A stretch of 64,000 nucleotides of DNA, taken from positions 4,482,095-4,546,094 of the forward strand of contig CBDCWI010000002.1 in assembly GCA_965223325.1 (NCBI GenBank), written 5' to 3'. Of this stretch, positions 1-64,000 are shown piece after piece; within the stretch, counting starts at the first letter, position 1, and each line of letters begins with the position of its first letter. Made by a program: the position numbers and the translations under genes. The notes under the pieces were generated by a model. It made no database searches, was not told the DNA's origin, and saw only the letters and a program-made list of their open reading frames with translations. Source of the DNA: Candidatus Multivoradales bacterium. Lineage in GTDB: Bacteria; Acidobacteriota; Thermoanaerobaculia; Multivoradales; Multivoraceae.

Positions 1-73
1 GGGGCCGTAACAAGAGCGCAGATTCTCGGGAGGTACGACTACCAGTTCGCCAAACAACGGCAGCTTCCTCCCC

Positions 74-1068
74 ATGCGTTTCGCCAAGCCCAGGATCTAC
101 ACGCCCAACCGCGTCGTCGAAGTCACCACGCGCTGCCTCCAGTCGCGTTTCCTCCTGCGCCCGAGCAAAGAAGTCAACAACGAGATCATCGCCGGCTCGT
201 GCGCAGCGGCTCTACGGAGTGAGCGTCCACGCCTTCTGGTTCGGCTCAAACCACTGCCACCTCTTGCTGTCTGCCGCATCGCAGTGGCACATCTCGCGCC
301 TCATGGGTTTCACCAACGGAAACATCGCGAGACGAGTTGGCCGGTTGCAGCGTTGGCAGCGAGCGGTTCTGGTGTCGCCGCTACCAGGGCATCGAACTCA
401 CCGCGGAGCCTCAAGCGGCGTTCCAGCGCCTGCGCTACGTCATGGCGCAGGGCTGCAAAGAAGGGCTGATTGAATCGCCGCTTGACTGGCCCGGTGTGAC
501 GAGTGCTCGGGCTCTTGCCGACGGTTCGATGAAGCTCTCGGGCGTCTGGCTAGATCGCACCGGCTTGTACCACGAGCGCGTCCGCCGAGGAGTTATAGGC
601 CCGCGATCCAAACAGCTGAGCCGGAGCGAGCGTCGCGAGGCGAGTCGCAAGATCGACATCACCGAGTTCGAGACGGTCGAGGAGCTCACTCTCGAGCTTC
701 TGCCGCACTTTGCCGAGCTGAGCGCCGAGGCCTACCGCAAGATGCTCGTCTCGATGATCGAAGACATCGAGGAAGAGACAGGCCAACGCCTCGATCTCGA
801 AGGTGGGCGGAGCATGGGACGCGAGAAGATCCTCGCCCAGGACCCTCACGCCGCTCCGCGGCAGTCGAAGCGCAGTCCCGCCCCGGCCTGCCACGCCCAC
901 ACCCGGGAACAGCGCGTCGCGTTCATCGTCAACCGCTGGCATTTCGTTGTGGCGTACAGGAGGGCGGCGAGTAGGTTGCGTTCGGGTGAGGAGAACGTCG
1001 CGTTCCCGCGAGGTTGCTTTCCGCCGCGTGGCGCGTTCGTTCCGCACGCGGCTCGCGCTCCTGGATAG
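74..1068 (+). pseudogene. RAYT-like HUH/Y1 transposase, split over three frames (frameshifted or sequencing indels)
   Basis: ORF 74 (VVEVTTRCLQSRFLLRP), ORF 219 (HUH motif SNHCHLL) and ORF 337 (LRYVMAQGCKEGLIESPLDWPG ... FPRGCF) join into a paralogue of the intact 4509-5480 protein. Confidence 0.8.
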
Positions 1069-1348
1069 AAGGACTTCAGTGTTGCGTCTATTGGGACGGC
1101 GATCACGAGATCGCGGCGCGAGCTATGGCGCAGTCAACCGCGCAGCGGCTTGGACTGGCTTGGACGGTGGTTTGAGGTGTGATCGAGCCGCGTTGAGGGG
1201 GTGTGTGGAGCGGATCTGCTTGCGCATGTTCAGTATGGCCACGGGCTTGGCTCCGGGATCCGGCTCGTGAATCCCGGCATGCGCGTGAACCTCGCATGGC
1301 TGTGAAACATAGTTGCCTGCAACGTCTCGAGGCGAAGCCTCGGGGGGG

Positions 1349-1896
1349 GGACGAGACCCGGGCGCGCCACGAGAGGGGACTAGGCCTCGCGGTGCCTACA
1401 AGACGACACAGGTGAGTCCGATGCGCCGTCCGAGGAAGCTCGATTGGGGGCCGAGGCCTCGGGTCATCGCGTCGGACTCGTACGAGCGCAATCGGCTGCT
1501 TTCGGTGTTCGATGCAGTGAGGCGAGCGCATCGCGCGGCGCGCGATCTTCTGTGGGGTGGTGACCTGGAGGCGCGGTTTCCCCCCGGAACTTTCCCAAGC
1601 CCGCTGCCGTTTGTGGCCCTGGAAGTGCCTGGGCCGGGTGCACGCGACGGTCCCTGACGGCCCAGGCCACCGGCGAAGAGGTTGAGGGGGACGCACCGAT
1701 CGGTGTGTTGGCGGAGCTCCGTTTGTCGGGCGGAGTACCGACGTTCAGGAGTGGCGAAGGCGAGGTTTCTGCCTTCGTCACCGCCCTTCGAGGTCGGAGA
1801 AGAGGGCGATGGAGCGCGCGAAGGCTCGGCGCTTCGTCCAGTCCAGCGTTGCCGTCAAGACTTACCCCCGACCGTGCGCGGCATCGCCGCGCGATC
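1349..1896 (+). mobile_element. 3' remnant of the RAYT element (C-terminal coding part plus right end with REP-like repeat)
   Basis: Near-identical to ~5170-5725 (EGTRPRGAYKTTQVSPMRRPRKLDWGP...ARDGP stop 1657); ends in CTTACCCCCGACCGTGCGCGGCATCGCCGCGCGATC at 1896. Confidence 0.9.
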
Positions 1897-2165
1897 AAGA
1901 GTCGGTTCAGCCACGGGCTCTGCGCGCATGCCTCCAGAGCAATGCCTCTGCATGTGCGATCGGCGAAGAAGCGCCGCATGCGCTCTTGCGTCGTGGGAAT
2001 CTCGCAGCGCTCTACGACCGCGCCCTCTTCGGAGATCTCACAGATCGCACTGGTCTTCACATGGACGTCGATGCCAAAGTAACTCATGGTCGGTCTCCTT
2101 CCGTGCCTGTTACCGAGCTGACCACTTTGTCAGCTGCCTGGGAGGCCGACCGACTCATTTTATCT
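1893..2165 (-). pseudogene. IS110/IS1111-family transposase N-terminal fragment with its 5' leader
   Basis: MSYFGIDVH...CEI...IALEAC (DEDD RuvC-like start, ATG at 2087); leader hairpin GGTCGGTCTCC/GGAGGCCGACC at 2088-2151; truncated after ~65 codons at the REP end. Confidence 0.85.
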
Positions 2166-2170
2166 GGAAC

Positions 2171-2260
2171 GTCGCCGGAACGTCTCCGAGGCGAGTACAA
2201 TTATGTGGACGTGAGCGGCGGTTTTCGCTGTCTTCAATTCCATTGAATAACACGTTGGGC
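2171..2260 (+). other. attI-like integron attachment site 1
   Basis: Core G|TTGGGC at 2254-2260 is complementary to GCCCAAC closing cassette 1; no attC hairpin upstream; two 16-bp blocks identical to the inverted site at 8323-8380. Confidence 0.7.
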
Positions 2261-2287
2261 GTCACTTAACCGAACGAGGGAAGAGAC

Positions 2288-2881
2288 ATGAGGAAGGTTC
2301 AATCGATCACAGTAGCCGTGCTTCTTGCGCTTGCGGTGGTGCCACCGCCGGCAATAGGGCAAGATCTTCAGACGACAACTACTGATGGCGGCAGCGTCGT
2401 CACCGATCTCGGTTACAGCATTAAGATCAACGAGAAGTCGTCCTTACGGAGGACCCTCGTTGTCATCAATGATCCGAGTTGTCCCTTGCAGCTCTCGGAG
2501 GCCGGAATCAACATTGAGTACAACGACCGGAGCTACAGCTACAGGCCCACTGGAACAGCCACGGCACAAGGTGCGCTGTCTGCCATCGAGGTTCGATATC
2601 TACTGTTCGACATGTTCGGAAACCACTTCAAAACACTTTCGGCTACCAAGGCGGCTGATCTAGGTAGCGGCAGTGCGCTCCAGCTCAAGGAGATAGGCTC
2701 CTGGCGTGCGTGGGAAAATGAGGTTTCTGAACTGCTCACTATCGTTGCGTTCGTCGGCCACGTTCGCGATTCTGATGGATCCGTTTGGAGGCACAGAGCC
2801 GACCCCATAAACGACGAACTAAACAAGATTCGACTTCGAGTCACAACGGGGGACCTCGATCCGACCAAGGACGCGAGGTGA
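2288..2881 (+). CDS. Integron cassette 1: hypothetical secreted protein (197 aa)
   Basis: N-terminal signal peptide (MRKVQSITVAVLLALAVVPPPAIG); lower GC; bounded by GTTGGGCGTCAC and GTGAGGCCCAAC. Confidence 0.85.
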   Translation: MRKVQSITVAVLLALAVVPPPAIGQDLQTTTTDGGSVVTDLGYSIKINEKSSLRRTLVVINDPSCPLQLSEAGINIEYNDRSYSYRPTGTATAQGALSAIEVRYLLFDMFGNHFKTLSATKAADLGSGSALQLKEIGSWRAWENEVSELLTIVAFVGHVRDSDGSVWRHRADPINDELNKIRLRVTTGDLDPTKDAR

Positions 2882-2882
2882 G

Positions 2883-2966
2883 GCCCAACAAAGCGCCTCC
2901 ACTTGACTCGTGCCCGCGCTCGCTTCGCTCGCCCGGCCACGAGCAAGTGAGGCTCGCTCGTTAGGC
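2883..2966 (+). other. attC site 1
   Basis: R'' GCCCAAC, L'' GCCTCCAC and L' GTGAGGC (one extra C in the left arm), R' GTTAGGC; 84-bp imperfect palindrome with central GCTCGCTTCGCTCGC. Confidence 0.92.
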
Positions 2967-2988
2967 CTCCAGGCAACGAGATCAATTC

Positions 2989-4230
2989 ATGAGTAGATGG
3001 TCAGAGAGATTCGAGGAGCATGATCTGCATTCTCGATTGGACGATCTTTCAAGTCGGATCGGAACGCTGTTGGAGAGCGACGACGCCGAAACCGAAGACA
3101 TTGTGGAACTTCAACGTCTGGAACAGTGTGCTGACTATCTCAGGAGGCTAGTGCGATCTGTTGACCCAGTGTTGGTTCCGTTGAGCGCTCTCAACAACTT
3201 TCAAAGCCACGTCAATCAAGCCGTTGGCCAGGTCAGCACGTTCGTGCAGAACCGAGAAATCGCACAACTGGTCGCGGCCAACAATTCCATGGATGCAGCG
3301 CTAATGCTTGCCTCCAACGTCCCTACGCTCCTAGCGGACGTCGATGTCGAGGCTACATCCGAAGCTTTGTCGAGCCTGCGCCGATTAATCGGCCAACACG
3401 CTCGCTACATGACCGAAGAGAAGGGAACCCTAGATCAGGCTTTTGAGAGTTCGCGGTCACGCGTAGCTGAACTCACAGCGGCACTTGAAGCCGAAAAGAC
3501 TCGAATAGATGGGTTAGCCGCAGGTCTTCAAGCTCAGTTCTCTGAGGCGCAGGAGCGACGAAGCGTTTCCTTCGAAGAGGCCCAATCGGAAAGAGCTGAA
3601 GAGTCCGCTACCGCTCTGCAGGAGTCAACCGAAGCTTTTGACGGTGAACTCGAGAACGCCGCCGGAAAGCTAGAAGCCAAGATGAAGAGCCTTACCGCGG
3701 CCGGAAACGAGGCCTTGGAGGTTCTAGACGGCCACAAGACCAAAGCGCAAGAGCTGGTCTATGTGATTTCTAACACCGGAATGGTTGGTGGCTATCAGAC
3801 CACCGCAAACTCTCATCGAAATGGCGCGAGGCTTTGGAGCTTCGCCGCTGCCGCCGGTTTCGCAGGTCTCGTAGGTTTCGCGATATACGCGACGAACGCT
3901 TTGGCTGGCGAAGATCTTGGCTGGGCCATGGCTGGCGGACGGGCCTTCGTCGCGTTGTCATTCGGTGTCTTTGGTGCCTACGCAGCGAAGCAAGCGGATC
4001 GGCATGTAACCTCTGAGAAGTTCCACCGCAGCCAAGAGCTGTCGCTAGCCTCTATCGATCCCTACCTTTCGTCGCTTTCGCCAGAAGAACAGAACGAAAT
4101 CAAGAAGGAACTAGCACGCCGAATGTTTGCGCCACGAGAAGAGCATTCCCACCAGAAGCGAACGAAGGGCACAAGCTCAGATAGCGTTAGCCTTGCCTTA
4201 GAAATCATTTCAGACCTTTTGAAGAAGTGA
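2989..4230 (+). CDS. Integron cassette 2: coiled-coil protein with two C-proximal transmembrane helices (413 aa)
   Basis: Long helical E/A/L-rich region, two hydrophobic segments (LWSFAAAAGFAGLVGFAIYA, AFVALSFGVFGAYAA); cassette ends GTTAGGCCTCC and GGAGGCCTAAC are perfectly complementary. Confidence 0.85.
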   Translation: MSRWSERFEEHDLHSRLDDLSSRIGTLLESDDAETEDIVELQRLEQCADYLRRLVRSVDPVLVPLSALNNFQSHVNQAVGQVSTFVQNREIAQLVAANNSMDAALMLASNVPTLLADVDVEATSEALSSLRRLIGQHARYMTEEKGTLDQAFESSRSRVAELTAALEAEKTRIDGLAAGLQAQFSEAQERRSVSFEEAQSERAEESATALQESTEAFDGELENAAGKLEAKMKSLTAAGNEALEVLDGHKTKAQELVYVISNTGMVGGYQTTANSHRNGARLWSFAAAAGFAGLVGFAIYATNALAGEDLGWAMAGGRAFVALSFGVFGAYAAKQADRHVTSEKFHRSQELSLASIDPYLSSLSPEEQNEIKKELARRMFAPREEHSHQKRTKGTSSDSVSLALEIISDLLKK

Positions 4231-4249
4231 TCGGTTTCGGTATCGGGAG

Positions 4250-4325
4250 GCCTAACAGATCGGCTGCACGCGGCCGTCAACCTGTGCTCGCTTCGCTCGC
4301 GGCGGTTGCCGCCGGTGAGCCGATG
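4250..4325 (+). other. attC site 2, truncated (R' missing)
   Basis: R'' GCCTAAC, L'' GGCTGCAC, central GCTCGCTTCGCTCGC, L' GTGAGCC, then the RAYT element begins where GTTRRRY should be. Confidence 0.85.
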
Positions 4326-5725
4326 GATCGCGCGGCGATGCCGCGCACAGTCGGGGGTAAGTTTTGAGTCGAAGTCGTGGCGCAGGACCGGGACTCGCCA
4401 CCGGCCCAACGTGTAGCCCGATTCACAAGATGACAGTTGGTCGATGGCGAGGGTCATCCGCTAGGATTCGGCTCCCTGCAAGGCATCGATGGTTCCGTGC
4501 GATGAGTCATGGCCCATCAACTGAGGTATGTCCCCACCGACGGAAGCGGTTGGGGAGTCGTCGAAGTGACGGTGCGCATCGTCAACGGGTTCTTCCTGTT
4601 GGCGCCATCGTCACACCTACGCGAACTGCTGATCGGGATCATCGGTCGCGCGCAGCGAAAGACCGAAATCCGGATCTACGCCCTGGACTACCAGGTCAAT
4701 CATGCTCACCTTCTGCTGGGCGCTCGCGACGCCCAGCAGCTGGCCGATTTCATGCGGCGCATTCAGCACCAGACGAGTGTGGAACTGCGGATCCTGCGCG
4801 GGTGGAAGGGTCCGAAATGGGAAGGGCCGTACAAGACGTCGTTTCCCGGTCACGCGAAGAAGGACCTCTGCCGTCGTTTCCGCTACATCCTTGCCCAGGG
4901 CTGCAAGGCGGGGTTGGTGTCTTCACCGCGCAAGTGGCCAGGCGTGTCGGTGGGGGAGGCGTTGTGGTCAGGGACCTTCGAGCTCGAGGGCACCTGGGTC
5001 GATCGTTCAGCGCTGCGTCGTGCCCGTTTCTCGAAGGCCGGTCGTCGTTTGAGCGAAAAGGACTTCTCGAGCCGCGAGACGGTCGTGTTATCGAAGCTTC
5101 CGTGCCTCGAGGACCTCCCTGACGAGGAGTACTTCGACTGGGCCCGCGGGATGATTGTAGAGATCGAGGACGAGACCCGGGTGCGCCACAAACGGGAGGG
5201 AACGAGGCCTCGCGGCGCCTACAAGACAACGCAGGTGAGTCCGATGCGCCGTCCGAGGAAGCTCGATTGGGGGCCGAGGCCTCGGGTCATCGCGTCGGAC
5301 TCGTTCGAGCGCAATCGGCTGCTTTCGGTTTTCGATGCAGTGAGGCGAGCGCATCGCGCGGTGCGCGATCTTCTGTGGAGTGGTGACCTGGAGGCGAAGT
5401 TCCCGCCTGGCACTTTTCCAAGCCCGCTGCCGTTTGTGGCCCTGGAAGTGGCTGGGCCGGGTGCACGCGACGGTCCCTGAGTCCAGGCCGCCGACGAAGA
5501 GGTTGACGAGGTTGAGGGCGACGCGCCTACTGGGCGATGGCGGAGCTGCGTCTGCCGGACGGCGTACCGAGGTTCAGGACTGGCGAAAGCGAGGTTTCTG
5601 GCCCCGCGACCACCGATCGACGTCGGAGAGGGGGGCGATGGACTTTGCGCAGACTCGGCGCATTGCCCAAAACGGTGTTGCCGTGAAAACTTACCCCCGA
5701 CCGTGCGCGGCATCGCCGCGCGATC
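4326..5725 (+). mobile_element. Complete 1400-bp RAYT-like element bounded by 40-bp inverted REP-like ends
   Basis: 4326-4365 GATCGCGCGGCGATGCCGCGCACAGTCGGGGGTAAGTTTT matches the reverse complement of 5686-5725 at 39/40; each end has the hairpin GCGCGGC-N3-GCCGCGC. Confidence 0.88.
4509..5480 (+). CDS. RAYT-like HUH/Y1 tyrosine transposase (323 aa)
   Basis: HUH motif VNHAHLLL; Tyr motif RYILAQGCKAGLVSSPRKWPG (resembles RAYT YIxxNPVKAGLVxxPxDW); C-terminal FPPGTF. Confidence 0.88.
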   Translation: MAHQLRYVPTDGSGWGVVEVTVRIVNGFFLLAPSSHLRELLIGIIGRAQRKTEIRIYALDYQVNHAHLLLGARDAQQLADFMRRIQHQTSVELRILRGWKGPKWEGPYKTSFPGHAKKDLCRRFRYILAQGCKAGLVSSPRKWPGVSVGEALWSGTFELEGTWVDRSALRRARFSKAGRRLSEKDFSSRETVVLSKLPCLEDLPDEEYFDWARGMIVEIEDETRVRHKREGTRPRGAYKTTQVSPMRRPRKLDWGPRPRVIASDSFERNRLLSVFDAVRRAHRAVRDLLWSGDLEAKFPPGTFPSPLPFVALEVAGPGARDGP

Positions 5726-5806
5726 TATCGGTTGGCAGGTCCGCGCCGGAATCGCGACGTACTGGGCACGAACGGCTCTACCCGCTGCCTGGGCGGCGCC
5801 TGCGCA

Positions 5807-5890
5807 GTACAACGGACGAGAATCACGCGCTCGTGCCCGTGCGAGCGAAGCGAGCCACGGGTACGAGTCGCGTGGATTCGGTTGTTATGA
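5807..5890 (-). other. attC site 3 (minus orientation)
   Basis: Minus strand reads TCATAAC-aaccg-AATCCAC...GCTCGCTTCGCTCGC...GTGATTC-tcgtcc-GTTGTAC; the extra C and the central motif both fix its orientation as opposite to attC1 and attC2. Confidence 0.88.
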
Positions 5891-6958
5891 GGCGGGGCGT
5901 TTCGTAGCATTGGAGCATGGCGACCACCCTTATTGTAGGCGCGGGCGGTTCCCTTGCCCAAGGCTACAGCTACCGGCCGAAGCAGACGCGAGAGCACCCG
6001 CCGCTAGACGGCAATTTCTTCGAGCGCGCCCGCTCGCTCTCTAGGCACGCGGGCGTCCAGCGCCACCTAAGGCGGCTGAGCAAGGCGGTCAGCCAACACG
6101 GCGGACTTCCAGATCCAGTTCAAGGCGATCCCTTGCTTGAGCAGTTCTTTGCAGACGTCTACTACGAAGTCGCCTCCATGCGCTCGTCTAGAGCGTTCCC
6201 GGTTTTCGTTGAGCTCCTTCACCTCTACGTTGTAACGATCGCCGCGACAACGAACTGGATCGGACTCAATCGTCGGATCGGAGTGATTGGGCGGCTCATG
6301 CGCCTTTTGAAGGCCCAGGATCCGGACCTGACAGTCGTCACGTTCAATCACGACCTGGTGCTTGAGAATGCAGCGCTTCGGATGCCCGGTGGACGGGACG
6401 GTTGGTGCCTGCAAAGCCTCTACGGAGAACCAGACGTCCGGACTCTAAACACGGAGGGCGAAGAGAAGTTTCGCTATCACCGTGACGACTGCCTACACGA
6501 GCCACCCTTCCGGCTTCTGAAGCTCCACGGATCACTGAACTGGGGGGTCCGAAGCCTGAAGAAGGACCCGGCAATGGGAACGCTTTTCCCTACGAAGCAA
6601 CGCCAGATCTTCATGCACGATACCCGCTACGCTTTCTCTGCGGGAAAGATGAGTGGGGGGTCAGGCGGAGGGCGAAAGAGCTGGTACTTCTGGCCACTGA
6701 TCGTACCGCCGATCTACGACAAGTCGCGCGTCACAGGAATGGCTGTGCTGAACGGGCTGTGGGGGCAGGCCAGCGAAGCGATTCGGTCATCCGAACGCCT
6801 CGTCCTGTTTGGTTACTCACTCCCTGATGCAGACGTCCTTGCAGCTCAGATGCTCAGGCACGCTTTCCGTGCCAATCAGAACCTTGAGAGGGTTGATTGC
6901 ATCAACCCTGACGCTGCGATTGCGAATAAGCTCAAGTCGCGACTCGACTGTTTCGTAG

Positions 6959-8259
6959 GGCTCTTCAGGAATCGTGGTGGGCAAGTGCATGGGGCCTTAG
7001 GTCGAGCCCGCCGAGGTGGAAGTAGATATCGATGCGGAATCGGTCGCGGTTTCTGTAGCCTCGTGCTGATCGCTTGAGCCACTGGATCTTGGTGTTGAAG
7101 CCCTCGACCTTGGCGTTGGTGACGCCGAGCGCGATGGCGTTCAGGACCCCTTCGAGGTGACGCTGGATCATGCGTGCGACTCGCTTCATCGGGGCTAGGC
7201 GTGAACGAATCGCCCACGAGTACCACCGGTCGAAGAAGCGGCGCGCAGACTCGCGATCGGCAAGGTCCCAGATCTCCATCAGCATTTCCTTGAGGCGCCA
7301 GGCTCGAGCTGTCCGAAGCGAGCGACGAAGCAAGGAGTCGAAGTCGAGCAGGCGCGACTCCGAGGTTCGCTCGGCCAGCTTTTCGGGGTGGTACAGCCAG
7401 AGGTACTTCGTCCCCTTGAGACTCTCGTCGCCCGACTCGAGCAGCTGCCGGTTCTCCTCGCGACGGACCTTGTCCACGGCCTGGCCGAGGTGCATCGCCA
7501 CATGAAACTTGTCGAAGGCGATCTTCGATGCGCCGCCAGGCACACGCTCCAACGTCGTCTGGATGAAGGGCCGCCACATGTCCATCGTGATGCTGCGAAC
7601 CTGTTGCAGCTCAGCCACTTCGAAGCACTCGAAGTACGAAGACAGGGACTCCTTCCCACGGCCGTCGCTCACCCAGTGGATCACGTTCGCCTGCGTGTCT
7701 GCGACCACCGTCACGTACTCGTGACGCTTCTGGAAAGACGTCTCGTCGACACCGATGTCTTCGGGCACCGCGAGTTCCCTGCGGGCCAGACCACGGGCCA
7801 CCGCTCGCTGCTTGATCCCGTCGACCTCGTCCCACGTCAAGCCAAGAAGTCTGGACACGGCCGACGTGTTCGCAGCCTGCAGCCAGTCGATCACCAGCGC
7901 TTCGAACAGAGCCGTGAACCCCGAACCCGGATCGGACCAGGGCACCTGGATCGTCTTCACTCCGTGCTCCTTGCACCGCACTCGAGGAACCCGAGCGACG
8001 AGGATCGTCTGGAACTGGCAGGTGTCGAGGTGACGCCAACGCCGCTCGCGATGGTCGTGGACCGTCACCGACCCTTCGCAGGCGGGACAGCGAAGACCCT
8101 CACCACCGTGATCAACATAAACCTCGACCTTCGTCGAGGCCTCCTCCAACACCACATCGCTCACACGCCAAGGACGAGTGAGGCCGAGAATCCGACCGTA
8201 CAGTTCCGTGTCACGCATGGCCCGAAGGCTACGCCACCCACCTCAGATCCTGAAGAGCC
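6959..8259 (-). mobile_element. ISL3-family insertion sequence (1301 bp)
   Basis: Terminal IR GGCTCTTCAGGA / TCCTGAAGAGCC; 8-bp target duplication TTTCGTAG at 6951-6958 and 8260-8267. Confidence 0.96.
6965..8218 (-). CDS. ISL3-family transposase (417 aa)
   Basis: zf-ISL3 CPAC...WRHLD...RVRCKEHG; IGVDE, TMDMW, AFDKFH, TNAKVEGFN motifs. Confidence 0.96.
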   Translation of the reverse strand: MRDTELYGRILGLTRPWRVSDVVLEEASTKVEVYVDHGGEGLRCPACEGSVTVHDHRERRWRHLDTCQFQTILVARVPRVRCKEHGVKTIQVPWSDPGSGFTALFEALVIDWLQAANTSAVSRLLGLTWDEVDGIKQRAVARGLARRELAVPEDIGVDETSFQKRHEYVTVVADTQANVIHWVSDGRGKESLSSYFECFEVAELQQVRSITMDMWRPFIQTTLERVPGGASKIAFDKFHVAMHLGQAVDKVRREENRQLLESGDESLKGTKYLWLYHPEKLAERTSESRLLDFDSLLRRSLRTARAWRLKEMLMEIWDLADRESARRFFDRWYSWAIRSRLAPMKRVARMIQRHLEGVLNAIALGVTNAKVEGFNTKIQWLKRSARGYRNRDRFRIDIYFHLGGLDLRPHALAHHDS

Positions 8260-8312
8260 TTTCGTAGTTTCCCTTTATCACGACGTCGAGAGTTTTCTCC
8301 GTCACCACGAAG

Positions 8313-8400
8313 CCTCATAACAGTGTTATTCAATGGAACAAACACAGCGAACACCGCTGCTCTCGTCCACATAATTGTACCGCTGGCGCCCGGCGACGAT
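8313..8400 (-). other. attI-like integron attachment site 2 (minus orientation)
   Basis: Minus strand GTACAATTATGTGGAC...TTCCATTGAATAACACT-G|TTATGAGG, homologous to 2195-2260; core complementary to the CCTCATAAC end of attC3. Confidence 0.7.
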
Positions 8401-8741
8401 CCCTCGGGAGCCCGGCGGCGTTGCCCTTCGGGTCTTGGGTCTGAGATTCCGGCGATTGGAAAGGCGGACCATCTCGTCGGCCTTTCCTGGAAGGAGGTCT
8501 GAAAGGCGGCGCGCTGGCGCGGTGTAGTTCGCGCGCGCCCCAGCGCGGGCCGCGGAATCCTGGGCGTTTGTTGATTGGGTGGCTGGGTAAACGTGGAGCA
8601 TGAGTTCCACATAACCCAACCCGGCTCGCGAAGGGGATCGGGCTCCGGCTTCCCTGGGAGGGCCGCCGCGACTGAGGGCTTGCGGCCTCGTAGGGCCCGC
8701 TTCTCGTTGACAGGCACGCACGCGAACGCCCACGTGGCTCG

Positions 8742-9000
8742 GGCCCGCGCGGCGATGCCGCCCACAGTCGGGGGCAAGTTTTGAGCCGAAGTTGTGGCGC
8801 AGTGCGACGCCTCGCGACCCTCGCCGGGCACGGAGTTCGGTTCGCTGGCTTTGGCCACCGGTGTTCGGAAAGGATGAAGATCTCGGCCGCCCGATCGCTG
8901 GCTCAGAGGAGGGCGATCCCGCGCGCGGAGGCTCGGACCCTCGTCCGGCACGGCGTTGCCGTCACCTACTTCCGGCCGTGGGCGGCAGCGCCGCGCGATG
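8742..9000. mobile_element. Non-autonomous ~260-bp MITE/REPIN derivative of the RAYT element
   Basis: Left part resembles 4326-4400 and right part resembles 1760-1896 and 5590-5725; no transposase between them. Confidence 0.8.
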
Positions 9001-9525
9001 TCAGTCAGGGAACACCTCCATCTCCACTCGCAGAGTCAATTGCTGACCCGAACTCAGCGAGGCTTCGTGGTCCTCTTTGGTCAGAATCAGCGGGCCGGAG
9101 AAGAATCGCCTCTTCTTCTCCTCTGCTTCGCGCCGCGGTAGAGGCACGGTGCGGAGAACCTCGTCGCCGAGGAGGAGGCTGAACTTGAGTGTCACCTCAC
9201 GATCGTACCCAGGTCGAACGAAGAGATAACCCTTGATGCTGAATCTCACCAGTTTGCCGCGACTTATTCGATGGCGTTGAAGGGCGAGCGACCAGATGTA
9301 CACGTCGTCGCAAACGAAGTTCCGGACGCCGTCTCCGAAAGAGAAGCTGTCGCCCGGTTCTAGCGATCGGAGGTCGTTCGCCGGGAGGTCCAACTCCATG
9401 GGAGAGCGAAACTCGTGGATCTCGACTCGCTCGGCGCGAGCGATGATCTCCTGAGCTTCTGTCGCGGTTGCTGCCCCCAAGAGGAGAAGCGTGGTCAAGA
9501 GGTTGATTTGGCCGGGGCGGCGCAT
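9001..9525 (-). CDS. Hypothetical secreted protein (~174 aa)
   Basis: Likely start MRRPGQINLLTTLLLLGAATATEA (signal peptide) just downstream of the methyltransferase stop. Confidence 0.7.
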   Translation of the reverse strand: MRRPGQINLLTTLLLLGAATATEAQEIIARAERVEIHEFRSPMELDLPANDLRSLEPGDSFSFGDGVRNFVCDDVYIWSLALQRHRISRGKLVRFSIKGYLFVRPGYDREVTLKFSLLLGDEVLRTVPLPRREAEEKKRRFFSGPLILTKEDHEASLSSGQQLTLRVEMEVFPD

Positions 9526-9557
9526 GGGATCTCCATAGTTCGGGGCGGTGCTCGGGG

Positions 9558-12500
9558 TCAGGTGGCTACCTTCGCTCGGTTCGCAACTTGTGGATTGGTG
9601 GTTTCGCTTTCGATGGTGTCCTCCCACAGCTCGCGATATTCGGCTTCGCGGTCGCAGCGGAACCAGGGCGTCGGGTATGTCCGTTCGAGGTACGGCTCAA
9701 GGCCTGGGTCGCTGTAGCGGAGGGCGAGGAGTGAGCGTGCTTCCTCGCCGTCTTTCGTGATCTCGGTCGTGGTGGTCAGGTCGGCGATTGTGCATCGCTC
9801 GTCGATGCCGAGAACTGCTGCGTCGCGCTTCTTGAGCCGTACCTTTTTCTGGAGGAGGCGCTTGGTCCCGGGGGCGTTGGCTTCGTAGGCTTGTTCGATA
9901 TCGAAGCCGGTTTGCTCGGCCAGCAGTGCTGCTAGTTGAACGAGGTTGACGCAGTCGCGGCCGCTGGCGGTCCTCGCTGTTGGGATCTGGCGGCCGTGCT
10001 GGTCGTACATCCGTTCACGTTCGTACTGCTGGAGGACTGGGAACTGGCTGCGGTAGATGGTAATCAACTCCTCAATCGACAAGCCAATCAACTTGGCACC
10101 GATCACGTCAAGCCTTACAAGTGCGTTTCGCCTTTCGCGGTCACTCGTGTACGCAGCGCACTCGGCAGAGGGTGCTATATCGCCGAACGCTGTGTGATGG
10201 CAATGCAGTCGAAGAACTTCGTTGCGCAGTTCTTCTGCCAGGTCGGGGCAATCTCGCGGAACAGGTAGTCGCTCCAGAAGGCCCACGCCGCATTTGGGTT
10301 TACCGGTGGTCTTCACGAAGAAGTCGAAGCAGAGGGAGCTCGCGAGGCCGGAGAACAAGAGAAGGTCTGCCGTGCTTGCGAAGGCAACTGAAAGCACAGG
10401 GTCGATGTGGGCGCACCCGGGCGGTGCTATCGCATTGATCAAGGTGCGCTCACCGGTTGGGCTGAGCATGTTGCGATTCACATGCCTGTAGTAATCCGTA
10501 ACCAACCGCCCCCTCCACTTCGGCGTCCTCTTCCGATACTCCTCCGCATCACACGCCGGCACGTAGTTGGTGCGCGGGAGGTAGTCGTCGGGGATGGCGG
10601 TGAGGTCGATGGCGGTGTAGTCGCCTTTGCTCTTGCAGCCTTCGTTGGGGGTCTTGTTGAAAGGAGTGCCGACGTGGAAGTGGGGGCCCTGGAGGATCCA
10701 CTCGCCGGGATGTTTGGGCTGGCGGGTTTCTCTCTTGATGGTTCCGTCTTTCTGGGCGTTGGTCTCGTGCCACATCTCGGTGGCGAAGTACTGGTCCTCG
10801 AGGTCGCCGAGCTTGCGGGGCTGGGCGGCGAACTTCTCGAGGACGCGGAGGATCTCTTCGCTGTGGACGACGGGTAGGCGGGCTTCGAGGGCTGGCGTGC
10901 CGGGCTCGTCGTAGAGCTTGGCGAAGAGTTCGAGACGCTGCTCGTCGATGCAGAGGACGCGGCTTCGGTGGCCGCGCAGGTCCCAGGCGTTGTCTTCGTT
11001 CTTGATGCCGGGCACGGGGCCGTGGCCGTCGTGGGTGAGGCTGGATTCGATGGTGGTCGGATGGAGGAGATTCGACACCTGGAGGAACGAGTCAGTCGTT
11101 CTATGCCGGTAGACGTTCAGGCTGAAGAATGTGTCCATCGCACCGACTTCGGGGAAGAGCCTCAGCTTGTTATCGAACTGGTAGTGCGCTGCAAGGCGCG
11201 GATACAGCGCTGTCCTCAGCTCCCCACCCTTGGGATCGTCATACACCCCTTCCTGATGGATAAACCCAGCGATCCCGCGCTCCGATCCCAGCTCCCACGT
11301 CCGGGTGATGAAGCACTTGTAGAGATTCGTCTGAATCTTCGGTAACAGCGGATAGTTCTGCCGCTCACACAGAAACGCCTGCGTGCCTTCCATCTCCACC
11401 ATCTCAGCGACATAGTCACCCAGCTGCCCGTGGCGCCCGATCAACTCGCCACGTTGCTTGGCGATGTTCGACGACGAGGTCTTGCGTAGCGCCAGAGTGG
11501 GCTCGGCCTCCGACAGAAGCCCCGCCTCTTTCCACTGCAACTTGATCCACGGTGGGTTCCCCAGGACCAGATCAAACCCACCACCACCTGCAAACACCTC
11601 CGGAAAACACAACTCCCAGTGGAGGAAGCGGCGCTCCGTTCCTCGCTGCGAATCCTTCCGGTTCTCACCCTCCTCGTCCTTCTTCGTATCCTTCCGAACG
11701 CCTCCTCCAAAAGCCGGTTCCGGATACGCAACCTTTCGAACAACCGCAAGGTCAGGATTCCCCGCCAACAGCTCCTCAACCGCAACCACCCCACACGCCT
11801 CAACATAGTCCTCACCAAGCCGCGCGAAACGCTCAGAAATCCTGCGCAGCCGCCGAAGCCGAACCTGCGTGGACTCCCCAGCCCCGAGCATCTCCGCTGC
11901 CTCCTGGCCCACCGCCGGCAGCTTCTGTTCCATCTCGGCAATCACGTCAGCAAACAAGCCGATCTGCTCCGGCGGCCCAGGCGCCTCGGTCCGTCCTTCG
12001 AGAATGAGCTCCAGCCAACCCAACCAGACACTACGTTCAGGCAGTTGATGGCTCAGTTCAGGCGGCCAGAAAAAAAGAGAACACCAGATGTCCATCACCA
12101 GCTCGAGTCGCCGGTAGGGGCCGTTGTCGCGCACGACGGCACGCATGACCTCTTCCTGTTGGGACACCAGAAGCTCACCGTCGCGCGACATTCGAACCGG
12201 CACGAACGACGACGGCTCGATCCCGCCATCGCCGGCAACACTCGAGCCGCGCTTCTCGCCCCACACCGGGATCCGGTCGGTGGTTTCTTCGATTGCGAAC
12301 AGGCGCTCGGCGGTGACCTTCTCGAACAGCTTGTCGACGGCATCCGAAAGCCGGACAAGTCGCTCGATGTCATCTCGCGAGAAGGGCTCCTTTTGATTGG
12401 ACCTCCAATTCCGCAGTCGCTCGGCGTCCTCGGAACAGAGTTCCTTGAGCACCTTGGATTCGCCATAGGCGGCCATACCGGCTGCGGGCACCAGGAAGTG

Positions 12501-14789
12501 GTAGACGGTGTCCTCAGGGCGCTCTTCACTATGCGGCGCGGTCCCCACGTCTTCTGGAACGAGGCCGAGCCAGTTGGGCTTGGCCTTCGTTCCCTTGCGG
12601 GTCAGATCGGACGTCTTGAAGACCTGCCGGCGGGCACCGATGAGACTGTTGCCCTGCATGAGCCGCAAGCCAAACCAGGGGCACTTACCGCCTTCGTGAA
12701 TGGTGGCAAGCCAGAGCGAGACCTTGGCCAGTTCGACGGCGGTCTCATTCAGGTCGACCCCATAACAATTGTTGGTGGCCAGGCGCGCCATGACGCGGCG
12801 GCGCTCGGCCGCGTACCGGTGCGACGGCAGCAGTTCACCCGTTTCTTCCTGGCGGGCTTCGAGGTAGTGGTCGGCCAGTTGCCGGATCGCTTCGATCAGA
12901 AACGCTGAAGAGCCCATCGCCGGCTCGCAAATCGTGAGCCCGAGCATCTCATCGGCCGAGACCCGGCGGGTGCGGGTGCCGTCTTCGGATTCTTCGAACA
13001 GCAGCTCGTTCAACGAATGCTTGACCAGGCACTCGGTGAGCACCTGGGGGGTGTAGTAGCTAGCCGACTTCTCGCGGTTGCGGCCAGCCAGGCGGAAGAG
13101 AAAGGTGCCCTTGTCGTGGCGAATCGGGCGGTCTTTCTCGTCTTTCCGGATCTCTTCCGTTTTGTACTCGTCCTTGCGGCTCTCGGGAACGAACCAGACC
13201 GCCTCCTTGTCGCTGTCTTTAGGGCGGGCGACCTCAATGAGGGGCTCGCGAGCGAAGAAGCCGCTGTAGCTGAGAATGCCTTCGTAGACCGCGCCCAGCT
13301 GCTGAATGTCGAGCTGGGCGTAGGAGATGCGGCCGCGCGATTGTCTCTTCTTTTCCGCCGAAAGGGAGAAGAGTTGCAGGATCTCCTGGAGAACGACGTT
13401 GCGAAGGCGCACGCCGGCGAGGATGGGGAGCTTGGCGTCGTCAAAGAGCGGTGCCGAGAGGGCGTCGAGGTGCATCCCGTGGTCGGTGGTGCCGCCGAAG
13501 ACTCGCTCGTCTTTGAGCAGCTGCTGGGTGAGGTTGTGGCCCACTTCGGTGGGCGGGAAGCCGCGGTTGAGAACGTCGAAGAGCTTCTTCAGAGACTCGT
13601 GGAAGTAAAAGCCGTTGCGGTCGCGCTCGGTGAGGAGCGGCCTGAGCTCGAGGTCGCGCAGGCCTTCTAGGGAGTAGCCGCGGCGGTAGACCTCGGAGCC
13701 CATCGGCACCACGCGCAGTTCGGTGTCGCGCGCTTCGACATAGAACAAGAACAGCAAGCGGTAGAGCCAGGTGAGGCACTCCTTGGTGAGCTGTTCCGCG
13801 AGTGCGTCGCTGCCTTCTTCTATGCCCCACTTCGAGAAGACGTTGTCTTTGGCCTTGAAGCGCCGGTAGTGAACGGCCTCGTTGCCGAGCAGCTCAACGG
13901 CACGGCGGACGCCGATCTTGAGATCAGCGGAGACGGCGAAGGCGTGCTTGTGGGAGGCCTCGTCGAGCTGGTCGTGAAGCGGCTGGGCGCTTCGGGCTTC
14001 GTCGGGGTGGAAGGCCTGGTGGTGAATGAGCCCGGCCAGGGCATCGAGTGCCTTCTTTTCGCGCCGGCGAAAGATGGTGGAGAGGTCGAAGCTGAGCAGT
14101 GCCCCCTGGTGGTACTTGTTGCGATCGAGGAGTTGGATCTCGGTGCCGGTGAGGACGAGAACGAAGCGTGGCGGGTCGTCGAGACGGAAGAGATGCTCGT
14201 CGAAGAGCTCGCGCCAGGTGGCGGGCTGGGAACGCCGGGTATGGGAGCGCGGCGTTTGGAGGTTTTCGGTTGGGGGGTCGCCTGTCGCGCCTGCCGTACC
14301 GGTCGCCAGGTCGCCGGCGAATGGTGGTTGGTCGAGGGGGTCGGTGGTTTCTGCTTCCTGGTTGCCGCGCTGGGGGTCGGTGATTGGCCACGGGGTGTCG
14401 ACGACGAGTAGCCAGTTGCGGTTGTCTCTTCTGGACCTGAGAAGGACGGGGATGACCGCGGAGGTGGCGTTGTTTCCGGGCGCGTCGCCAAGCGCGAAGA
14501 AGTCGGGCTCGGCCTGATAGCCGAGTGCCTCGAGCAGGTGGAGGTGGAAGTCGCGAGCGATGGCGAAGCGCGATTCGGCATCGCGGGTTGAGGCGGCGCG
14601 GTTGCTGGCTTCGAACCAACGTTCGGCGAGCGCGCTCAGCCGCTCGGGGGGTGTGCGTTGGCCCTTGGCCCTCTTCTCCTCGCGCCACCTCTTGAGGAGC
14701 TCCTTTTCGAGACTGTCCTCACATTTGTGTTCGAAGTAATGCGGGGAGTAGAAGTCGCGATTCTCGATTCCGGGGAGGGCGACGGTCAT
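9558..14789 (-). CDS. Large N6-adenine DNA methyltransferase, type IIG/Eco57I-like (DISARM DrmMI-related, 1743 aa)
   Basis: LGAVYEGIL, SYYTP, motif I CEPAMGSSAFL, YGVDLN, motif IV FDLVLGNPPW, NLYKCFI; variable C-terminal target-recognition region. Confidence 0.92.
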   Translation of the reverse strand: MTVALPGIENRDFYSPHYFEHKCEDSLEKELLKRWREEKRAKGQRTPPERLSALAERWFEASNRAASTRDAESRFAIARDFHLHLLEALGYQAEPDFFALGDAPGNNATSAVIPVLLRSRRDNRNWLLVVDTPWPITDPQRGNQEAETTDPLDQPPFAGDLATGTAGATGDPPTENLQTPRSHTRRSQPATWRELFDEHLFRLDDPPRFVLVLTGTEIQLLDRNKYHQGALLSFDLSTIFRRREKKALDALAGLIHHQAFHPDEARSAQPLHDQLDEASHKHAFAVSADLKIGVRRAVELLGNEAVHYRRFKAKDNVFSKWGIEEGSDALAEQLTKECLTWLYRLLFLFYVEARDTELRVVPMGSEVYRRGYSLEGLRDLELRPLLTERDRNGFYFHESLKKLFDVLNRGFPPTEVGHNLTQQLLKDERVFGGTTDHGMHLDALSAPLFDDAKLPILAGVRLRNVVLQEILQLFSLSAEKKRQSRGRISYAQLDIQQLGAVYEGILSYSGFFAREPLIEVARPKDSDKEAVWFVPESRKDEYKTEEIRKDEKDRPIRHDKGTFLFRLAGRNREKSASYYTPQVLTECLVKHSLNELLFEESEDGTRTRRVSADEMLGLTICEPAMGSSAFLIEAIRQLADHYLEARQEETGELLPSHRYAAERRRVMARLATNNCYGVDLNETAVELAKVSLWLATIHEGGKCPWFGLRLMQGNSLIGARRQVFKTSDLTRKGTKAKPNWLGLVPEDVGTAPHSEERPEDTVYHFLVPAAGMAAYGESKVLKELCSEDAERLRNWRSNQKEPFSRDDIERLVRLSDAVDKLFEKVTAERLFAIEETTDRIPVWGEKRGSSVAGDGGIEPSSFVPVRMSRDGELLVSQQEEVMRAVVRDNGPYRRLELVMDIWCSLFFWPPELSHQLPERSVWLGWLELILEGRTEAPGPPEQIGLFADVIAEMEQKLPAVGQEAAEMLGAGESTQVRLRRLRRISERFARLGEDYVEACGVVAVEELLAGNPDLAVVRKVAYPEPAFGGGVRKDTKKDEEGENRKDSQRGTERRFLHWELCFPEVFAGGGGFDLVLGNPPWIKLQWKEAGLLSEAEPTLALRKTSSSNIAKQRGELIGRHGQLGDYVAEMVEMEGTQAFLCERQNYPLLPKIQTNLYKCFITRTWELGSERGIAGFIHQEGVYDDPKGGELRTALYPRLAAHYQFDNKLRLFPEVGAMDTFFSLNVYRHRTTDSFLQVSNLLHPTTIESSLTHDGHGPVPGIKNEDNAWDLRGHRSRVLCIDEQRLELFAKLYDEPGTPALEARLPVVHSEEILRVLEKFAAQPRKLGDLEDQYFATEMWHETNAQKDGTIKRETRQPKHPGEWILQGPHFHVGTPFNKTPNEGCKSKGDYTAIDLTAIPDDYLPRTNYVPACDAEEYRKRTPKWRGRLVTDYYRHVNRNMLSPTGERTLINAIAPPGCAHIDPVLSVAFASTADLLLFSGLASSLCFDFFVKTTGKPKCGVGLLERLPVPRDCPDLAEELRNEVLRLHCHHTAFGDIAPSAECAAYTSDRERRNALVRLDVIGAKLIGLSIEELITIYRSQFPVLQQYERERMYDQHGRQIPTARTASGRDCVNLVQLAALLAEQTGFDIEQAYEANAPGTKRLLQKKVRLKKRDAAVLGIDERCTIADLTTTTEITKDGEEARSLLALRYSDPGLEPYLERTYPTPWFRCDREAEYRELWEDTIESETTNPQVANRAKVAT

Positions 14790-15060
14790 TGGCAGACTCC
14801 GGTGGCGGAATCGGCGAATTTGGCGATTCCGGAGAGTCTAGGAGTCTAATGGCCAATTCCCATTAATACAAGGAATCAAGAGAATGTAGCGTGGGGGTGC
14901 TTGCGTTCCGGGCAAGAGGGAGCGACGGGGCTTGCCTGGTATCTGGGCGCCTGGCCTGTGGCGGGTCTAAGCCAGGTCTCAGCCGAGGGGCGATCGCCGG
15001 CAGCCAGCAGGCCGACTGCTTTTGGGGGCGGGCTCTTGCGGGGGGACCGAATGGGCGCCG

Positions 15061-18000
15061 CTAGCGGCCGTCGGGCATGACGAGTGCCGCGATGCGCAGG
15101 AACGGGTCGGGCACTGTGCGCAGGCTTTCTCTCAGGAAGCGGTGGTGCTCTTCGTGGGTCCGCTCGACTTCTCGTTGGCTTTCGTCGATCCGTTTGCGCT
15201 TGACGACGGTACTCGGTGTCTTCGAGGCCTCGTCGAGAGCGGCACGTTCATCGGCAATGGCGGCGAGGCGGCGATCACGCCAATTACTCACCCGCAGAAC
15301 GCCTTCTTGCAATTTCTGGTTGAGCCCTTCCATGCGCTCGATCCGGAGATCTCCCATCCGTCGTCGAGCAGCATCGAGGGCGGGCTCGAGCAGGGTGCGA
15401 AGCAGCTCGATGTCGGCGTCCGGCAATGCGGTGCCCGGGTTGGGCAGGTCTTTGGCGAGATCGAGGTCGTCAATCAGGGCGCGCAGCGGCTCGGTTCCCA
15501 TAACGAGAGGTTCGATGCCCGGCGTGAGCTCGAAACGGATGGCGAGCCACTCGGCGATGACTGGCTGGGTGCGTTCGTTCGAGATCACGGCCTGCAAGAC
15601 GACGATGCGCTCGTTCTCGCCGAGGCCGGAAGAGGCAGGAAGGCGGAGAACGGGCGCTTCGTGTCGTTCCAGGCAGGAGAGCACCCGGTCGTCGAGCCAA
15701 CGGCTGACGGGATGCTGTTCCCAGAAGAGCTCCCACTCCGGCCAGTTCTCTTCAGACTTTCGGGCGTCTTCGAGCGACTGCATGACGCGCTCGCGGTCGA
15801 TGGTGAGTTTGAGACCTTGATCTTTGGCGATGCGGCGCAGCTCGGGCGGGAGCTCTTCGTAGCGGCGCAGAAGATCGGCGGAGGGGTAGAGCTCGAAGCC
15901 ACGCACCGAGTCATGAAACTCGACCTCTCCGGCGAGCGAGATCTCAGAGCCGTTGTAGCCGGCATCGATCAGCTTCTGTTTCTGCAGTGCGTCCTGGGCC
16001 TGGAGCTCGGCGAAGGCGGTGCGGGCGTAGGCGAGGTCGTCTGCGAAGAGGCGTACGGGCTCGGCGGTTTCGGCTTCGAGGTGCTCTTTGTGGTCGCCGA
16101 AGATCAAGTCGGCCAATAAGGACGTTGGTTCCTGGTCGGGCAGGATCTCTTCGGCGGGGCGGCCGTGCTCGAGGCCTTCGGCAATGTGTTGCTCTTCTTC
16201 GAGCACGTCGTGCAGCTCGAGCACGAAGGCGGCGTCACCGAGGTTGCGGTGCGCTTGCTCTTCCTTTTCGATGAGGCGTTCGGCGACGCGCAGTTCGCCG
16301 CGTAGGACCTCGCCGTTCTTGACCTCGCTGGCGTCGAAGCTGCTGGCATCGGGCACTGCCAGGAGGTAGTGAACTTGAGGGTCGTGCTGCTGCCCGAAAC
16401 GGTCGATGCGGCCGTTTCGCTGCTCGAGCGAAATGACCGACCAGGGCAGGTCGTAGTGCACCAGGCGGTGGCAGTGGTGATGGAGGTTGATGCCCTCGGA
16501 GGCGGCATCGGAAGCGAGCAGGATGCGGAGGGGGCTGGCGGCGACGCCAAAAGACTCAACGCGCTCTTTCTGCTGCTGGTCGTCGAGAGAGCCGTGAAAG
16601 ACGGCGATGGCGCCTTCTTTGAGCTTCAGGTCGGAGGCGAGCGCCTCTTCGAGGAAGGCGAGGGTGGCGAGACGCTCCGAGAAGATGACGACGCGCTCGT
16701 TCTTTCCCCGGGCGCCGACGCCTTCGTCTCGCAGCCAGGCGAGCAGGTGCTGGTACTTGGCGGTCTTCTTGTCGTCGATGGCAGCGACCGCAGAGCGGAG
16801 GCGGTCGAGCTCCCTCAGGTCGTGCGCTTCTGGGCGGTCATCGACCTTCTCGGGGCCGGGGTCTTCTTCGGCCAGGCCGAGTTTCTTGCGCACGTTCCTG
16901 ATGCGCACGTCGATGGTGGCTGCGCAGGCAGCCTTCGAAGACAGGAGGGACTTGGTGAGGTGGGTGGTAAAGAGTGCTCTTGCGCCGCCGATGCTGGTCT
17001 TTCCGAGAGAGCGCAGGTCGAGATTGGCGAGCACCCGATAGGCCTCGTTCTCTTTTGGGCTCGCATCGAGGCGGTGCCTGAAGATGCGGCGCTCGCGGAA
17101 GGCGTCTTCGCTCTCGGCGGCGACGTCTTTCTTGGCGCGGCGAATGAAGAGGTGTTCGATCTCGCTGGCGTCGAAGTCCTCGGGGTCGGCGATGGCGGTG
17201 GGGTCGAGGAGCTGAATCAAGCTGGCGAAGCTCTCGGCCTTGCCGTCGTGCGGGGTCGCCGAGGCGAGCAGCAGGGTGTCGCAGCGGTCGGCGAGCAGGC
17301 GGGCGAGGCGGGATCTTTGCGAGCGGCCGGCCCCGCGCGCGCGCTCGGCGACGTGCTGGCACTCGTCGACGACGATGACGTCCCAATGCGCGTGCTCAAT
17401 GTAGGAGCGGTACTTGGCGTCTTTCTTGAGCGTGTCGACCGAGATGATCGTGCGGTCGAAGTAGTGGAACGGGTTCTGGTGGGAGGGGATTCGTGACTGA
17501 ACGCGCTGGAGACCAATGGAGTCGAGGCGGACGAGCGGCAGGGTGAAGCGTGCCCAGAGCTCGTGCTGGAACTGCGCCAGGACGGACTTCAAGGCCACGA
17601 CGAGAATGCGGTTGGCGCGACCTCTTTGGGCCAATTCGGAAAGCAGAATGCCCACCTCGACGGTTTTGCCGAGCCCCACCGCGTCGCCAATGAGGAGCCG
17701 AGCTCGGGGTTGCGCCAGGGCAACGGCGGCTGGTGTGAGCTGGTAGGGCGACGGGCGCATGGCGGCGCGGTGCCCGACGTAGAGGCGGCTGTCGGTGGGC
17801 GGAGAGGAGCGCAGGAGGCTCTCGAGAAAGAGCCGCGAGCGGCGAAAGCTCGGCGACTCGTCGACCACCAGGGTGGTTTCCTCGGGGCGCAGCTCCTTCC
17901 AGTCGTCGAGTTCTTCGAGAAAGATCGCCTCCAGGTTCTGGACCAGGCCGCTGGCACCCTGGACGTGCAGGGCGAGGCCGTCGCTTCGGCCGGCCGATGA

Positions 18001-18132
18001 CGTGCGGTGGGTCTTACGAACAATCCACTCCTCGTCGCGGATAACGACGCGCGCTCCGGGGGCGGGCGCGGTACGTCGCCTGGCGCGAGGTTTGGTGGGC
18101 CTCGGCGTGGGGGCGGGAGCGGTGAGAGTCAT
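15061..18132 (-). CDS. SNF2-family helicase (DISARM DrmD-related, ~1023 aa)
   Basis: LLIGDAVGLGKT, VVDECQH, ASATPHDG, SEGINL, LEQRNGRIDRFGQ; probable ATG at 18132 after AAAGGA. Confidence 0.92.
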   Translation of the reverse strand: MTLTAPAPTPRPTKPRARRRTAPAPGARVVIRDEEWIVRKTHRTSSAGRSDGLALHVQGASGLVQNLEAIFLEELDDWKELRPEETTLVVDESPSFRRSRLFLESLLRSSPPTDSRLYVGHRAAMRPSPYQLTPAAVALAQPRARLLIGDAVGLGKTVEVGILLSELAQRGRANRILVVALKSVLAQFQHELWARFTLPLVRLDSIGLQRVQSRIPSHQNPFHYFDRTIISVDTLKKDAKYRSYIEHAHWDVIVVDECQHVAERARGAGRSQRSRLARLLADRCDTLLLASATPHDGKAESFASLIQLLDPTAIADPEDFDASEIEHLFIRRAKKDVAAESEDAFRERRIFRHRLDASPKENEAYRVLANLDLRSLGKTSIGGARALFTTHLTKSLLSSKAACAATIDVRIRNVRKKLGLAEEDPGPEKVDDRPEAHDLRELDRLRSAVAAIDDKKTAKYQHLLAWLRDEGVGARGKNERVVIFSERLATLAFLEEALASDLKLKEGAIAVFHGSLDDQQQKERVESFGVAASPLRILLASDAASEGINLHHHCHRLVHYDLPWSVISLEQRNGRIDRFGQQHDPQVHYLLAVPDASSFDASEVKNGEVLRGELRVAERLIEKEEQAHRNLGDAAFVLELHDVLEEEQHIAEGLEHGRPAEEILPDQEPTSLLADLIFGDHKEHLEAETAEPVRLFADDLAYARTAFAELQAQDALQKQKLIDAGYNGSEISLAGEVEFHDSVRGFELYPSADLLRRYEELPPELRRIAKDQGLKLTIDRERVMQSLEDARKSEENWPEWELFWEQHPVSRWLDDRVLSCLERHEAPVLRLPASSGLGENERIVVLQAVISNERTQPVIAEWLAIRFELTPGIEPLVMGTEPLRALIDDLDLAKDLPNPGTALPDADIELLRTLLEPALDAARRRMGDLRIERMEGLNQKLQEGVLRVSNWRDRRLAAIADERAALDEASKTPSTVVKRKRIDESQREVERTHEEHHRFLRESLRTVPDPFLRIAALVMPDGR

Positions 18133-18307
18133 GGCGAACCGTCCTTTCGAACGAGCCGGCGATCGCGGTGGGGCGAGGCGACTCGAATGGGGCAATGAAT
18201 CTAGCCAATTAATGTTTGAAAAACAAGAATTACTAATATACTGGTGAAACGGTGTTTTGAACCGTCCTCGCCATGCCCTCCAGGGCCTTTTCACTTTCTT
18301 TCCGCCA

Positions 18308-21300
18308 ATGCTCCCTTCGATCCTTGCTGGCCAGATTCGGGCCACGGTGCTCGACTACCTGACGACGACGTTCGGTCTTTCCGACCGAGCGTTCGAGGAG
18401 AGCCTCGTAGAGTTTCTGGACGGCGAGTCGGGTTTGTTCCGCGGGCCGTACTACGAAGTGCGGTTGCCGTTTCGGCGAGAGAGCCATGCAGCGAACACGC
18501 CGCTCGAAGTGCACCCACCCTTTCAGCCCTATCGCCATCAGGCACTCGCCTTCGATCGGCTGACGTCGGCGGGCGGTCACCAGCCGCAACACACACTGAT
18601 CGTGACCGGTACCGGTTCTGGCAAGACGGAGTGTTTTCTCTACCCGATCCTCGATCACTGCCTGCGCCATAAGGACGAGCCGGGGATCAAGGCGATCCTG
18701 CTCTATCCGATGAACGCGTTGGCTTCGGATCAGGCGCATCGCCTGGCGGAGCTGATTCACACCGATGAACGGCTGCGCGGTTCGGTGACCGCGGGAATGT
18801 ACGTTGGGCAGAAGGGGCGCTATGGCGTGATGGGGCCGGATCACCTCGTGGATCAGCGTGCGGCTCTGCGCGACGACCCTCCCGACATCCTGTTGACGAA
18901 CTACCGGATGCTCGACTTCCTGCTTCTGCGCCCCGAGGACGCGCGTCTCTGGCGGCACAACGGCGAGGAAACGTTGCGCTACCTGGTGCTCGATGAGCTG
19001 CACACCTACGACGGCGCCCAGGGAACTGACGTCGCGTTCCTGCTGCGTCGTCTTCGTCGTCGCCTGCAGTGTGCGAAGGGTGCCGTGTGCTGCGTGGGGA
19101 CGTCGGCAACCATTGCGGGTGAGAGTGCGGAGGGCGCGGGCTCTGCGCATGAGCCGCTGATCGAGTTCGCCAGGACGCTGTTTGACGACTATTTCGCGCG
19201 CGACGCGGTGGTGACCGAGGACCGCTCGAGTGCGGTGGAGGTGTTGGGGACCGAGCAGGATCTCGATCGTTTTCCTGAGAGCTCGGCGGGCGGCTCTTTG
19301 CAGCAGCTTCTGCCGTCGTCCTACGACGACTCAGAGCAGTGGCTGGCGGCGCAGGCCGCGGAGTGGCTTGGAGATGACGTATCTGTCGAAGACGTGGTGT
19401 CGCTGGGTGAGCGGCTGTCGCGTCATCCGCTGCTTCATCTTCTGGTGCGCTCGCTCGAGAGCGGGTCGTTGTCGTTCGAGGCGCTGGACCGGGAGCTGGC
19501 GCGGTGGAGTGAACCGTGGAGTGCCATTCCCGCGGAGTGGCGGCGCCCGGCGCTCGATTCGTTCCTGGCAGTGGTGTCGACGGCGCGGACGCGGGAAGGT
19601 GCCTCTTCAGAATCGGAACGGACGCAGCCGTTCCTGACGGTCCAGGTGCATCTCTGGGTGCGCGAGCTCAGCCGGCTGTTGCAATTGGTGACAGCCGACG
19701 AGGAGCGGGTTTTTCGGTTCGACTCCGATCCAGACCCTCAGGCGAGCCTGCACAAGACGCGGCACTGGCTTCCCCTGGTGTGGTGCCGCGAGTGCGGGTC
19801 GCACGGTCTTGCCTCTGCCGAGCAGATCGGCACGCCGGCGCTCGAGAGCGCGGCACCCCAGATCAACAAGAGCTGGTTGGACGGCAAATCGAGTGCTCTG
19901 GCGCTGTTCGAGGCGCGCGGCGGCGAGGCGGTTCCCGGTACCCAGACCCGGCTCTTGTGCCCGACGTGCCTTTCGCTTGCCGATGATCGGTCAGGAAAAG
20001 GCGAAGCGGGCGCCAGTTGCCAGTGTTGGTCACGCGACGGTGGAGCCAAGCGCCGGGTCCTGATCTCCTCGGCGGGGGCGGATTCCTCGTCGGGCAACGG
20101 ACGCACGAAGAGCAGCCGCGGTGAGGGTGGCAAGAAGGTGTTCTCGAGAGCCTGCCCGATGTGTGAGTCGAAAGATGCCCTGGTGATGATGGGCTCGCGA
20201 GCGGCGACCCTGCTCTCCGTGACGGTGAGCCAACTGCTCTCGTCTGAGCACAATCAGGATCGCAAGCTGCTCGCCTTCACCGATTCGGTCCAGGACGCTT
20301 CGCACCGGGCGGGCTTCTTCGGCGCGCGGACCTACACGTTCAACCTGCGTTCGGCGATTCAGGGAACCATCGCGGGCTGGGAGGAAGCAAAGAGCGCGCC
20401 GTTGCCGCTTGCCGATTGCGCTTCCGCGATGCTCGAACATTGGACAACCCGGGTGGAGCCGGCGTTTCTCTACGCTGCCTTGCTGCCGCCGGATCTCCTG
20501 GGGCTCAACGAGTGGCAGCGGGTTCTCGAAGCCTGGCGTGAGCTGAGCGAGCTTTCGAGCGAGGAGAGAATGGAGCGGCGGGAGGCAGTACAAGTTCCGG
20601 CGTTTCTCGACATTCTCGAACCGCGCCTTCAGTGGGAGGTGCAGCGGGAGCTGGGGCTGGATTCGCGGACGGGCCGTACGCTCGAGTGGGCAGGATGCAC
20701 GGCACTCGGGTTCGATGCCGAGCGTCTGAAACGTGCGGCCGAGCGGCTCTGTCTCGAGGTCGAGGAGGAGAGCTGGTTTGGCGACCGGGGAGCGGGTGCC
20801 CTTCCGAGCAGCGAGGCCATGCAGCATCTACTGCTTGGTTTGTTGCACCGCATGCGCCAGCGCGGTGCGCTCGACCACCCGTGGCTGCGGCCGTTCTTCG
20901 AATGGGGCGGTGCGCGCTATCTCCTCAGTCGCAAGCGCCAGCCGTATCTTTCGCCGTTTCCGGATCGCGCCGTTCTGCCGCGCATGCTGGTGGAAGGAAA
21001 GCACAAGGTCTTCGACCAGGTCGACAGCCCACATGCCTACACCTGGCTAAGGTATTGGGCGGCGCGCTGTCTCGAGGTCGATGCTTCGGGCCCCGGCGCG
21101 AGCGATTTCTGGCGGATGGCGCTCCGCATCCTGGCTACCGAAGGGCTCGCTTTGGAGGTCACTACCGAGACTCGTTCAGGGGCTACGCAGCAGCGAGGGT
21201 GGACCCTCGCACCGGCCGCTGCCTGGGTGACCACCGGGACGCGGCGGCTCGTCTGTGACGACGCTAGTTGCCAGCGGGAACGGATGCTGGCTGATGAGGA

Positions 21301-24300
21301 AGCGAAGCTCTTCCTTGGCCGGCCGTGCCCCTACTACCGCTGCTCGGGTGTGCTGCGGGCAAGCACTGAGGTTTCGCCGAGGGCCAAGGCGCGTCACGAC
21401 TACTACCAGAGGCTCTACGCCGCAGACCATCTCGAGCGTGTGGTGTGTGCCGAGCACACCGGTCTTCTGGCGCGCAAAGACCGGGAAGACCTGGAGGCCG
21501 CGTTTCGGGCCGGCAAGGTTCCTGGCGCACCGAATGTGTTGGTTTGCACGCCGACGCTCGAGATGGGAATCGACATCGGCGACCTGTCGGCGACGCTTCT
21601 GTGCTCGGTACCGCCAACCCCTGCCAGCTACCTGCAGCGGTTGGGGCGCGCGGGCCGTAAGACTGGCAACGCCTTGTCGGTGACCATGGCGGCGTCGCGG
21701 CCGCATGACCTGTACTTCCACAACGAGCCGCTGTCGATGCTTCGTGGCCAGGTGCTGCCGCCCGGGGCGTACCTCGAGGCGCCCGAGATGCTGATTCGCC
21801 AGTTCGCCGCGTTCTCGATGGATCAATGGGCACGGGACCGTGCAGAGGCTGGCGACCGCGAGCCCTTGCCGCATCAGATGGGGCTCGTCCTCGCGGAGAA
21901 GAAGGACGCGGACCGGTTCTTTCCCGACACCTTCGAGGCGTTCTACGAGGAACAGTTCGAGAGGCTGTGGGAAGAGTTCAGTGTCGGCTTCTGCCCGCCC
22001 GATGAGGAGGCGAGAGCTGAGATGCGCGCCTCCCTGGTGACCGATTCGGTCCCGGCGCGCTTCCGTGCCGCCTTCAAGGAGGTCGCGGACGAGCTCGCCG
22101 AGCTACAGAGCATCGCGCGTCGAACGCGGCTGCGTGCCAAGAAGATCGAGGCCGATCCCACCATCTCGGAAGCGCCAGAGGAAGAGCAGAAGGAACTGGC
22201 CGATACGGGCAGGGTGCTTGGGCGGCTGATGAAAGAACTGCGCAAGAAGTATCCGCTCCAGGTGCTCACCGATGCCGGGACATTGCCGAACTATGCCTTT
22301 CCGGAGCGCGGTGTTTCGTTTGAGTCGGTGGTGCGAAAAGAGCGCACGAGCAAGGCGGGCGGCAAGGAGCAGAAGGGGTCTTCTGACTTTCAGAAACGGG
22401 AGTATGTGCGCCCGGCGCATGCGGCGATTCGGGAACTCGCGCCGCACAACACGTTCTACGCCGAAGGACTGCGGGTTCGGATCGACCAGATCGACATCGG
22501 CACACAAGCTCAGCCGCTCTTCGAGTACTGGCGCTTCTGTCCCGACTGCTCGCACTCCGAGCGCGAGCTCGATGAAGCCGAGGGCGGCGGCGTGGTCGAG
22601 GCGCGCTGTCCGCACTGTAAACACGAGGGTTGGGCGGATTCTGGCCAGCGGCGCGTGGTGGTGCCGTTTCGGCGAGCGCGGGCCCTTTCGAAGCTGGCCG
22701 AGGCAACGGCCGCGGTGTCCAAGGAAGACCGGGAGCGTAAGTACTACGAAGTGGCGCGGCTGGTCGATGTGGGGCCGCACAACGCCCTGGGTGGCTACAC
22801 GTTTCCGAAGCTGCCCTTCGGCTGGGAGCGCCTGCAGCATGTGCCACTCTCTGAGGTGAACTTCGGTGTGCAGCGCAACGCCTCCGAGCAGTCGTTTCGG
22901 GTGGCCGACCGGCCGATTCACGAGACCGGCTTTCCGGTGTGCGCGCGCTGCGGCCATGTGCGTGGCGGTGGCGACGACGAAGAGAAGCGAGATCAGCGGC
23001 ACACGCCCTGGTGCCCTGGCCGCCGTGAGGGTGCAAAGGAGAACTTCGTCGATGTTTCGCTCTACCGCCAGATCGAGTCTGAGGCGTTGCGCATTCTGCT
23101 TCCGGTTGCAACGCAGGATGTCGAGCGCAAGCGGGCGTCTTTCAAGGCGGCTTTGCAGCTCGGCATCCGTCGCATGCTCGGGGGCCAGGCGAGCCATCTC
23201 GAGCTCACCGAGAGCGACGAACCGGCGAACCGGTTAGAAGGCGGGGGCGCTCGCCGGCGCTACGTTCTTCTCTACGACAGGGTGCCCGGCGGGACCGGCC
23301 AGCTGGCGCATATCGCCGAGCCCGAGACCTTCGAAAAGCTTCTACGGGTTGCACACCGGGCGCTCACCACGTGCGAGTGCCAGCGCGGCGAGTCCGAGCG
23401 CGATGGTTGCTATCTCTGCCTGTTTGCCTATCAGGTGCAGCGTGACCTGCCAATTCTCTCGTCGCATGCCGCGCGCGAGATGATCGATCAGGTTCTCGAA
23501 CAGTTCGAGGGCGGCGAGCTGACGCCTACGGATTCGCTTTCGAACGCTTCGATTGATGATCTGATCGAGAGTGAACTGGAGGCGAAGTTCCTCGAGGTGC
23601 TCGAACGCTACGCACACAAGCGCGGTACCGAGCTCGAGCGTTCGATCCAGGGTGGCAGGCCGCGGTGGATCCTGCGCTTGCCTGGCGGTGTTGGCGCCGA
23701 TGGCAGGGAGACCCCGGGGCGCAGTTGGGTCGTGCGCCAACAGGTGGACATTGGTTCGAGGGAGGGCGTCGACCGCGCCTCGCGCCCGGATTTTGTGATT
23801 GCGCCGCGCGACGGCGACCCTTCTGTGCTGCCGATCGCAGTGTTCTGTGACGGTGCGGCTTTCCATGTCACGCCGGAACGGGAGACCGGGGTGATCGCGG
23901 CCGATGTCGCGAAGCGCCGCGCACTGATTGAGAGTGAGCGCTATCGCGTGTGGTCGTTGACCTGGGGTGATCTCGAGGCTTGGATCCGAGACGAAGATAC
24001 AGCGGTGCGGGACGCGTTCAGCGAGCCGAGCCGCAGTGTCCTCGGCCACTTGTGGGACCAGAGGGCCGCCGGGCCGCTCAAGCAAGGTCTCTTGACCAGG
24101 GGGAGCGCGAGCCTCTTGTTTGCACACTTGGAGCATCCAGACGCGGCTCACTGGTCGGCGGTTGCAGAGGCCACGGTTGCGGCATGGGCGTTGTCGGGCC
24201 CGTTCCTCGAGGCGAGCGACGCCGCGGAAATGCGTGAGCGCCTGATTTCCGATGGGGCCGATGTGGGGGGCTTTCTGGTTGCGGTGCACAAGAAGCCGGA

Positions 24301-24946
24301 TGCCGAGGCCCCGTGGGTGTCACGAGGCCATGTTGGGCAGCACGCTCTGACGTTCGCGCGAGTGCCAACCTCCTCGGTGCACGGTGGTGTCAGCGCGGGT
24401 GCTGAGATCGCGGCGCGACTTCTCGATCATCAGAACCACCGTCAGAGTCGCGGTTTTGTGGCCTGGTGGCGCTCGTTCCTGTGGGCCTGGAACCTGCTGC
24501 AGTTTCAGGGCTCGGCGCGTTTTGTCTCGAGCGAGTTTGTGGAGACGGAAGGGCCGGTGTCGGGTGTCGCCCAACCGGTGGAAGTGGCACAGCTGGTCGC
24601 CGAGCCCGCTTCGTTGGCCGTTTCGGTGACAACGGACGTCGCCGCTTCACCGGATGCTGAGCTCGAGGAGCTGCTCGAGATTGCCACCAGTTGGAGTGCG
24701 CCGGTGATTCGGGAGGCGTTCGAGCGCGGTCTGCCGCTGCCTGAGGTGGGCTGGGTTCTGGAAGGCTCGAGTGCGCACGAGGCGGATATCGCCTGGCCCG
24801 AACAGCGGCTGGTGGTGCTTGCCGAGTCGCAGGCTGGTTCGCGCGGTGCTTTCGAGGGTGCCGGTTTCCTGGTGTTTGAATACCCTGTTGATCGCGGTGA
24901 GCTGCTTGGTGCGCTCGCCGAGCGCTCGGCCGTCGTTCAGGTCTGA
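18308..24946 (+). CDS. Giant YprA-like DEAD/DEAH helicase with DUF1998 and C-terminal nuclease-like domains (~2212 aa)
   Basis: TGTGSGKTE, YPMNALASDQ, LDELHTY, TSAT, TPTLEMGIDIG, QRLGRAGR; many CxxC pairs; DUF1998 YDRVPGGTG...CEC...DGCYLC; RPDF...FCDGAAFH...VWSLTW (Vsr/DUF559-like). Confidence 0.92.
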   Translation: MLPSILAGQIRATVLDYLTTTFGLSDRAFEESLVEFLDGESGLFRGPYYEVRLPFRRESHAANTPLEVHPPFQPYRHQALAFDRLTSAGGHQPQHTLIVTGTGSGKTECFLYPILDHCLRHKDEPGIKAILLYPMNALASDQAHRLAELIHTDERLRGSVTAGMYVGQKGRYGVMGPDHLVDQRAALRDDPPDILLTNYRMLDFLLLRPEDARLWRHNGEETLRYLVLDELHTYDGAQGTDVAFLLRRLRRRLQCAKGAVCCVGTSATIAGESAEGAGSAHEPLIEFARTLFDDYFARDAVVTEDRSSAVEVLGTEQDLDRFPESSAGGSLQQLLPSSYDDSEQWLAAQAAEWLGDDVSVEDVVSLGERLSRHPLLHLLVRSLESGSLSFEALDRELARWSEPWSAIPAEWRRPALDSFLAVVSTARTREGASSESERTQPFLTVQVHLWVRELSRLLQLVTADEERVFRFDSDPDPQASLHKTRHWLPLVWCRECGSHGLASAEQIGTPALESAAPQINKSWLDGKSSALALFEARGGEAVPGTQTRLLCPTCLSLADDRSGKGEAGASCQCWSRDGGAKRRVLISSAGADSSSGNGRTKSSRGEGGKKVFSRACPMCESKDALVMMGSRAATLLSVTVSQLLSSEHNQDRKLLAFTDSVQDASHRAGFFGARTYTFNLRSAIQGTIAGWEEAKSAPLPLADCASAMLEHWTTRVEPAFLYAALLPPDLLGLNEWQRVLEAWRELSELSSEERMERREAVQVPAFLDILEPRLQWEVQRELGLDSRTGRTLEWAGCTALGFDAERLKRAAERLCLEVEEESWFGDRGAGALPSSEAMQHLLLGLLHRMRQRGALDHPWLRPFFEWGGARYLLSRKRQPYLSPFPDRAVLPRMLVEGKHKVFDQVDSPHAYTWLRYWAARCLEVDASGPGASDFWRMALRILATEGLALEVTTETRSGATQQRGWTLAPAAAWVTTGTRRLVCDDASCQRERMLADEEAKLFLGRPCPYYRCSGVLRASTEVSPRAKARHDYYQRLYAADHLERVVCAEHTGLLARKDREDLEAAFRAGKVPGAPNVLVCTPTLEMGIDIGDLSATLLCSVPPTPASYLQRLGRAGRKTGNALSVTMAASRPHDLYFHNEPLSMLRGQVLPPGAYLEAPEMLIRQFAAFSMDQWARDRAEAGDREPLPHQMGLVLAEKKDADRFFPDTFEAFYEEQFERLWEEFSVGFCPPDEEARAEMRASLVTDSVPARFRAAFKEVADELAELQSIARRTRLRAKKIEADPTISEAPEEEQKELADTGRVLGRLMKELRKKYPLQVLTDAGTLPNYAFPERGVSFESVVRKERTSKAGGKEQKGSSDFQKREYVRPAHAAIRELAPHNTFYAEGLRVRIDQIDIGTQAQPLFEYWRFCPDCSHSERELDEAEGGGVVEARCPHCKHEGWADSGQRRVVVPFRRARALSKLAEATAAVSKEDRERKYYEVARLVDVGPHNALGGYTFPKLPFGWERLQHVPLSEVNFGVQRNASEQSFRVADRPIHETGFPVCARCGHVRGGGDDEEKRDQRHTPWCPGRREGAKENFVDVSLYRQIESEALRILLPVATQDVERKRASFKAALQLGIRRMLGGQASHLELTESDEPANRLEGGGARRRYVLLYDRVPGGTGQLAHIAEPETFEKLLRVAHRALTTCECQRGESERDGCYLCLFAYQVQRDLPILSSHAAREMIDQVLEQFEGGELTPTDSLSNASIDDLIESELEAKFLEVLERYAHKRGTELERSIQGGRPRWILRLPGGVGADGRETPGRSWVVRQQVDIGSREGVDRASRPDFVIAPRDGDPSVLPIAVFCDGAAFHVTPERETGVIAADVAKRRALIESERYRVWSLTWGDLEAWIRDEDTAVRDAFSEPSRSVLGHLWDQRAAGPLKQGLLTRGSASLLFAHLEHPDAAHWSAVAEATVAAWALSGPFLEASDAAEMRERLISDGADVGGFLVAVHKKPDAEAPWVSRGHVGQHALTFARVPTSSVHGGVSAGAEIAARLLDHQNHRQSRGFVAWWRSFLWAWNLLQFQGSARFVSSEFVETEGPVSGVAQPVEVAQLVAEPASLAVSVTTDVAASPDAELEELLEIATSWSAPVIREAFERGLPLPEVGWVLEGSSAHEADIAWPEQRLVVLAESQAGSRGAFEGAGFLVFEYPVDRGELLGALAERSAVVQV

Positions 24947-24963
24947 GGAAACCGAGAGCCGTC

Positions 24964-27105
24964 ATGCCACAACTCGCCGTATCGAAGGACTTCATGAAGG
25001 CGTTTGCTGCCCTTCCCAAGGCGCAGCAGAACAAGGTTCGGCTCTTTACCGACAAGTTCAAGCAAGACCCCACGCAATCAGGGATCAACTTCGAGCGCAT
25101 CGAAGGCGCCGCCGACGACAAGGTGCGCAGCGTTCGTATCGACCAGGCCTATCGCGCAATCCTCGTTCACCCGCCGCGTGGCGACGTGTACCTGCTGGCC
25201 TGGGTGGATCACCATGATGATGCCTACGCCTGGGCGCGGAACCGTCGGTTCGAAGTGCACCCGCGCTCCGGTGTGCTGCAGATCTTCTCGGTTGTGGAGG
25301 CCGAGGCGGCTGCCGGTGCAGGCGAAGGAGTCGTGGCGGCGGATGGTTCGGAGCACCAGCGCTTTTTGTTCGGTGAGCACGATGACGAGGAGCTCCTTCT
25401 GGCTGGCGTTCCCGCGCCTCTTCTGCCCGCTGTGCGCGCGGTGATTACCGAAGACGACCTGGGGCGCCTTCTCGGACACCTTCCTGAGGAGTCGGCGGAG
25501 ATTCTCATTCACCTCGCGGCTGGCGAAGACATCCTGCAGGCGATCGAGTCGGTGGGGCGCGAAGAGGCGGCGGCGCCGATCGATACCGACGACTTCGAGA
25601 GTGCCCTCGAGCGGCCATCGTCGAGGCGGCAGTTTGTGGTTCCGGCGAGCGAAGAGGAGCTGGTCGCGATGCTCGAAGCGCCGCTCCTCGAGTGGCGCGT
25701 CTTCCTACATCCGAGTCAGCGGGCGTTTGTCACCATGGATGCCAAGGGGCCGGTGCGGATTCTTGGCGGCGCCGGTACGGGCAAGACCGTCGTGCTTCTT
25801 CACCGTGCGCGGTATCTGGCGCGGCATGTATGGAACGGCGAGCAGGATCGAATCCTCGTGACCACCTTTACCCGCAACCTGGCGGCGGATCTCAGTCAAC
25901 AGCTCGATGTGCTTTGCGGCGAGGAGCGTCGGCGCATCGAGGTTGCGAACCTCGACAGCTGGGCGGTGGGCTTTCTGCGGCGCAACGGTGCGGACGTTGC
26001 GATCGTCAAGGAGAAAGAGGCGCGTGAGCTGTTGCAGCGGGCCGTCGACGAAGAGGCCCACCCGGATCTGAACCTGCCGATCGGCTTCTATCAAGACGAG
26101 TGGGAGCATGTGATCCAGGCTCAAGACCTGGGAGATCGTGACCACTACTTGACGGCTGCTCGCACCGGACGGGGTACCCCGCTCGATCGCAGGAAGCGCG
26201 CCAGGGTGTGGAAGGTTCTCGCGCGCTATCGCCAACTGCTCGAGGAGGGCAAGCTCCTCGACTGGAACGATGTCGCTCGCGAGGCCCGCCTGCTCATCGC
26301 CGGTGGAGCTTCGACGCGCGGTGTCGACGCAGGCCTGCGGGCGGTGCTGGCGGATGAGGTTCAGGATTTCGGGCCGCCGAAGCTTCGGTTGCTGCGCGCG
26401 TTGGCGCCAGAGGAGAACAACAGCCTCTTCCTGGTCGGCGACGCCCACCAGCGGATCTATGGACGGCCGTACCCGCTCAGCCGTTGTGGCATCGAGATTC
26501 GCGGGCGCGCGAAACGGTTGAAGCTCAACTACCGGACCACAGCGCAGATTCGTGCGCGCGCCGTTTCGATTCTCGAGGGCGCCGAGATCGACGACCTGGA
26601 CGAGGGAAATGACACCTTGGACGGCTACCTTTCCCTGCGCCAGGGGCCTCTACCCGAGGTCAGGCACTTCGCCAAGGCGGTGCAGGAGGAGAAGGCGATT
26701 CTCGAGACGCTGCGTGAATGGATCGAAAAGGACTGTGTCGATCCGCGCTCGATCTGCCTGTGCGCCAGAACTCGCCAAGAACTCGACAGTCGCTACGCCG
26801 TGATGCTGAAAGAGGCGGGAATCGACCAGGTGCGCCTGGACTCGGAATCTTCCCCCGAAGACGACCGGGTGGGGGTGAGAACCGCGACCCTTCATCGCCT
26901 CAAGGGCCTGGAGTTCGAGCGGCTGATTGTTGCCGGGATCGACGATGAGTCGATGCCGCTCCGCCTGAACCACTCAGGTCTCGATGAAGGAGAGCTCGTC
27001 GCGCATGATCTCAAGGAGCGCTGCCTCTTGTACGTCGCGACGTCGAGGGCGCGCGACATGCTGATGGTGACGGGTTATGGGAAGCCGAGTCGGTTCTTGA
27101 CTTGA
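24964..27105 (+). CDS. UvrD-like SF1 helicase with N-terminal RelE-like domain (713 aa)
   Basis: GGAGTGKT, ADEVQD, VGDAHQRIY, LNYRT, KGLEF, LYVATSRAR; N-terminus SVRIDQAYRAIL...WVDHHDDAY. Confidence 0.9.
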   Translation: MPQLAVSKDFMKAFAALPKAQQNKVRLFTDKFKQDPTQSGINFERIEGAADDKVRSVRIDQAYRAILVHPPRGDVYLLAWVDHHDDAYAWARNRRFEVHPRSGVLQIFSVVEAEAAAGAGEGVVAADGSEHQRFLFGEHDDEELLLAGVPAPLLPAVRAVITEDDLGRLLGHLPEESAEILIHLAAGEDILQAIESVGREEAAAPIDTDDFESALERPSSRRQFVVPASEEELVAMLEAPLLEWRVFLHPSQRAFVTMDAKGPVRILGGAGTGKTVVLLHRARYLARHVWNGEQDRILVTTFTRNLAADLSQQLDVLCGEERRRIEVANLDSWAVGFLRRNGADVAIVKEKEARELLQRAVDEEAHPDLNLPIGFYQDEWEHVIQAQDLGDRDHYLTAARTGRGTPLDRRKRARVWKVLARYRQLLEEGKLLDWNDVAREARLLIAGGASTRGVDAGLRAVLADEVQDFGPPKLRLLRALAPEENNSLFLVGDAHQRIYGRPYPLSRCGIEIRGRAKRLKLNYRTTAQIRARAVSILEGAEIDDLDEGNDTLDGYLSLRQGPLPEVRHFAKAVQEEKAILETLREWIEKDCVDPRSICLCARTRQELDSRYAVMLKEAGIDQVRLDSESSPEDDRVGVRTATLHRLKGLEFERLIVAGIDDESMPLRLNHSGLDEGELVAHDLKERCLLYVATSRARDMLMVTGYGKPSRFLT

Positions 27106-27115
27106 GCGGGATCAG

Positions 27116-27547
27116 CTACTCAACTCCCCAGTTCGGCCCCAGCTCTCCCCGAGCGTAGTCGCAGAGGTCGTAGGGGGGTTCGTCCTTCGCGCGCCACACC
27201 CAGACGTCGCCGCTGGCGTTGTACTCCAGCATTTTGCCGGTGAGAGCGATACCACTCAGCATGAGGAGCGGAAGGATGGCGGCGGCGGCACGCTGGAGGA
27301 GTGTGGGTGTTGTGAGGGGGCGAAAGAGACACCACGCTGCGAGTAGGCCTGAGATGACGACGCTGGTGATGAGGGCGCCGTGGTAGGTGGCGAGGGTTTC
27401 CGGTGCCAGGGAAGTGGCGCCGTTCTCGACGACTCGACCGCCGACGTTCTGGAGATACAGGGCGGCCGCGGCGTGGAGGGCGAGGATTGCGAAGGCGGTT
27501 GCGGTGGTGAAGCGGGCCCTCCGGTTTGGTGTCGAGGGTGGGTTCAT
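27116..27547 (-). CDS. Hypothetical membrane protein (three hydrophobic helices, 143 aa)
   Basis: Three hydrophobic segments; GGAGG RBS; ATG overlaps an upstream stop (ATGA). Confidence 0.65.
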   Translation of the reverse strand: MNPPSTPNRRARFTTATAFAILALHAAAALYLQNVGGRVVENGATSLAPETLATYHGALITSVVISGLLAAWCLFRPLTTPTLLQRAAAAILPLLMLSGIALTGKMLEYNASGDVWVWRAKDEPPYDLCDYARGELGPNWGVE

Positions 27548-27852
27548 TCGTCGCCTCCTGGGGCGTCGGTGTCCTGGTTGGTTCGTGGGGCAAGGTCAAC
27601 CCAGCGCCCGGGCATCCACTTGAAGGGGATGAACGGCTCGCCCGGTTGCCTGCGGTTGAAGAGGTTGCCATCCCAACCGTACACAGGGAGGTTGCAGGTC
27701 GAACAGGGCGTGACTCTCGGCCGTTTCGTAGCTATCGGGGGTTCTGCGAGGTGTGGCGTGGAGGCCTGGATTTGGGATCTGGAGTCCGCGGCGTCCGGGC
27801 TATTGAAGCTTGCTTGGCCTCTTCGTCGGGAGCTCCGTTGATAGAATTTGGG

Positions 27853-29439
27853 ATGCCGACTCGCTCCCTCCTCTGTGCCATTCTGGTGCTGGCCACGCTC
27901 TCGAGCGGGATCCTGGCCTCCGAACTGCCTACCCTGGAGCCCCTCGTTCTTCTGGCGGACACCAACCCGGGGCCGGCAGATGGCATCGACGACTGGAGGG
28001 ACTTCGTCGTTGGGGGTACCTTGTTCTTCGAGGGCGGTCCGTACCCCAAGTCTTTGTGGAGAACAGACGGTACTTCCGCGGGCACATTCAGACTCACGCC
28101 AACCGGCTGGAACTACATGCATAGCCTGGTTCTCGAGGTCGCAGAGAACCAGGTCTTTTTCGGCGCCATGCCACCCGGCGAGGACGAACTTTCGCGCCTG
28201 TGGGCGACCGATGGGACCCCGGAAGGGACTCACGAGCTTCCTGTGCCGTCTCGGGGACCTCTGCGAGCCTGGTGGGGAAATCGCAGCACCCACAGTTCCA
28301 TCCTCTTCTACGAGCCCGCCGCTTCCGACGGGCCCGATGCATACTGGTCGAGCGACGGCACTCCCGGCGGCACCGCGCGGGTTACAACGCCCGAGCCGTT
28401 GCAGAAACTCTGGGGTCACCAGGTGCTCGGGTCAGAGTTCGTTTTCCTCGGCACACGGGAAGATGAAAGCCGGGTGATCCTTCTGGGAGATGGGCCTTCT
28501 GGCACACGTGTCTTCAGAAACCTGGCTTCCGGCGAAGGGCTGGGCTTCTTGAACCGCTCCAAGGTTCCGCCGTTCTTGTACACCGTTTGCCAGGAGGACG
28601 ACTCCTGTGAGATCCGTCGCACCGATCTCGCAGGCGCTGACGTGTTGATCGGCACGTCGCCTCATCTTTTCCAGGGCCTGGTTGGGAACCGAGCGTTTCT
28701 CGCCTATCGCGGCGAACACATTCTCACGATGCGGACGACTGACATCACGACCGGCGCAACCGAAGTCCTAGCGAAGTGGGATGCCCGCTCCGAGCCCTGG
28801 CATGGTTGGTTGTCGCGCGATCTCATGATTCTTGGAAAAAGGGACCCCGACGACTTCTACGCCATGAAGAGTCTGTATGTATCCGATGGGACCGCTGCAG
28901 GGACCACGCGGATTCTGGAGTGCCGGGAATCACCGTGTCCGTTACCTGCCAACTTTTCGCTCGAAGAAGACGGAACGATCTGGTTCTTGGGAGGCGACTC
29001 CGCTTCGACGGGACGACAGCTCTTCCGGTCGGATGGAACGTTGGAAGGGACAGCAACCGTTACGCCTCCCTGCCCGGAGCCATGCCTAGTCACGAGTCAC
29101 TTTCTCGATACTCACCGAGCGGACGAGTGGCCCTGGTGGTACAGCGGTCGGCGAGTCGTCCTTCACCGACGCACCCTGCCCGAGAACGGGCCCATCGAGG
29201 TCACCGTCTACTACGTTGATCCGGCGGAGGGTGTCGCTCATCTCCTGGGAAGCCTGGAAGTGGCGCCCTACACATGGAGGACTGCCCTTCACTCTCTGGG
29301 CAAGCGATTTGTGGTGTTAGGGCCAACGACTGATTACGGCATAGAGCCCTCTTCCTTTGGCCTCTTCTTTCGGGAGATCTTTCAGGACGGCTTTGAGTCC
29401 GGTGACGTCTTGGGTTGGGTGAGTTCTTCCCAGAACTGA
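27853..29439 (+). CDS. Secreted ELWxxDGT-repeat protein with C-terminal IFxDGFESGD motif (~528 aa)
   Basis: Signal peptide MPTRSLLCAILVLATL; repeats LWRTDGTSAGT, LWATDGTPEGT, YWSSDGTPGGT, LYVSDGTAAGT, LFRSDGTLEGT; ends IFQDGFESGD. Confidence 0.85.
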   Translation: MPTRSLLCAILVLATLSSGILASELPTLEPLVLLADTNPGPADGIDDWRDFVVGGTLFFEGGPYPKSLWRTDGTSAGTFRLTPTGWNYMHSLVLEVAENQVFFGAMPPGEDELSRLWATDGTPEGTHELPVPSRGPLRAWWGNRSTHSSILFYEPAASDGPDAYWSSDGTPGGTARVTTPEPLQKLWGHQVLGSEFVFLGTREDESRVILLGDGPSGTRVFRNLASGEGLGFLNRSKVPPFLYTVCQEDDSCEIRRTDLAGADVLIGTSPHLFQGLVGNRAFLAYRGEHILTMRTTDITTGATEVLAKWDARSEPWHGWLSRDLMILGKRDPDDFYAMKSLYVSDGTAAGTTRILECRESPCPLPANFSLEEDGTIWFLGGDSASTGRQLFRSDGTLEGTATVTPPCPEPCLVTSHFLDTHRADEWPWWYSGRRVVLHRRTLPENGPIEVTVYYVDPAEGVAHLLGSLEVAPYTWRTALHSLGKRFVVLGPTTDYGIEPSSFGLFFREIFQDGFESGDVLGWVSSSQN

Positions 29440-29669
29440 AGAGGAGCCCGACACCGACCCGCGCGAGCCGCTGGAGGCGCGCTCGCGAATGTTGTGAAGC
29501 GTAGTCAAGCGTCGGCGGCGCCCAGGTCCTGAGGCGTGTCGTACCAGCGGTTCTCCGCCGGTCGCTTCCAGCCGTACTCCCGTCTAGCAACGGTTTCTGC
29601 CTCTTCGGTGACGAAGGCGATCAGCGCCTCAACTTTGCCGTCGCCCTCCTGTGAGTCCGCGGCCTCGGC

Positions 29670-31173
29670 GGTCATGTCCTGTCAAGTGGTGTATGACGGT
29701 CACGTGGGATCCTTGTTGTGATCATGCTGAGATGGCCTTGGGTTCCTCGTTGTTTGTTGGTTGATCCATGAGTTCGGCGACTCGCATGAGCGAGTCGAGA
29801 CTTACGTATCGCCTGGCGATGACCCACTCGTCATGCTGTTCAGCGAGCACGGCTCCGACCAGGCGCACGATGGCGTCACGGTTGGGAAAGATGCCAACGA
29901 CGTCGGTTCTCCTGCGGACTTCCTTGTTGAGCCGCTCGAGTGGGTTGTTGGACCAGATCTGTTTCCAGATGGATTTGGGGAAGTCAGCGAAGTTGAGGAT
30001 CTCGGTCTCGGCCTCTTCGAGTAGCTGAGCCGCCTCCGGAAAACGTTCCTCGAGCTGATCGATCACAGCGCGGTGTTGCGCTTTGACCGAGTCGCCATCT
30101 GGCTGGGCAAAGATCGAGCGCACGAGAGTCGCGACGGCACTTTGTGCCGCCTTGGGTACCCGAGCCAAGAGGTTGCACATGAAGTGGGTGCGGCAGCGTT
30201 GCCAGGAGGCGCCGATCAAAGTCGATGCGATGGCGTCCTTGAGACCGGCGTGCGCGTCGGAGACGACGAAGGCCACGCCGCTGAGCCCACGGCTAACCAG
30301 GCTTCGTAGGAAGGCGAGCCAGCCGGCACCGTCCTCGGTGGTGATGACATCCATCCCCAGAACCTCTCGCTTGCCCTCGTGGTTCACGGCGATGGCCTTG
30401 ACCACGGCGACAGGTACGATGCGCCCGCCCTCACGGCACTTCTGCACGTGAGCATCGAGCCACAGGAGACGGTAGGGACCTGTGTCGAGAGGACGATGGC
30501 GGAACTCCTCGACCCGTGCATCCAGCTCCTTGGCGATCTCTGAGACCTGAGACTTCGAAATGCCCTCGATGCCGAGGTTCTTGACCAGCTTCTCAACCTT
30601 TCGAGTCGAAACGCCCAGAACGTAGCTCTCAGCGATGACGGAGAACAGGGCGCGCTCAGCTCGCCGCCGAGGCTCAAGGAGCCACTCGGGGAAGTAGCTG
30701 CCGCGACGCAGCTTGGGAATGGCGAGATCGAGCGTGCCGACTCGGGTGTCCCAGGTTCGGGTCCTGTAGCCGTTGCGTTGGTTGACGCGTTTCTCGGTGC
30801 GCTTGCCATAGGCGGCACCGCACAACGAATCGGCCTCGGCGCTCATGAGCTGCTGGGCCACGAGCTGTACCGCCTGACGCAGAAGGTCGGGCTCTTGCTC
30901 GACGGTGTTGCGGATCGATTCGGGAAGGGTCATGCTGTTGTTGGTCACTGTTGGGATTCCTCCTTGGTTGTTTGGTTTTTGTTCAAACCAAGGATCCCGC
31001 AGTGGCCGTCAAGCCTCAAGTCCCGGCGCGCGGCCTGTGGAATCTGACACCCTGCGGAAATCGCTGCGCGATTTCACGACAGGGTTTGGAAAACGCTTCG
31101 CGTTTACCACAGCTCCCACAGGTTCGACGACGACTACCCTGAGGGCTCGTACACCACTTCTCTGGACACTACT
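29670..31173 (-). mobile_element. IS256-family insertion sequence (1504 bp)
   Basis: Imperfect ~27-bp IRs sharing TGTCC and AAGTGGTGTA; 8-bp target duplication GCCTCGGC at 29662-29669 and 31174-31181. Confidence 0.93.
29722..30948 (-). CDS. IS256-family (mutator-type) transposase (408 aa)
   Basis: RNGYR...TRVG...IPKLR, GVSTRK, WLDA, VSDAHAGL, WQRCRTHF, SNNPLERLNKEVRRR. Confidence 0.97.
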   Translation of the reverse strand: MTNNSMTLPESIRNTVEQEPDLLRQAVQLVAQQLMSAEADSLCGAAYGKRTEKRVNQRNGYRTRTWDTRVGTLDLAIPKLRRGSYFPEWLLEPRRRAERALFSVIAESYVLGVSTRKVEKLVKNLGIEGISKSQVSEIAKELDARVEEFRHRPLDTGPYRLLWLDAHVQKCREGGRIVPVAVVKAIAVNHEGKREVLGMDVITTEDGAGWLAFLRSLVSRGLSGVAFVVSDAHAGLKDAIASTLIGASWQRCRTHFMCNLLARVPKAAQSAVATLVRSIFAQPDGDSVKAQHRAVIDQLEERFPEAAQLLEEAETEILNFADFPKSIWKQIWSNNPLERLNKEVRRRTDVVGIFPNRDAIVRLVGAVLAEQHDEWVIARRYVSLDSLMRVAELMDQPTNNEEPKAISA

Positions 31174-31378
31174 GCCTCGGCTTCAGCCTGTTCGGCGATC
31201 ATCTTGTCGAGCAGCTTGAAGAACGCCTCGACCTTCATGTCTTCCGGCTGTCCCTCGTAGAGCGTTGGCCCGCTCAACGAGGCTTCCAACTGTCTGCGCC
31301 ATCTTGGTTCTGAAGTCGTCGTATGTTCGGATCACTTGAAAACCCTCCTCAACCAACGGGCCCACCTGCTCTTACCCC

Positions 31379-32290
31379 TTAGTCACTTTCGGCGAGGAGT
31401 TCGTCGCGGACTTCCGAAAGCAGCTTGCCCTGGCTGGTTCGCCAGGCGGTCCAGCCGTTGACGGTGCGTCGCTTGCTGCCGCTGGCTTGCATGCAGCGGA
31501 GAGCAGCGAAGGAGGGGGAGTACTCCTGACCCAGGACGGCGATCTGACCTTGCGAGGTGACGGTCCCTTCGTAGAAGGTGCGCTCGCCACCCTGTGGGCG
31601 GTATTTGAAGTGCAGTGTCTGGCCGACGGCCAGTTTCTCGGCTTCGAGCAAGTCGCTCAGAGTGACGCCGTAGTGGACGGGGCCCGGGGCATCGGCCTGG
31701 GTGGCGAAAGTGGGGGCGAACTCTTCGGGTAGTCGATAGATAAGGTTGGAGGGTGCGCCGAACTCGCTGAACTTCTGGATCTCCCACAGGCGCACGTCGG
31801 CTTTGAGCGTCTCTGCCCATTGTTCGAGGTCGGGTTTGATCGTGTCGATCGGAATGGCGACGATCGGTTGGCGCTCGAAGATGCGGCCGATCTCCTGGCG
31901 AAGGTCGATGGACTTGATCCCGAGGTCTCCGATGTTGGCGAGTAGTTCGGGCTCCTTCTTGAAGCTCTCGAAGGCCAGTTCGGCGAGTTGTTGGCGCGAT
32001 TGGGCCGTTGCGCTTGCGGTGAGCTGCTTGGCGACCTGGGGCGCGATGTGTCGCCAGACGCCGTGACGGGCGAGCTCAACCTCGACGAGGTACCAGCTTC
32101 TCGTTTCGAGGTCGACAACGTAGGCGTCTGGAATGGTCCCCGACCCACCCTCGGTTCGAAGTTTGGCCTTGGCCAGTGGCAGCGACCAGGGACCGAAGAT
32201 TCTTTCCGCGTTGTCGAGAACGAGGTCTTCGAGCTCCTGTTCGCTCGCGAACTCGGAGGGTACGAACTCTCTATCACCGAAGAGGAGCAT
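31379..32290 (-). CDS. PD-(D/E)XK nuclease fused to a C-terminal RAMA domain (candidate modification-dependent restriction enzyme, 303 aa)
   Basis: N-terminal EQELED...IPDAY...LVEVEL...HIAPQ; C-terminal TLSDLLEA...YSPSFAA...VNGWTAWR matches the RAMA pattern. Confidence 0.75.
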   Translation of the reverse strand: MLLFGDREFVPSEFASEQELEDLVLDNAERIFGPWSLPLAKAKLRTEGGSGTIPDAYVVDLETRSWYLVEVELARHGVWRHIAPQVAKQLTASATAQSRQQLAELAFESFKKEPELLANIGDLGIKSIDLRQEIGRIFERQPIVAIPIDTIKPDLEQWAETLKADVRLWEIQKFSEFGAPSNLIYRLPEEFAPTFATQADAPGPVHYGVTLSDLLEAEKLAVGQTLHFKYRPQGGERTFYEGTVTSQGQIAVLGQEYSPSFAALRCMQASGSKRRTVNGWTAWRTSQGKLLSEVRDELLAESD

Positions 32291-32728
32291 GAGGTCAGGG
32301 GGGTGGTGTTTCCTGGCGGGGGCGAGGCTTGTGGCGACGGGAGCGACGAGAACGGGCGGAGTCGCTGCGAGGAGGGCGGAGCGCCCTGTCGGTTGAGGTT
32401 CGTGCCTACTCTAGCCTGAGGCTTGGAATGGCTCGGATCGCGCTCGACAGGAAGGGTCGTTTCGCTGAGGGCGGATTGCCGACGCCGCCTGGTCGGCGTC
32501 TTCAGGGTCCTTCGAGCCGAGGGGCGTCTGGGTCGGTTGCTCAGGCCTCGGGTATGTCCGCAGTTCGAAGGCTGGGTGTCGTTTGACGAGGGGCGCTTCT
32601 CGAGCCGTGCCGAAAGGGACTTGTCTCCATCGTTGCCGCCAATCGAGGTGGTGTTGTAGGCCGATTGACAACTTCTGGGCCAGGTGTGGTGTTTCGCTCC
32701 GGCGATTCGGTCGGTCGTGGTCAAGGGC

Positions 32729-33142
32729 TCAGCGCGATAGAACGATCGTGTTGTTCTGGCAGAAACGGCAGCCACGAGTAGGGCTGGTTACGACCGGTGC
32801 GCTCAGTGTGAGTCGGTTGCCGGAGCGGGTACCGGAGAAGTCGCCGACACCCACGCACCCCGGGAAACTAGTTGTGAACGTGCCTCCGAACGAGTCGCCC
32901 GAAACGGTTCCCTCGAAGGAACCCGAAGAGTTCGAGGGCATGGCAAAAGATCCGCTGGCCCGATTTCCGGACTGGCTGATCGCGACAGTAATAGGGATGT
33001 TGCAGGTACCTCCCTCGGGTGAAGTGATGGAACCGGTCCAGGTACCCGTGAGATCGACGGAGGGAGATGTCGGGCTGCTCGAAGAGCCTCCGCAGGCGGT
33101 GAGGAGAAGCAGGCTGGTCAGGGCGATGGGCAGGAAGCGCAT
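32729..33142 (-). CDS. Hypothetical lipoprotein (137 aa)
   Basis: Lipobox LTAC, Ser-rich linker, DLTGTWTG beta-rich domain. Confidence 0.8.
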   Translation of the reverse strand: MRFLPIALTSLLLLTACGGSSSSPTSPSVDLTGTWTGSITSPEGGTCNIPITVAISQSGNRASGSFAMPSNSSGSFEGTVSGDSFGGTFTTSFPGCVGVGDFSGTRSGNRLTLSAPVVTSPTRGCRFCQNNTIVLSR

Positions 33143-33682
33143 TGTGTGAGTCTCCGCAGTCGAGAGCGTCGCACTGGACCCGCCGACAAGCCGGATTCAA
33201 ACCTGTCTTGCGAATAGGGAGCAACGACGCGCGTGAGTGGAATGGGCATTTTACAATAAATAAACTGTATTGACAACTTCGATTGATGCTCCTCCAGCAT
33301 CACAGGGATGAGTGAAATGCACCAAACCGGATTCCCACTCGTCGGAATGATCTCTGCGCCGTTCTCGATCGACGAACTTCAACCGAGCCGTCGTAGGATG
33401 ATCAACGAGATTCGCAAGCCGTCTTTCCGGGTTGGCTGCCAGTTTCCTTCCGACGCTTTCGCCCGCAGATCCCTTTGAACTCCTCGCAGGGGCGACTGCC
33501 CGCTAGAGGCCTCGGGCGGACGCACAGGCTGCTGGTCGACGCAAACCCGTACCTGATGGGTTCGGTTCGGTAGTCGGCGCCGAACTACCCTCTGACAATG
33601 CCCACGTTGACCTCGTCGATGTCCAGCTGGTCCTCGAGAACTAGGGCCTCACGGGGGAACTGTTTCGCACGTTCCTGTTCGT

Positions 33683-33790
33683 GGGCGTTCGAGGAGGCGA
33701 GGGTAGGTGGATGTGTCGTTTCTGACCATGGCGCCGTCGATTTACGCGGAAAATTGACGACGATCTCGTCAAAAACGCGAAATTTGTGGG
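33683..33790 (-). pseudogene. Degenerate remnant of the 5' end and promoter region of the DUF4143 ATPase gene
   Basis: Aligns with 38076-38180 (GGGCGTTCGAGGA.GCGAGGGTAG...TGACCATG...TTTACGCGGAAAATTGACGA...GTCAAAA). Confidence 0.8.
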
Positions 33791-33848
33791 CGTTACCGCT
33801 GTCAGGACGTGATCGCGCGCACCATGAGGCCTCGAGCGGGAACCGAGA

Positions 33849-34562
33849 TCAGGGTTCGGTAGCTGAGGCCTCGACTGAGGATGGTGCGTCGCAGAAGCGG
33901 AGCACGTCCTCGTCGAACGGGCTTTCGCCAGCGCGGACCCGGTCGCCGTAGGTGTGGGCGTCGCCGACAGCCATTGCGTCGAGCGTGAAGAGAGGCCAGA
34001 CGTCAGCACGGAAAGGATTCCCCATGTCGTCGACGAGGTCGGCAATCGGGTAAAGCAAAGGTGTCTTGAGCCACCTGTCCTCAACATAGATGGTCGAGAT
34101 CTCGAAGTGAGTTCCTGGCGGCATGAGGAGGACGAGGCGCCCTTTGAACGGATCGGTGGTCGGTTCTGAGGCCGAGCCGATCTTCAGACCATAGAAGTAG
34201 TCGGAGTGGTGGCGGGGCGTCCCGCCACCGAGTTCGGAGGCCTTGAGGACGCCGCGGTAGAGGCCCATCAATTCGGACTTCGCACCGGGGCTTTCTTCGT
34301 TGGGAAGCACGTCGTTGCTCTCGGCACCGTAGATGTAGGTCGTGGTTTCGAGGCACTGCCCTACGAGCCACGCGAACTCCGGAGCGTGCGTTGCGTCGAT
34401 GATGTTCTTGCGCACGGTCTCGCCCTGGATCTCAGGCGGCGCTGGAGGCTGGCGGCGTTCTCGGAAGCAGCCGCCGACGAGGATCGCCATCACGGTTGCA
34501 ACGAGAACGACGCGCCCAATGCGTAGTGAGCCGATGGCGCTTGAGTTTAGGTGCCTACTCAT
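33849..34562 (-). CDS. Lipoprotein, putative immunity protein, copy 1 (237 aa)
   Basis: Lipobox LVGGC; ATG overlaps the stop of the upstream hydrolase; paralogues at 38242 and 43350. Confidence 0.85.
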   Translation of the reverse strand: MSRHLNSSAIGSLRIGRVVLVATVMAILVGGCFRERRQPPAPPEIQGETVRKNIIDATHAPEFAWLVGQCLETTTYIYGAESNDVLPNEESPGAKSELMGLYRGVLKASELGGGTPRHHSDYFYGLKIGSASEPTTDPFKGRLVLLMPPGTHFEISTIYVEDRWLKTPLLYPIADLVDDMGNPFRADVWPLFTLDAMAVGDAHTYGDRVRAGESPFDEDVLRFCDAPSSVEASATEP

Positions 34563-36432
34563 CACCGCGCCACAACAGTCGCTCGAGAGAGGCGCCCCAG
34601 CGCGTTTGCGTGGTGCCGTCCTCGAGTGCGTTGAGATAGGTCTCCATGCCGTGGGTCGTTTCCCAGTTGCCGTCTTCACCTCGGTCGATGTAGCGGATCG
34701 TGTAGCCGTTGCGTTCGTAGCTGCCGAGCTGTGCCATTCCGGGGAACCCGGCACCGACGAGGTTGGGCACGGTATCGCGGACGTTGACTATAGCGTTGAG
34801 CGAACGAAGGCCGGGTGGATAGCTGTAGGCGGCACCGCCGTAGGAGATCACGTCGATGCGGGCTCGCTCTTCCATCGATAGATAGGAGAGGGCCGCTGAT
34901 CCGAGTGCGGCACCCTGGCTGTGCAGGTGGAGCCGCACGTTTTCTCCGGGGTTGTTTGCCAGTTGATGGCGAATCTGAGAGATCAGCCCTGCGGTGGAGC
35001 GATCGAGCAGGTTGGGCTTGTTGTTGAACTGGGTCGAGAGCATGTCGATCCCCTTGTTCCTCTCGTCGGTTGGGTTGTAGAACGGCAGCACGTTCTCGCC
35101 AGTGGCCTTGTGCACGGTTTCCGCGTTCTCGATCGCGTCCTTCGGCTTGTTCCAGATTCCGTTGACGAAGATGGACGGGTTCGGATCCTTCTCGTCGTCG
35201 CCCTGGATATCCAGGCTCTCGTAGCTCTCATCACCGAACGCGGCCAGTGCGAGTGCTTCCGGCCAGCTGTTCTCTGGGTTCTCAACCTGCCACTCTAGGG
35301 CCTCCCGCTCGAGTGCCTCGATGCGGTGGTCGACTTCCCAGAAGACGTTCTCGATCTTCTCGACATGCCCGTCGATCTCTCGGCCAAAGTCGCGGGCCTG
35401 GTCTGCGAGCCATCCCGGGTAACTGCCGGAGCGGGCGACGTCGCCGAAGTGGTCCACCGCGGCCCCGCTCGCCTTCGAGATCCACTCCCCGTCATTCTCC
35501 CGCCAGGCTTCGGCGCCTTTCTCGAGCGCCAGGTCGCGGCCTTTGTTGGTCCAGAAGCCGACGGTGCCGTCGAGGTTCTCGCTCCAGGCGCCGGCTTCCA
35601 TGGCGGCGGAGAACATCTTGCCCCCTGCCGTGCTGTCGAGGCCGTTCTCCAACCGCTCGATTCCCACGCTGACGCCCTCGTTCCAGAGTTCGTTGCGGTG
35701 TTCCCAGAGCGACTCGCCGACTTTCGCGGTTGCGATGCCGACTTCGAAGCCGATGGAGACGAAGGTCTGTGCGGTGGTTGCCATCGCCTCCTGGATGTAC
35801 TCGCGACCGGCAATCACTTCCGCGACCGGCCGGGTGAGCTCGTCTACGGTGTCGAGCGCCTGGTCGGTCATGGTCGTGACCTTCTCTTCAACCCACTCGC
35901 CACCGCGGACCAGTGCATCTTCGGCGTCGAGGATCTCTTCGGCGGCGCGCTCGGTGACGTCTTCGAGGGCGCCTTCGATGGCTCCGCCCATTCGGTCGAG
36001 TGCGGCGACGGTCTCATTGCGCGCCCCGGTCAGCCGCTCGTTCCAACCCTCGACCAGGTCGTCGAACCCGTGGTCGATGGCGAAGTTGGCGGTGCTTTCG
36101 AGTGCCGAGTCGAAGCCCTCGGAGACAGTCTCTCGCGCTTCCCCGAGCCAATCGCCGAAGGAGGCCAGGAGACCCTTCTGCTGGACGTCGCCTGATGGGG
36201 CGGTATCGGGAGCGTCGAGCGCCCAGGGTAGGGAGAAGTCGTCGGAGCCTTCGTAGGTGTCGCCGGGTAGCCACGGCTCGGCTGGCGGTTTGGGCTGGCT
36301 GGCGTCGAAATCAGGGGCTGGCGGGTCGTTGTTGAACCATCCGCTCACGGTGTTCCAGAAGCCGTTGGTTGTACTGCTCATCCCGGGAGTCTCCGAAAGG
36401 GTCATCTCTTCGGACTGTCCTTCCGGTTTCAC
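34555..36432 (-). CDS. Acidic helical N-domain plus alpha/beta-hydrolase (lipase-like) effector, copy 1 (625 aa)
   Basis: IFVNGIWN, nucleophile elbow HLHSQGA, VRDTVP (Asp), THGM (His); no signal peptide. Confidence 0.82.
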   Translation of the reverse strand: MKPEGQSEEMTLSETPGMSSTTNGFWNTVSGWFNNDPPAPDFDASQPKPPAEPWLPGDTYEGSDDFSLPWALDAPDTAPSGDVQQKGLLASFGDWLGEARETVSEGFDSALESTANFAIDHGFDDLVEGWNERLTGARNETVAALDRMGGAIEGALEDVTERAAEEILDAEDALVRGGEWVEEKVTTMTDQALDTVDELTRPVAEVIAGREYIQEAMATTAQTFVSIGFEVGIATAKVGESLWEHRNELWNEGVSVGIERLENGLDSTAGGKMFSAAMEAGAWSENLDGTVGFWTNKGRDLALEKGAEAWRENDGEWISKASGAAVDHFGDVARSGSYPGWLADQARDFGREIDGHVEKIENVFWEVDHRIEALEREALEWQVENPENSWPEALALAAFGDESYESLDIQGDDEKDPNPSIFVNGIWNKPKDAIENAETVHKATGENVLPFYNPTDERNKGIDMLSTQFNNKPNLLDRSTAGLISQIRHQLANNPGENVRLHLHSQGAALGSAALSYLSMEERARIDVISYGGAAYSYPPGLRSLNAIVNVRDTVPNLVGAGFPGMAQLGSYERNGYTIRYIDRGEDGNWETTHGMETYLNALEDGTTQTRWGASLERLLWRGDE

Positions 36433-36953
36433 CGCCGTGCGTTACAGGTCAGAAGCAGGGGAGAGCCCCCGTGCAGAGTCCATGTACCGGGGTGGTCGGG
36501 CAGGCGGCACTTGGCTGCGGAGTTCGATCGGCCTGTTGAGGACCCCTAACGACCATGGAACAGGACCGACGCCCGGGAAGTCGCCCGGAGCCGCGAGTCG
36601 AGCTCCACTTCCTCTCGGATAGGTGTCGCATCTTGATGCGTTAGATGATCTGCGTGCCAAAGTCTCCAGCATGCGAACCACGATCCAGTTTGAAAGCGAG
36701 AGGATTGGAGGCGGGGCGGAATCTCTACGTCTGTGTTCGTCATGAGAAGAGTCTAGAAAGCTGTCGGGAAGGTTGGTCAAGCGGGTCGTTGCCTCGGGGA
36801 AGGCCGAGTCACGCTCTCGGTAGTTGCTCTGACTGAGCCGGGCTCGGTGTCCTTCCTGGGAGGAGATTTCTAGAGCACCAGGAGCTTTGCTGAAGCTCGA
36901 TTTGGTCAAACCATGGTTGACAAAATCGGTCTTTGATAAAGGCCGCCGTACCG

Positions 36954-38123
36954 TCAGGGCTGCCAGAGGGTTTTCTCGGCCAGCGCTTTCGACAGTTTGA
37001 GCAGCGGCCATACTTCGATGCTGTCGCTCGTTCGGAACGATCTCTCCCCGCCGTAGACCAGGATGCTCCTGGTCAGAGATGGCAGTTCGGAAAGGGCGCG
37101 TAGGCCTTTCAGCATTGTGGTGTTGTAACGCGGTTGTGCTTTGACTTCGATGGCGATGTGCTGCCCCTGGCGCTCCAGCAGGAAGTCGACCTCGAGGGTC
37201 TTCGCTCTTGCGGGCGCCCAGTAGTAGACGTCGTCGTATAGGTCAGAGACTTCGGCGTGGGCCCTGAGAAGGCCGAGGACGTAGCCCTCCAGAAGTGGAC
37301 CTCGCTCTTCATGTGAAAGAGGGCCGCGCCTCTTCTGGACCTGACGGGCCAGGCCGGGGTCGACCCAGTAGAGCTTGGGGTGCTTTCGCTCCCGGGTTCG
37401 AAGCTTCGAGTCGAAGCCTGGGACGGTGGTGGTCAAAAGGGTGTCTTCGAGGATCTCCAGGTACCCGTTCACGGTGCTGCGCGCAGTTCCGGCGTCACGT
37501 GCGATGGCGGAAACGTTGATTGCTTGGCCGTGGAAGGGGCCGGCAACGGGGAGGAATCGTGCGAATGCTGGCAGGTTTCGCACCAGGGCTTCGGCACGAA
37601 TCTCTTCTTTCAGGTACATCTGTACGTAGGCCTCGAGCGCCTCTGCACGATCGGGCGCTTCTGAGATGACGGCGATGGAGCCGTAGCGTAGTGCGTCGTC
37701 GAGATGGAAGTCGTCATCAAGTTCTTCTGGTACGAAGGGGAACATGAGTTTGCGCACTGCTCGGCCCGCCAGCAGGTTGGTACCCGCGGTCTTGAGCCTG
37801 CGCGCGCTCGACCCGAGCAGGGCGAATCGAAGCCCGCGCTCCTCGATCAGCCGATGGACTTCGTTCAAGAGCCCGGGGATGCGCTGGACCTCATCGACCA
37901 CGACCCACGAACCCGAGTCGAGAGTGTTGACCTCTTCGGCGAACAGCGACGGGTTGGCCAGAAGCTCCTGGTAGAGCCCTTCGTTGAGCAGGTCGAACCG
38001 ATGGGCTTTGTCTAGCTGACGGACCCAGGTGCTTTTGCCGACACCTCGGGGGCCGAGCAGGAAGAAGCTTCCTGGCGGGCGTTCGAGGATGCGAGGGTAG
38101 GCTGATTTGTCATTTTTGACCAT
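36954..38123 (-). CDS. AAA_14 ATPase with DUF4143 and C-terminal PD-(D/E)XK-like domain (389 aa)
   Basis: GPRGVGKS, VVDEVQ, LGSS, PKLYWVDPG, EVDFLL...IEVK. Confidence 0.92.
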   Translation of the reverse strand: MVKNDKSAYPRILERPPGSFFLLGPRGVGKSTWVRQLDKAHRFDLLNEGLYQELLANPSLFAEEVNTLDSGSWVVVDEVQRIPGLLNEVHRLIEERGLRFALLGSSARRLKTAGTNLLAGRAVRKLMFPFVPEELDDDFHLDDALRYGSIAVISEAPDRAEALEAYVQMYLKEEIRAEALVRNLPAFARFLPVAGPFHGQAINVSAIARDAGTARSTVNGYLEILEDTLLTTTVPGFDSKLRTRERKHPKLYWVDPGLARQVQKRRGPLSHEERGPLLEGYVLGLLRAHAEVSDLYDDVYYWAPARAKTLEVDFLLERQGQHIAIEVKAQPRYNTTMLKGLRALSELPSLTRSILVYGGERSFRTSDSIEVWPLLKLSKALAEKTLWQP

Positions 38124-38241
38124 GACGCCGTCATTTTACGCGGAAAATTGACGATGACCTAGTCAAAAGTGCGTTTTTGGCCTAGCGTCAGGTAGGGTGG
38201 TGTGGACTCCCGCACTCCGAAGCCTCGGGCGGGGGCAGAGA

Positions 38242-38958
38242 TCAGGGTTCGGTCGCTGAGGCTTCGGCTGAGGATGGTGCGTCGCAGAAGCGGAGCACGT
38301 CCTCGTCGAACGGGCTTTCGCCTGCGCGGACCCGGTCGCCGTAGGTGTGGGCGTCGAGAACTCTGGTTGCGTCGAGCGTCAGGAGGCGCCCGACGTACGC
38401 CCGGAACGGTTGCTCCCGGTCGTCGACCAGGTCGGCAATCGGGTAGAGGAAAGGGGCGGCGTGCCATTCGTCTTCGATATAGATCGTCGAGACTTCGAAC
38501 TGCGTTCCTGGAGGCATCAGGAGGACCAGACGTCCCGCAAAAGGGTCGGTGGTCGGTTCTTGGAACGAGTCGATCTTCAGGCCATAGAAGTATTCGCTGG
38601 GATGGCTTGGTGTGCCGCCACCGAGCTCAGCGGCTCTGAGGACACCGCGGTAGAGACCCATCATCGAGGACTTCGAGCCCGGGTTTTGTTCGTTGGGAAG
38701 CAGGTCGTTGCTCTCTGCCCCGTAGATCCAGGTGGTTGTTTCGAGGCATTGCGCCGCGAGCCAGGAGTACTCCGGAGCCTGGGTTGCATCGATGATGTTC
38801 TTGCGTACGGTCTCGCCCTGGATCTCCGGTGGAGCCGGCGGTCGGCGACGTTCTCGGAAGCAGCCGCCCGCTAGCAATGCCAACAGAACTGAAACGAGAA
38901 CAAGGCGCCCGATGCTGCGCGAACAGCTGGCGCTCTCGTCAACGTGTCGACTCATCAC
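38242..38958 (-). CDS. Lipoprotein, putative immunity protein, copy 2 (238 aa)
   Basis: Lipobox LAGGC; paralogue of 33849-34562. Confidence 0.85.
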   Translation of the reverse strand: MMSRHVDESASCSRSIGRLVLVSVLLALLAGGCFRERRRPPAPPEIQGETVRKNIIDATQAPEYSWLAAQCLETTTWIYGAESNDLLPNEQNPGSKSSMMGLYRGVLRAAELGGGTPSHPSEYFYGLKIDSFQEPTTDPFAGRLVLLMPPGTQFEVSTIYIEDEWHAAPFLYPIADLVDDREQPFRAYVGRLLTLDATRVLDAHTYGDRVRAGESPFDEDVLRFCDAPSSAEASATEP

Positions 38959-40801
38959 CGCGCCTCAACAGTCGTTTCAGGCTGGCACCCCAGCGCGTTT
39001 GCGTTGCGCCGTTCTCTAGTGCGCTGAGATAGGTCTCCATGCCGTGGGTCGTTCCCCAGTTGCCGTCGTCACCTGAGTCGATATAGCGAATCGAGTAGCC
39101 ATTGCGCTTGTAGTTCCCGAGTTGTGCCATCCCCGGGAATCCCGCGCCGACCAGATTGGGCACGGTGTCGCGGACGTTGACTATAGCGTCGAGCGAACGA
39201 AGGCCCGGTGGATAGGCGTAGGCGGCACCCCCGTAGGAGACGACGTCGATGCGCGCTCGTTCTTCCACTGAGAGATAGGAGAGCGCTGCCGACCCCAGGG
39301 CGGCACCCTGGCTGTGCAGGTGAAGCCGTACCGTCTCGCCGGGGTTTTCTGCCAATTGCTGACGGATCTGGAGGATCAGCCCTTCCGTGGAGCGATCCAG
39401 AAGGTCGGGCTTGTTGTTGAACTGCGTGGAGAACGGGTCGATGACCTTGTGGCTCTCATCGGTCGGGTTGTGGAACGGCAGCACGTTCTCTCCTGTGGCG
39501 CGGTAGACGGCGTTCGCGTTGTCGATGGCCTGGCCCTCTTTGTTCCAGATTCCGTTGACGAAGATGGAGGGGTTCGGGTCGGTCATGTCGCCCTGGATCG
39601 TCAGGATCTTGTAGCTCTCATCGCCGAAGGCCGCAAGCGCCAGGGATTCCCGCCAGCTGTTCTCGGGGTTCTCAACCTGCCACTCTCGGGCCTCCTGCTC
39701 GAGCGCTTCGATGCGGCGGTCAACTTCCCAGAAGACCTCCTCGATCTTCTCGATGTGTCCGTCCATTCGGCTGGCAAAGTCGCGTGTCTGGTCTGCGAGC
39801 CATCCCGGGTAGCTGCCGGAACGTGCGACGTCACCGGCGTGGTCCACCGCCGCTTCGGTCGCGTTCGATATCCAATCCCGGTCACGCTCGCGCCAGGCTT
39901 CGGTGCCTTTCTCGCGCGCCAGGTCGCGACCTTTGTCTGCCCAGAAGTCGATGGTGCCTTCCAGGTTCTCGGTCCAGGCGCCGGCTTCCATGGCGGCGGA
40001 GAACATCTTGCCCCCTGCCGTGCTGTCGAGGCCGTTCTCCAACCGCTCGATTCCCACGCTGACGCCCTCGTTCCAGAGTTCGTTGCGATGTTCCCAGAGC
40101 GACCCGCCGACCTTTGCGGTGGCGACGCCGCCTTCGAAGCCGATCGAGACGAAGGTGTGAGCGGTGCTCGCCATGGCATCCTGAATGTACTCGCGGCCGG
40201 CGATCACTTCCGCGACGGGCCTGGCGAGCTCGTCGACGGTGTCGAGCGCTCGGTCGGTCACGGTGGTGACCTTCTCTTCAACCCACTTGCCGCCGCGGAT
40301 CGCAGCATCCTCAGCGTCGAGGATCCCTTCGGCGGCCTGTTCGGTGACCTTGTCGAGGGCGCCTTCGATGGCTCCGCCCATTCGATCGAGTGCGGCGACG
40401 GTCTCGTCGCGCGCACCGGTCAGCCGCTCGTTCCAACCCTCGACCAGATCGTCGAACCCGTGGTCGACGGCGAAGTTGGCGGTGCTTTCGAGTGCCGAGT
40501 CGAAGCCCTCGGAGACGGTCTCTCGCGCTTCCCCGAGCCAATCGCCGAAGGAGGCCAGGAGGCCCTTCTGCTGGACGTCGCCTGATGGGGCGGTATCAGG
40601 AGCGTCGAGCGCCCAGGGTAGGGAGAAGTCGTCGGAGCCTTCGTAGGTGTCGCCGGGTAGCCACGGCTCGGCTGGCGGTTTGGGCTGGCTGGCGTCGAAA
40701 TCAGGGGCTGGCGGGTCGTTGTTGAACCATCCGCTCACTGCGTTCCAGAAGCCACCGGTGGTTGTACTGCTCATTCTCGGAGTCTCCGGAAGAAGGGTCA
40801 T
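38939..40801 (-). CDS. Lipase-like effector, copy 2 (620 aa)
   Basis: Same HLHSQG, VRDTVP and THGM motifs; most divergent of the three copies. Confidence 0.82.
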   Translation of the reverse strand: MTLLPETPRMSSTTTGGFWNAVSGWFNNDPPAPDFDASQPKPPAEPWLPGDTYEGSDDFSLPWALDAPDTAPSGDVQQKGLLASFGDWLGEARETVSEGFDSALESTANFAVDHGFDDLVEGWNERLTGARDETVAALDRMGGAIEGALDKVTEQAAEGILDAEDAAIRGGKWVEEKVTTVTDRALDTVDELARPVAEVIAGREYIQDAMASTAHTFVSIGFEGGVATAKVGGSLWEHRNELWNEGVSVGIERLENGLDSTAGGKMFSAAMEAGAWTENLEGTIDFWADKGRDLAREKGTEAWRERDRDWISNATEAAVDHAGDVARSGSYPGWLADQTRDFASRMDGHIEKIEEVFWEVDRRIEALEQEAREWQVENPENSWRESLALAAFGDESYKILTIQGDMTDPNPSIFVNGIWNKEGQAIDNANAVYRATGENVLPFHNPTDESHKVIDPFSTQFNNKPDLLDRSTEGLILQIRQQLAENPGETVRLHLHSQGAALGSAALSYLSVEERARIDVVSYGGAAYAYPPGLRSLDAIVNVRDTVPNLVGAGFPGMAQLGNYKRNGYSIRYIDSGDDGNWGTTHGMETYLSALENGATQTRWGASLKRLLRRGDESTR

Positions 40802-41012
40802 GGCTTGCAGACTGTCCTTCCGGTTTCACCGCCGGGCGTTACAGGTCAGAAGCTGGGGCAAGTCCCCGTGCAGAGTCCGTGTACCGGGTCGGTCCGGCAG
40901 GAGGCACTTGGCTGCGCAGGCGGGCCTGGCCTCTCGCGCTGGCCTCGAGGCTGGCGTGCTGCGCACGGGCGTAGCTTCCGGGCCGAGGTCGTAGCGGTCG
41001 GGCGCTGCCCTA

Positions 41013-41050
41013 AGGGCTTACCTCCGACCGTAAGCGGCATCGCCGCGCGC
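41013..41050. repeat. REP-like end of the RAYT element (variant)
   Basis: CTTACCTCCGACCGTAAGCGGCATCGCCGCGCG. Confidence 0.8.
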
Positions 41051-41069
41051 CGTGAGGACGCCCTCCCTT

Positions 41070-41549
41070 CTATTCGGAGCCCAGAACGATCTCGAAACTG
41101 CCCTCTGGCATCTCGATGAGGAGCTTGAGCCGTCCGTTCATCGCGGAGGCGGCCGCGTGCAATGTCGAGACCCTGACGTCCTTGCGTCGTTCGAGCTTCG
41201 AGTAGTCCGACTGTGACACGCCCATCGCCTCGGCAACCTGGACCTGTGTCTTCCCAAGCGACTGCCTCAGCTCTGCGAGCGAGCCCCGGCTTCGATGAAC
41301 CCGGCTGCTCCCTCGATTCCGACAGAGTCTGATCCAATCGCGGACCAGGGGAGACGTTCCGTACATTGGGTAGACATCAATCAGTCGGGCGACCCTTTGC
41401 ACGAGCTCACTGTTGGGGTGCTTGCAGATGTGTTCGAGGAGGGGGCGCCAGCTGTCCAGGTCTCCTCGTTCGAGGAGATCCTGGATAGCCGCCAGGGGCA
41501 TCTCCTGAATCGAGACTCCGGGCTGGAGATCCAGGTGGCGGTGAATCAT
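41070..41549 (-). CDS. XRE-family HTH protein (putative antitoxin), copy 1 (159 aa)
   Basis: LAELRQSLGKTQVQVAEAMGVSQSDYSKLER...VSTL; N-terminal IQDLLERGDLDSWR. Confidence 0.88.
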   Translation of the reverse strand: MIHRHLDLQPGVSIQEMPLAAIQDLLERGDLDSWRPLLEHICKHPNSELVQRVARLIDVYPMYGTSPLVRDWIRLCRNRGSSRVHRSRGSLAELRQSLGKTQVQVAEAMGVSQSDYSKLERRKDVRVSTLHAAASAMNGRLKLLIEMPEGSFEIVLGSE

Positions 41550-42080
41550 GGTTCTTCTAGCCCTTCCTTGATGAATCGCTCGAGGACAGTGGTGGCGAGT
41601 CTTCTACAAGCATCGGAGACGGCGCCCCAGTCTTGCCAGCGACGGTCGAGGTGTCGGTAGAACCGCAGGTCAACCTCCGACAGATCATCAGGCATTGGGT
41701 CGGCGAGTTGTTTCGCGACCTGAGTGGCAATACGTCGCCCTCCCTCGCCCTGCTGATCTTCGTAGTAGTCGTCCATCGAGAGGACGACGTCGGCTGCTGC
41801 TTCGGGCCCCAACCGGTCAGCTAGAGCCACGAGGTCGAGATAGTCCCGTGTGGCGTTCCTAATGAGGCAGAGCCAGGCCTTGATTCTCGTGATCTCGTCG
41901 AGTGTCGGAACGCGGGTCTTGCGACGGCCGATCAAGATCTCTTCGACCTCGAGGGGTCGTTGGCGTATCAAGTTGCGCACACCGGTCTCGACGCCGTCGA
42001 GGGAGCCGAGAATCAAGACAGGAAGCTTGACACGGGCCGTAACCCAGCCGTCCGTGTCTTCCAGTGCGGCGAGGACGTGA
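41546..42080 (-). pseudogene. 5'-truncated AbiEii-like nucleotidyltransferase
   Basis: Matches 46650-47184 but lacks the N-terminal LVGGTA...SFDDD catalytic part; the break coincides with a REP end at 42079. Confidence 0.9.
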
Positions 42081-42115
42081 CCGCGCGGCCGTTCCGCGCA
42101 CGGTCGGGGCAGGTT
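42079..42115. repeat. REP-like end of the RAYT element (degenerate)
   Basis: GACCGCGCGGCCGTTCCGCGCACGGTCGGGGCAGGTT versus consensus GATCGCGCGGCGATGCCGCGCACGGTCGGGGGTAAGTT. Confidence 0.75.
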
Positions 42116-42516
42116 CCGGGCCGGGTGGCCGTGCGGGTCGCGACGTCGACGATCGCGCGCACGTCCAAGTCGGCATCGCTCCGGCTTCGGGTCTGCCGGC
42201 GACTCCCAGCAGGCGGCCGACGAGACCGCCGAAGGAGGCGCGTGAAGCGCGGAAGCGCGTGTACCGGGTAGTTGGGACAGCGCTGCGTACCTCCCTGAAA
42301 GGAGCCGGTGAACTTCTACGTCTTGGTAGACGGCGGTTGCTACCTCCGTGACGAGCACGACATCGCGGCCTTTGTCTTCCAGACCTGGTGATTCCTTTCC
42401 TAGGTCGACTTTCCCTGGGGAGCGGCTTCCATCGCGGCCTCAGTCGCGACATCATGCAAGCGGGAGGCAGAAGAGACGACCCTCATCGATTCGAGATCGA
42501 AGGCTGGACCCGAGCT

Positions 42517-43239
42517 ATGTCTGAGAAGGCTTCTAGAAACCGCATCATCCTCGCGGGCTGTGCCGGTTGCGGCTGCCTGATTGTCGTTGCTGCCGCCGCT
42601 CTCTTCCTGCTTGGCCTGGTCGGAGCACGGACTGCGATCGATTCAGCCGAAGATGCCGCTATCCAGGGCGGCGGGCTCGAATCCGAAGTCCCGGATCTCG
42701 TGGAGCTCGGCGGTGACCTCGCCGTTCTAGCTGACGGCTCGATCGTGGCCACTGACACGGTCGCTGGCGGGGAGACCATGCAGTACCGCACGAGAGAGGG
42801 TGGCGTGCTGCCGGCAGAGAACGACCGTGCGCGAGTCGAGGTGGCCGGTTTCGGCATTCAGCCGGGGGAGCCAGGGCGGCATGGGCTCTTCTGGCAGTTC
42901 GAAGTCACCGTTCGAGAGGGCGACTTGCAGCACGTACTCGTCGAAGACGTCACCGTCGAGGCGGGCCGCGACCCACTGTCGGTGCGGCCGGTGGAACTGG
43001 TTCGAGACCAGGCGCCCGTGCTCGAGGCGGGCCGTTGGCGAGGCAAGACCACTACCTATCTGCTCGCCCGAGAAGCCTTCCCCTGGTTCTATTCCAACGA
43101 AGACACCGTGCGCGTCTTCCGGTTTCAGCTCGAGTTCGCCGACGGTACCGCCACAACGCTCTTTCAGCGTACCCAGCACGAGGGCCCCGTCAAGGCGCAG
43201 GTTCGCGAGCAGCTCAGCGCGATCGACAGCGGTGAATAG
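42517..43239 (+). CDS. Hypothetical membrane-anchored protein (~240 aa)
   Basis: N-terminal GCAGCGCL plus hydrophobic helix; GC3-rich codon usage. Confidence 0.7.
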   Translation: MSEKASRNRIILAGCAGCGCLIVVAAAALFLLGLVGARTAIDSAEDAAIQGGGLESEVPDLVELGGDLAVLADGSIVATDTVAGGETMQYRTREGGVLPAENDRARVEVAGFGIQPGEPGRHGLFWQFEVTVREGDLQHVLVEDVTVEAGRDPLSVRPVELVRDQAPVLEAGRWRGKTTTYLLAREAFPWFYSNEDTVRVFRFQLEFADGTATTLFQRTQHEGPVKAQVREQLSAIDSGE

Positions 43240-43349
43240 AGGCGCCCAGGTGCGGTCGTGATCTCGTTGTAGACCTGGTCTGCGGTGCCTGGAGTCTTGC
43301 CGGGCGTTGACCTCTGCACCTGTGCCGGGCGCCTGGTCGCCTCGCGAGA

Positions 43350-44063
43350 TCAGGGTTCGGTCACTGGGGGTTGGTCTGCTGATGGTTCGTCGCAGAAGCG
43401 GAGCACGTCCTCGTCGAAGGGGCTTTCGCCTGCGCGGACCCGGTCGCCGTAGGTGTGGGCTTTGGCGACATTCCTTGCGTCGAGCGTCAGGAGCCGCCCC
43501 ACGTACGCCCGGAACGGCTGCTCCTGGTCGTCGACAAGGTCGGCAATCGGATAGAGGAAAGGGGCGGCATGCCACTCGTCCTTGATGTAGATCGTCGAGA
43601 CCTCAAACTGAGTTCCTGGAGGCATGAGGAGGACGAGGCGCCCTTTGAACGGATCGGTGGTCGGTTCTGATGCGGAGCCGATCTTCAGGCCGTAATAGTA
43701 GTCGGAGTGGTGGCGAGGCGTCCCGCCACCGAGTTCGGAGGCCTTGAGGACGCCGCGGTAGAGGCCCATCAGTTTGGACTTCGCACCGGGGCTTTCTTCG
43801 TTGGGAAGCAGGTGGTTACTTTCGGCCCCGTAGATGTAGGTCGTGGTTTCGAGGCACTGCCCTACGAGCCACGAGAACTCCGGAGCTTGCGTAGCGTCGA
43901 TGATGTTCTTGCGCACGGTCTCGCCCTGGATCTCAGGCGGCTCAGGAGGTTGGCGGCGTTCTCGGAAGCAGCCGGCGACGAGGATCGCCATCGCGGTTGA
44001 AACGAGAACGATGCGCCCGATGCGTAGTGAGCCGAGTGCGATTGATTGTTCGTGCCTACTCAT
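43350..44063 (-). CDS. Lipoprotein, putative immunity protein, copy 3 (237 aa)
   Basis: Lipobox LVAGC; mosaic of copies 1 and 2. Confidence 0.85.
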   Translation of the reverse strand: MSRHEQSIALGSLRIGRIVLVSTAMAILVAGCFRERRQPPEPPEIQGETVRKNIIDATQAPEFSWLVGQCLETTTYIYGAESNHLLPNEESPGAKSKLMGLYRGVLKASELGGGTPRHHSDYYYGLKIGSASEPTTDPFKGRLVLLMPPGTQFEVSTIYIKDEWHAAPFLYPIADLVDDQEQPFRAYVGRLLTLDARNVAKAHTYGDRVRAGESPFDEDVLRFCDEPSADQPPVTEP

Positions 44064-45933
44064 CACCGCGCCACAACAGTCGCTTGAGAGAGGCGCCCCA
44101 GCGCGTTTGCGTGGCGCCGTCCTCGAGTGCGTTGAGATAGGTCTCCATGCCGTGGGTCGTGTCCCAGTTGCCGTCTTCACCTCGGTCGATGTAGCGGATC
44201 GTGTAGCCGTTGCGCTCGTAGTTGCCGAGCTGTGCCATTCCGGGGAACCCGGCACCGACGAGGTTGGGCACGGTATCGCGGACGTTGACTATAGCGTCGA
44301 GCGAACGAAGGCCGGGTGGATAGCTGTAGGCGGCACCGCCGTAGGAGATCACGTCGATGCGGGCTCGCTCTTCCATCGATAGATAGGAGAGGGCCGCTGA
44401 TCCGAGTGCGGCACCCTGGCTGTGCAGGTGGAGCCGCACGTTTTCTCCGGGGTTGTCTGCCAATTGCCGACGGATCTGGAAGATCAGCCCTTCCGTGGAG
44501 CGATCGAGCAGGTTGGGCTTGTTGTTGAACTGGGTCGAGAGCATGTCGATCGCCTTGTTGCTCTCATCCGTCGGATTGTGGAAGGGCAACACGTTCTCGC
44601 CGGTGGCGGTGTTCACGGTCTTCGCGTTCTCGATCGCTTTGTCTTCGTCGTTCCAGATTCCGTTGACGAAGATGGAGGGGTTCGGATCGTTCTCGTCGTC
44701 GCCCTGGATATCGAGGCTCTCGTAGCTCTCATCACCGAACGCGGCCAGTGCGAGTGCTTCTGGCCAGCTGTTCTCTGGGTTCTCAACCTGCCGCTCTCGG
44801 GCCTCCTGCTCGAGTGCCTCGATGCGGCGGTCAACCTCCCCGAAGACATTCTCGATCCCCTCGACATGCCCGTCGATCTCTCGGCCAAAGTCGCGGGCCT
44901 GGTCTGTGAGCCATCCCGGGTAGCTGCCGGAGCGGGCGACGTCGCCGAAGTGTTCGGCCGCGGCCCCGCTCGCCTTCGAGATCCACTCCCCGTCGTTCTC
45001 CCGCCAGGCCTGGGCGCCTTTCTCGTGCGCCAGGTCGCGGCCTTTGTTGGTCCAGAAGTCGACGGTGCCGTCGAGGTTCTCGCTCCATGCGCCGGCTTCC
45101 ATGGCGGCGGAGAACATCTTGCCCCCTGCTGTACTGTCGAGGCCGTTCTCCAACCGCTCGATTCCCAGGCCGACGCCTTCGTTCCAGATCTCGTCGCGGT
45201 GTTCCCAGAGCGACTCGCCAACTTTTGCGGTTGCCATGCCGACTTCGAAGCCGATCGAGACGAAGGTCTGTGCGGTAGTTGCCATCGCCTCCTGGATGTA
45301 CTCGCGACCGGCAATCACTTCCGCGACCGGCCGGGTGAGCTCGTCCACCGTGTCGAGCGCCTGGTCGGTCATGGTCGTGACCTTCTCTTCAACCCACTCG
45401 CCACCGCGGACCAGTGCATCTTCGGCGTCGAGGATCTCTTCGGCGGCGCGCTCGGTGACGTCTTCGAGGGCGCCTTCGATGGCTCCGCCCATTCGATCGA
45501 GTGCGGCGACGGTCTCATTGCGCGCCCCGGTCAGCCGCTCGTTCCAACCCTCGACCAGATCGTCGAACCCGTGGTCGATGGCGAAGTTGGCGGTGCTTTC
45601 GAGTGCCGAGTCGAAGCCCTCGGAGACGGTCTCTCGCGCTTCCCCGAGCCAATCGCCGAAGGAGGCCAGGAGGCCCTTCTGCTGGACGTCGCCTGATGGG
45701 GCGGTATCAGGAGCGTCGAGCGCCCAGGGTAGGGAGAAGTCGTCGGAGCCTTCGTAGGTGTCGCCGGGTGGCCACGGCTCGGCTGGCGGTTTGGGCCGGC
45801 TGGTGTCGATATCAGGGGCTGGCGGGTCGTTCTGAAGCCAGCCGCTCACAGCGTTCCAGAAGGCGTTGGTTGTACTGCTCATCCCGGGAGTCTCCGAAAG
45901 GGTCATCTCTTCGGACTGTCCTTCCGGTTTCAC
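44056..45933 (-). CDS. Lipase-like effector, copy 3 (625 aa)
   Basis: Same catalytic motifs; mostly like copy 1 with copy-2-like patches. Confidence 0.82.
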   Translation of the reverse strand: MKPEGQSEEMTLSETPGMSSTTNAFWNAVSGWLQNDPPAPDIDTSRPKPPAEPWPPGDTYEGSDDFSLPWALDAPDTAPSGDVQQKGLLASFGDWLGEARETVSEGFDSALESTANFAIDHGFDDLVEGWNERLTGARNETVAALDRMGGAIEGALEDVTERAAEEILDAEDALVRGGEWVEEKVTTMTDQALDTVDELTRPVAEVIAGREYIQEAMATTAQTFVSIGFEVGMATAKVGESLWEHRDEIWNEGVGLGIERLENGLDSTAGGKMFSAAMEAGAWSENLDGTVDFWTNKGRDLAHEKGAQAWRENDGEWISKASGAAAEHFGDVARSGSYPGWLTDQARDFGREIDGHVEGIENVFGEVDRRIEALEQEARERQVENPENSWPEALALAAFGDESYESLDIQGDDENDPNPSIFVNGIWNDEDKAIENAKTVNTATGENVLPFHNPTDESNKAIDMLSTQFNNKPNLLDRSTEGLIFQIRRQLADNPGENVRLHLHSQGAALGSAALSYLSMEERARIDVISYGGAAYSYPPGLRSLDAIVNVRDTVPNLVGAGFPGMAQLGNYERNGYTIRYIDRGEDGNWDTTHGMETYLNALEDGATQTRWGASLKRLLWRGDE

Positions 45934-46116
45934 CGCCGGGCGTTACAGGTCAGAAGCAGGGGCAAGTCCCCGTGCAGAGTCCGTGTACCGGGTCGGTCCG
46001 GCAGGAGGCACTTGGCTGCGCAGGCGGGCCTGGCCTCTCGCGCTGGCCTCGAGGCTGGCGTGCTGCGCACGGGCGTAGCTTCCGGGCCGAGGTCGTTGCG
46101 GTCGGGCGCTGCCCTA

Positions 46117-46154
46117 AGGGCTTACCTCCGACCGTAAGCGGCATCGCCGCGCGC
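46117..46154. repeat. REP-like end of the RAYT element (variant)
   Basis: Identical to 41013-41050. Confidence 0.8.
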
Positions 46155-46173
46155 CGTGAGGACGCCCTCCCTT

Positions 46174-46653
46174 CTATTCGGAGCCCAGAACGATCTCGAA
46201 ACTGCCCTCTGGCATCTCGATGAGGAGCTTGAGCCGTCCGTTCATCGCGGAGGCGGCCGCGTGCAATGTCGAGACCCTGACGTCCTTGCGTCGTTCGAGC
46301 TTCGAGTAGTCCGACTGTGACACGCCCATCGCCTCGGCAACCTGGACCTGTGTCTTCCCAAGCGACTGCCTCAGCTCTGCGAGCGAGCCCCGGCTTCGAT
46401 GAACCCGGTGGCTCCCTCGATTCCGACAGAGTCGGATCCAATCGCGGACCAGGGGAGACGTTCCGTACATTGGGTAGACATCAATCAGTCGGGCGACCCT
46501 TTGCACGAGCTCACTGTTGGGGTGCTTGCAGATGTGTTCGAGGAGGGGGCGCCAGCTGTCCAGGTCTCCTCGTTCGAGGAGATCCTGGATAGCCGCCAGG
46601 GGCATCTCCTGAATCGAGACTCCGGGCTGGAGATCCAGGTGGCGGTGAATCAT
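46174..46653 (-). CDS. XRE-family HTH protein (putative antitoxin), copy 2 (159 aa)
   Basis: One residue differs from 41070-41549; ATGA overlap with the upstream gene. Confidence 0.88.
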   Translation of the reverse strand: MIHRHLDLQPGVSIQEMPLAAIQDLLERGDLDSWRPLLEHICKHPNSELVQRVARLIDVYPMYGTSPLVRDWIRLCRNRGSHRVHRSRGSLAELRQSLGKTQVQVAEAMGVSQSDYSKLERRKDVRVSTLHAAASAMNGRLKLLIEMPEGSFEIVLGSE

Positions 46654-47354
46654 GGTTCTTCTGGCCCTTCCTTGATGAATCGCTCGAGGACAGTGGTGGC
46701 GAGTCTTCTACAAGCATCGGAGACGGCGCCCCAGTCTTGCCAGCGACGGTCGAGGTGTCGGTAGAACCGCAGGTCAACCTCCGACAGATCATCAGGCATA
46801 GGGTCGGCGAGTTGTTTCGCGACCTGAGTGGCAATACGTCGCCCTCCCTCGCCCTGCTGATCTTCGTAGTAGTCGTCCATCGAGAGGACGACGTCGGCTG
46901 CTGCTTCGGGCCCCAACCGGTCAGCTAGAGCCACGAGGTCGAGATAGTCCCGTGTGGCGTTCCTAATGAGGCAGAGCCAGGCCTTGATTCTCGTGATCTC
47001 GTCGAGTGTCGGAACGCGGGCCTTGCGACGGCCGATCAAGATCTCTTCGACCTCGAGAGGTCGTTGGCGTATCAAGTTGCGCACACCGGTCTCGACGCCG
47101 TCGAGGGAGCCGAGAATCAAGACTGGACGCTTGATACGGGCCGTAACCCAGCCGTCCGTGTCTTCCAGTGCGGCGAGGATGTGATCAAAGCGCTCGGTGA
47201 GATCGGAGACCACATGATCGTCGTCGAACGACACTCGATGGCCTGCATGGTGAGCCGCCGCGGTCCCACCGACCAGGACAGCATCAGGCACGAGCTCTTG
47301 AAGGCGGGCAGCCGCTTCGAGAACGGCGGTCCACTTGGGGTTCTTGATGGCCAT
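46650..47354 (-). CDS. AbiEii/AbiGii-like nucleotidyltransferase (putative toxin, 234 aa)
   Basis: AVLVGGTAAAHHAGHRVSFDDD, IKAWL..RNATRDYLDL. Confidence 0.85.
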   Translation of the reverse strand: MAIKNPKWTAVLEAAARLQELVPDAVLVGGTAAAHHAGHRVSFDDDHVVSDLTERFDHILAALEDTDGWVTARIKRPVLILGSLDGVETGVRNLIRQRPLEVEEILIGRRKARVPTLDEITRIKAWLCLIRNATRDYLDLVALADRLGPEAAADVVLSMDDYYEDQQGEGGRRIATQVAKQLADPMPDDLSEVDLRFYRHLDRRWQDWGAVSDACRRLATTVLERFIKEGPEEP

Positions 47355-47472
47355 TAATAGTGATTATAGTCACTATTGTGGCGACTGGGGGTGGAAACGC
47401 CTTGCTCCTCGGGGCGCCTTCTGTGCTTGGGCCCGTTGATCTATCGAGAAACGCCGAAATCGACGGCGTGGC

Positions 47473-47626
47473 GCCCCACGAGCCACGAGAACTCCGGTGC
47501 CTGGGTTGCGTCGATGATGTTCTTCCGCACGGTTTCGCCCTGGATCTCCGGAGGCGCTGGAGGTCGGTGGCGTTCTCGGGAACAGCCACCCGCCAGCCAT
47601 GCAACAAAACTGAAACGAGGACAAGG
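47473..47626 (-). pseudogene. Fourth, fragmentary copy of the lipoprotein gene
   Basis: LAGGCSRERHRPPAPPEIQGETVRKNIIDATQAPEFSWLVG. Confidence 0.88.
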
Positions 47627-48889
47627 CTTACCTACGACGTCTTCGGCAACCTCCAGTCGACGGCAGGTGGCGGAGGCCGTGCGACCCCGACCAGTCAACA
47701 CACCAACCGACTGACCGTCGCCGGCACCAGGTACCAGCAAGATGGCAGCCTCATCGAGGCCGACGGCCGCATCTACCGCTACGGTGCCTTCGGCGAGGTC
47801 CTCTGCGCCAGCTCGGTCTTCCCTGACAACCCGTGCGTTCAAGACGACGGGTCGACCTCACCACCGAGCCAGCAGACCTCAGCGGTCTACATCTACGACG
47901 CTTCGGACGAGCGCATCTGGGAGTACGACCTGGCAGCGCGCAGCCAGTGGGCGATCCGCGACCTGGGCGGCCAGGTGCTGCGCGAGTACACCACCGACAA
48001 CGGCGTCTTCACCTACGAAGACACCATCCGCGGCCTCGGCAGGGTCCTGGCTGCCGAGACCACAGAAGGCCGCCGCTACCTCCACACCGACCATCTCGGC
48101 ACCGTGCGCCAGACCACCGATAGAGAAGGCAACGAAGTCGCCTACGACGTCTACTACCCCTACGGACGCGAAGCGACGACGTCAGACCAGGACGGCCTGC
48201 AGTGGAAATTCACCGGCCACGAGCGTGACTTCAACCACACCGGCTCGGCTGAAGATGACCTCGACTACATGCATGCCAGGTACTACTCGCCGGGGCTGGG
48301 TCGGTTTACGACGACGGATCCGATCAACTCGGGGAAGCCCGGGTTTCCGCAGACCTGGAACAAATACACGTACGCAACTGCGAGCCCCCTGACGAAGGTC
48401 GACCCTGACGGGCGAGAGCCGGTCTCGAGCACTGTTGTTGTGGTCAGCGCTACCGCTGCGGCTGCAGGAGCAGTAGCCGTTTGGGCATCCAGCCCCAACC
48501 CGGTACAGCCTGAGATGACAAACCTGGAAGTCGTGCAGGAGGATCTGCGTGAGGGTGCTGAAGCTCTGATCGACCTTGGACGAGTAGCGATCGATACACT
48601 CGCCAACATCTTCGCCTCTGAGAGCGAAGGCTCCAATCCCGAGACGGTTGCCACACCAGAGGAGGTCGACCCAACAGGCGGCATCAACGCCGGCGACGTC
48701 AGGAAACTGACCGACAGACGCCTGAAACAACTTGGCGTGAACGCAGAGGAGTTCAAGAAGGGTGAGGTAGGCGATGCAGCTGGCAGCTTCGATATTGGCG
48801 CCACTGGCGATGGGCGGCTGGTTCTGATTTCGAAGGGCGGTGACATTGTCGATCTTGAGATGTCAGTCGACGACCTTCAGGAGGACTGA
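47627..48889 (+). CDS. 5'-truncated (orphan) Rhs core with C-terminal toxin, Ntox33-like
   Basis: YD repeats, YLHTDHLGTVR, YYPYG, KFTGHERD, ARYYSPGLGRFTTTDP, TKVDPDG; tip LKQLGVNAEEFK...SFDIG...LVLISKGG. Confidence 0.85.
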   Translation, partial: LTYDVFGNLQSTAGGGGRATPTSQHTNRLTVAGTRYQQDGSLIEADGRIYRYGAFGEVLCASSVFPDNPCVQDDGSTSPPSQQTSAVYIYDASDERIWEYDLAARSQWAIRDLGGQVLREYTTDNGVFTYEDTIRGLGRVLAAETTEGRRYLHTDHLGTVRQTTDREGNEVAYDVYYPYGREATTSDQDGLQWKFTGHERDFNHTGSAEDDLDYMHARYYSPGLGRFTTTDPINSGKPGFPQTWNKYTYATASPLTKVDPDGREPVSSTVVVVSATAAAAGAVAVWASSPNPVQPEMTNLEVVQEDLREGAEALIDLGRVAIDTLANIFASESEGSNPETVATPEEVDPTGGINAGDVRKLTDRRLKQLGVNAEEFKKGEVGDAAGSFDIGATGDGRLVLISKGGDIVDLEMSVDDLQED

Positions 48890-48892
48890 AGA

Positions 48893-49354
48893 GTGCCTGT
48901 ACGAAACGATGATTCGAATGAGGTGATCGCAAGAATCACGGCGAGCCTGATCGTGACATGCGACTCTCTTGACTTTGACCGGCTCACGGAAGTTCTCGAC
49001 TGTGAACCCACCGCGACCTTGATCAAGGGCGATCCGCTTGGACGGGCTCGCCGCCCCGCCGGTTTCTCACTCTGGGAGGTGGCTGTTCGCCAACTCGGTC
49101 GAAGCGTTCCGCCCGTCGTCGACGAGCTCCTCGCGCGCTTCCGGGATCCGGCTGCCGCTGGTCGCTACCTCAAAGAGCACGGTCTCGAGCCGAGTTTCGA
49201 GATCGGGGTCTCGTTCTCAGGCGTTCTCCCAGAGCTCGTACTGAAACCGGAACACTTGCTTCGCCTGTCTGAACTCGGTGCGGCCGTGCTTTGGGATGTC
49301 AACCCAACCGCGAACGCTGCTGCGCTCTCGCTTGAACCGTGGAGGCCATCGTGA
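48893..49354 (+). CDS. DUF4279-like immunity protein (153 aa)
   Basis: ASLIVTCDSLDFDRLTEVLDCEPT...KGD...W...L.L.PE.L..LSELGA.V..D pattern; directly after the toxin. Confidence 0.75.
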   Translation: MPVRNDDSNEVIARITASLIVTCDSLDFDRLTEVLDCEPTATLIKGDPLGRARRPAGFSLWEVAVRQLGRSVPPVVDELLARFRDPAAAGRYLKEHGLEPSFEIGVSFSGVLPELVLKPEHLLRLSELGAAVLWDVNPTANAAALSLEPWRPS

Positions 49355-49767
49355 GCGAAGTGCCCTTCGAGGAGAAGACGTTCGCTGACTATCGCCCCGC
49401 GCGTGTTGAAGTGACGCTCCAGCTGAGAGGGAGCTCGGGAGGCGATCTGAAAGATGCATCGAGACCATGGGTCGGCCTTTTCAAACCTGAGCGAGACGAT
49501 CAAGGCCAGGTGCGTTTGAGTGCACGGCAGGCCGCTGACACTCACAGGACGGCGATCGTCATCAGCAAAGTGCTCGACGAGATCGACGACTTCGACGAGT
49601 TTCTGGGAGTCGTTCAGAACCATGCTGTTGAGACACTCCTCATGATCGAGGTCGACGCTCCAGACCTCCTGCCCGCTCTCGACGTTGGGGCCACCGACGT
49701 CGAGAAGCTGGCTGCGCTCGAATGTATCTTGCAGTGGCGCCTGAGGACTCTGCCGCCCGACTGGTGA
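49351..49767 (+). CDS. Second putative immunity protein (DUF4279-like C-terminus)
   Basis: GTGA overlap with the previous gene; similar C-terminal PALDV...VEKLAALEC pattern. Confidence 0.55.
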   Translation: MSEVPFEEKTFADYRPARVEVTLQLRGSSGGDLKDASRPWVGLFKPERDDQGQVRLSARQAADTHRTAIVISKVLDEIDDFDEFLGVVQNHAVETLLMIEVDAPDLLPALDVGATDVEKLAALECILQWRLRTLPPDW

Positions 49768-49774
49768 CGGGGAA

Positions 49775-50173
49775 GGGGCGGCCTCGCGTCGTCTAGGAGG
49801 GCCGGAGTCTACGTCAACGGCAGCCTGTCGAACGCTTTCAGCCAGGGCTTCGAGTACGACGACCTGGGAGCGACCACCAGGATCCACTACCCGAAGTGTG
49901 AAGGAGGGGGCTACGCGACGCCCTGCACCAACGATCCCGCTCCCGAACCAGTACCGATCTTCCCGGCGCCGCGGCCATCGCGAAGAGGATTTTCGCAACC
50001 AGACGCGAGGTCAACAGGTGACACAGTCGACGATGGCGAACGGCGGCGTGCGTAGGACCGGTCAGGACGGCACGCAGATTAGGATGAACCCCGACGGCAC
50101 CGCCCGGCTAGATTTGCCGGGGCGGGGAAGCCGACCAAACGGTGAAACCGTTCACATTCCTCCGAGAGAGTAG
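49775..50173 (+). pseudogene. Rhs fragment fused to an orphan toxin tip
   Basis: FEYDDLGATTRIHYPKC Rhs-like stretch, then QSTMANGGVRRTGQDGTQIRMNPDGTARLDLPGRGSRPNGETVHIPPRE stop. Confidence 0.55.
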
Positions 50174-50175
50174 TC

Positions 50176-50745
50176 GTGGCGCCGATACGCACCCTGGTTT
50201 CGCAGCTTCTAGCGAGCGCATGGAACGACATCCAGGTCCAAGCAGGGAGTCTTCGGCCTAGTTGCGCCGTTGGTACCGGCGGACACTCAGTTTCGGGTCT
50301 CTTGGTCCGAAGCTGCGCGGTTTTGATTCGAGGGGTCTCCTGGGACGACGTTGAGACGGGTGAACGTTATGGGTTGGAGTTCCTGAGCAGCGAGAGCAAG
50401 GCTGCAATGGACTTCTTGGCCTCGGCAAGGCCGCCTTTTAGACGACTGGTTGATATTCCTAGTTCTCTATCAGCGCTTCGCGCATTCGGCAGTTTCCCGC
50501 CCACCTCGGTGGATATTGGGCTTCACAACTTGTCAGCGGCGACCGAGGAAGGTGTGCCTGTGGCTTCCGAGGAGGCGCCGGTCAGCTGGTGCAAGTTCAC
50601 TTTAGGTGCGCGCAGGGGCCGTACGCTCTGGCTTCTGCCTGACGAGGCGATTCCACTCAATGTTGGATTGGTGCATGCCCACGATCTGGTCGCCTGGCCT
50701 GATAGGTCGCAAACGATCGTGCCGGTACGGCCCGGCCCAGGCTAG
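50176..50745 (+). CDS. Hypothetical protein, probable immunity partner of the orphan tip (189 aa)
   Basis: Starts 2 bp after the tip stop; lower GC; followed by another Rhs core fragment. Confidence 0.55.
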   Translation: MAPIRTLVSQLLASAWNDIQVQAGSLRPSCAVGTGGHSVSGLLVRSCAVLIRGVSWDDVETGERYGLEFLSSESKAAMDFLASARPPFRRLVDIPSSLSALRAFGSFPPTSVDIGLHNLSAATEEGVPVASEEAPVSWCKFTLGARRGRTLWLLPDEAIPLNVGLVHAHDLVAWPDRSQTIVPVRPGPG

Positions 50746-50766
50746 GCACCGCACAGGGCCGACTCC

Positions 50767-50945
50767 ACGCATGCCAGGTACTACTCGCCGGGACTGGGGA
50801 GGTTTACGACGACTGATCCGATCAACTCGCGTAGGCCCGGGTTTCCGCAGACCTGGAACAGGTACACCTACGCGACGGCAAGACCCTTGACGCTGGTCGA
50901 CCCCGACGGCCGAGAGCCGGTCTCTGGGACCGTCGTTGTGGTCAG
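50767..50945 (+). pseudogene. Rhs core-end fragment
   Basis: Near-identical to 48268-48448 (HARYYSPGLGRFTTTDPINS...VDPDGREPVS). Confidence 0.9.
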
Positions 50946-51215
50946 CCGAAGAAGGACCTTTGTCGCCGTTTTCGCTACATTCTCGCCCAGGGCTGCAAGG
51001 CGGGGTTGGTGTCATCTCCTCGCAAGTGGCCAAGCGGTCGGTAGGGGAGGCGCTCTGGTCGGGGACCTTCGAGCTCGACGGCATCTGGGTCGACCGCTCA
51101 GCGCTTCGGCGTCTCGCTTCTCGAAGGCGGGTCGTCGTTTGAGCGAGAAGGACTTCTCAAGCCGCGAAGACGGTCGTTCCTTCGAAGCTTCCGTGCTTCG
51201 AGGACCTCTCTGACG
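50946..51215 (+). pseudogene. Internal RAYT transposase fragment
   Basis: Aligns with 4856-5124 with small indels. Confidence 0.9.
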
Positions 51216-52124
51216 ACGCATGGGTTGTCGGGGAAGACCGAGCTGGCGCAGAGGACCTCGCCGAAGGCGCCGTAGCGGAAGATGCGGCCGTCGGCCTCGA
51301 CGAGGCTTCCGTCCTGCTGGTAGCTGGTGCCGGCGACGGTCAGTCGGTTGGTGTGTTGACTGGTTGGGGTCGCGCGGCCTCCACCACCTTCCGTCGACTG
51401 GAGGTTGCCGAAGACGTCGTGGGTAAACGCCTGTTGGTGCTCGTTGCCGGAGCCGTCGCGGGCGAGGTGGACTCCTGCCTCGGCGAAGCGGTGGACGGCG
51501 TCGTAGCGGTACCAGGAGCCGCCGATCGAGAGCGCCGCGCACGGTAGGGGGTAAGTCTTCCCGGCAACGCCGGCGACCGCGCCGCGCCGCGCTCCAGAGC
51601 TCTCCGTCAGCCTCCCCACGACCTCGATGCGTCTTCGCAACGTCCGAAACCTCGCCTTCGCCACTCGTGAACCTCGGCATTCCTCCCCGCTGGCGCAGCT
51701 TCGCCACCACACCCGCCGGTGCGTAGCCCCTCGAGCTCGCCAACCACCTCTTCGACGGCAGCCGGACCGTCAGGGACCGTCGCGAGCAACCGGCCCAGGC
51801 ACTTCCAGGGCCACAAACGGCAACGGGCTTGGGAAAGTCCCCGGCGGAAACTTCGCCTCCAGGTCACCACTCCACAGAAGATCGCGCGCTGCGCGATGCG
51901 CTCGCCTCACCGCATCAAAAACCGAAAGCAGGCGGTTACGCTCGTGCGAGTCCGACGCGATGCCCCGAGGCCGCGGCCCCCAGTCGAGCTTCCGCGGACG
52001 GCCCATCGGACTCACTTGCGTCGTCCTGTAGGCACGCGAGGTTTCGTGCCCTTTCGCTTGTGGCGCGCCCGGGTCTCGTCCTCGATCTCGACGATCATCC
52101 CGCGGGCCCAGGCGAAGTACTCCT
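51216..52124 (-). other. Inverted 909-bp segment (RAYT 3' end, REP end at 51524-51559, Rhs fragment)
   Basis: Flipping it restores RAYT CTGACG|AGGAGTAC and Rhs CCCATGCGT|TCAAGAC. Confidence 0.9.
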
Positions 52125-52392
52125 TCAAGACTACGGGTCGACCTCACCACCGAGCCAGCAGACCTCAGCGGGCTACATCTACGACGCTTCTGACGAGCGC
52201 ATCTGGGAGTACGACCTGGCCGCACGCAGCCAGTAGGCGATCCGCGACCTGGGCGGCCAGGTGCTACGCGAGTACACCACCGACAACGGCGTCTTCACAT
52301 ACAAAGACACCATCCGTGGCCTCGGCAGGGTCCTGGCAGCCGAGACCACAGAAGGCCGCCGCTACCTCCACACGGACCACCTCGGCACCGTC
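52125..52392 (+). pseudogene. Rhs core fragment with internal stop
   Basis: Near-identical to 47839-48104; TGG changed to TAG at ~52233. Confidence 0.9.
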
Positions 52393-52646
52393 AGAAGCGG
52401 CACCCTGCACCAACGATCTCGCGCGGTCACGAAGCGTGAAACTCGCGAGCATCGCCTTCAGAAACGGCGTCACCGAGACTCATGCTCTCAACCCCCACAG
52501 CAGCGGCGTCCTCAGCTGTGTTCGCTCCCTGTGAGCACGACCCCACGTCGGTTCCAATATCGAGGCCTCGGAAGTGCCCTTCCGAGGCCCTCTTTTCTTC
52601 GCAATCGAGAAGGGAACGCGGCGGGCCTTCGTGAAACGCCGGCCGG

Positions 52647-53969
52647 TCAACGGGCTTGCGTTGCCGAGAACACGACCGGGATCGAAAGCCGAAAGCAGGT
52701 GCCATGCTCGGGTTCGCTCTCGACCGTGACCTCGCCGCCGTGGGCCAGTGCGACGTGCTTGACGATGGCGAGGCCGAGCCCCGTCCCCCCGACGGCACGC
52801 GAACGGCCGGCGTCGACGCGATAGAAGCGTTCGAAGATGCGATCGAGGTGCACGGCGTCGATTCCAGGGCCGCTGTCTTCAACTGAGACGACCACCAGGC
52901 GCCCGTCGCGCCGCGCCCGGATCTCCACCCTCTCGCCCTCTCCGGCGTACTTGATGCCGTTGTCGAGCAGGTTGACGATGGCGATCTCGAGGGCCGCGGG
53001 GTCGGCTTCGAGCTCGATGCGTTCGCCTTGGAGCTTGGTGGCGATCGTGACCCCTGCGTTGCTGGCTTGATGACGCCTCGAGGCAATGGCTCGCTGGATG
53101 ACATCACCGAGATCGATGGGTTGTACGTCGAGCGCCTCGCCAGCGCGCTCGATGCGCGAAAGGGTGAGGAGGTCGTCGACCAGTGCGCCTAGCCGGGTGG
53201 TCTGATCGCGGATCTTGAAGAGGAAGAGTCGTCTGGTGTTGGGCTCCATCTCCGGGTCGTCGATCAGAGTCTCGACCATTCCCTGCGAAGCGGTCAACGG
53301 TGTCTTGAGTTCGTGTGAGACGTTGGCCACGAAGTCGCGCCGCATGCTCTCGAGGCGGCGAAGCTCGGTGAAAACCGGAACGGTGATGCGGTCCGCGAGC
53401 AGGAAAGAGACGGCGACCGCCATCAGCGCCGAGAGCAGGCTTCCTAGCAAGATGATGATCCGTGCCGTGTTGATCGCCGCTCGAAGGGAGCCGAAGGACT
53501 CGGAGACGAGGAGGTTGTATGGCAGGGTCGGCCCGCGGTTCCCGGGCGCCGGGCGTCGTAGCGGAACCACGACGGCGAGATGTTCTCGGCGGCCACGGAG
53601 GGCATCGGCCGCGACCGTCTGAGATGGTTCACCGATTGGGAAGCGGGAGAGGTCCAGTTCGGGGAGCGCTTCGGCGTTCGAGGCCGCGACGATCCGTCCT
53701 TCCGCGTCGAAGAGCGCCATCTCGAGGAGAGTCTCCTGCGAAAGCCGGCGGAGGAGCGGTCCGGAGCGCTCCGCCCGTTCATCGATCTCGAGGCTCCGCG
53801 CCACGGTTCGCGCCAGGAGGCCTGCCGAACGCTCGAGCAAGCGTTCGGCTTCCGCGATGCGCTGCTCGGAGAGCAGATGGCCGACGCCCACGGCGGCCGG
53901 CAGCGAGACCAGCAGGCTCGCGACCAGGAAGGCGAGCACGAGAGCCCGAACGATCTTGCCTCTAACCAC
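52647..53969 (-). CDS. phoR: Phosphate regulon sensor histidine kinase
   Basis: RRDFVANVSHELKTPL, NLLDNGIKY, DSGPGI, IFERFYRVD, GTGLGLAIVKH; two TM helices; follows phoB. Confidence 0.9.
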   Translation of the reverse strand: MVRGKIVRALVLAFLVASLLVSLPAAVGVGHLLSEQRIAEAERLLERSAGLLARTVARSLEIDERAERSGPLLRRLSQETLLEMALFDAEGRIVAASNAEALPELDLSRFPIGEPSQTVAADALRGRREHLAVVVPLRRPAPGNRGPTLPYNLLVSESFGSLRAAINTARIIILLGSLLSALMAVAVSFLLADRITVPVFTELRRLESMRRDFVANVSHELKTPLTASQGMVETLIDDPEMEPNTRRLFLFKIRDQTTRLGALVDDLLTLSRIERAGEALDVQPIDLGDVIQRAIASRRHQASNAGVTIATKLQGERIELEADPAALEIAIVNLLDNGIKYAGEGERVEIRARRDGRLVVVSVEDSGPGIDAVHLDRIFERFYRVDAGRSRAVGGTGLGLAIVKHVALAHGGEVTVESEPEHGTCFRLSIPVVFSATQAR

Positions 53970-54054
53970 GGTAGGCGGAGTCTTTCACGGAGCGAATCGT
54001 GGGTTTGGCTTCGAGGAGGCGCCGGCCACCCTCTGTCACCTTCTGTCGCCTTCT

Positions 54055-54783
54055 TCAGTCGCTCCGAGGGGCCAGGCGGTAGCCTACGCCGCGGATCGTC
54101 TCGATCAGGCCCCGTTCGTTGCCGAGCTTTTTGCGTACCGAGCGGACGTGGACGTCGATGTTGCGGTCGATGACCACGGCGCCATCGCCGATCACGCGAT
54201 CGATCAGCTGTTCGCGAGTGAACACACGCTGCGGGTTGCGAGCGAGGAAGGAGAGCAGGCGGAACTCTGTCGCCGTGAAGCGTTGCTCCTCGCCGTCGAT
54301 GAGCACCTGGTGGCGAGCAGTGTCGACGGTCACCCGGCCGAAGTGGTAGGGGCGCTCCTCGTCGCTGGCGGTCCCGGCTGTACTGCGGCGGAGGACAGCC
54401 CCGGCTCGTGCAAGGACCTCGCGCGGCGAGAAAGGCTTGGTGATGTAGTCGTCGGCTCCCATGCCGAGACCGAGGACGATGTCGCTCTCTTCTCCTTTGG
54501 CCGTGATCATGATGATCGGGATGTCCCTGGTCGTCGACTGGTTCTTCAGGCGGCGGCAGACCTCGATGCCGTCGAGGCCTGGGAGCAGGAGATCCAGCAG
54601 GACGAGGTCTGGAAGCGCAGCACGGACCGCGTTGATTCCCTCCATTCCGTTGGTCGCGGTCGAGACTTCGTATCCCTCGCGGGCGAAGTTGTAGCGCAGC
54701 ACCTCCAGGATGTCTGCTTCGTCCTCGATGATGACGATGCGGTGGGCGGTCATGACGGCTTGCTCACGTGCGGTGACGCTCAT
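54055..54783 (-). CDS. phoB: Phosphate regulon response regulator (OmpR family)
   Basis: IIEDE, LLDLLLP, GADDYITKPF, DRNIDVHV, IETIRGVGY; pst context. Confidence 0.9.
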   Translation of the reverse strand: MSVTAREQAVMTAHRIVIIEDEADILEVLRYNFAREGYEVSTATNGMEGINAVRAALPDLVLLDLLLPGLDGIEVCRRLKNQSTTRDIPIIMITAKGEESDIVLGLGMGADDYITKPFSPREVLARAGAVLRRSTAGTASDEERPYHFGRVTVDTARHQVLIDGEEQRFTATEFRLLSFLARNPQRVFTREQLIDRVIGDGAVVIDRNIDVHVRSVRKKLGNERGLIETIRGVGYRLAPRSD

Positions 54784-54872
54784 GGTCTGCTTTCGGCTTT
54801 TCTCGGGCTCTCTGATGCTCGTGGGCTTCTCGCCCTCCGATCGTTCCGGTGGGACAGCAACGTTCGAAGCCT

Positions 54873-54900
54873 ACGAAAGCGATGTAAGGCAGATGTCAAG
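54873..54900 (-). promoter_or_regulatory. Pho-box-like triple repeat upstream of phoB
   Basis: Minus-strand hexamers CTTGAC, CCTTAC, TTTCGT at 11-bp period. Confidence 0.5.
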
Positions 54901-54941
54901 ATCGGCCGAAAGTCCTCGATTTCGGGTCGTCGGTGTTTCGC

Positions 54942-55661
54942 TCAGTCCTTCTTCATGGCCAGCTTCTCCTGATGGCGGATGACTTCGCCGTCGACCAGGA
55001 AGACAACGTCCTCGGCCATGTTGGTGGCGAGATCCGCGATGCGCTCGAGACATCGTGACACCGAGAGCAGCCGCATCGCCTGTTCGCCGTCCTCCGGCTT
55101 CTCGACGATCGCCCGGGTGGTCAGCCCGTACATTTCACGATGGAGGTTGTCGACGTCCTCGTCGTCGCGAAGGACTTTGCGCGCCAGGCTGGCGTCGGCG
55201 CGCATGATCGACTGGAGCGCCTCCCGCAGCATGGTGCGGGAGCGTTCCGCCATCTCGATGACCTGATCCGGCAGGATGACCGAGCGCGCTGGAGTGAGCT
55301 CGATGGCACGTTCCGCGATGTTCCGCGCCAGGTCGCCGACCCGCTCGAGGTCGTTGTTCACCTTGAGGATGGCGATGACGAGACGGAGGTCGCCTGCCAC
55401 CGGCTGATGGAGAGCGAGGGTCTTGAGGCACTCTTCCTCGACTTCGATTTCGCGAGCGTCGATGCGGCGATCACCCTCGATGACGTCACGGGCGAGCGCA
55501 ACCTTGCCCTCGACCAGCGAGCGCACAGCGGTGTGGGTGGCCTGCTCAACCATCACTCCGAGTTCGAGAATCGAGGTCCGGATCTGGTCGAGGTCGCGGT
55601 CGAGGTGGCGTCGCACAGGATGAATCCTCGTGAGCAGGTCAGCCGAAGCGGCCGGTGACAT
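54942..55661 (-). CDS. phoU: Phosphate signalling complex protein
   Basis: QPVAGDLR...[16 protein letters not shown]; [14 protein letters not shown]. Confidence 0.95.
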
Positions 55662-56520
55662 AGTCCTCGGTCCGCTGATGCTTCGGGTTGGTGAAGAGGA
55701 GGTCGGTGGGTCCGAATTCGATGAGTTTGCCCGCCTCCAAGAAGGCGGTGAACTCGGAGGCTCTTGCGGCCTGCTGCATGTTGTGCGTGACGATCGCGAT
55801 GGTGTACTCGGCCTTGAGCTCGTCGAGGAGGTCCTCGATGCGCGCGGTCGAGACCGGGTCGAGCGCGGAGCATGGTTCGTCCATCAGGATGATCTCTGGC
55901 GACATCGCCAGGGTGCGCGCGATGCACAGCCGCTGCTGCTGGCCGCCCGAGAGTCCGGTAGCTGACTCGTTGAGCCGATCCTTGACCTCGTCCCAGAGCG
56001 CAGCCTTGCGCAGGCAGTCTTCGACGAGTGCGTCCAGGTCGCCGCGGATCTTGTTGATGCGTGGCCCCCAGGCGACGTTGTTGTAGATCGACTTCGGAAA
56101 TGGGTTGGGCTTCTGGAAGACCATGCCGATGCGACGTCGGACTTCTACCGGATCGACCTCGGGAGCGTAGAGGTCGAGCCCGTGGTAGAGGATGCTGCCC
56201 TCGATGTTGACCGTGGGAATGAGGTCATTCATCCGATTGAGCGAACGCAGCAGCGTGCTCTTGCCGCAGCCCGACGGACCAATGATCGAGGTGACGTGGT
56301 TCTGTGGGATCGCTAGATCGATCGAATCGACCGCCACGTTGTCGCCATAGGCGATGGTCAGCGAACGGACCTCGAGCGCGGTGGGGAGGCTCGAAGCGTC
56401 GGGGACGGGAGATCCGCTCTCGACCGCGGTGCTGCCTAGAGACGAACCTGGCCTCTTCTGCGCGGGGCCTTGTGGCGTGCCTTCCTGGGATCGATCGGTC
56501 ATCGGGATGGAGTCTGACAT
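55639..56520 (-). CDS. pstB: Phosphate ABC transporter ATPase
   Basis: [51 protein letters not shown]; exact start uncertain. Confidence 0.97.
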
Positions 56521-56585
56521 GGACTTGGGGCTTCTCCGGGAGGACGGGCTCGGGGCGGAAGTGAATTCAAGGGGTTGCAAGACCT

Positions 56586-57488
56586 TCAGCGGCTGGCCCG
56601 CTGCCGAAGGAAGACCGCCACGGCATTCATGGTGAAGAGCACCACGAGCAGAACGATGATTCCCGCAGCGGCGACGTCGTGGAAGTCGGCCTGTGGACGT
56701 GCGGTCCAGTTGTAGACCTGGATCGGCAGGGCGGTGAAGGCGTCCATCGGGCTCTCGGGCACAAAGGCAACATAGGTCAGCGCGCCCATCATGATCAGGG
56801 GGGCGGTCTCACCGATCGCTCGCGAAATCGCGAGGATGACTCCTGTGAGGATGCCAGGAACGGCGGCAGGGAGGACGTGGTGGCGCACGGCCTGCCAGCG
56901 GGTTGCGCCCAACGCCAGAGCGGCGTGTCGAATCGAGGGGGGTACGGCGCGGATCGCTTCGCGTGCCGCGATGATGATCACCGGGAGGATGAGTAGGCTC
57001 ATGGTCAGTGCACCGGCCAGCACGCTGCGCCCGAGGGCGAAGAAGCGTACGAAGATCACCAGGCCGAGGATGCCGTAGACGATCGATGGCACGCCGGCGA
57101 GGTTGGCAATGTTGATCTGGACGAACGTCGACCAGCGACCCTGCTTGGCGAACTCCTCGAGATACAGAGCCGCACCGACCCCAACCGGCACTGATATCAG
57201 GATGGTGAGGCTGATCATCCAGATGCTTCCCCAGAGCGCTGACTTGATGCCGGCCTTCTCTGGGAAGCGCGACGGGAAGCTCTGCAGGAACTGGAGATCG
57301 AGCCACGGCAGTCCCTGGCGTAGCACCTGCCAGAGCAGGAGGGCGAGGAAGACGATGCCGACCAGAAGCATCGAGGCGCAGAGGCCACGGAAGAAGGCGG
57401 CCTTGCGGCGTCGCCAGGCGAGTCCCGGCCCCGGAGCGAGGCTGGCGACCGGGGTGGCTCCGGTCATGCGCACGACGGGGCGGGCCAT
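56586..57488 (-). CDS. pstA: Phosphate ABC transporter permease
   Basis: [23 protein letters not shown]. Confidence 0.96.
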
Positions 57489-58456
57489 CAGTCGTAGACC
57501 TCACGGAAGCGGCGCAGAACGCGGTCGGCGATCAGGTTCATGCCGAGGGTGATCAGGAAGAGCAGGGCGCCGACCGCGAAAATCGTCTGGTACTCGATGG
57601 TGCCTGCCGGAGTGTCGCCGAGGCTGACCTGGACGATGTACGCGGTCATCGTCTGGATGCTTTCGAGATAATCGAAATCGAGGCTGGGGGTCGCTCCCGC
57701 CGCGATCGTCACGGCCATGGTTTCGCCGATGGCGCGTGAAACCGCCAGCACGAAGCTGGCCAGGACACCGGAGAGTGCGGCCGGAGTGACCACGCGCAGG
57801 GAGACCTCCATGCGCGTTGCGCCGAGAGCGGTGGCGGCGTGTCTCAGGTGATCGGGCACGGCGCGCAGGGCGTCGTCGCAGAGCGAGGCGACCATCGGCA
57901 GGATCATGATGCCGACGACGATCGAAGCACTTGCCGCGTTGAAGATCTGGGTGTCGGGGAGGACGCGGCGGATGACCGGTGTGACGAAGGTGAGCGCAAA
58001 GTAGCCGTAGACCACGGTCGGAATGCCCGCGAGGACCTCGAGCACCGGCTTGAAGATGTTTCGCACCCGGTCGGATGCGTACTCGGCGAGGTAGATCGCC
58101 GACAGGAGCCCGATGGGCAGAGCCACCAGCGAAGAACCGAGCACGATCATCATGGTGCCGGCGAGCAGCGGCAGGATGCCGAACGCACGTGGCTCGATCA
58201 GCGGGGTCCAGCGGGTGCCGAAGAGGAAGTCGGTGAGCGGCACCTCCTGGAAGAAGCCGGCCGACTCCCTCGCCAGGACGAGGACGATGCCGAAAGTCGT
58301 GGCGATCGAGACGAAGGCGCAGGCGATCAGGAAGAACCGGATGAGTTCCTCGGGCCACCGTGCACGCAGCCGTTCGCCACGGCTCCTGATGACCCCACGA
58401 GCCGCATGCGTGGCGCTTGCGGAGCGTTCAGCGTTGGTTGGGACGGAAGGCGCCAT
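57488..58456 (-). CDS. pstC: Phosphate ABC transporter permease
   Basis: [26 protein letters not shown]. Confidence 0.96.
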
Positions 58457-58492
58457 CGAGTCTCGTCGCTAGAGAGTGTGGTCCGGAAGGAC

Positions 58493-58524
58493 AGCTGTAC
58501 GGCACCTTGCGGTGCCGCACAGCT
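58493..58524 (-). terminator. Stem-loop between pstS and pstC (mRNA stabiliser or attenuator)
   Basis: AGCTGTACGGCACC-TTGC-GGTGCCGCACAGCT. Confidence 0.6.
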
Positions 58525-58564
58525 CTGCGGGAGGCAGTCTTCCGGGGGGGAAAGGGAAGGGCCT

Positions 58565-59590
58565 CTACTGGAAGAGCTCGAGGAGCGTTGCGTCCTCGGG
58601 AGCGTTTGGGAAGACGCTACCGGCCACCCGTCCTTCGTAGCGGGCCTTGGCGGCTGCCATCAGGGCGTCTGGCAGCGCCACGTAGCCAACCTCAGGAGCG
58701 AGGGCGGCAACATTGTCGAGGTAGAAGTCGACGAAGGCGTCGACCTCGGGCCGTTCGGCAGCTGCCGGCGACACGTAGATGAAGATCGGGCGCGACAGCG
58801 GCGCGTATGACCCGTTGTTGATGGTCTCGTTCGAGGGCTCGACCGCCCCTGCGCCATTGTCGACCGGGACGACGCGGAGCTTGTCCTTGTTCTCCGCGTA
58901 GTAGGCGAAACCGAAGAAGCCCAGGGCATGGGGATCTCCTGATACACCTGCAACGATGACGTTGTCGTCCTCACTGGCAGTGAAGTCTGGTCGGATGGCG
59001 CCCTCGTCGCCATTGATCGCATCGGTGAAGTAGTCGAAGGTGCCGCTGTCGGGACCCGGTCCGAAGAGCGTGATGGGCTCGGCCGGCCAGCCGGCGCGCA
59101 CGTCTGCCCAGGTGGTGACTTCGGAGTCCGGCATCCAGATGCGGTGGACCTCGTCGACGGTCAGGTGGTCTACCCAGTCGTTCTCCGGGTGGATGACGAG
59201 TGAGATGCCGTCGTAGGCGATCGGCAGTTCGATGTACTCGATGGCGCCTTCGGCAGCGGCGCTGCGCTCGCTTTCCTTGATGGCGCGGGAGGCGTCGTTG
59301 ATGTCGGTCTCACCCGCGGCGAACTTCTTGAAGCCGCCGCCGGTTCCCGAGACGCCGACCGTGACGCGGACTCTAGGCTCGACGTTGCGGAACTCTTCCG
59401 CGACCGCCTCGGTGATGGGGAAGACGGTGCTCGAGCCGTCGATCGAGACGGTGCCTTCGAGCTGGTCTCCGGCCGCAGCCTCACCGGTGCGGTCGGCGCC
59501 GGCATCGTTGTCGCAGGCCACGAGGGTGAAGGTGGCGAGCGCCACGATGGAGAAGAGGCTGAGCAGCCGCCTGGCATTCTGAGGGTTCAT
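58565..59590 (-). CDS. pstS: Phosphate-binding lipoprotein
   Basis: Lipobox LVAC; [43 protein letters not shown]. Confidence 0.96.
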
Positions 59591-59677
59591 TTTGAGATCT
59601 CCTGCGCCCTCCGGCTGGGCGGCGGCGCTGTTCGGTCAGGCTCGTAGAGCCGGTTTTTGGGTCTGGTCAGTGAAGTT

Positions 59678-59705
59678 ACGAAGTTGCCGTGAAGGTGGCG
59701 TGAAG
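59678..59705 (-). promoter_or_regulatory. Pho-box-like triple repeat upstream of pstS
   Basis: Minus-strand CTTCAC, CTTCAC, CTTCGT at 11-bp period. Confidence 0.65.
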
Positions 59706-59708
59706 CTT

Positions 59709-60959
59709 CTAGAAATCCATCGCAAAACGGAGCAGCGCATAGTCGACTTCGCCGACGCCGTCGAGATCGGCCTTGACGTAGTTCAGCTGGGTTCGGAAGG
59801 CAGGGTTCATGTACCAGTTGAGCGCGAAGGTCAAGCCGTCCTGCTCGCCGCCCGTGATCGGACCGTCGTTGAGGTCGATCGTGGAGTACCGCACCGCGAT
59901 CTCCCAGGCGCCCGGACCGCCGTCCTTCAGGAAGTCGGAAGCCGGCTTCTGGCGATCGAAAGCCCCAGAGGAGGTCTTGTAGGCCTTGGTTTCGCCGGTG
60001 AAGAACCAGCCCGCCTGGACGTTCCAGCCCGAGAGGGTCGCGCTGCCCGAGCCGATGACGTCGGCGTCGGCCTGGGTGTACGAGCCCTGGGCCCAGAACG
60101 GACCTTGCACTGCGACCAATTCGAGATCGATCAGATCGACGGCGTCGGCGCTGAAGGAGCCGGTGTCGACGAGGCGCGGAGCGAGATGCGCCTCGGGACG
60201 CGTGCGGTAGCGCTGGGCGTCGTCGACCGGCCCGCGGTGTGAGAGGCCGAGGCCGAGATGGAGGAGGTGCTCGCCGTCGTTCTGGTAGACCGGTAGCCCC
60301 GTGAGGCGTGCGGTCGCGTTGACCTCGTCACCGCGCGACTCGCCGAAGTTGTCCATGTCCTGGAACAGACCGAAGGCCCATGTCATGCGACCGTCGGCCG
60401 CGGTGTTCTTTGCCTGCACGCCCATGTTGCGCGAGGGCGCGAAGGTCGTGCTGTTCAAGGAGCGTTCGACGAACGGCATGTACTTCGAGCTGGTCAGCTC
60501 TTCGAAGCCGAATGGTTCCTTGAAGTGACCGACGCGGATACCGCCGAGAGTTGGAATGCCCTTGATGCCGACGTAGACGTCCTTGAAGTCGGAGCTGCCT
60601 CCGGCGAAGTCGTACTGCGCCTTGAATTCGAAGCGCTTGTAGACAGTTCCTTCGACGAATAGGCGCGCGCGGCGGAACTCGGAGCCACCCTCGAAGTCGA
60701 AGAGTTGGTCGAGTTCGTCATCGGCCGAGACCGCTGAGAAGTCGGCCTGGATGCGACCACCGATCTTGATTGCGTAGGAGCCGTCAGCGGCCTCGATGCG
60801 CGTGCCGTTCTTCCAGTACGCCTTCGGGCCATCCTCGTGTGCCATCACGGGCAAGGTCGCGAGACCGAGGACTGCGCAGGGTGCGAGCAAGAATGCGGAA
60901 AGCGAGCGACCGAGCCGTCGTCTTTGGTGGGAGCAAGGCTCCTGGCTGAGGGTGTTCAT
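59709..60959 (-). CDS. Phosphate-selective porin (OprO/OprP family)
   Basis: GGRIQAD, EFRRARL, GHFKEPFG.E..TSS, FVERS, GAWEIAVRYS, LNWY.NP, terminal F. Confidence 0.93.
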   Translation of the reverse strand: MNTLSQEPCSHQRRRLGRSLSAFLLAPCAVLGLATLPVMAHEDGPKAYWKNGTRIEAADGSYAIKIGGRIQADFSAVSADDELDQLFDFEGGSEFRRARLFVEGTVYKRFEFKAQYDFAGGSSDFKDVYVGIKGIPTLGGIRVGHFKEPFGFEELTSSKYMPFVERSLNSTTFAPSRNMGVQAKNTAADGRMTWAFGLFQDMDNFGESRGDEVNATARLTGLPVYQNDGEHLLHLGLGLSHRGPVDDAQRYRTRPEAHLAPRLVDTGSFSADAVDLIDLELVAVQGPFWAQGSYTQADADVIGSGSATLSGWNVQAGWFFTGETKAYKTSSGAFDRQKPASDFLKDGGPGAWEIAVRYSTIDLNDGPITGGEQDGLTFALNWYMNPAFRTQLNYVKADLDGVGEVDYALLRFAMDF

Positions 60960-61044
60960 GCCGTCTGTTCCTGTTGTCAAGCTAGAGGAGAAGAAGTGGG
61001 GAGCACCGCTCCCACGGGTATGTGAAGAAGACTGGCGCTTCTTT

Positions 61045-61072
61045 ATGAAGACCTCGTAAAGAAACCGTGAAG
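61045..61072 (-). promoter_or_regulatory. Pho-box-like triple repeat upstream of the porin gene
   Basis: Minus-strand CTTCAC, CTTTAC, CTTCAT at 11-bp period. Confidence 0.65.
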
Positions 61073-61323
61073 GTTCGGTGTTCCGTCGCCAGGTGGCGTG
61101 GTGGCCAGGTGGCGTGGTGTCTACCTCGATGCGTCGACGTGCTCGATGTGCTCGAACACGCGCTCCACGGACGAGGGCGCTTACAACCCCGAGACCTCGC
61201 GGCCTGATTCTGGACGACGACCGCGATGTGGTTTTCCCGACGGCTTCGAAGCAGGCGACACGTTGGCGTGGTCAGCGGAGGTCCCCTGAGCGTTCGGGAA
61301 AGCTCCCGACGCCTCTCACGAGG

Positions 61324-64000
61324 CTACTCGGCTTCTACCGACACCTCGACCGGCTCTGGGTTCTTCAGCAAGACCCGCTGCCCGTTCGCCGCCACCATCT
61401 CGTTGAATGCCACCAGATCGCTGTCGTAGATCTCGTGGATCCTGTCGAATAGCGGCTTCAGCGTCGGTTCCAGATCGGCCCAGCGCTCGGTGATTCCCGA
61501 GCCGACCGGTGGCGGACTGCCCACGATGCCGCCGTAGAGTCCGTTGACCTGCTGGTCGAGGCGACCCGGGAAATTCAACGAGTCTTGACTGCTCTCGCCC
61601 TTGAGCTGAGTGAGTTCTCCCTCGATCTCCTCGAGCTTCTTGTTGAGCTCCGCGGCTGCAGTCTGGGGCTCGTCGCCGTATCCGTTGTCGGCGAGCTGCT
61701 TGCCGATCGCGCTTGCCTGACTCTTGACTGAGCGCAGCTGGGCCAGTTCTTCGTAGAGCAGCTTTCCGGCGGCTCCGATCTCCTTGGCGAGACGAAGCTG
61801 CTCACTGTACTGCGCGTCGGTGGCCTCCCAACGGGGATGAGGGTGCCACTCGAAGGTCTTGGTCTCTGACCAGTCGCCCATCGACATCGTCACCGTGTAG
61901 GTCCCTGGGATCGCCGCCGGCCCGGCGCCTCCTCCGAACGACCACTGCACCGTACCTTCTGGCACCTCGTAGGGAGCCGGCCACCGAGCGGTGAAGGGGG
62001 TACGGTTGAGGCCCGGCTTGACGGTGAGCTGGTCCTCGCTGCCAAGGAAGACCGACAGGTCGAAGCCGCCGATCGTGTCGCCGCGCTTTACAGCCTCGAT
62101 GAACTGCTCCTTCATCTCTTCCGGCACAAAGGAAGGAATGCGAATGTTCTCCTCCCCGCCGTCGCCCTCGGTCACGAACCCCTCCTTGTCCAGGAAGACC
62201 TCGCCTTCAGGGTCGGTGATAACCATCTTGATCGGATCGCGAGAGATCTCGTTGACGACAAAGGCGATCTGTGTGCTGCCAGCCCCTTGCGTTCCATCTA
62301 GAGGATCCAAGAGGGCAATCGGAGCCTCGAGAATCTCGGGGGTCAGCTGCGACAGCACCGAGAAGTCGTCGAGCACGTAGAAGGCGCGGCCCTGGGTTGC
62401 GAGGACCAGGTCGTTGTCTTTGATCACCATGTCGGTCACCGGAACCACCGGCAGGTTGAGCTGAAAAGACTGCCAGTGTTCTCCGTCATCGAACGAGACC
62501 CACATCCCGAACTCGGTGCCGGCGAAGAGCATGCCCCGGCGTTCTGGGTTCTCGCGCACCACGCGCACGAAGTGGTTTTCGGGGATGCCGTTGGTGCCAT
62601 CGGTGAGCAGCTTCCAGCTCTCGCCGTAGTCATTCGTCTGGAAGATGTAGGGGCGATAGTCCTGCTCGCGGTACTTGTAGACCGCCAGGTGGGCGCGCCC
62701 AGGATCGTGGGCGGAGACGTCGATCATGTTGACCGTCCCGCCTTCCGGGATGTTCGCTGGCGTGATGTCTTGCCAGCTCTCGCCGTTGTCCTGCGAGATG
62801 TGAACCCGGCCGTCATCCGAGCCGGCCCAGAGCAGGCCCGCAGTCAGTGCAGACTCTTCGAAGGCGAAGATCGTCGTGTAGACCTCGACTCCGGTGTTGT
62901 CTTGCGTGATTCCGGTCGAACCTGAGTAGAGCTGGTATTCGCCGTTGTTGGTCGTCAGGTCGGGAGAAATCACTTCCCAGTCGATGCCGGCGTTCCTGGT
63001 GCGGGTGTACGTATTGAGACGTGTGGTACACGACGTCGGGGTCGTGTGGCGAGATCCGGGATCGGCGCGTTCCACTGGAAGCGATACTTCAAGTCCGCAG
63101 CCTGCTGGCCGGTGGGCGAGTCCTCGTAGGCGCGCACACTTCGGGTCACGCCGCTCTCTCGGTCCATCCGGGTGATGGCGCCGCCGTAGCTGCCGGCATA
63201 GATCACCTTGTTGTTGCGGGGGTCGACGGCGATGTGCCCCGCTTTCGCCGCCCCCGACCTCGAAGAAGTCGGCTCCGCCACCCCCGAAGAAGCTGCCTCC
63301 TCCGGCCGCAGCTCTCATCGCTGCGGTGCTGTTGTCCTGCTGGGCGCCATAAACGTTGTAGGGGAAGTCGTCGTCGACGGTGACACGGTAGAACTCGGCC
63401 GTCGGCTGATTCATCTGCTCGGAGAAGGTCTTTCCTCCCGTTGAGCGACACGTTGACGCCGCCATCGTTGCCGCTCACCGAGTACAGCGGGTTGTCGGGG
63501 TTGATCCATAGGTCGTGGTTGTCGCCGTGCCGCGGGTTGAAGGACTCGGAGAACGTCTTGCCGCCGTCGATTGACTTGTAGAAGCCGGTGTTCATGGCGT
63601 ACACCGTGTTCTCGTCCTTCGGGTCGGCGAAGATGTGGATGTAGTACCAGGCGCGCTGCAGGAGTTTGCGTTCCTTGGACATCGGGCGCCAGGTCTCTCC
63701 GCCGTCGTCGGAACGGTACACCCCGCCGAGTGGCATGGGCGCTTCGATCAGAGCCCAGATCCGGTCGGGGTTCGCCGGCGAAATGGTGACGTCGATCTTG
63801 CCGAGAACACCCTTGGGCAACCCACCCTCGACCTTCTCCCAGGTCTCGCCGGCGTCTTTGCTGCGCCAGATACCGCCATCCTCACTCCCCGAGTGGATCG
63901 TCCACGGCTTGCGGTAGACGCTCCACGCCGAAGCGTAGAGGATGCGCGGGTTCTTTGGATGCATCTCGATGTCGTTGAAGCCGGTCTCGTTCGAGACGAA
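61324..64000 (-). CDS. VPS10/BNR (Asp-box) repeat glycosyl-hydrolase-like protein, 5'-partial, several apparent frameshifts
   Basis: SxDxGxTW repeats, HGDNHDLWINP, YGAQQDN, RFQWNAP, LATQGR; reading frame switches near 63440, 63240, 63060 and 63005. Confidence 0.85.

Follow-up and report, generated by a model that had tools for sequence, protein, structure and literature searches.

TIRtrons or TIRYTs, the TIR-associated tyrosine transposases (Di Nocera et al. 2013, PMC3733652; Quentin et al. 2018, PMC6006769), are described as RAYT-like HUH/Y1 genes lying between long terminal inverted repeats (TIRs) that occur also solo, paired or clustered; one sharply defined TIRYT group is acidobacterial (PMC3733652, PMC6006769). 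In REPtrons (RAYT/TnpA(REP) genes with REP/BIME or REPIN sequences) inverted hairpin repeats enclose the Y1 gene, with a conserved cut-site-like C(T) directly outside the hairpin (PMC8266576). The IS200/IS605 insertion sequences (IS608, ISDra2) combine a HUH/Y1 transposase with hairpin ends, multiple copies and a tetranucleotide target resembling the end cleavage site (PMC6006769, PMC8266576). In vitro, TnpA(REP) cleaves at C|T on the 5′ or the 3′ side of the REP, and the attacking strand needs a 3′ C; the same 2021 paper calls the mechanisms of REP-type dissemination poorly understood (PMC8266576). Several of these features recur in a 1.40-kb element of Candidatus Multivoradales bacterium, found in a stretch of 64,000 nucleotides (the window, to which coordinates refer unless stated otherwise). 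Its genome offers a relative of the REP-type transposases that still behaves like an insertion sequence, with many intact copies, and the outer tip of its repeat, at which neighbouring genes are cut off, would mark the sites of cleavage and joining by a transposase of a poorly understood kind.

The complete element of the window (copy E10) spans positions 4326..5725 of the + strand, from GATC to GATC. It is delimited by an inverted repeat (I7, 4320-4365 with 5686-5731; 46 nt, 96% identity) and has an ORF (4509-5480) that encodes 323 amino acids. The protein matches Pfam Y1_Tnp (PF01797) with 26.7 bits (cut-off 23, E 6.4e-6). Of 9 copies examined 8 have an open ORF, and all 8 carry the HUH motif NHAHLL and the Tyr motif RFRYILAQG, as assigned by our own reading of the translations. 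A score above the Pfam gathering cut-off together with the HUH and catalytic Tyr motifs places the protein in the HUH/Y1 superfamily. Its relatives of ~310 amino acids form 136 clusters at E≤1e-30 and are called RayT by some sources. Judging by sequence, the element is thus predicted to encode a HUH/Y1 tyrosine transposase of the RAYT/TIRYT kind. The genome harbours about 10 full copies, with pairwise identities of 87.3-100%, plus fragments, gene-less derivatives and solo ends. Besides E10, the window contains a 3′ fragment (1349..1896, + strand; element positions ~849-1406) that shares 97.5% identity with copy E2 and 86.6% with E3, an internal fragment (50940..51216, + strand; element positions ~529-806) and a fragment on the − strand (51534..52124; element positions ~806-1392). 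A miniature gene-less derivative of ~250 nt (8746..8997, + strand) retains the left-end repeat with ~57 nt of the left subterminal region, followed by sequence of the right subterminal region and by a right-end repeat that is degenerate.

The comparison with the described systems shows differences from each of them. The TIRs are 40-46 nt, and their G-run GGGGTAAG agrees at 7 of 8 positions with GGGGWSAS, a motif often present in the long TIRs of TIRYTs (PMC3733652). Unlike in TIRtrons, there are ~10 full and mostly intact copies per genome, and a REP-like GC hairpin that ends with GATC makes up the outer half of the TIR. TIRYT subclass 2.1 has a C-terminal Bac_DnaA_C, HTH_23 or HTH_28 domain (Quentin et al. 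2018, PMC6006769), but Pfam finds only Y1_Tnp in the 324-aa frame of the element, with no DnaA_C/HTH domain. The flanks are those of a RAYT/REPtron, since inverted repeats that fold as hairpins surround the gene. The copy pattern differs: RAYTs typically number 1.3-1.8 per replicon, and for only 7.7% of them does a copy of ≥95% identity exist (PMC5581495), whereas the element has ~10 copies with pairs at 97.5-100% identity. Likewise, few REPtron genes serve dozens to hundreds of dispersed extragenic REPs or REPINs, whereas the ~10 full genes go with 42 repeat ends, most of them on element copies. The transposase is about twice as long as those of REPtrons and scores 31.8 bits against the cut-off of 80 of NCBIfam NF047646 (REP_Tyr_transpos; profile positions 29-144 of 146). 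The GTAG tetranucleotide that REPtrons conserve beside the stem is absent from both strands here; CTTACCCCCGACCGT precedes the stem on its 5′ side. IS200/IS605 elements have their two hairpins on the same strand, without terminal inverted repeats, and insert 3′ of a fixed tetra- or pentanucleotide, which remains outside the left end. Here, in contrast, the same unit of hairpin followed by cut site is found on opposite strands, making the ends inverted repeats, and the junctions keep the element's own GATC while targets read GACC, GCTC and others, which sets the element apart from that family. Overall, the element belongs to a known kind but is unusually IS-like.

The repeat is 36-40 nt long and consists of an inner motif (CTTACCCCCGAC) followed by a GC hairpin of 7-8 bp with a 3-nt loop and by GATC. 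The hairpin of three canonical ends folds at −10.4 to −12.7 kcal/mol as single-stranded DNA. In the window its 28-nt core has 7 matches at ≤3 mismatches versus 0 in 100 shuffles, and the 15-nt inner motif 7 matches versus a mean of 0.35. Copies that belong to element ends are found at 1857-1896 (+; right end of the 3′ fragment, outer tip GATC), 4326-4367 (−) and 5686-5725 (+) at the two ends of E10, 8746-8784 (−) in the miniature derivative and 51534-51572 (−), the right-end repeat of the last fragment, which is broken within the hairpin. There is a solo copy without the ATC tip at 41017-41049 (+), 20 nt past the end of an HTH gene (41070-41603, −), and an identical copy at 46121-46153 (+). 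Another solo repeat at 42079-42109 (−) is of a divergent subtype with the outer tip GGTC. Genome-wide, nhmmer (E<0.01) identified 42 repeat ends, which mostly belong to element copies or to fragments. The core is followed by ATC in 21 of the 39 distinct ends, where composition predicts ~1%, which makes GATC the outermost tetranucleotide of the element in these 21; the other 18 lack ATC. The third position of the tip after the core is C in 32/39 and the commonest base after the tip is T (16/39). The insertion-sequence-like element has this repeat as its terminal inverted repeat, and GATC belongs to the element and not to its target.

The outer tip of the repeat lies against truncated features. 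The five such junctions named by the first-pass annotation are all real, although in one of them (Rhs) the repeat itself is broken. At 1896/1897 the repeat cuts an IS110-family 5′ fragment (1897..2194, − strand) whose ORF (2087->1897, ~63 codons) matches NF033542 over profile positions 1-67 of 343 and Pfam DEDD_Tnp_IS110 over 2-40 of 155; longer alleles are found at C1 2133025 and in one metagenome contig. The left-end repeat of E10 interrupts attC2 (4250..4325, + strand) at 4325/4326. This site starts with GCCTAAC and retains only the 5′ box of the RYYYAAC/GTTRRRY pair that surrounds the imperfect palindrome of attC sites, having lost the 3′ GTTRRRY box, while the nearby attC1 (2883..2966, + strand; GCCCAAC ... 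GTTAGGC) is complete. Related sites of the same family occur at C2 3.808-3.830 Mb behind an integron integrase gene (intI, C2:3807261-3808190; 422.7 bits, over the cut-off). On the other side of E10, at 5725/5726, a cassette-start remnant (5726-5806) lies behind an inverted attC-like site (~5807-5889; together 5726..5889, − strand), and its first ~60 nt (to ~5752) are homologous, in inverted orientation, to cassette starts behind chromosomal-integron attC sites. The divergent solo repeat abuts a 5′-truncated AbiEii-like nucleotidyltransferase gene (41546..42079, − strand) whose intact paralogue (46650..47354, − strand) has GATC (47183-47186) at the point matching the break. The homology between the module copies that contain them (38238-42080 and 43346-47184) ends at 42079/42080 and the broken ORF lacks ~57 N-terminal codons. 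The strings given beforehand for the intact allele (GTGATCAAAG, 47181-47190) and the broken copy (GTGACCGCG, 42076-42084) are exact. The intact protein matches 0 Pfam families even at E≤1; its nearest Atlas clusters are named ‘nucleotidyl transferase’ (score 0.99) and 24-57% of their members have PF08843 AbiEii. An Rhs/YD-repeat fragment (51216..51533, − strand), whose frame GGSWYRYDAV... begins at the repeat (51533/51534), is the fifth case. Its junction is not a clean outer edge because the repeat was cut in the hairpin loop or deleted internally; positions 51216-51426 are 93% identical, inverted (I3), to 47628-47838. The missing halves, said to be absent across the elements, were found beside no other repeat end in flank searches of the genome, and no second copy of 47185-47363 is present within 33-53 kb.

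More than 12 joins in the genome can be compared with uninterrupted paralogues, and the set used here comprises 13 junctions. The homology to the paralogue starts directly after the C of the element tip. The tetranucleotides of the intact alleles at this point are GATC, GACC (four cases), GAGC (two), GGTC, GCTC, GCGC, TACC, CTTC and TCTC, and the junctions read GATC where intact alleles read GACC, GCTC, GGTC or another variant, the element's AT being kept. In these 13 pairs, which come from one genome, several of them from one rearranged island, and are not fully independent, position −1 of the intact allele is always C (p ~5e-7) and GANC is found in 7 (p ~2.5e-8), compared to 2.9% of genome positions; G occupies −4 in 10 and A occupies −3 in 8. 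For the pairs at C1 2137200 (pair 4) and window position 8746 (pair 7) the join can be placed only to within 2-3 nt, and the paralogues used for pairs 6 and 7 have no more than 80-88% identity. The target is always broken after C, usually within GANC; the C common to tip and target could equally be the first base of the target. Two further pairs do not fit C|, one at C1 485255, where 4 nt (CGAG) overlap within a repeat that is shortened, and one at C1 2133038 joined via a run of C without GATC. The proposal of cutting and joining at a GATC-like tetranucleotide holds in that joins lie exactly at the outer tetranucleotide and the intact alleles resemble GATC, but GATC itself is carried by the element and is the exact target only once. 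C at −1 fits the C| cleavage known for TnpA(REP). The rule suggested by these joins is concrete and can be tested: cleavage follows the C of GATC, and the end is joined to DNA that was cut after (GA)NC. A search for simple insertions whose two flanks are contiguous in an intact allele gave none, and neither transposition of the whole element nor its target rule is thus observed directly.

We favour, with a probability of about 0.55, an explanation of the truncated neighbours in which Y1 cleavage and one-ended joining act together with homologous recombination. The Y1 enzyme would cut single-stranded DNA at GATC|N, on the 3′ side of the hairpin, and the resulting C end, bearing a 3′-OH, would be joined to DNA cleaved after a look-alike (GA)NC| site. 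This would be the same chemistry as displayed by TnpA(REP) in vitro. As each end may react alone, some joins would be one-ended, either deleting the DNA between the end and a pseudo-site or bringing new DNA beside the end. The different right joins of E4 and E8 behind a common left flank speak for new joins in which the other end did not move, as do the neighbouring joins on an IS110 fragment and at C2 2.02 Mb described below. The copies are also clear recombination mosaics: E3 and E9 have a common left flank of 1352 bp that is 100% identical and no mismatches in the first ~200 columns, followed by 27/97 near the other end, while E4 and E8, with a common left flank and different right joins, are identical save a patch at columns 800-1200. 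Homologous recombination and gene conversion between the many co-oriented copies thus also exchange flanks, and the truncated and unmatched neighbours would reflect this exchange and the one-ended joining together. That the transposase itself makes adjacent deletions, as claimed earlier, agrees with the missing other halves; it is plausible but unproven, one of two live explanations given the mosaic copies. More tentative, and credited by us with less than even odds, is the specific claim that the RAYT-like enzyme acts in vivo on single ends, hairpin-GATC| being joined to any same-strand (GA)NC| and nibbling adjacent DNA or placing new DNA beside a fixed end. If true, the pairs of junction and intact allele would document, for the first time from nature, the strand-transfer rule that a REP-type transposase follows.

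It is possible, although we doubt it, that the element only transposes by both ends into (GA)NC sites and that subsequent crossovers between co-oriented copies delete or exchange DNA, leaving ends that keep their join and lose the partner half, with no need of deletions made by the transposase. The mosaic copies speak for this scenario, recombination alone explaining part of the flank mismatch, and so does orientation: at C2 4.44-4.49 Mb the + strand carries every one of 10 copies and fragments, at C1 2.12-2.14 Mb the − strand every one of 5, and by GC skew the two groups probably form one co-oriented cluster. However, a crossover inside the element cannot shift a join, yet one IS110 fragment (flank 98% identical) is joined to two element sublineages 11-13 nt apart, and two repeat ends at C2 2.02 Mb lie 81 nt apart on paralogous sequence. 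Moreover, the complementary half is beside another repeat end for 0 of 13 targets, and solo repeats without an element body are also at truncations, as in the nucleotidyltransferase.

Illegitimate recombination independent of the transposase, with the GC hairpin stalling replication and slipped-strand or microhomology joining of its GATC foot to look-alikes deleting adjacent DNA, is improbable. The joins do lie at the foot of a stable hairpin, targets match GATC at 2-4 of the 4 bases and one non-canonical pair has the CGAG overlap, but the microhomology is imperfect, with the mismatch often beside the join (GATC versus GACC), which is unfavourable for slippage, and the invariant C at −1 with T as commonest next base at repeat ends matches a known enzymatic rule (PMC8266576). 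Copies E4 and E5, 100% identical with different right flanks, and the predominance of open ORFs also oppose it and argue for an active element. That Dam sites are the target and methylation steers the transposase, as was speculated, is very improbable: the nucleotidyltransferase allele does read GATC at the break and, from the symmetry of attC2, ..CCGATCT.. is expected close to the break of that site, but exact GATC is found in only 1/13 intact alleles, a search confined to the Dam family gave 0 matches to PF02086 in the 98.2%-complete genome while controls were detected, and GATC is neither avoided nor enriched (ratio 1.00 to the Markov expectation).

On the favoured reading, cleavage and one-ended joining plus recombination, the element copies and the recombination among them would erode an integron-cassette/defence island. 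The view that the element is the main remodeller of this island is not supported, as it shares it with IS110, ISL3 and IS256 elements, integron cassettes and a second Y1-like element. The latter (Z, 1.5 kb) is a TIR element that begins 168 nt before the window, its right part occupying 1..1348 (+ strand), with the right end (...GCCTCGG) directly against the RAYT-like 3′ fragment. The nearest Atlas clusters of its ORF 223-1068 have Y1_Tnp in 28% of their members, which we take as a lead only, and the genome has at least 7 full copies of it.

Contig C2 of a 6.69 Mb genome with 64% G+C ends with the 64 kb of the window, which carries eight copies of a repeat of 36-40 nt, four on the plus strand (1857-1896, 5686-5725, 41017-41049 and 46121-46153) and four on the minus strand (4326-4367, 8746-8784, 42079-42109 and 51534-51572), and a degenerate ninth copy at ~8964-8997. 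The 28-nt core of the repeat is matched seven times in the window with at most three mismatches and never in 100 shuffles. Read from inside to outside, its layout is AAACTTACCCCCGAC(C/T)GT-GCGCGGC-ATC-GCCGCGC-GATC: a GC hairpin of 7-8 bp with a 3-nt loop and GATC directly at the hairpin's 3' foot. An inverted pair of repeats (4320-4365 and 5686-5731; 46 nt, 96% matched) encloses a 323-codon ORF (4509-5480) whose product exceeds the Pfam Y1_Tnp threshold (26.7 bits; threshold 23), matches weakly the NCBIfam REP-associated tyrosine transposase (31.8 bits; cut-off 80) and features HUH and Tyr motifs, read by eye from the sequence. Because the repeat pair brackets the Y1_Tnp ORF, the repeat is the terminal inverted repeat (TIR) of a 1.40-kb element, hereafter the RAYT-like element. 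Paralogous Y1 genes (~70% identical DNA) were discarded as carriers of the same end: the inner GTCGGGGG motif is common to them while the hairpin and GATC are absent.

About ten full copies of the RAYT-like element (individual copies are designated E plus a number), 87.3-100% identical pairwise, are found in the genome together with at least 12 fragments, a few gene-less derivatives (e.g. window 8746-8997) and solo ends. The full-length frame is open in eight of the nine copies examined, although their DNA diverges by 5-12%. Most of the pieces belong to one of two clusters, at C2 4.44-4.49 Mb and at 2.12-2.14 Mb of contig C1. Both clusters are embedded in integron attC arrays, and C2 3807261-3808190 is a bona fide gene for an integron integrase. 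GC skew suggests a single chromosome on which the two clusters share one replichore and one orientation. Orientation relative to replication is ~19 versus 5, numbers from which no bias is claimed since the copies are clustered and not independent. Copies E4 and E5 (C1 2135813-2137200 and 2142755-2144090) are 100% identical over 1336 nt but differ in their right flanks, so that the element, or else its ends, has been active recently. The copy at C1 2142755-2144090 ends its contig, and the assembly probably breaks in this repeat. The element DNA was not found in the 30 other genomes searched (relatives, with no same-species sister strain among them), five of which gave weak matches only, of 33-86 nt, so that no empty sites can be obtained from them. 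A search of genome contigs with the 323-aa protein yielded no confirmed relative. An exhaustive HMMER search identified 136 clusters of full-length relatives of ~310 aa at E<=1e-30, as against only 13 matches in a word-indexed protein search; some sources give such relatives the name RayT.

The first-pass annotation had reported that the outer edge of the repeat coincides with the breakpoint of five features. All five junctions exist and the repeat adjoins a truncated feature at each, without a clean outer edge in the case of 51533/51534. At 1896/1897 an IS110-family ORF on the minus strand ends after ~63 codons; this gene is longer at C1 2133025 (+13 nt) and also in a metagenome contig, where the frame runs on. 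At 4325/4326 an integron attC-like site, attC2, starts with GCCTAAC at 4250 and lacks the GTTRRRY box, its neighbour attC1 (2883-2966) being complete. Beyond the junction 5725/5726 stands a cassette start of ~85 nt that lies behind an attC site in inverted orientation. The homology between two 3.8-kb module copies stops exactly at 42079/42080, leaving a broken gene without ~57 N-terminal codons. At 51533/51534 an Rhs/YD-repeat frame starts at the repeat, which is itself cut in the loop or internally deleted. The strings quoted for the intact (47181-47190) and broken (from 42076) alleles are exact. Naming the gene broken at 42079 a nucleotidyltransferase is a reasonable lead from its nearest Atlas clusters ("nucleotidyl transferase", AbiEii in 24-57% of members); no Pfam family was recognised in its protein. 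As had also been noted for the far side of the elements, no complementary half was found there, nor beside any other repeat end genome-wide. Pfam was run on 69 frames in contact with 34 repeat ends and gave information on just four of these ends: a 5'-truncated subtilase, the truncated IS110 gene, a frame of a TonB receptor whose status is unclear, and a MazE gene apparently intact beside copy E6. At least two ends lie beside seemingly intact genes, the second case being solo repeats 20 nt beyond an HTH gene. The four other IS110-family copies of the genome are unrelated to the window fragment at the DNA and translated levels and supply no intact allele. Homology of the remnant at 5726 to other cassette starts stops ~25 nt short of the join, and the breakpoint can therefore not be read there. 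The intact sequence of the attC2 break is predictable only from arm symmetry, and this site was left out of the pairs counted below.

A genome-wide nhmmer search (E<0.01, end of the model reached) retrieved 42 repeat ends, among which 39 flanks are distinct. Of these 39 ends, 21 have ATC after the core G and 18 lack it; 32 have C at the third position. The base that comes next is most often T (16 ends), then C (11), and G or A in 6 each; nothing is conserved further out. The same genome offers an uninterrupted counterpart, paralogue or allele, for 13 junctions, and the tetranucleotide before the first shared flank base was read from it in repeat-outward orientation. Exact GATC was found once, in the nucleotidyltransferase. 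GACC is present inside another copy of the element (in 11 of 12 alleles, the twelfth having GAGT), in an IS110 element's 3' region (4 of 5 alleles) and on both sides of a 207-bp segment; GAGC in the IS110 5' region and at C2 2021452. The remaining tetranucleotides are GGTC (C2 2021533), GCTC (IS110 ORF), GCGC (subterminal region of another end), TACC (within another repeat), and CTTC and TCTC in paralogues just 80% and 88% identical, respectively. C occupies position −1 in all 13 intact alleles (background 0.33; p ~5e-7), a shared base that is also readable as the first of the target, and an ambiguity of 2-3 nt affects two of the pairs. G is found at −4 in 10/13 and A at −3 in 8/13. GANC accounts for 7/13, compared to 2.9% of genome positions (p ~2.5e-8). 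Junctions keep GATC where the intact allele has GACC, GCTC or GGTC; AT therefore arrives with the element, GATC being by this comparison the element's own tip and the target a look-alike. The idea of a GATC-like joining site is thus upheld in that joins occur at the outer tetranucleotide of the repeat and targets resemble it; GATC as such belongs to the element. Several results count against this reading, among them the 18 ends lacking ATC, the two ambiguous pairs, the alternative assignment of the shared C and the ends beside seemingly intact genes. Two further pairs fall outside the rule: at C1 485255 the repeat is shortened and an overlap of 4 nt (CGAG) is seen, and at C1 2133038 the join goes through a run of C and lacks GATC. 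When copy E7 was assessed as a simple insertion, its left flank had only CTCGA in common with the uninterrupted C1 allele. Logan contigs from four runs of one study break at the repeats and, besides the longer IS110 allele, give joins only of other genome loci or of unknown strains.

TnpA(REP) enzymes are described as cleaving single-stranded REP DNA at C|T, immediately next to the hairpin on its 5' or 3' side; a terminal C is required on the strand attacking the phosphotyrosine intermediate (PMC8266576). For IS200/IS605 elements, end cut site and target are reported to be chosen by the same DNA-DNA recognition (PMC8266576, PMC6006769). By analogy, the 3'-OH C end of the element (hairpin, then GATC) would be joined to DNA cleaved at a pseudo-site, and since every end is the same unit of hairpin and then cut site, on its own strand, a single end could react alone. 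Given this putative joining step, the hairpin-GATC-join pattern, with targets broken after (GA)NC, is what TnpA(REP) chemistry predicts. Three situations point to one-ended events. E4 and E8 have a 100% identical left flank and most of the body in common, and their canonical right joins differ. One IS110 fragment (flank 98% identical) is joined to two element sublineages (97.5% versus 86.6% identical to the window fragment) at positions 11-13 nt apart. At C2 2.02 Mb, two related ends are found on paralogous sequence at a distance of 81 nt.

Recombination between copies also shapes these loci. Copies E3 and E9 have an identical 1352-bp left flank and no mismatch in the first ~200 alignment columns, then up to 27/97 near the right end, and the differences between E4 and E8 are confined to one patch, columns 800-1200; the copies are recombination mosaics. 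Crossovers between the ~16 co-oriented copies and fragments of the two clusters must delete DNA and exchange flanks, which explains part of the missing halves without a transposase-made deletion. Insertion followed by such recombination alone is the main rival, though a less likely account of the whole, because recombination within the element cannot move a join. We therefore favour, with a probability of roughly 55%, one-ended joins made by the transposase combined with recombination between copies. Adjacent deletion by the transposase, as first proposed, would be a plausible explanation of the losses beside recombination between copies. A transposase-free route, hairpin-stimulated microhomology joining, fits the single CGAG-overlap pair (C1 485255) but poorly the imperfect homology beside the join and the invariant C, and is improbable. 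The suggestion that Dam methylation influences targeting finds no support: a survey confined to the Dam family gave no match in this 98.2%-complete genome while its controls were detected, and the GATC count equals the Markov expectation.

The RAYT-like element resembles REPtrons and TIRtrons in having a RAYT-type Y1 gene between inverted hairpin repeats and a C| cut site beside the hairpin. Unlike classical RAYTs, it scores below the NCBIfam cut-off, lacks GTAG, is not single-copy and has few extragenic REPs; it differs from IS200/IS605 in end architecture. TIRtrons are probably the best fit among known systems, by the long TIRs and the GGGG-run motif (7 of 8 positions matched). RAYTs are reported at typically 1.3-1.8 copies per replicon, with a near-identical second copy in only 7.7% (PMC5581495). 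Ten copies are IS-like behaviour, and the element looks unusually active for its kind. The observation behind the first-pass annotation is confirmed and its interpretation supported in part. In a limited literature search we met no account in which natural junctions of a RAYT/TIRYT element are paired with intact alleles; such an account may be in print. From the junctions a cut-and-join rule for this class of transposase can be stated concretely enough to be tested.

Main remodeller of the island is at most a putative role for this element: element Z, IS110, ISL3 and IS256 elements and integron cassettes share the same clusters or island. Z is a second TIR element, of 1.5 kb, with at least seven full copies in the clusters of the RAYT-like element: window 1-1348 (beginning 168 nt before the window), C2 4455162-4456675, 4464855-4466351, 4469469-4470985 and 4479895-4481389, and C1 2128578-2130080 and 2140231-2141720. 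Its TIRs are 64-72 nt long (TCCAGGCA...) and a hairpin, CCGAGGC-GAA-GCCTCGG, follows the right end. Its 281-aa ORF has no Pfam match; Y1_Tnp is found in 28% of members of the nearest Atlas clusters. In three cases, window 1348/1349 among them, the right end of Z adjoins a site within the RAYT-like element; the last ~19 nt of Z are similar to the 5' end of the IS110 fragment (window ~2165-2195).

The sequence directly after the integron integrase gene (C2 3808190-3808518) recurs at four integrase-less places: window 8346-8745 and 2195-2264, C2 4159133-4159562 and 4402073-4402485, and C1 2122547-2122970. It stops at a RAYT-like piece at window 8745/8746 and C1 2122544-2122547, the expected place of the integrase gene. 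Window 9558-29439 is a defence-island-like run of very large genes, whose products are an Eco57I/MmeI-type methylase protein (1743 aa), an SNF2 helicase (1094 aa), a DEAD helicase (2229 aa) that has an MrfA Zn-binding (MZB) domain, and a UvrD-like helicase; after it lies an IS256-family transposase gene (29722-30948). Positions 33683-47363 hold three tandem copies of a 4.4-5.1 kb module, 82-93% identical and with different right boundaries, whose long minus-strand ORFs (312 and 628 aa) match neither Pfam nor NCBIfam. A 115-155-nt piece of each module is found again at 47473-47627, the start of an Rhs-core ORF. Within 50940-52391, segment 51216-52124 is apparently inverted, splitting a RAYT-like fragment (50940-51216 plus, 51534-52124 minus) and a second Rhs gene copy (51216-51533 minus, 52124-52391 plus); undoing the inversion would give back element-repeat-Rhs continuity. 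At C2 2017445-2027292 there are five co-oriented paralogous gene starts of ~300 nt, 80-88% identical. The 300-bp repeat-terminated units seen there were considered as miniature elements and rejected, as they are these conserved gene starts. The fifth is a partial unit of ~140 nt in which the repeat was not detected; the other four end at a repeat of chimeric subtype, which combines the inner motif of distant Y1 paralogues (GGGAAAGTCCCCCCGAC) with the outer hairpin of the RAYT-like element.
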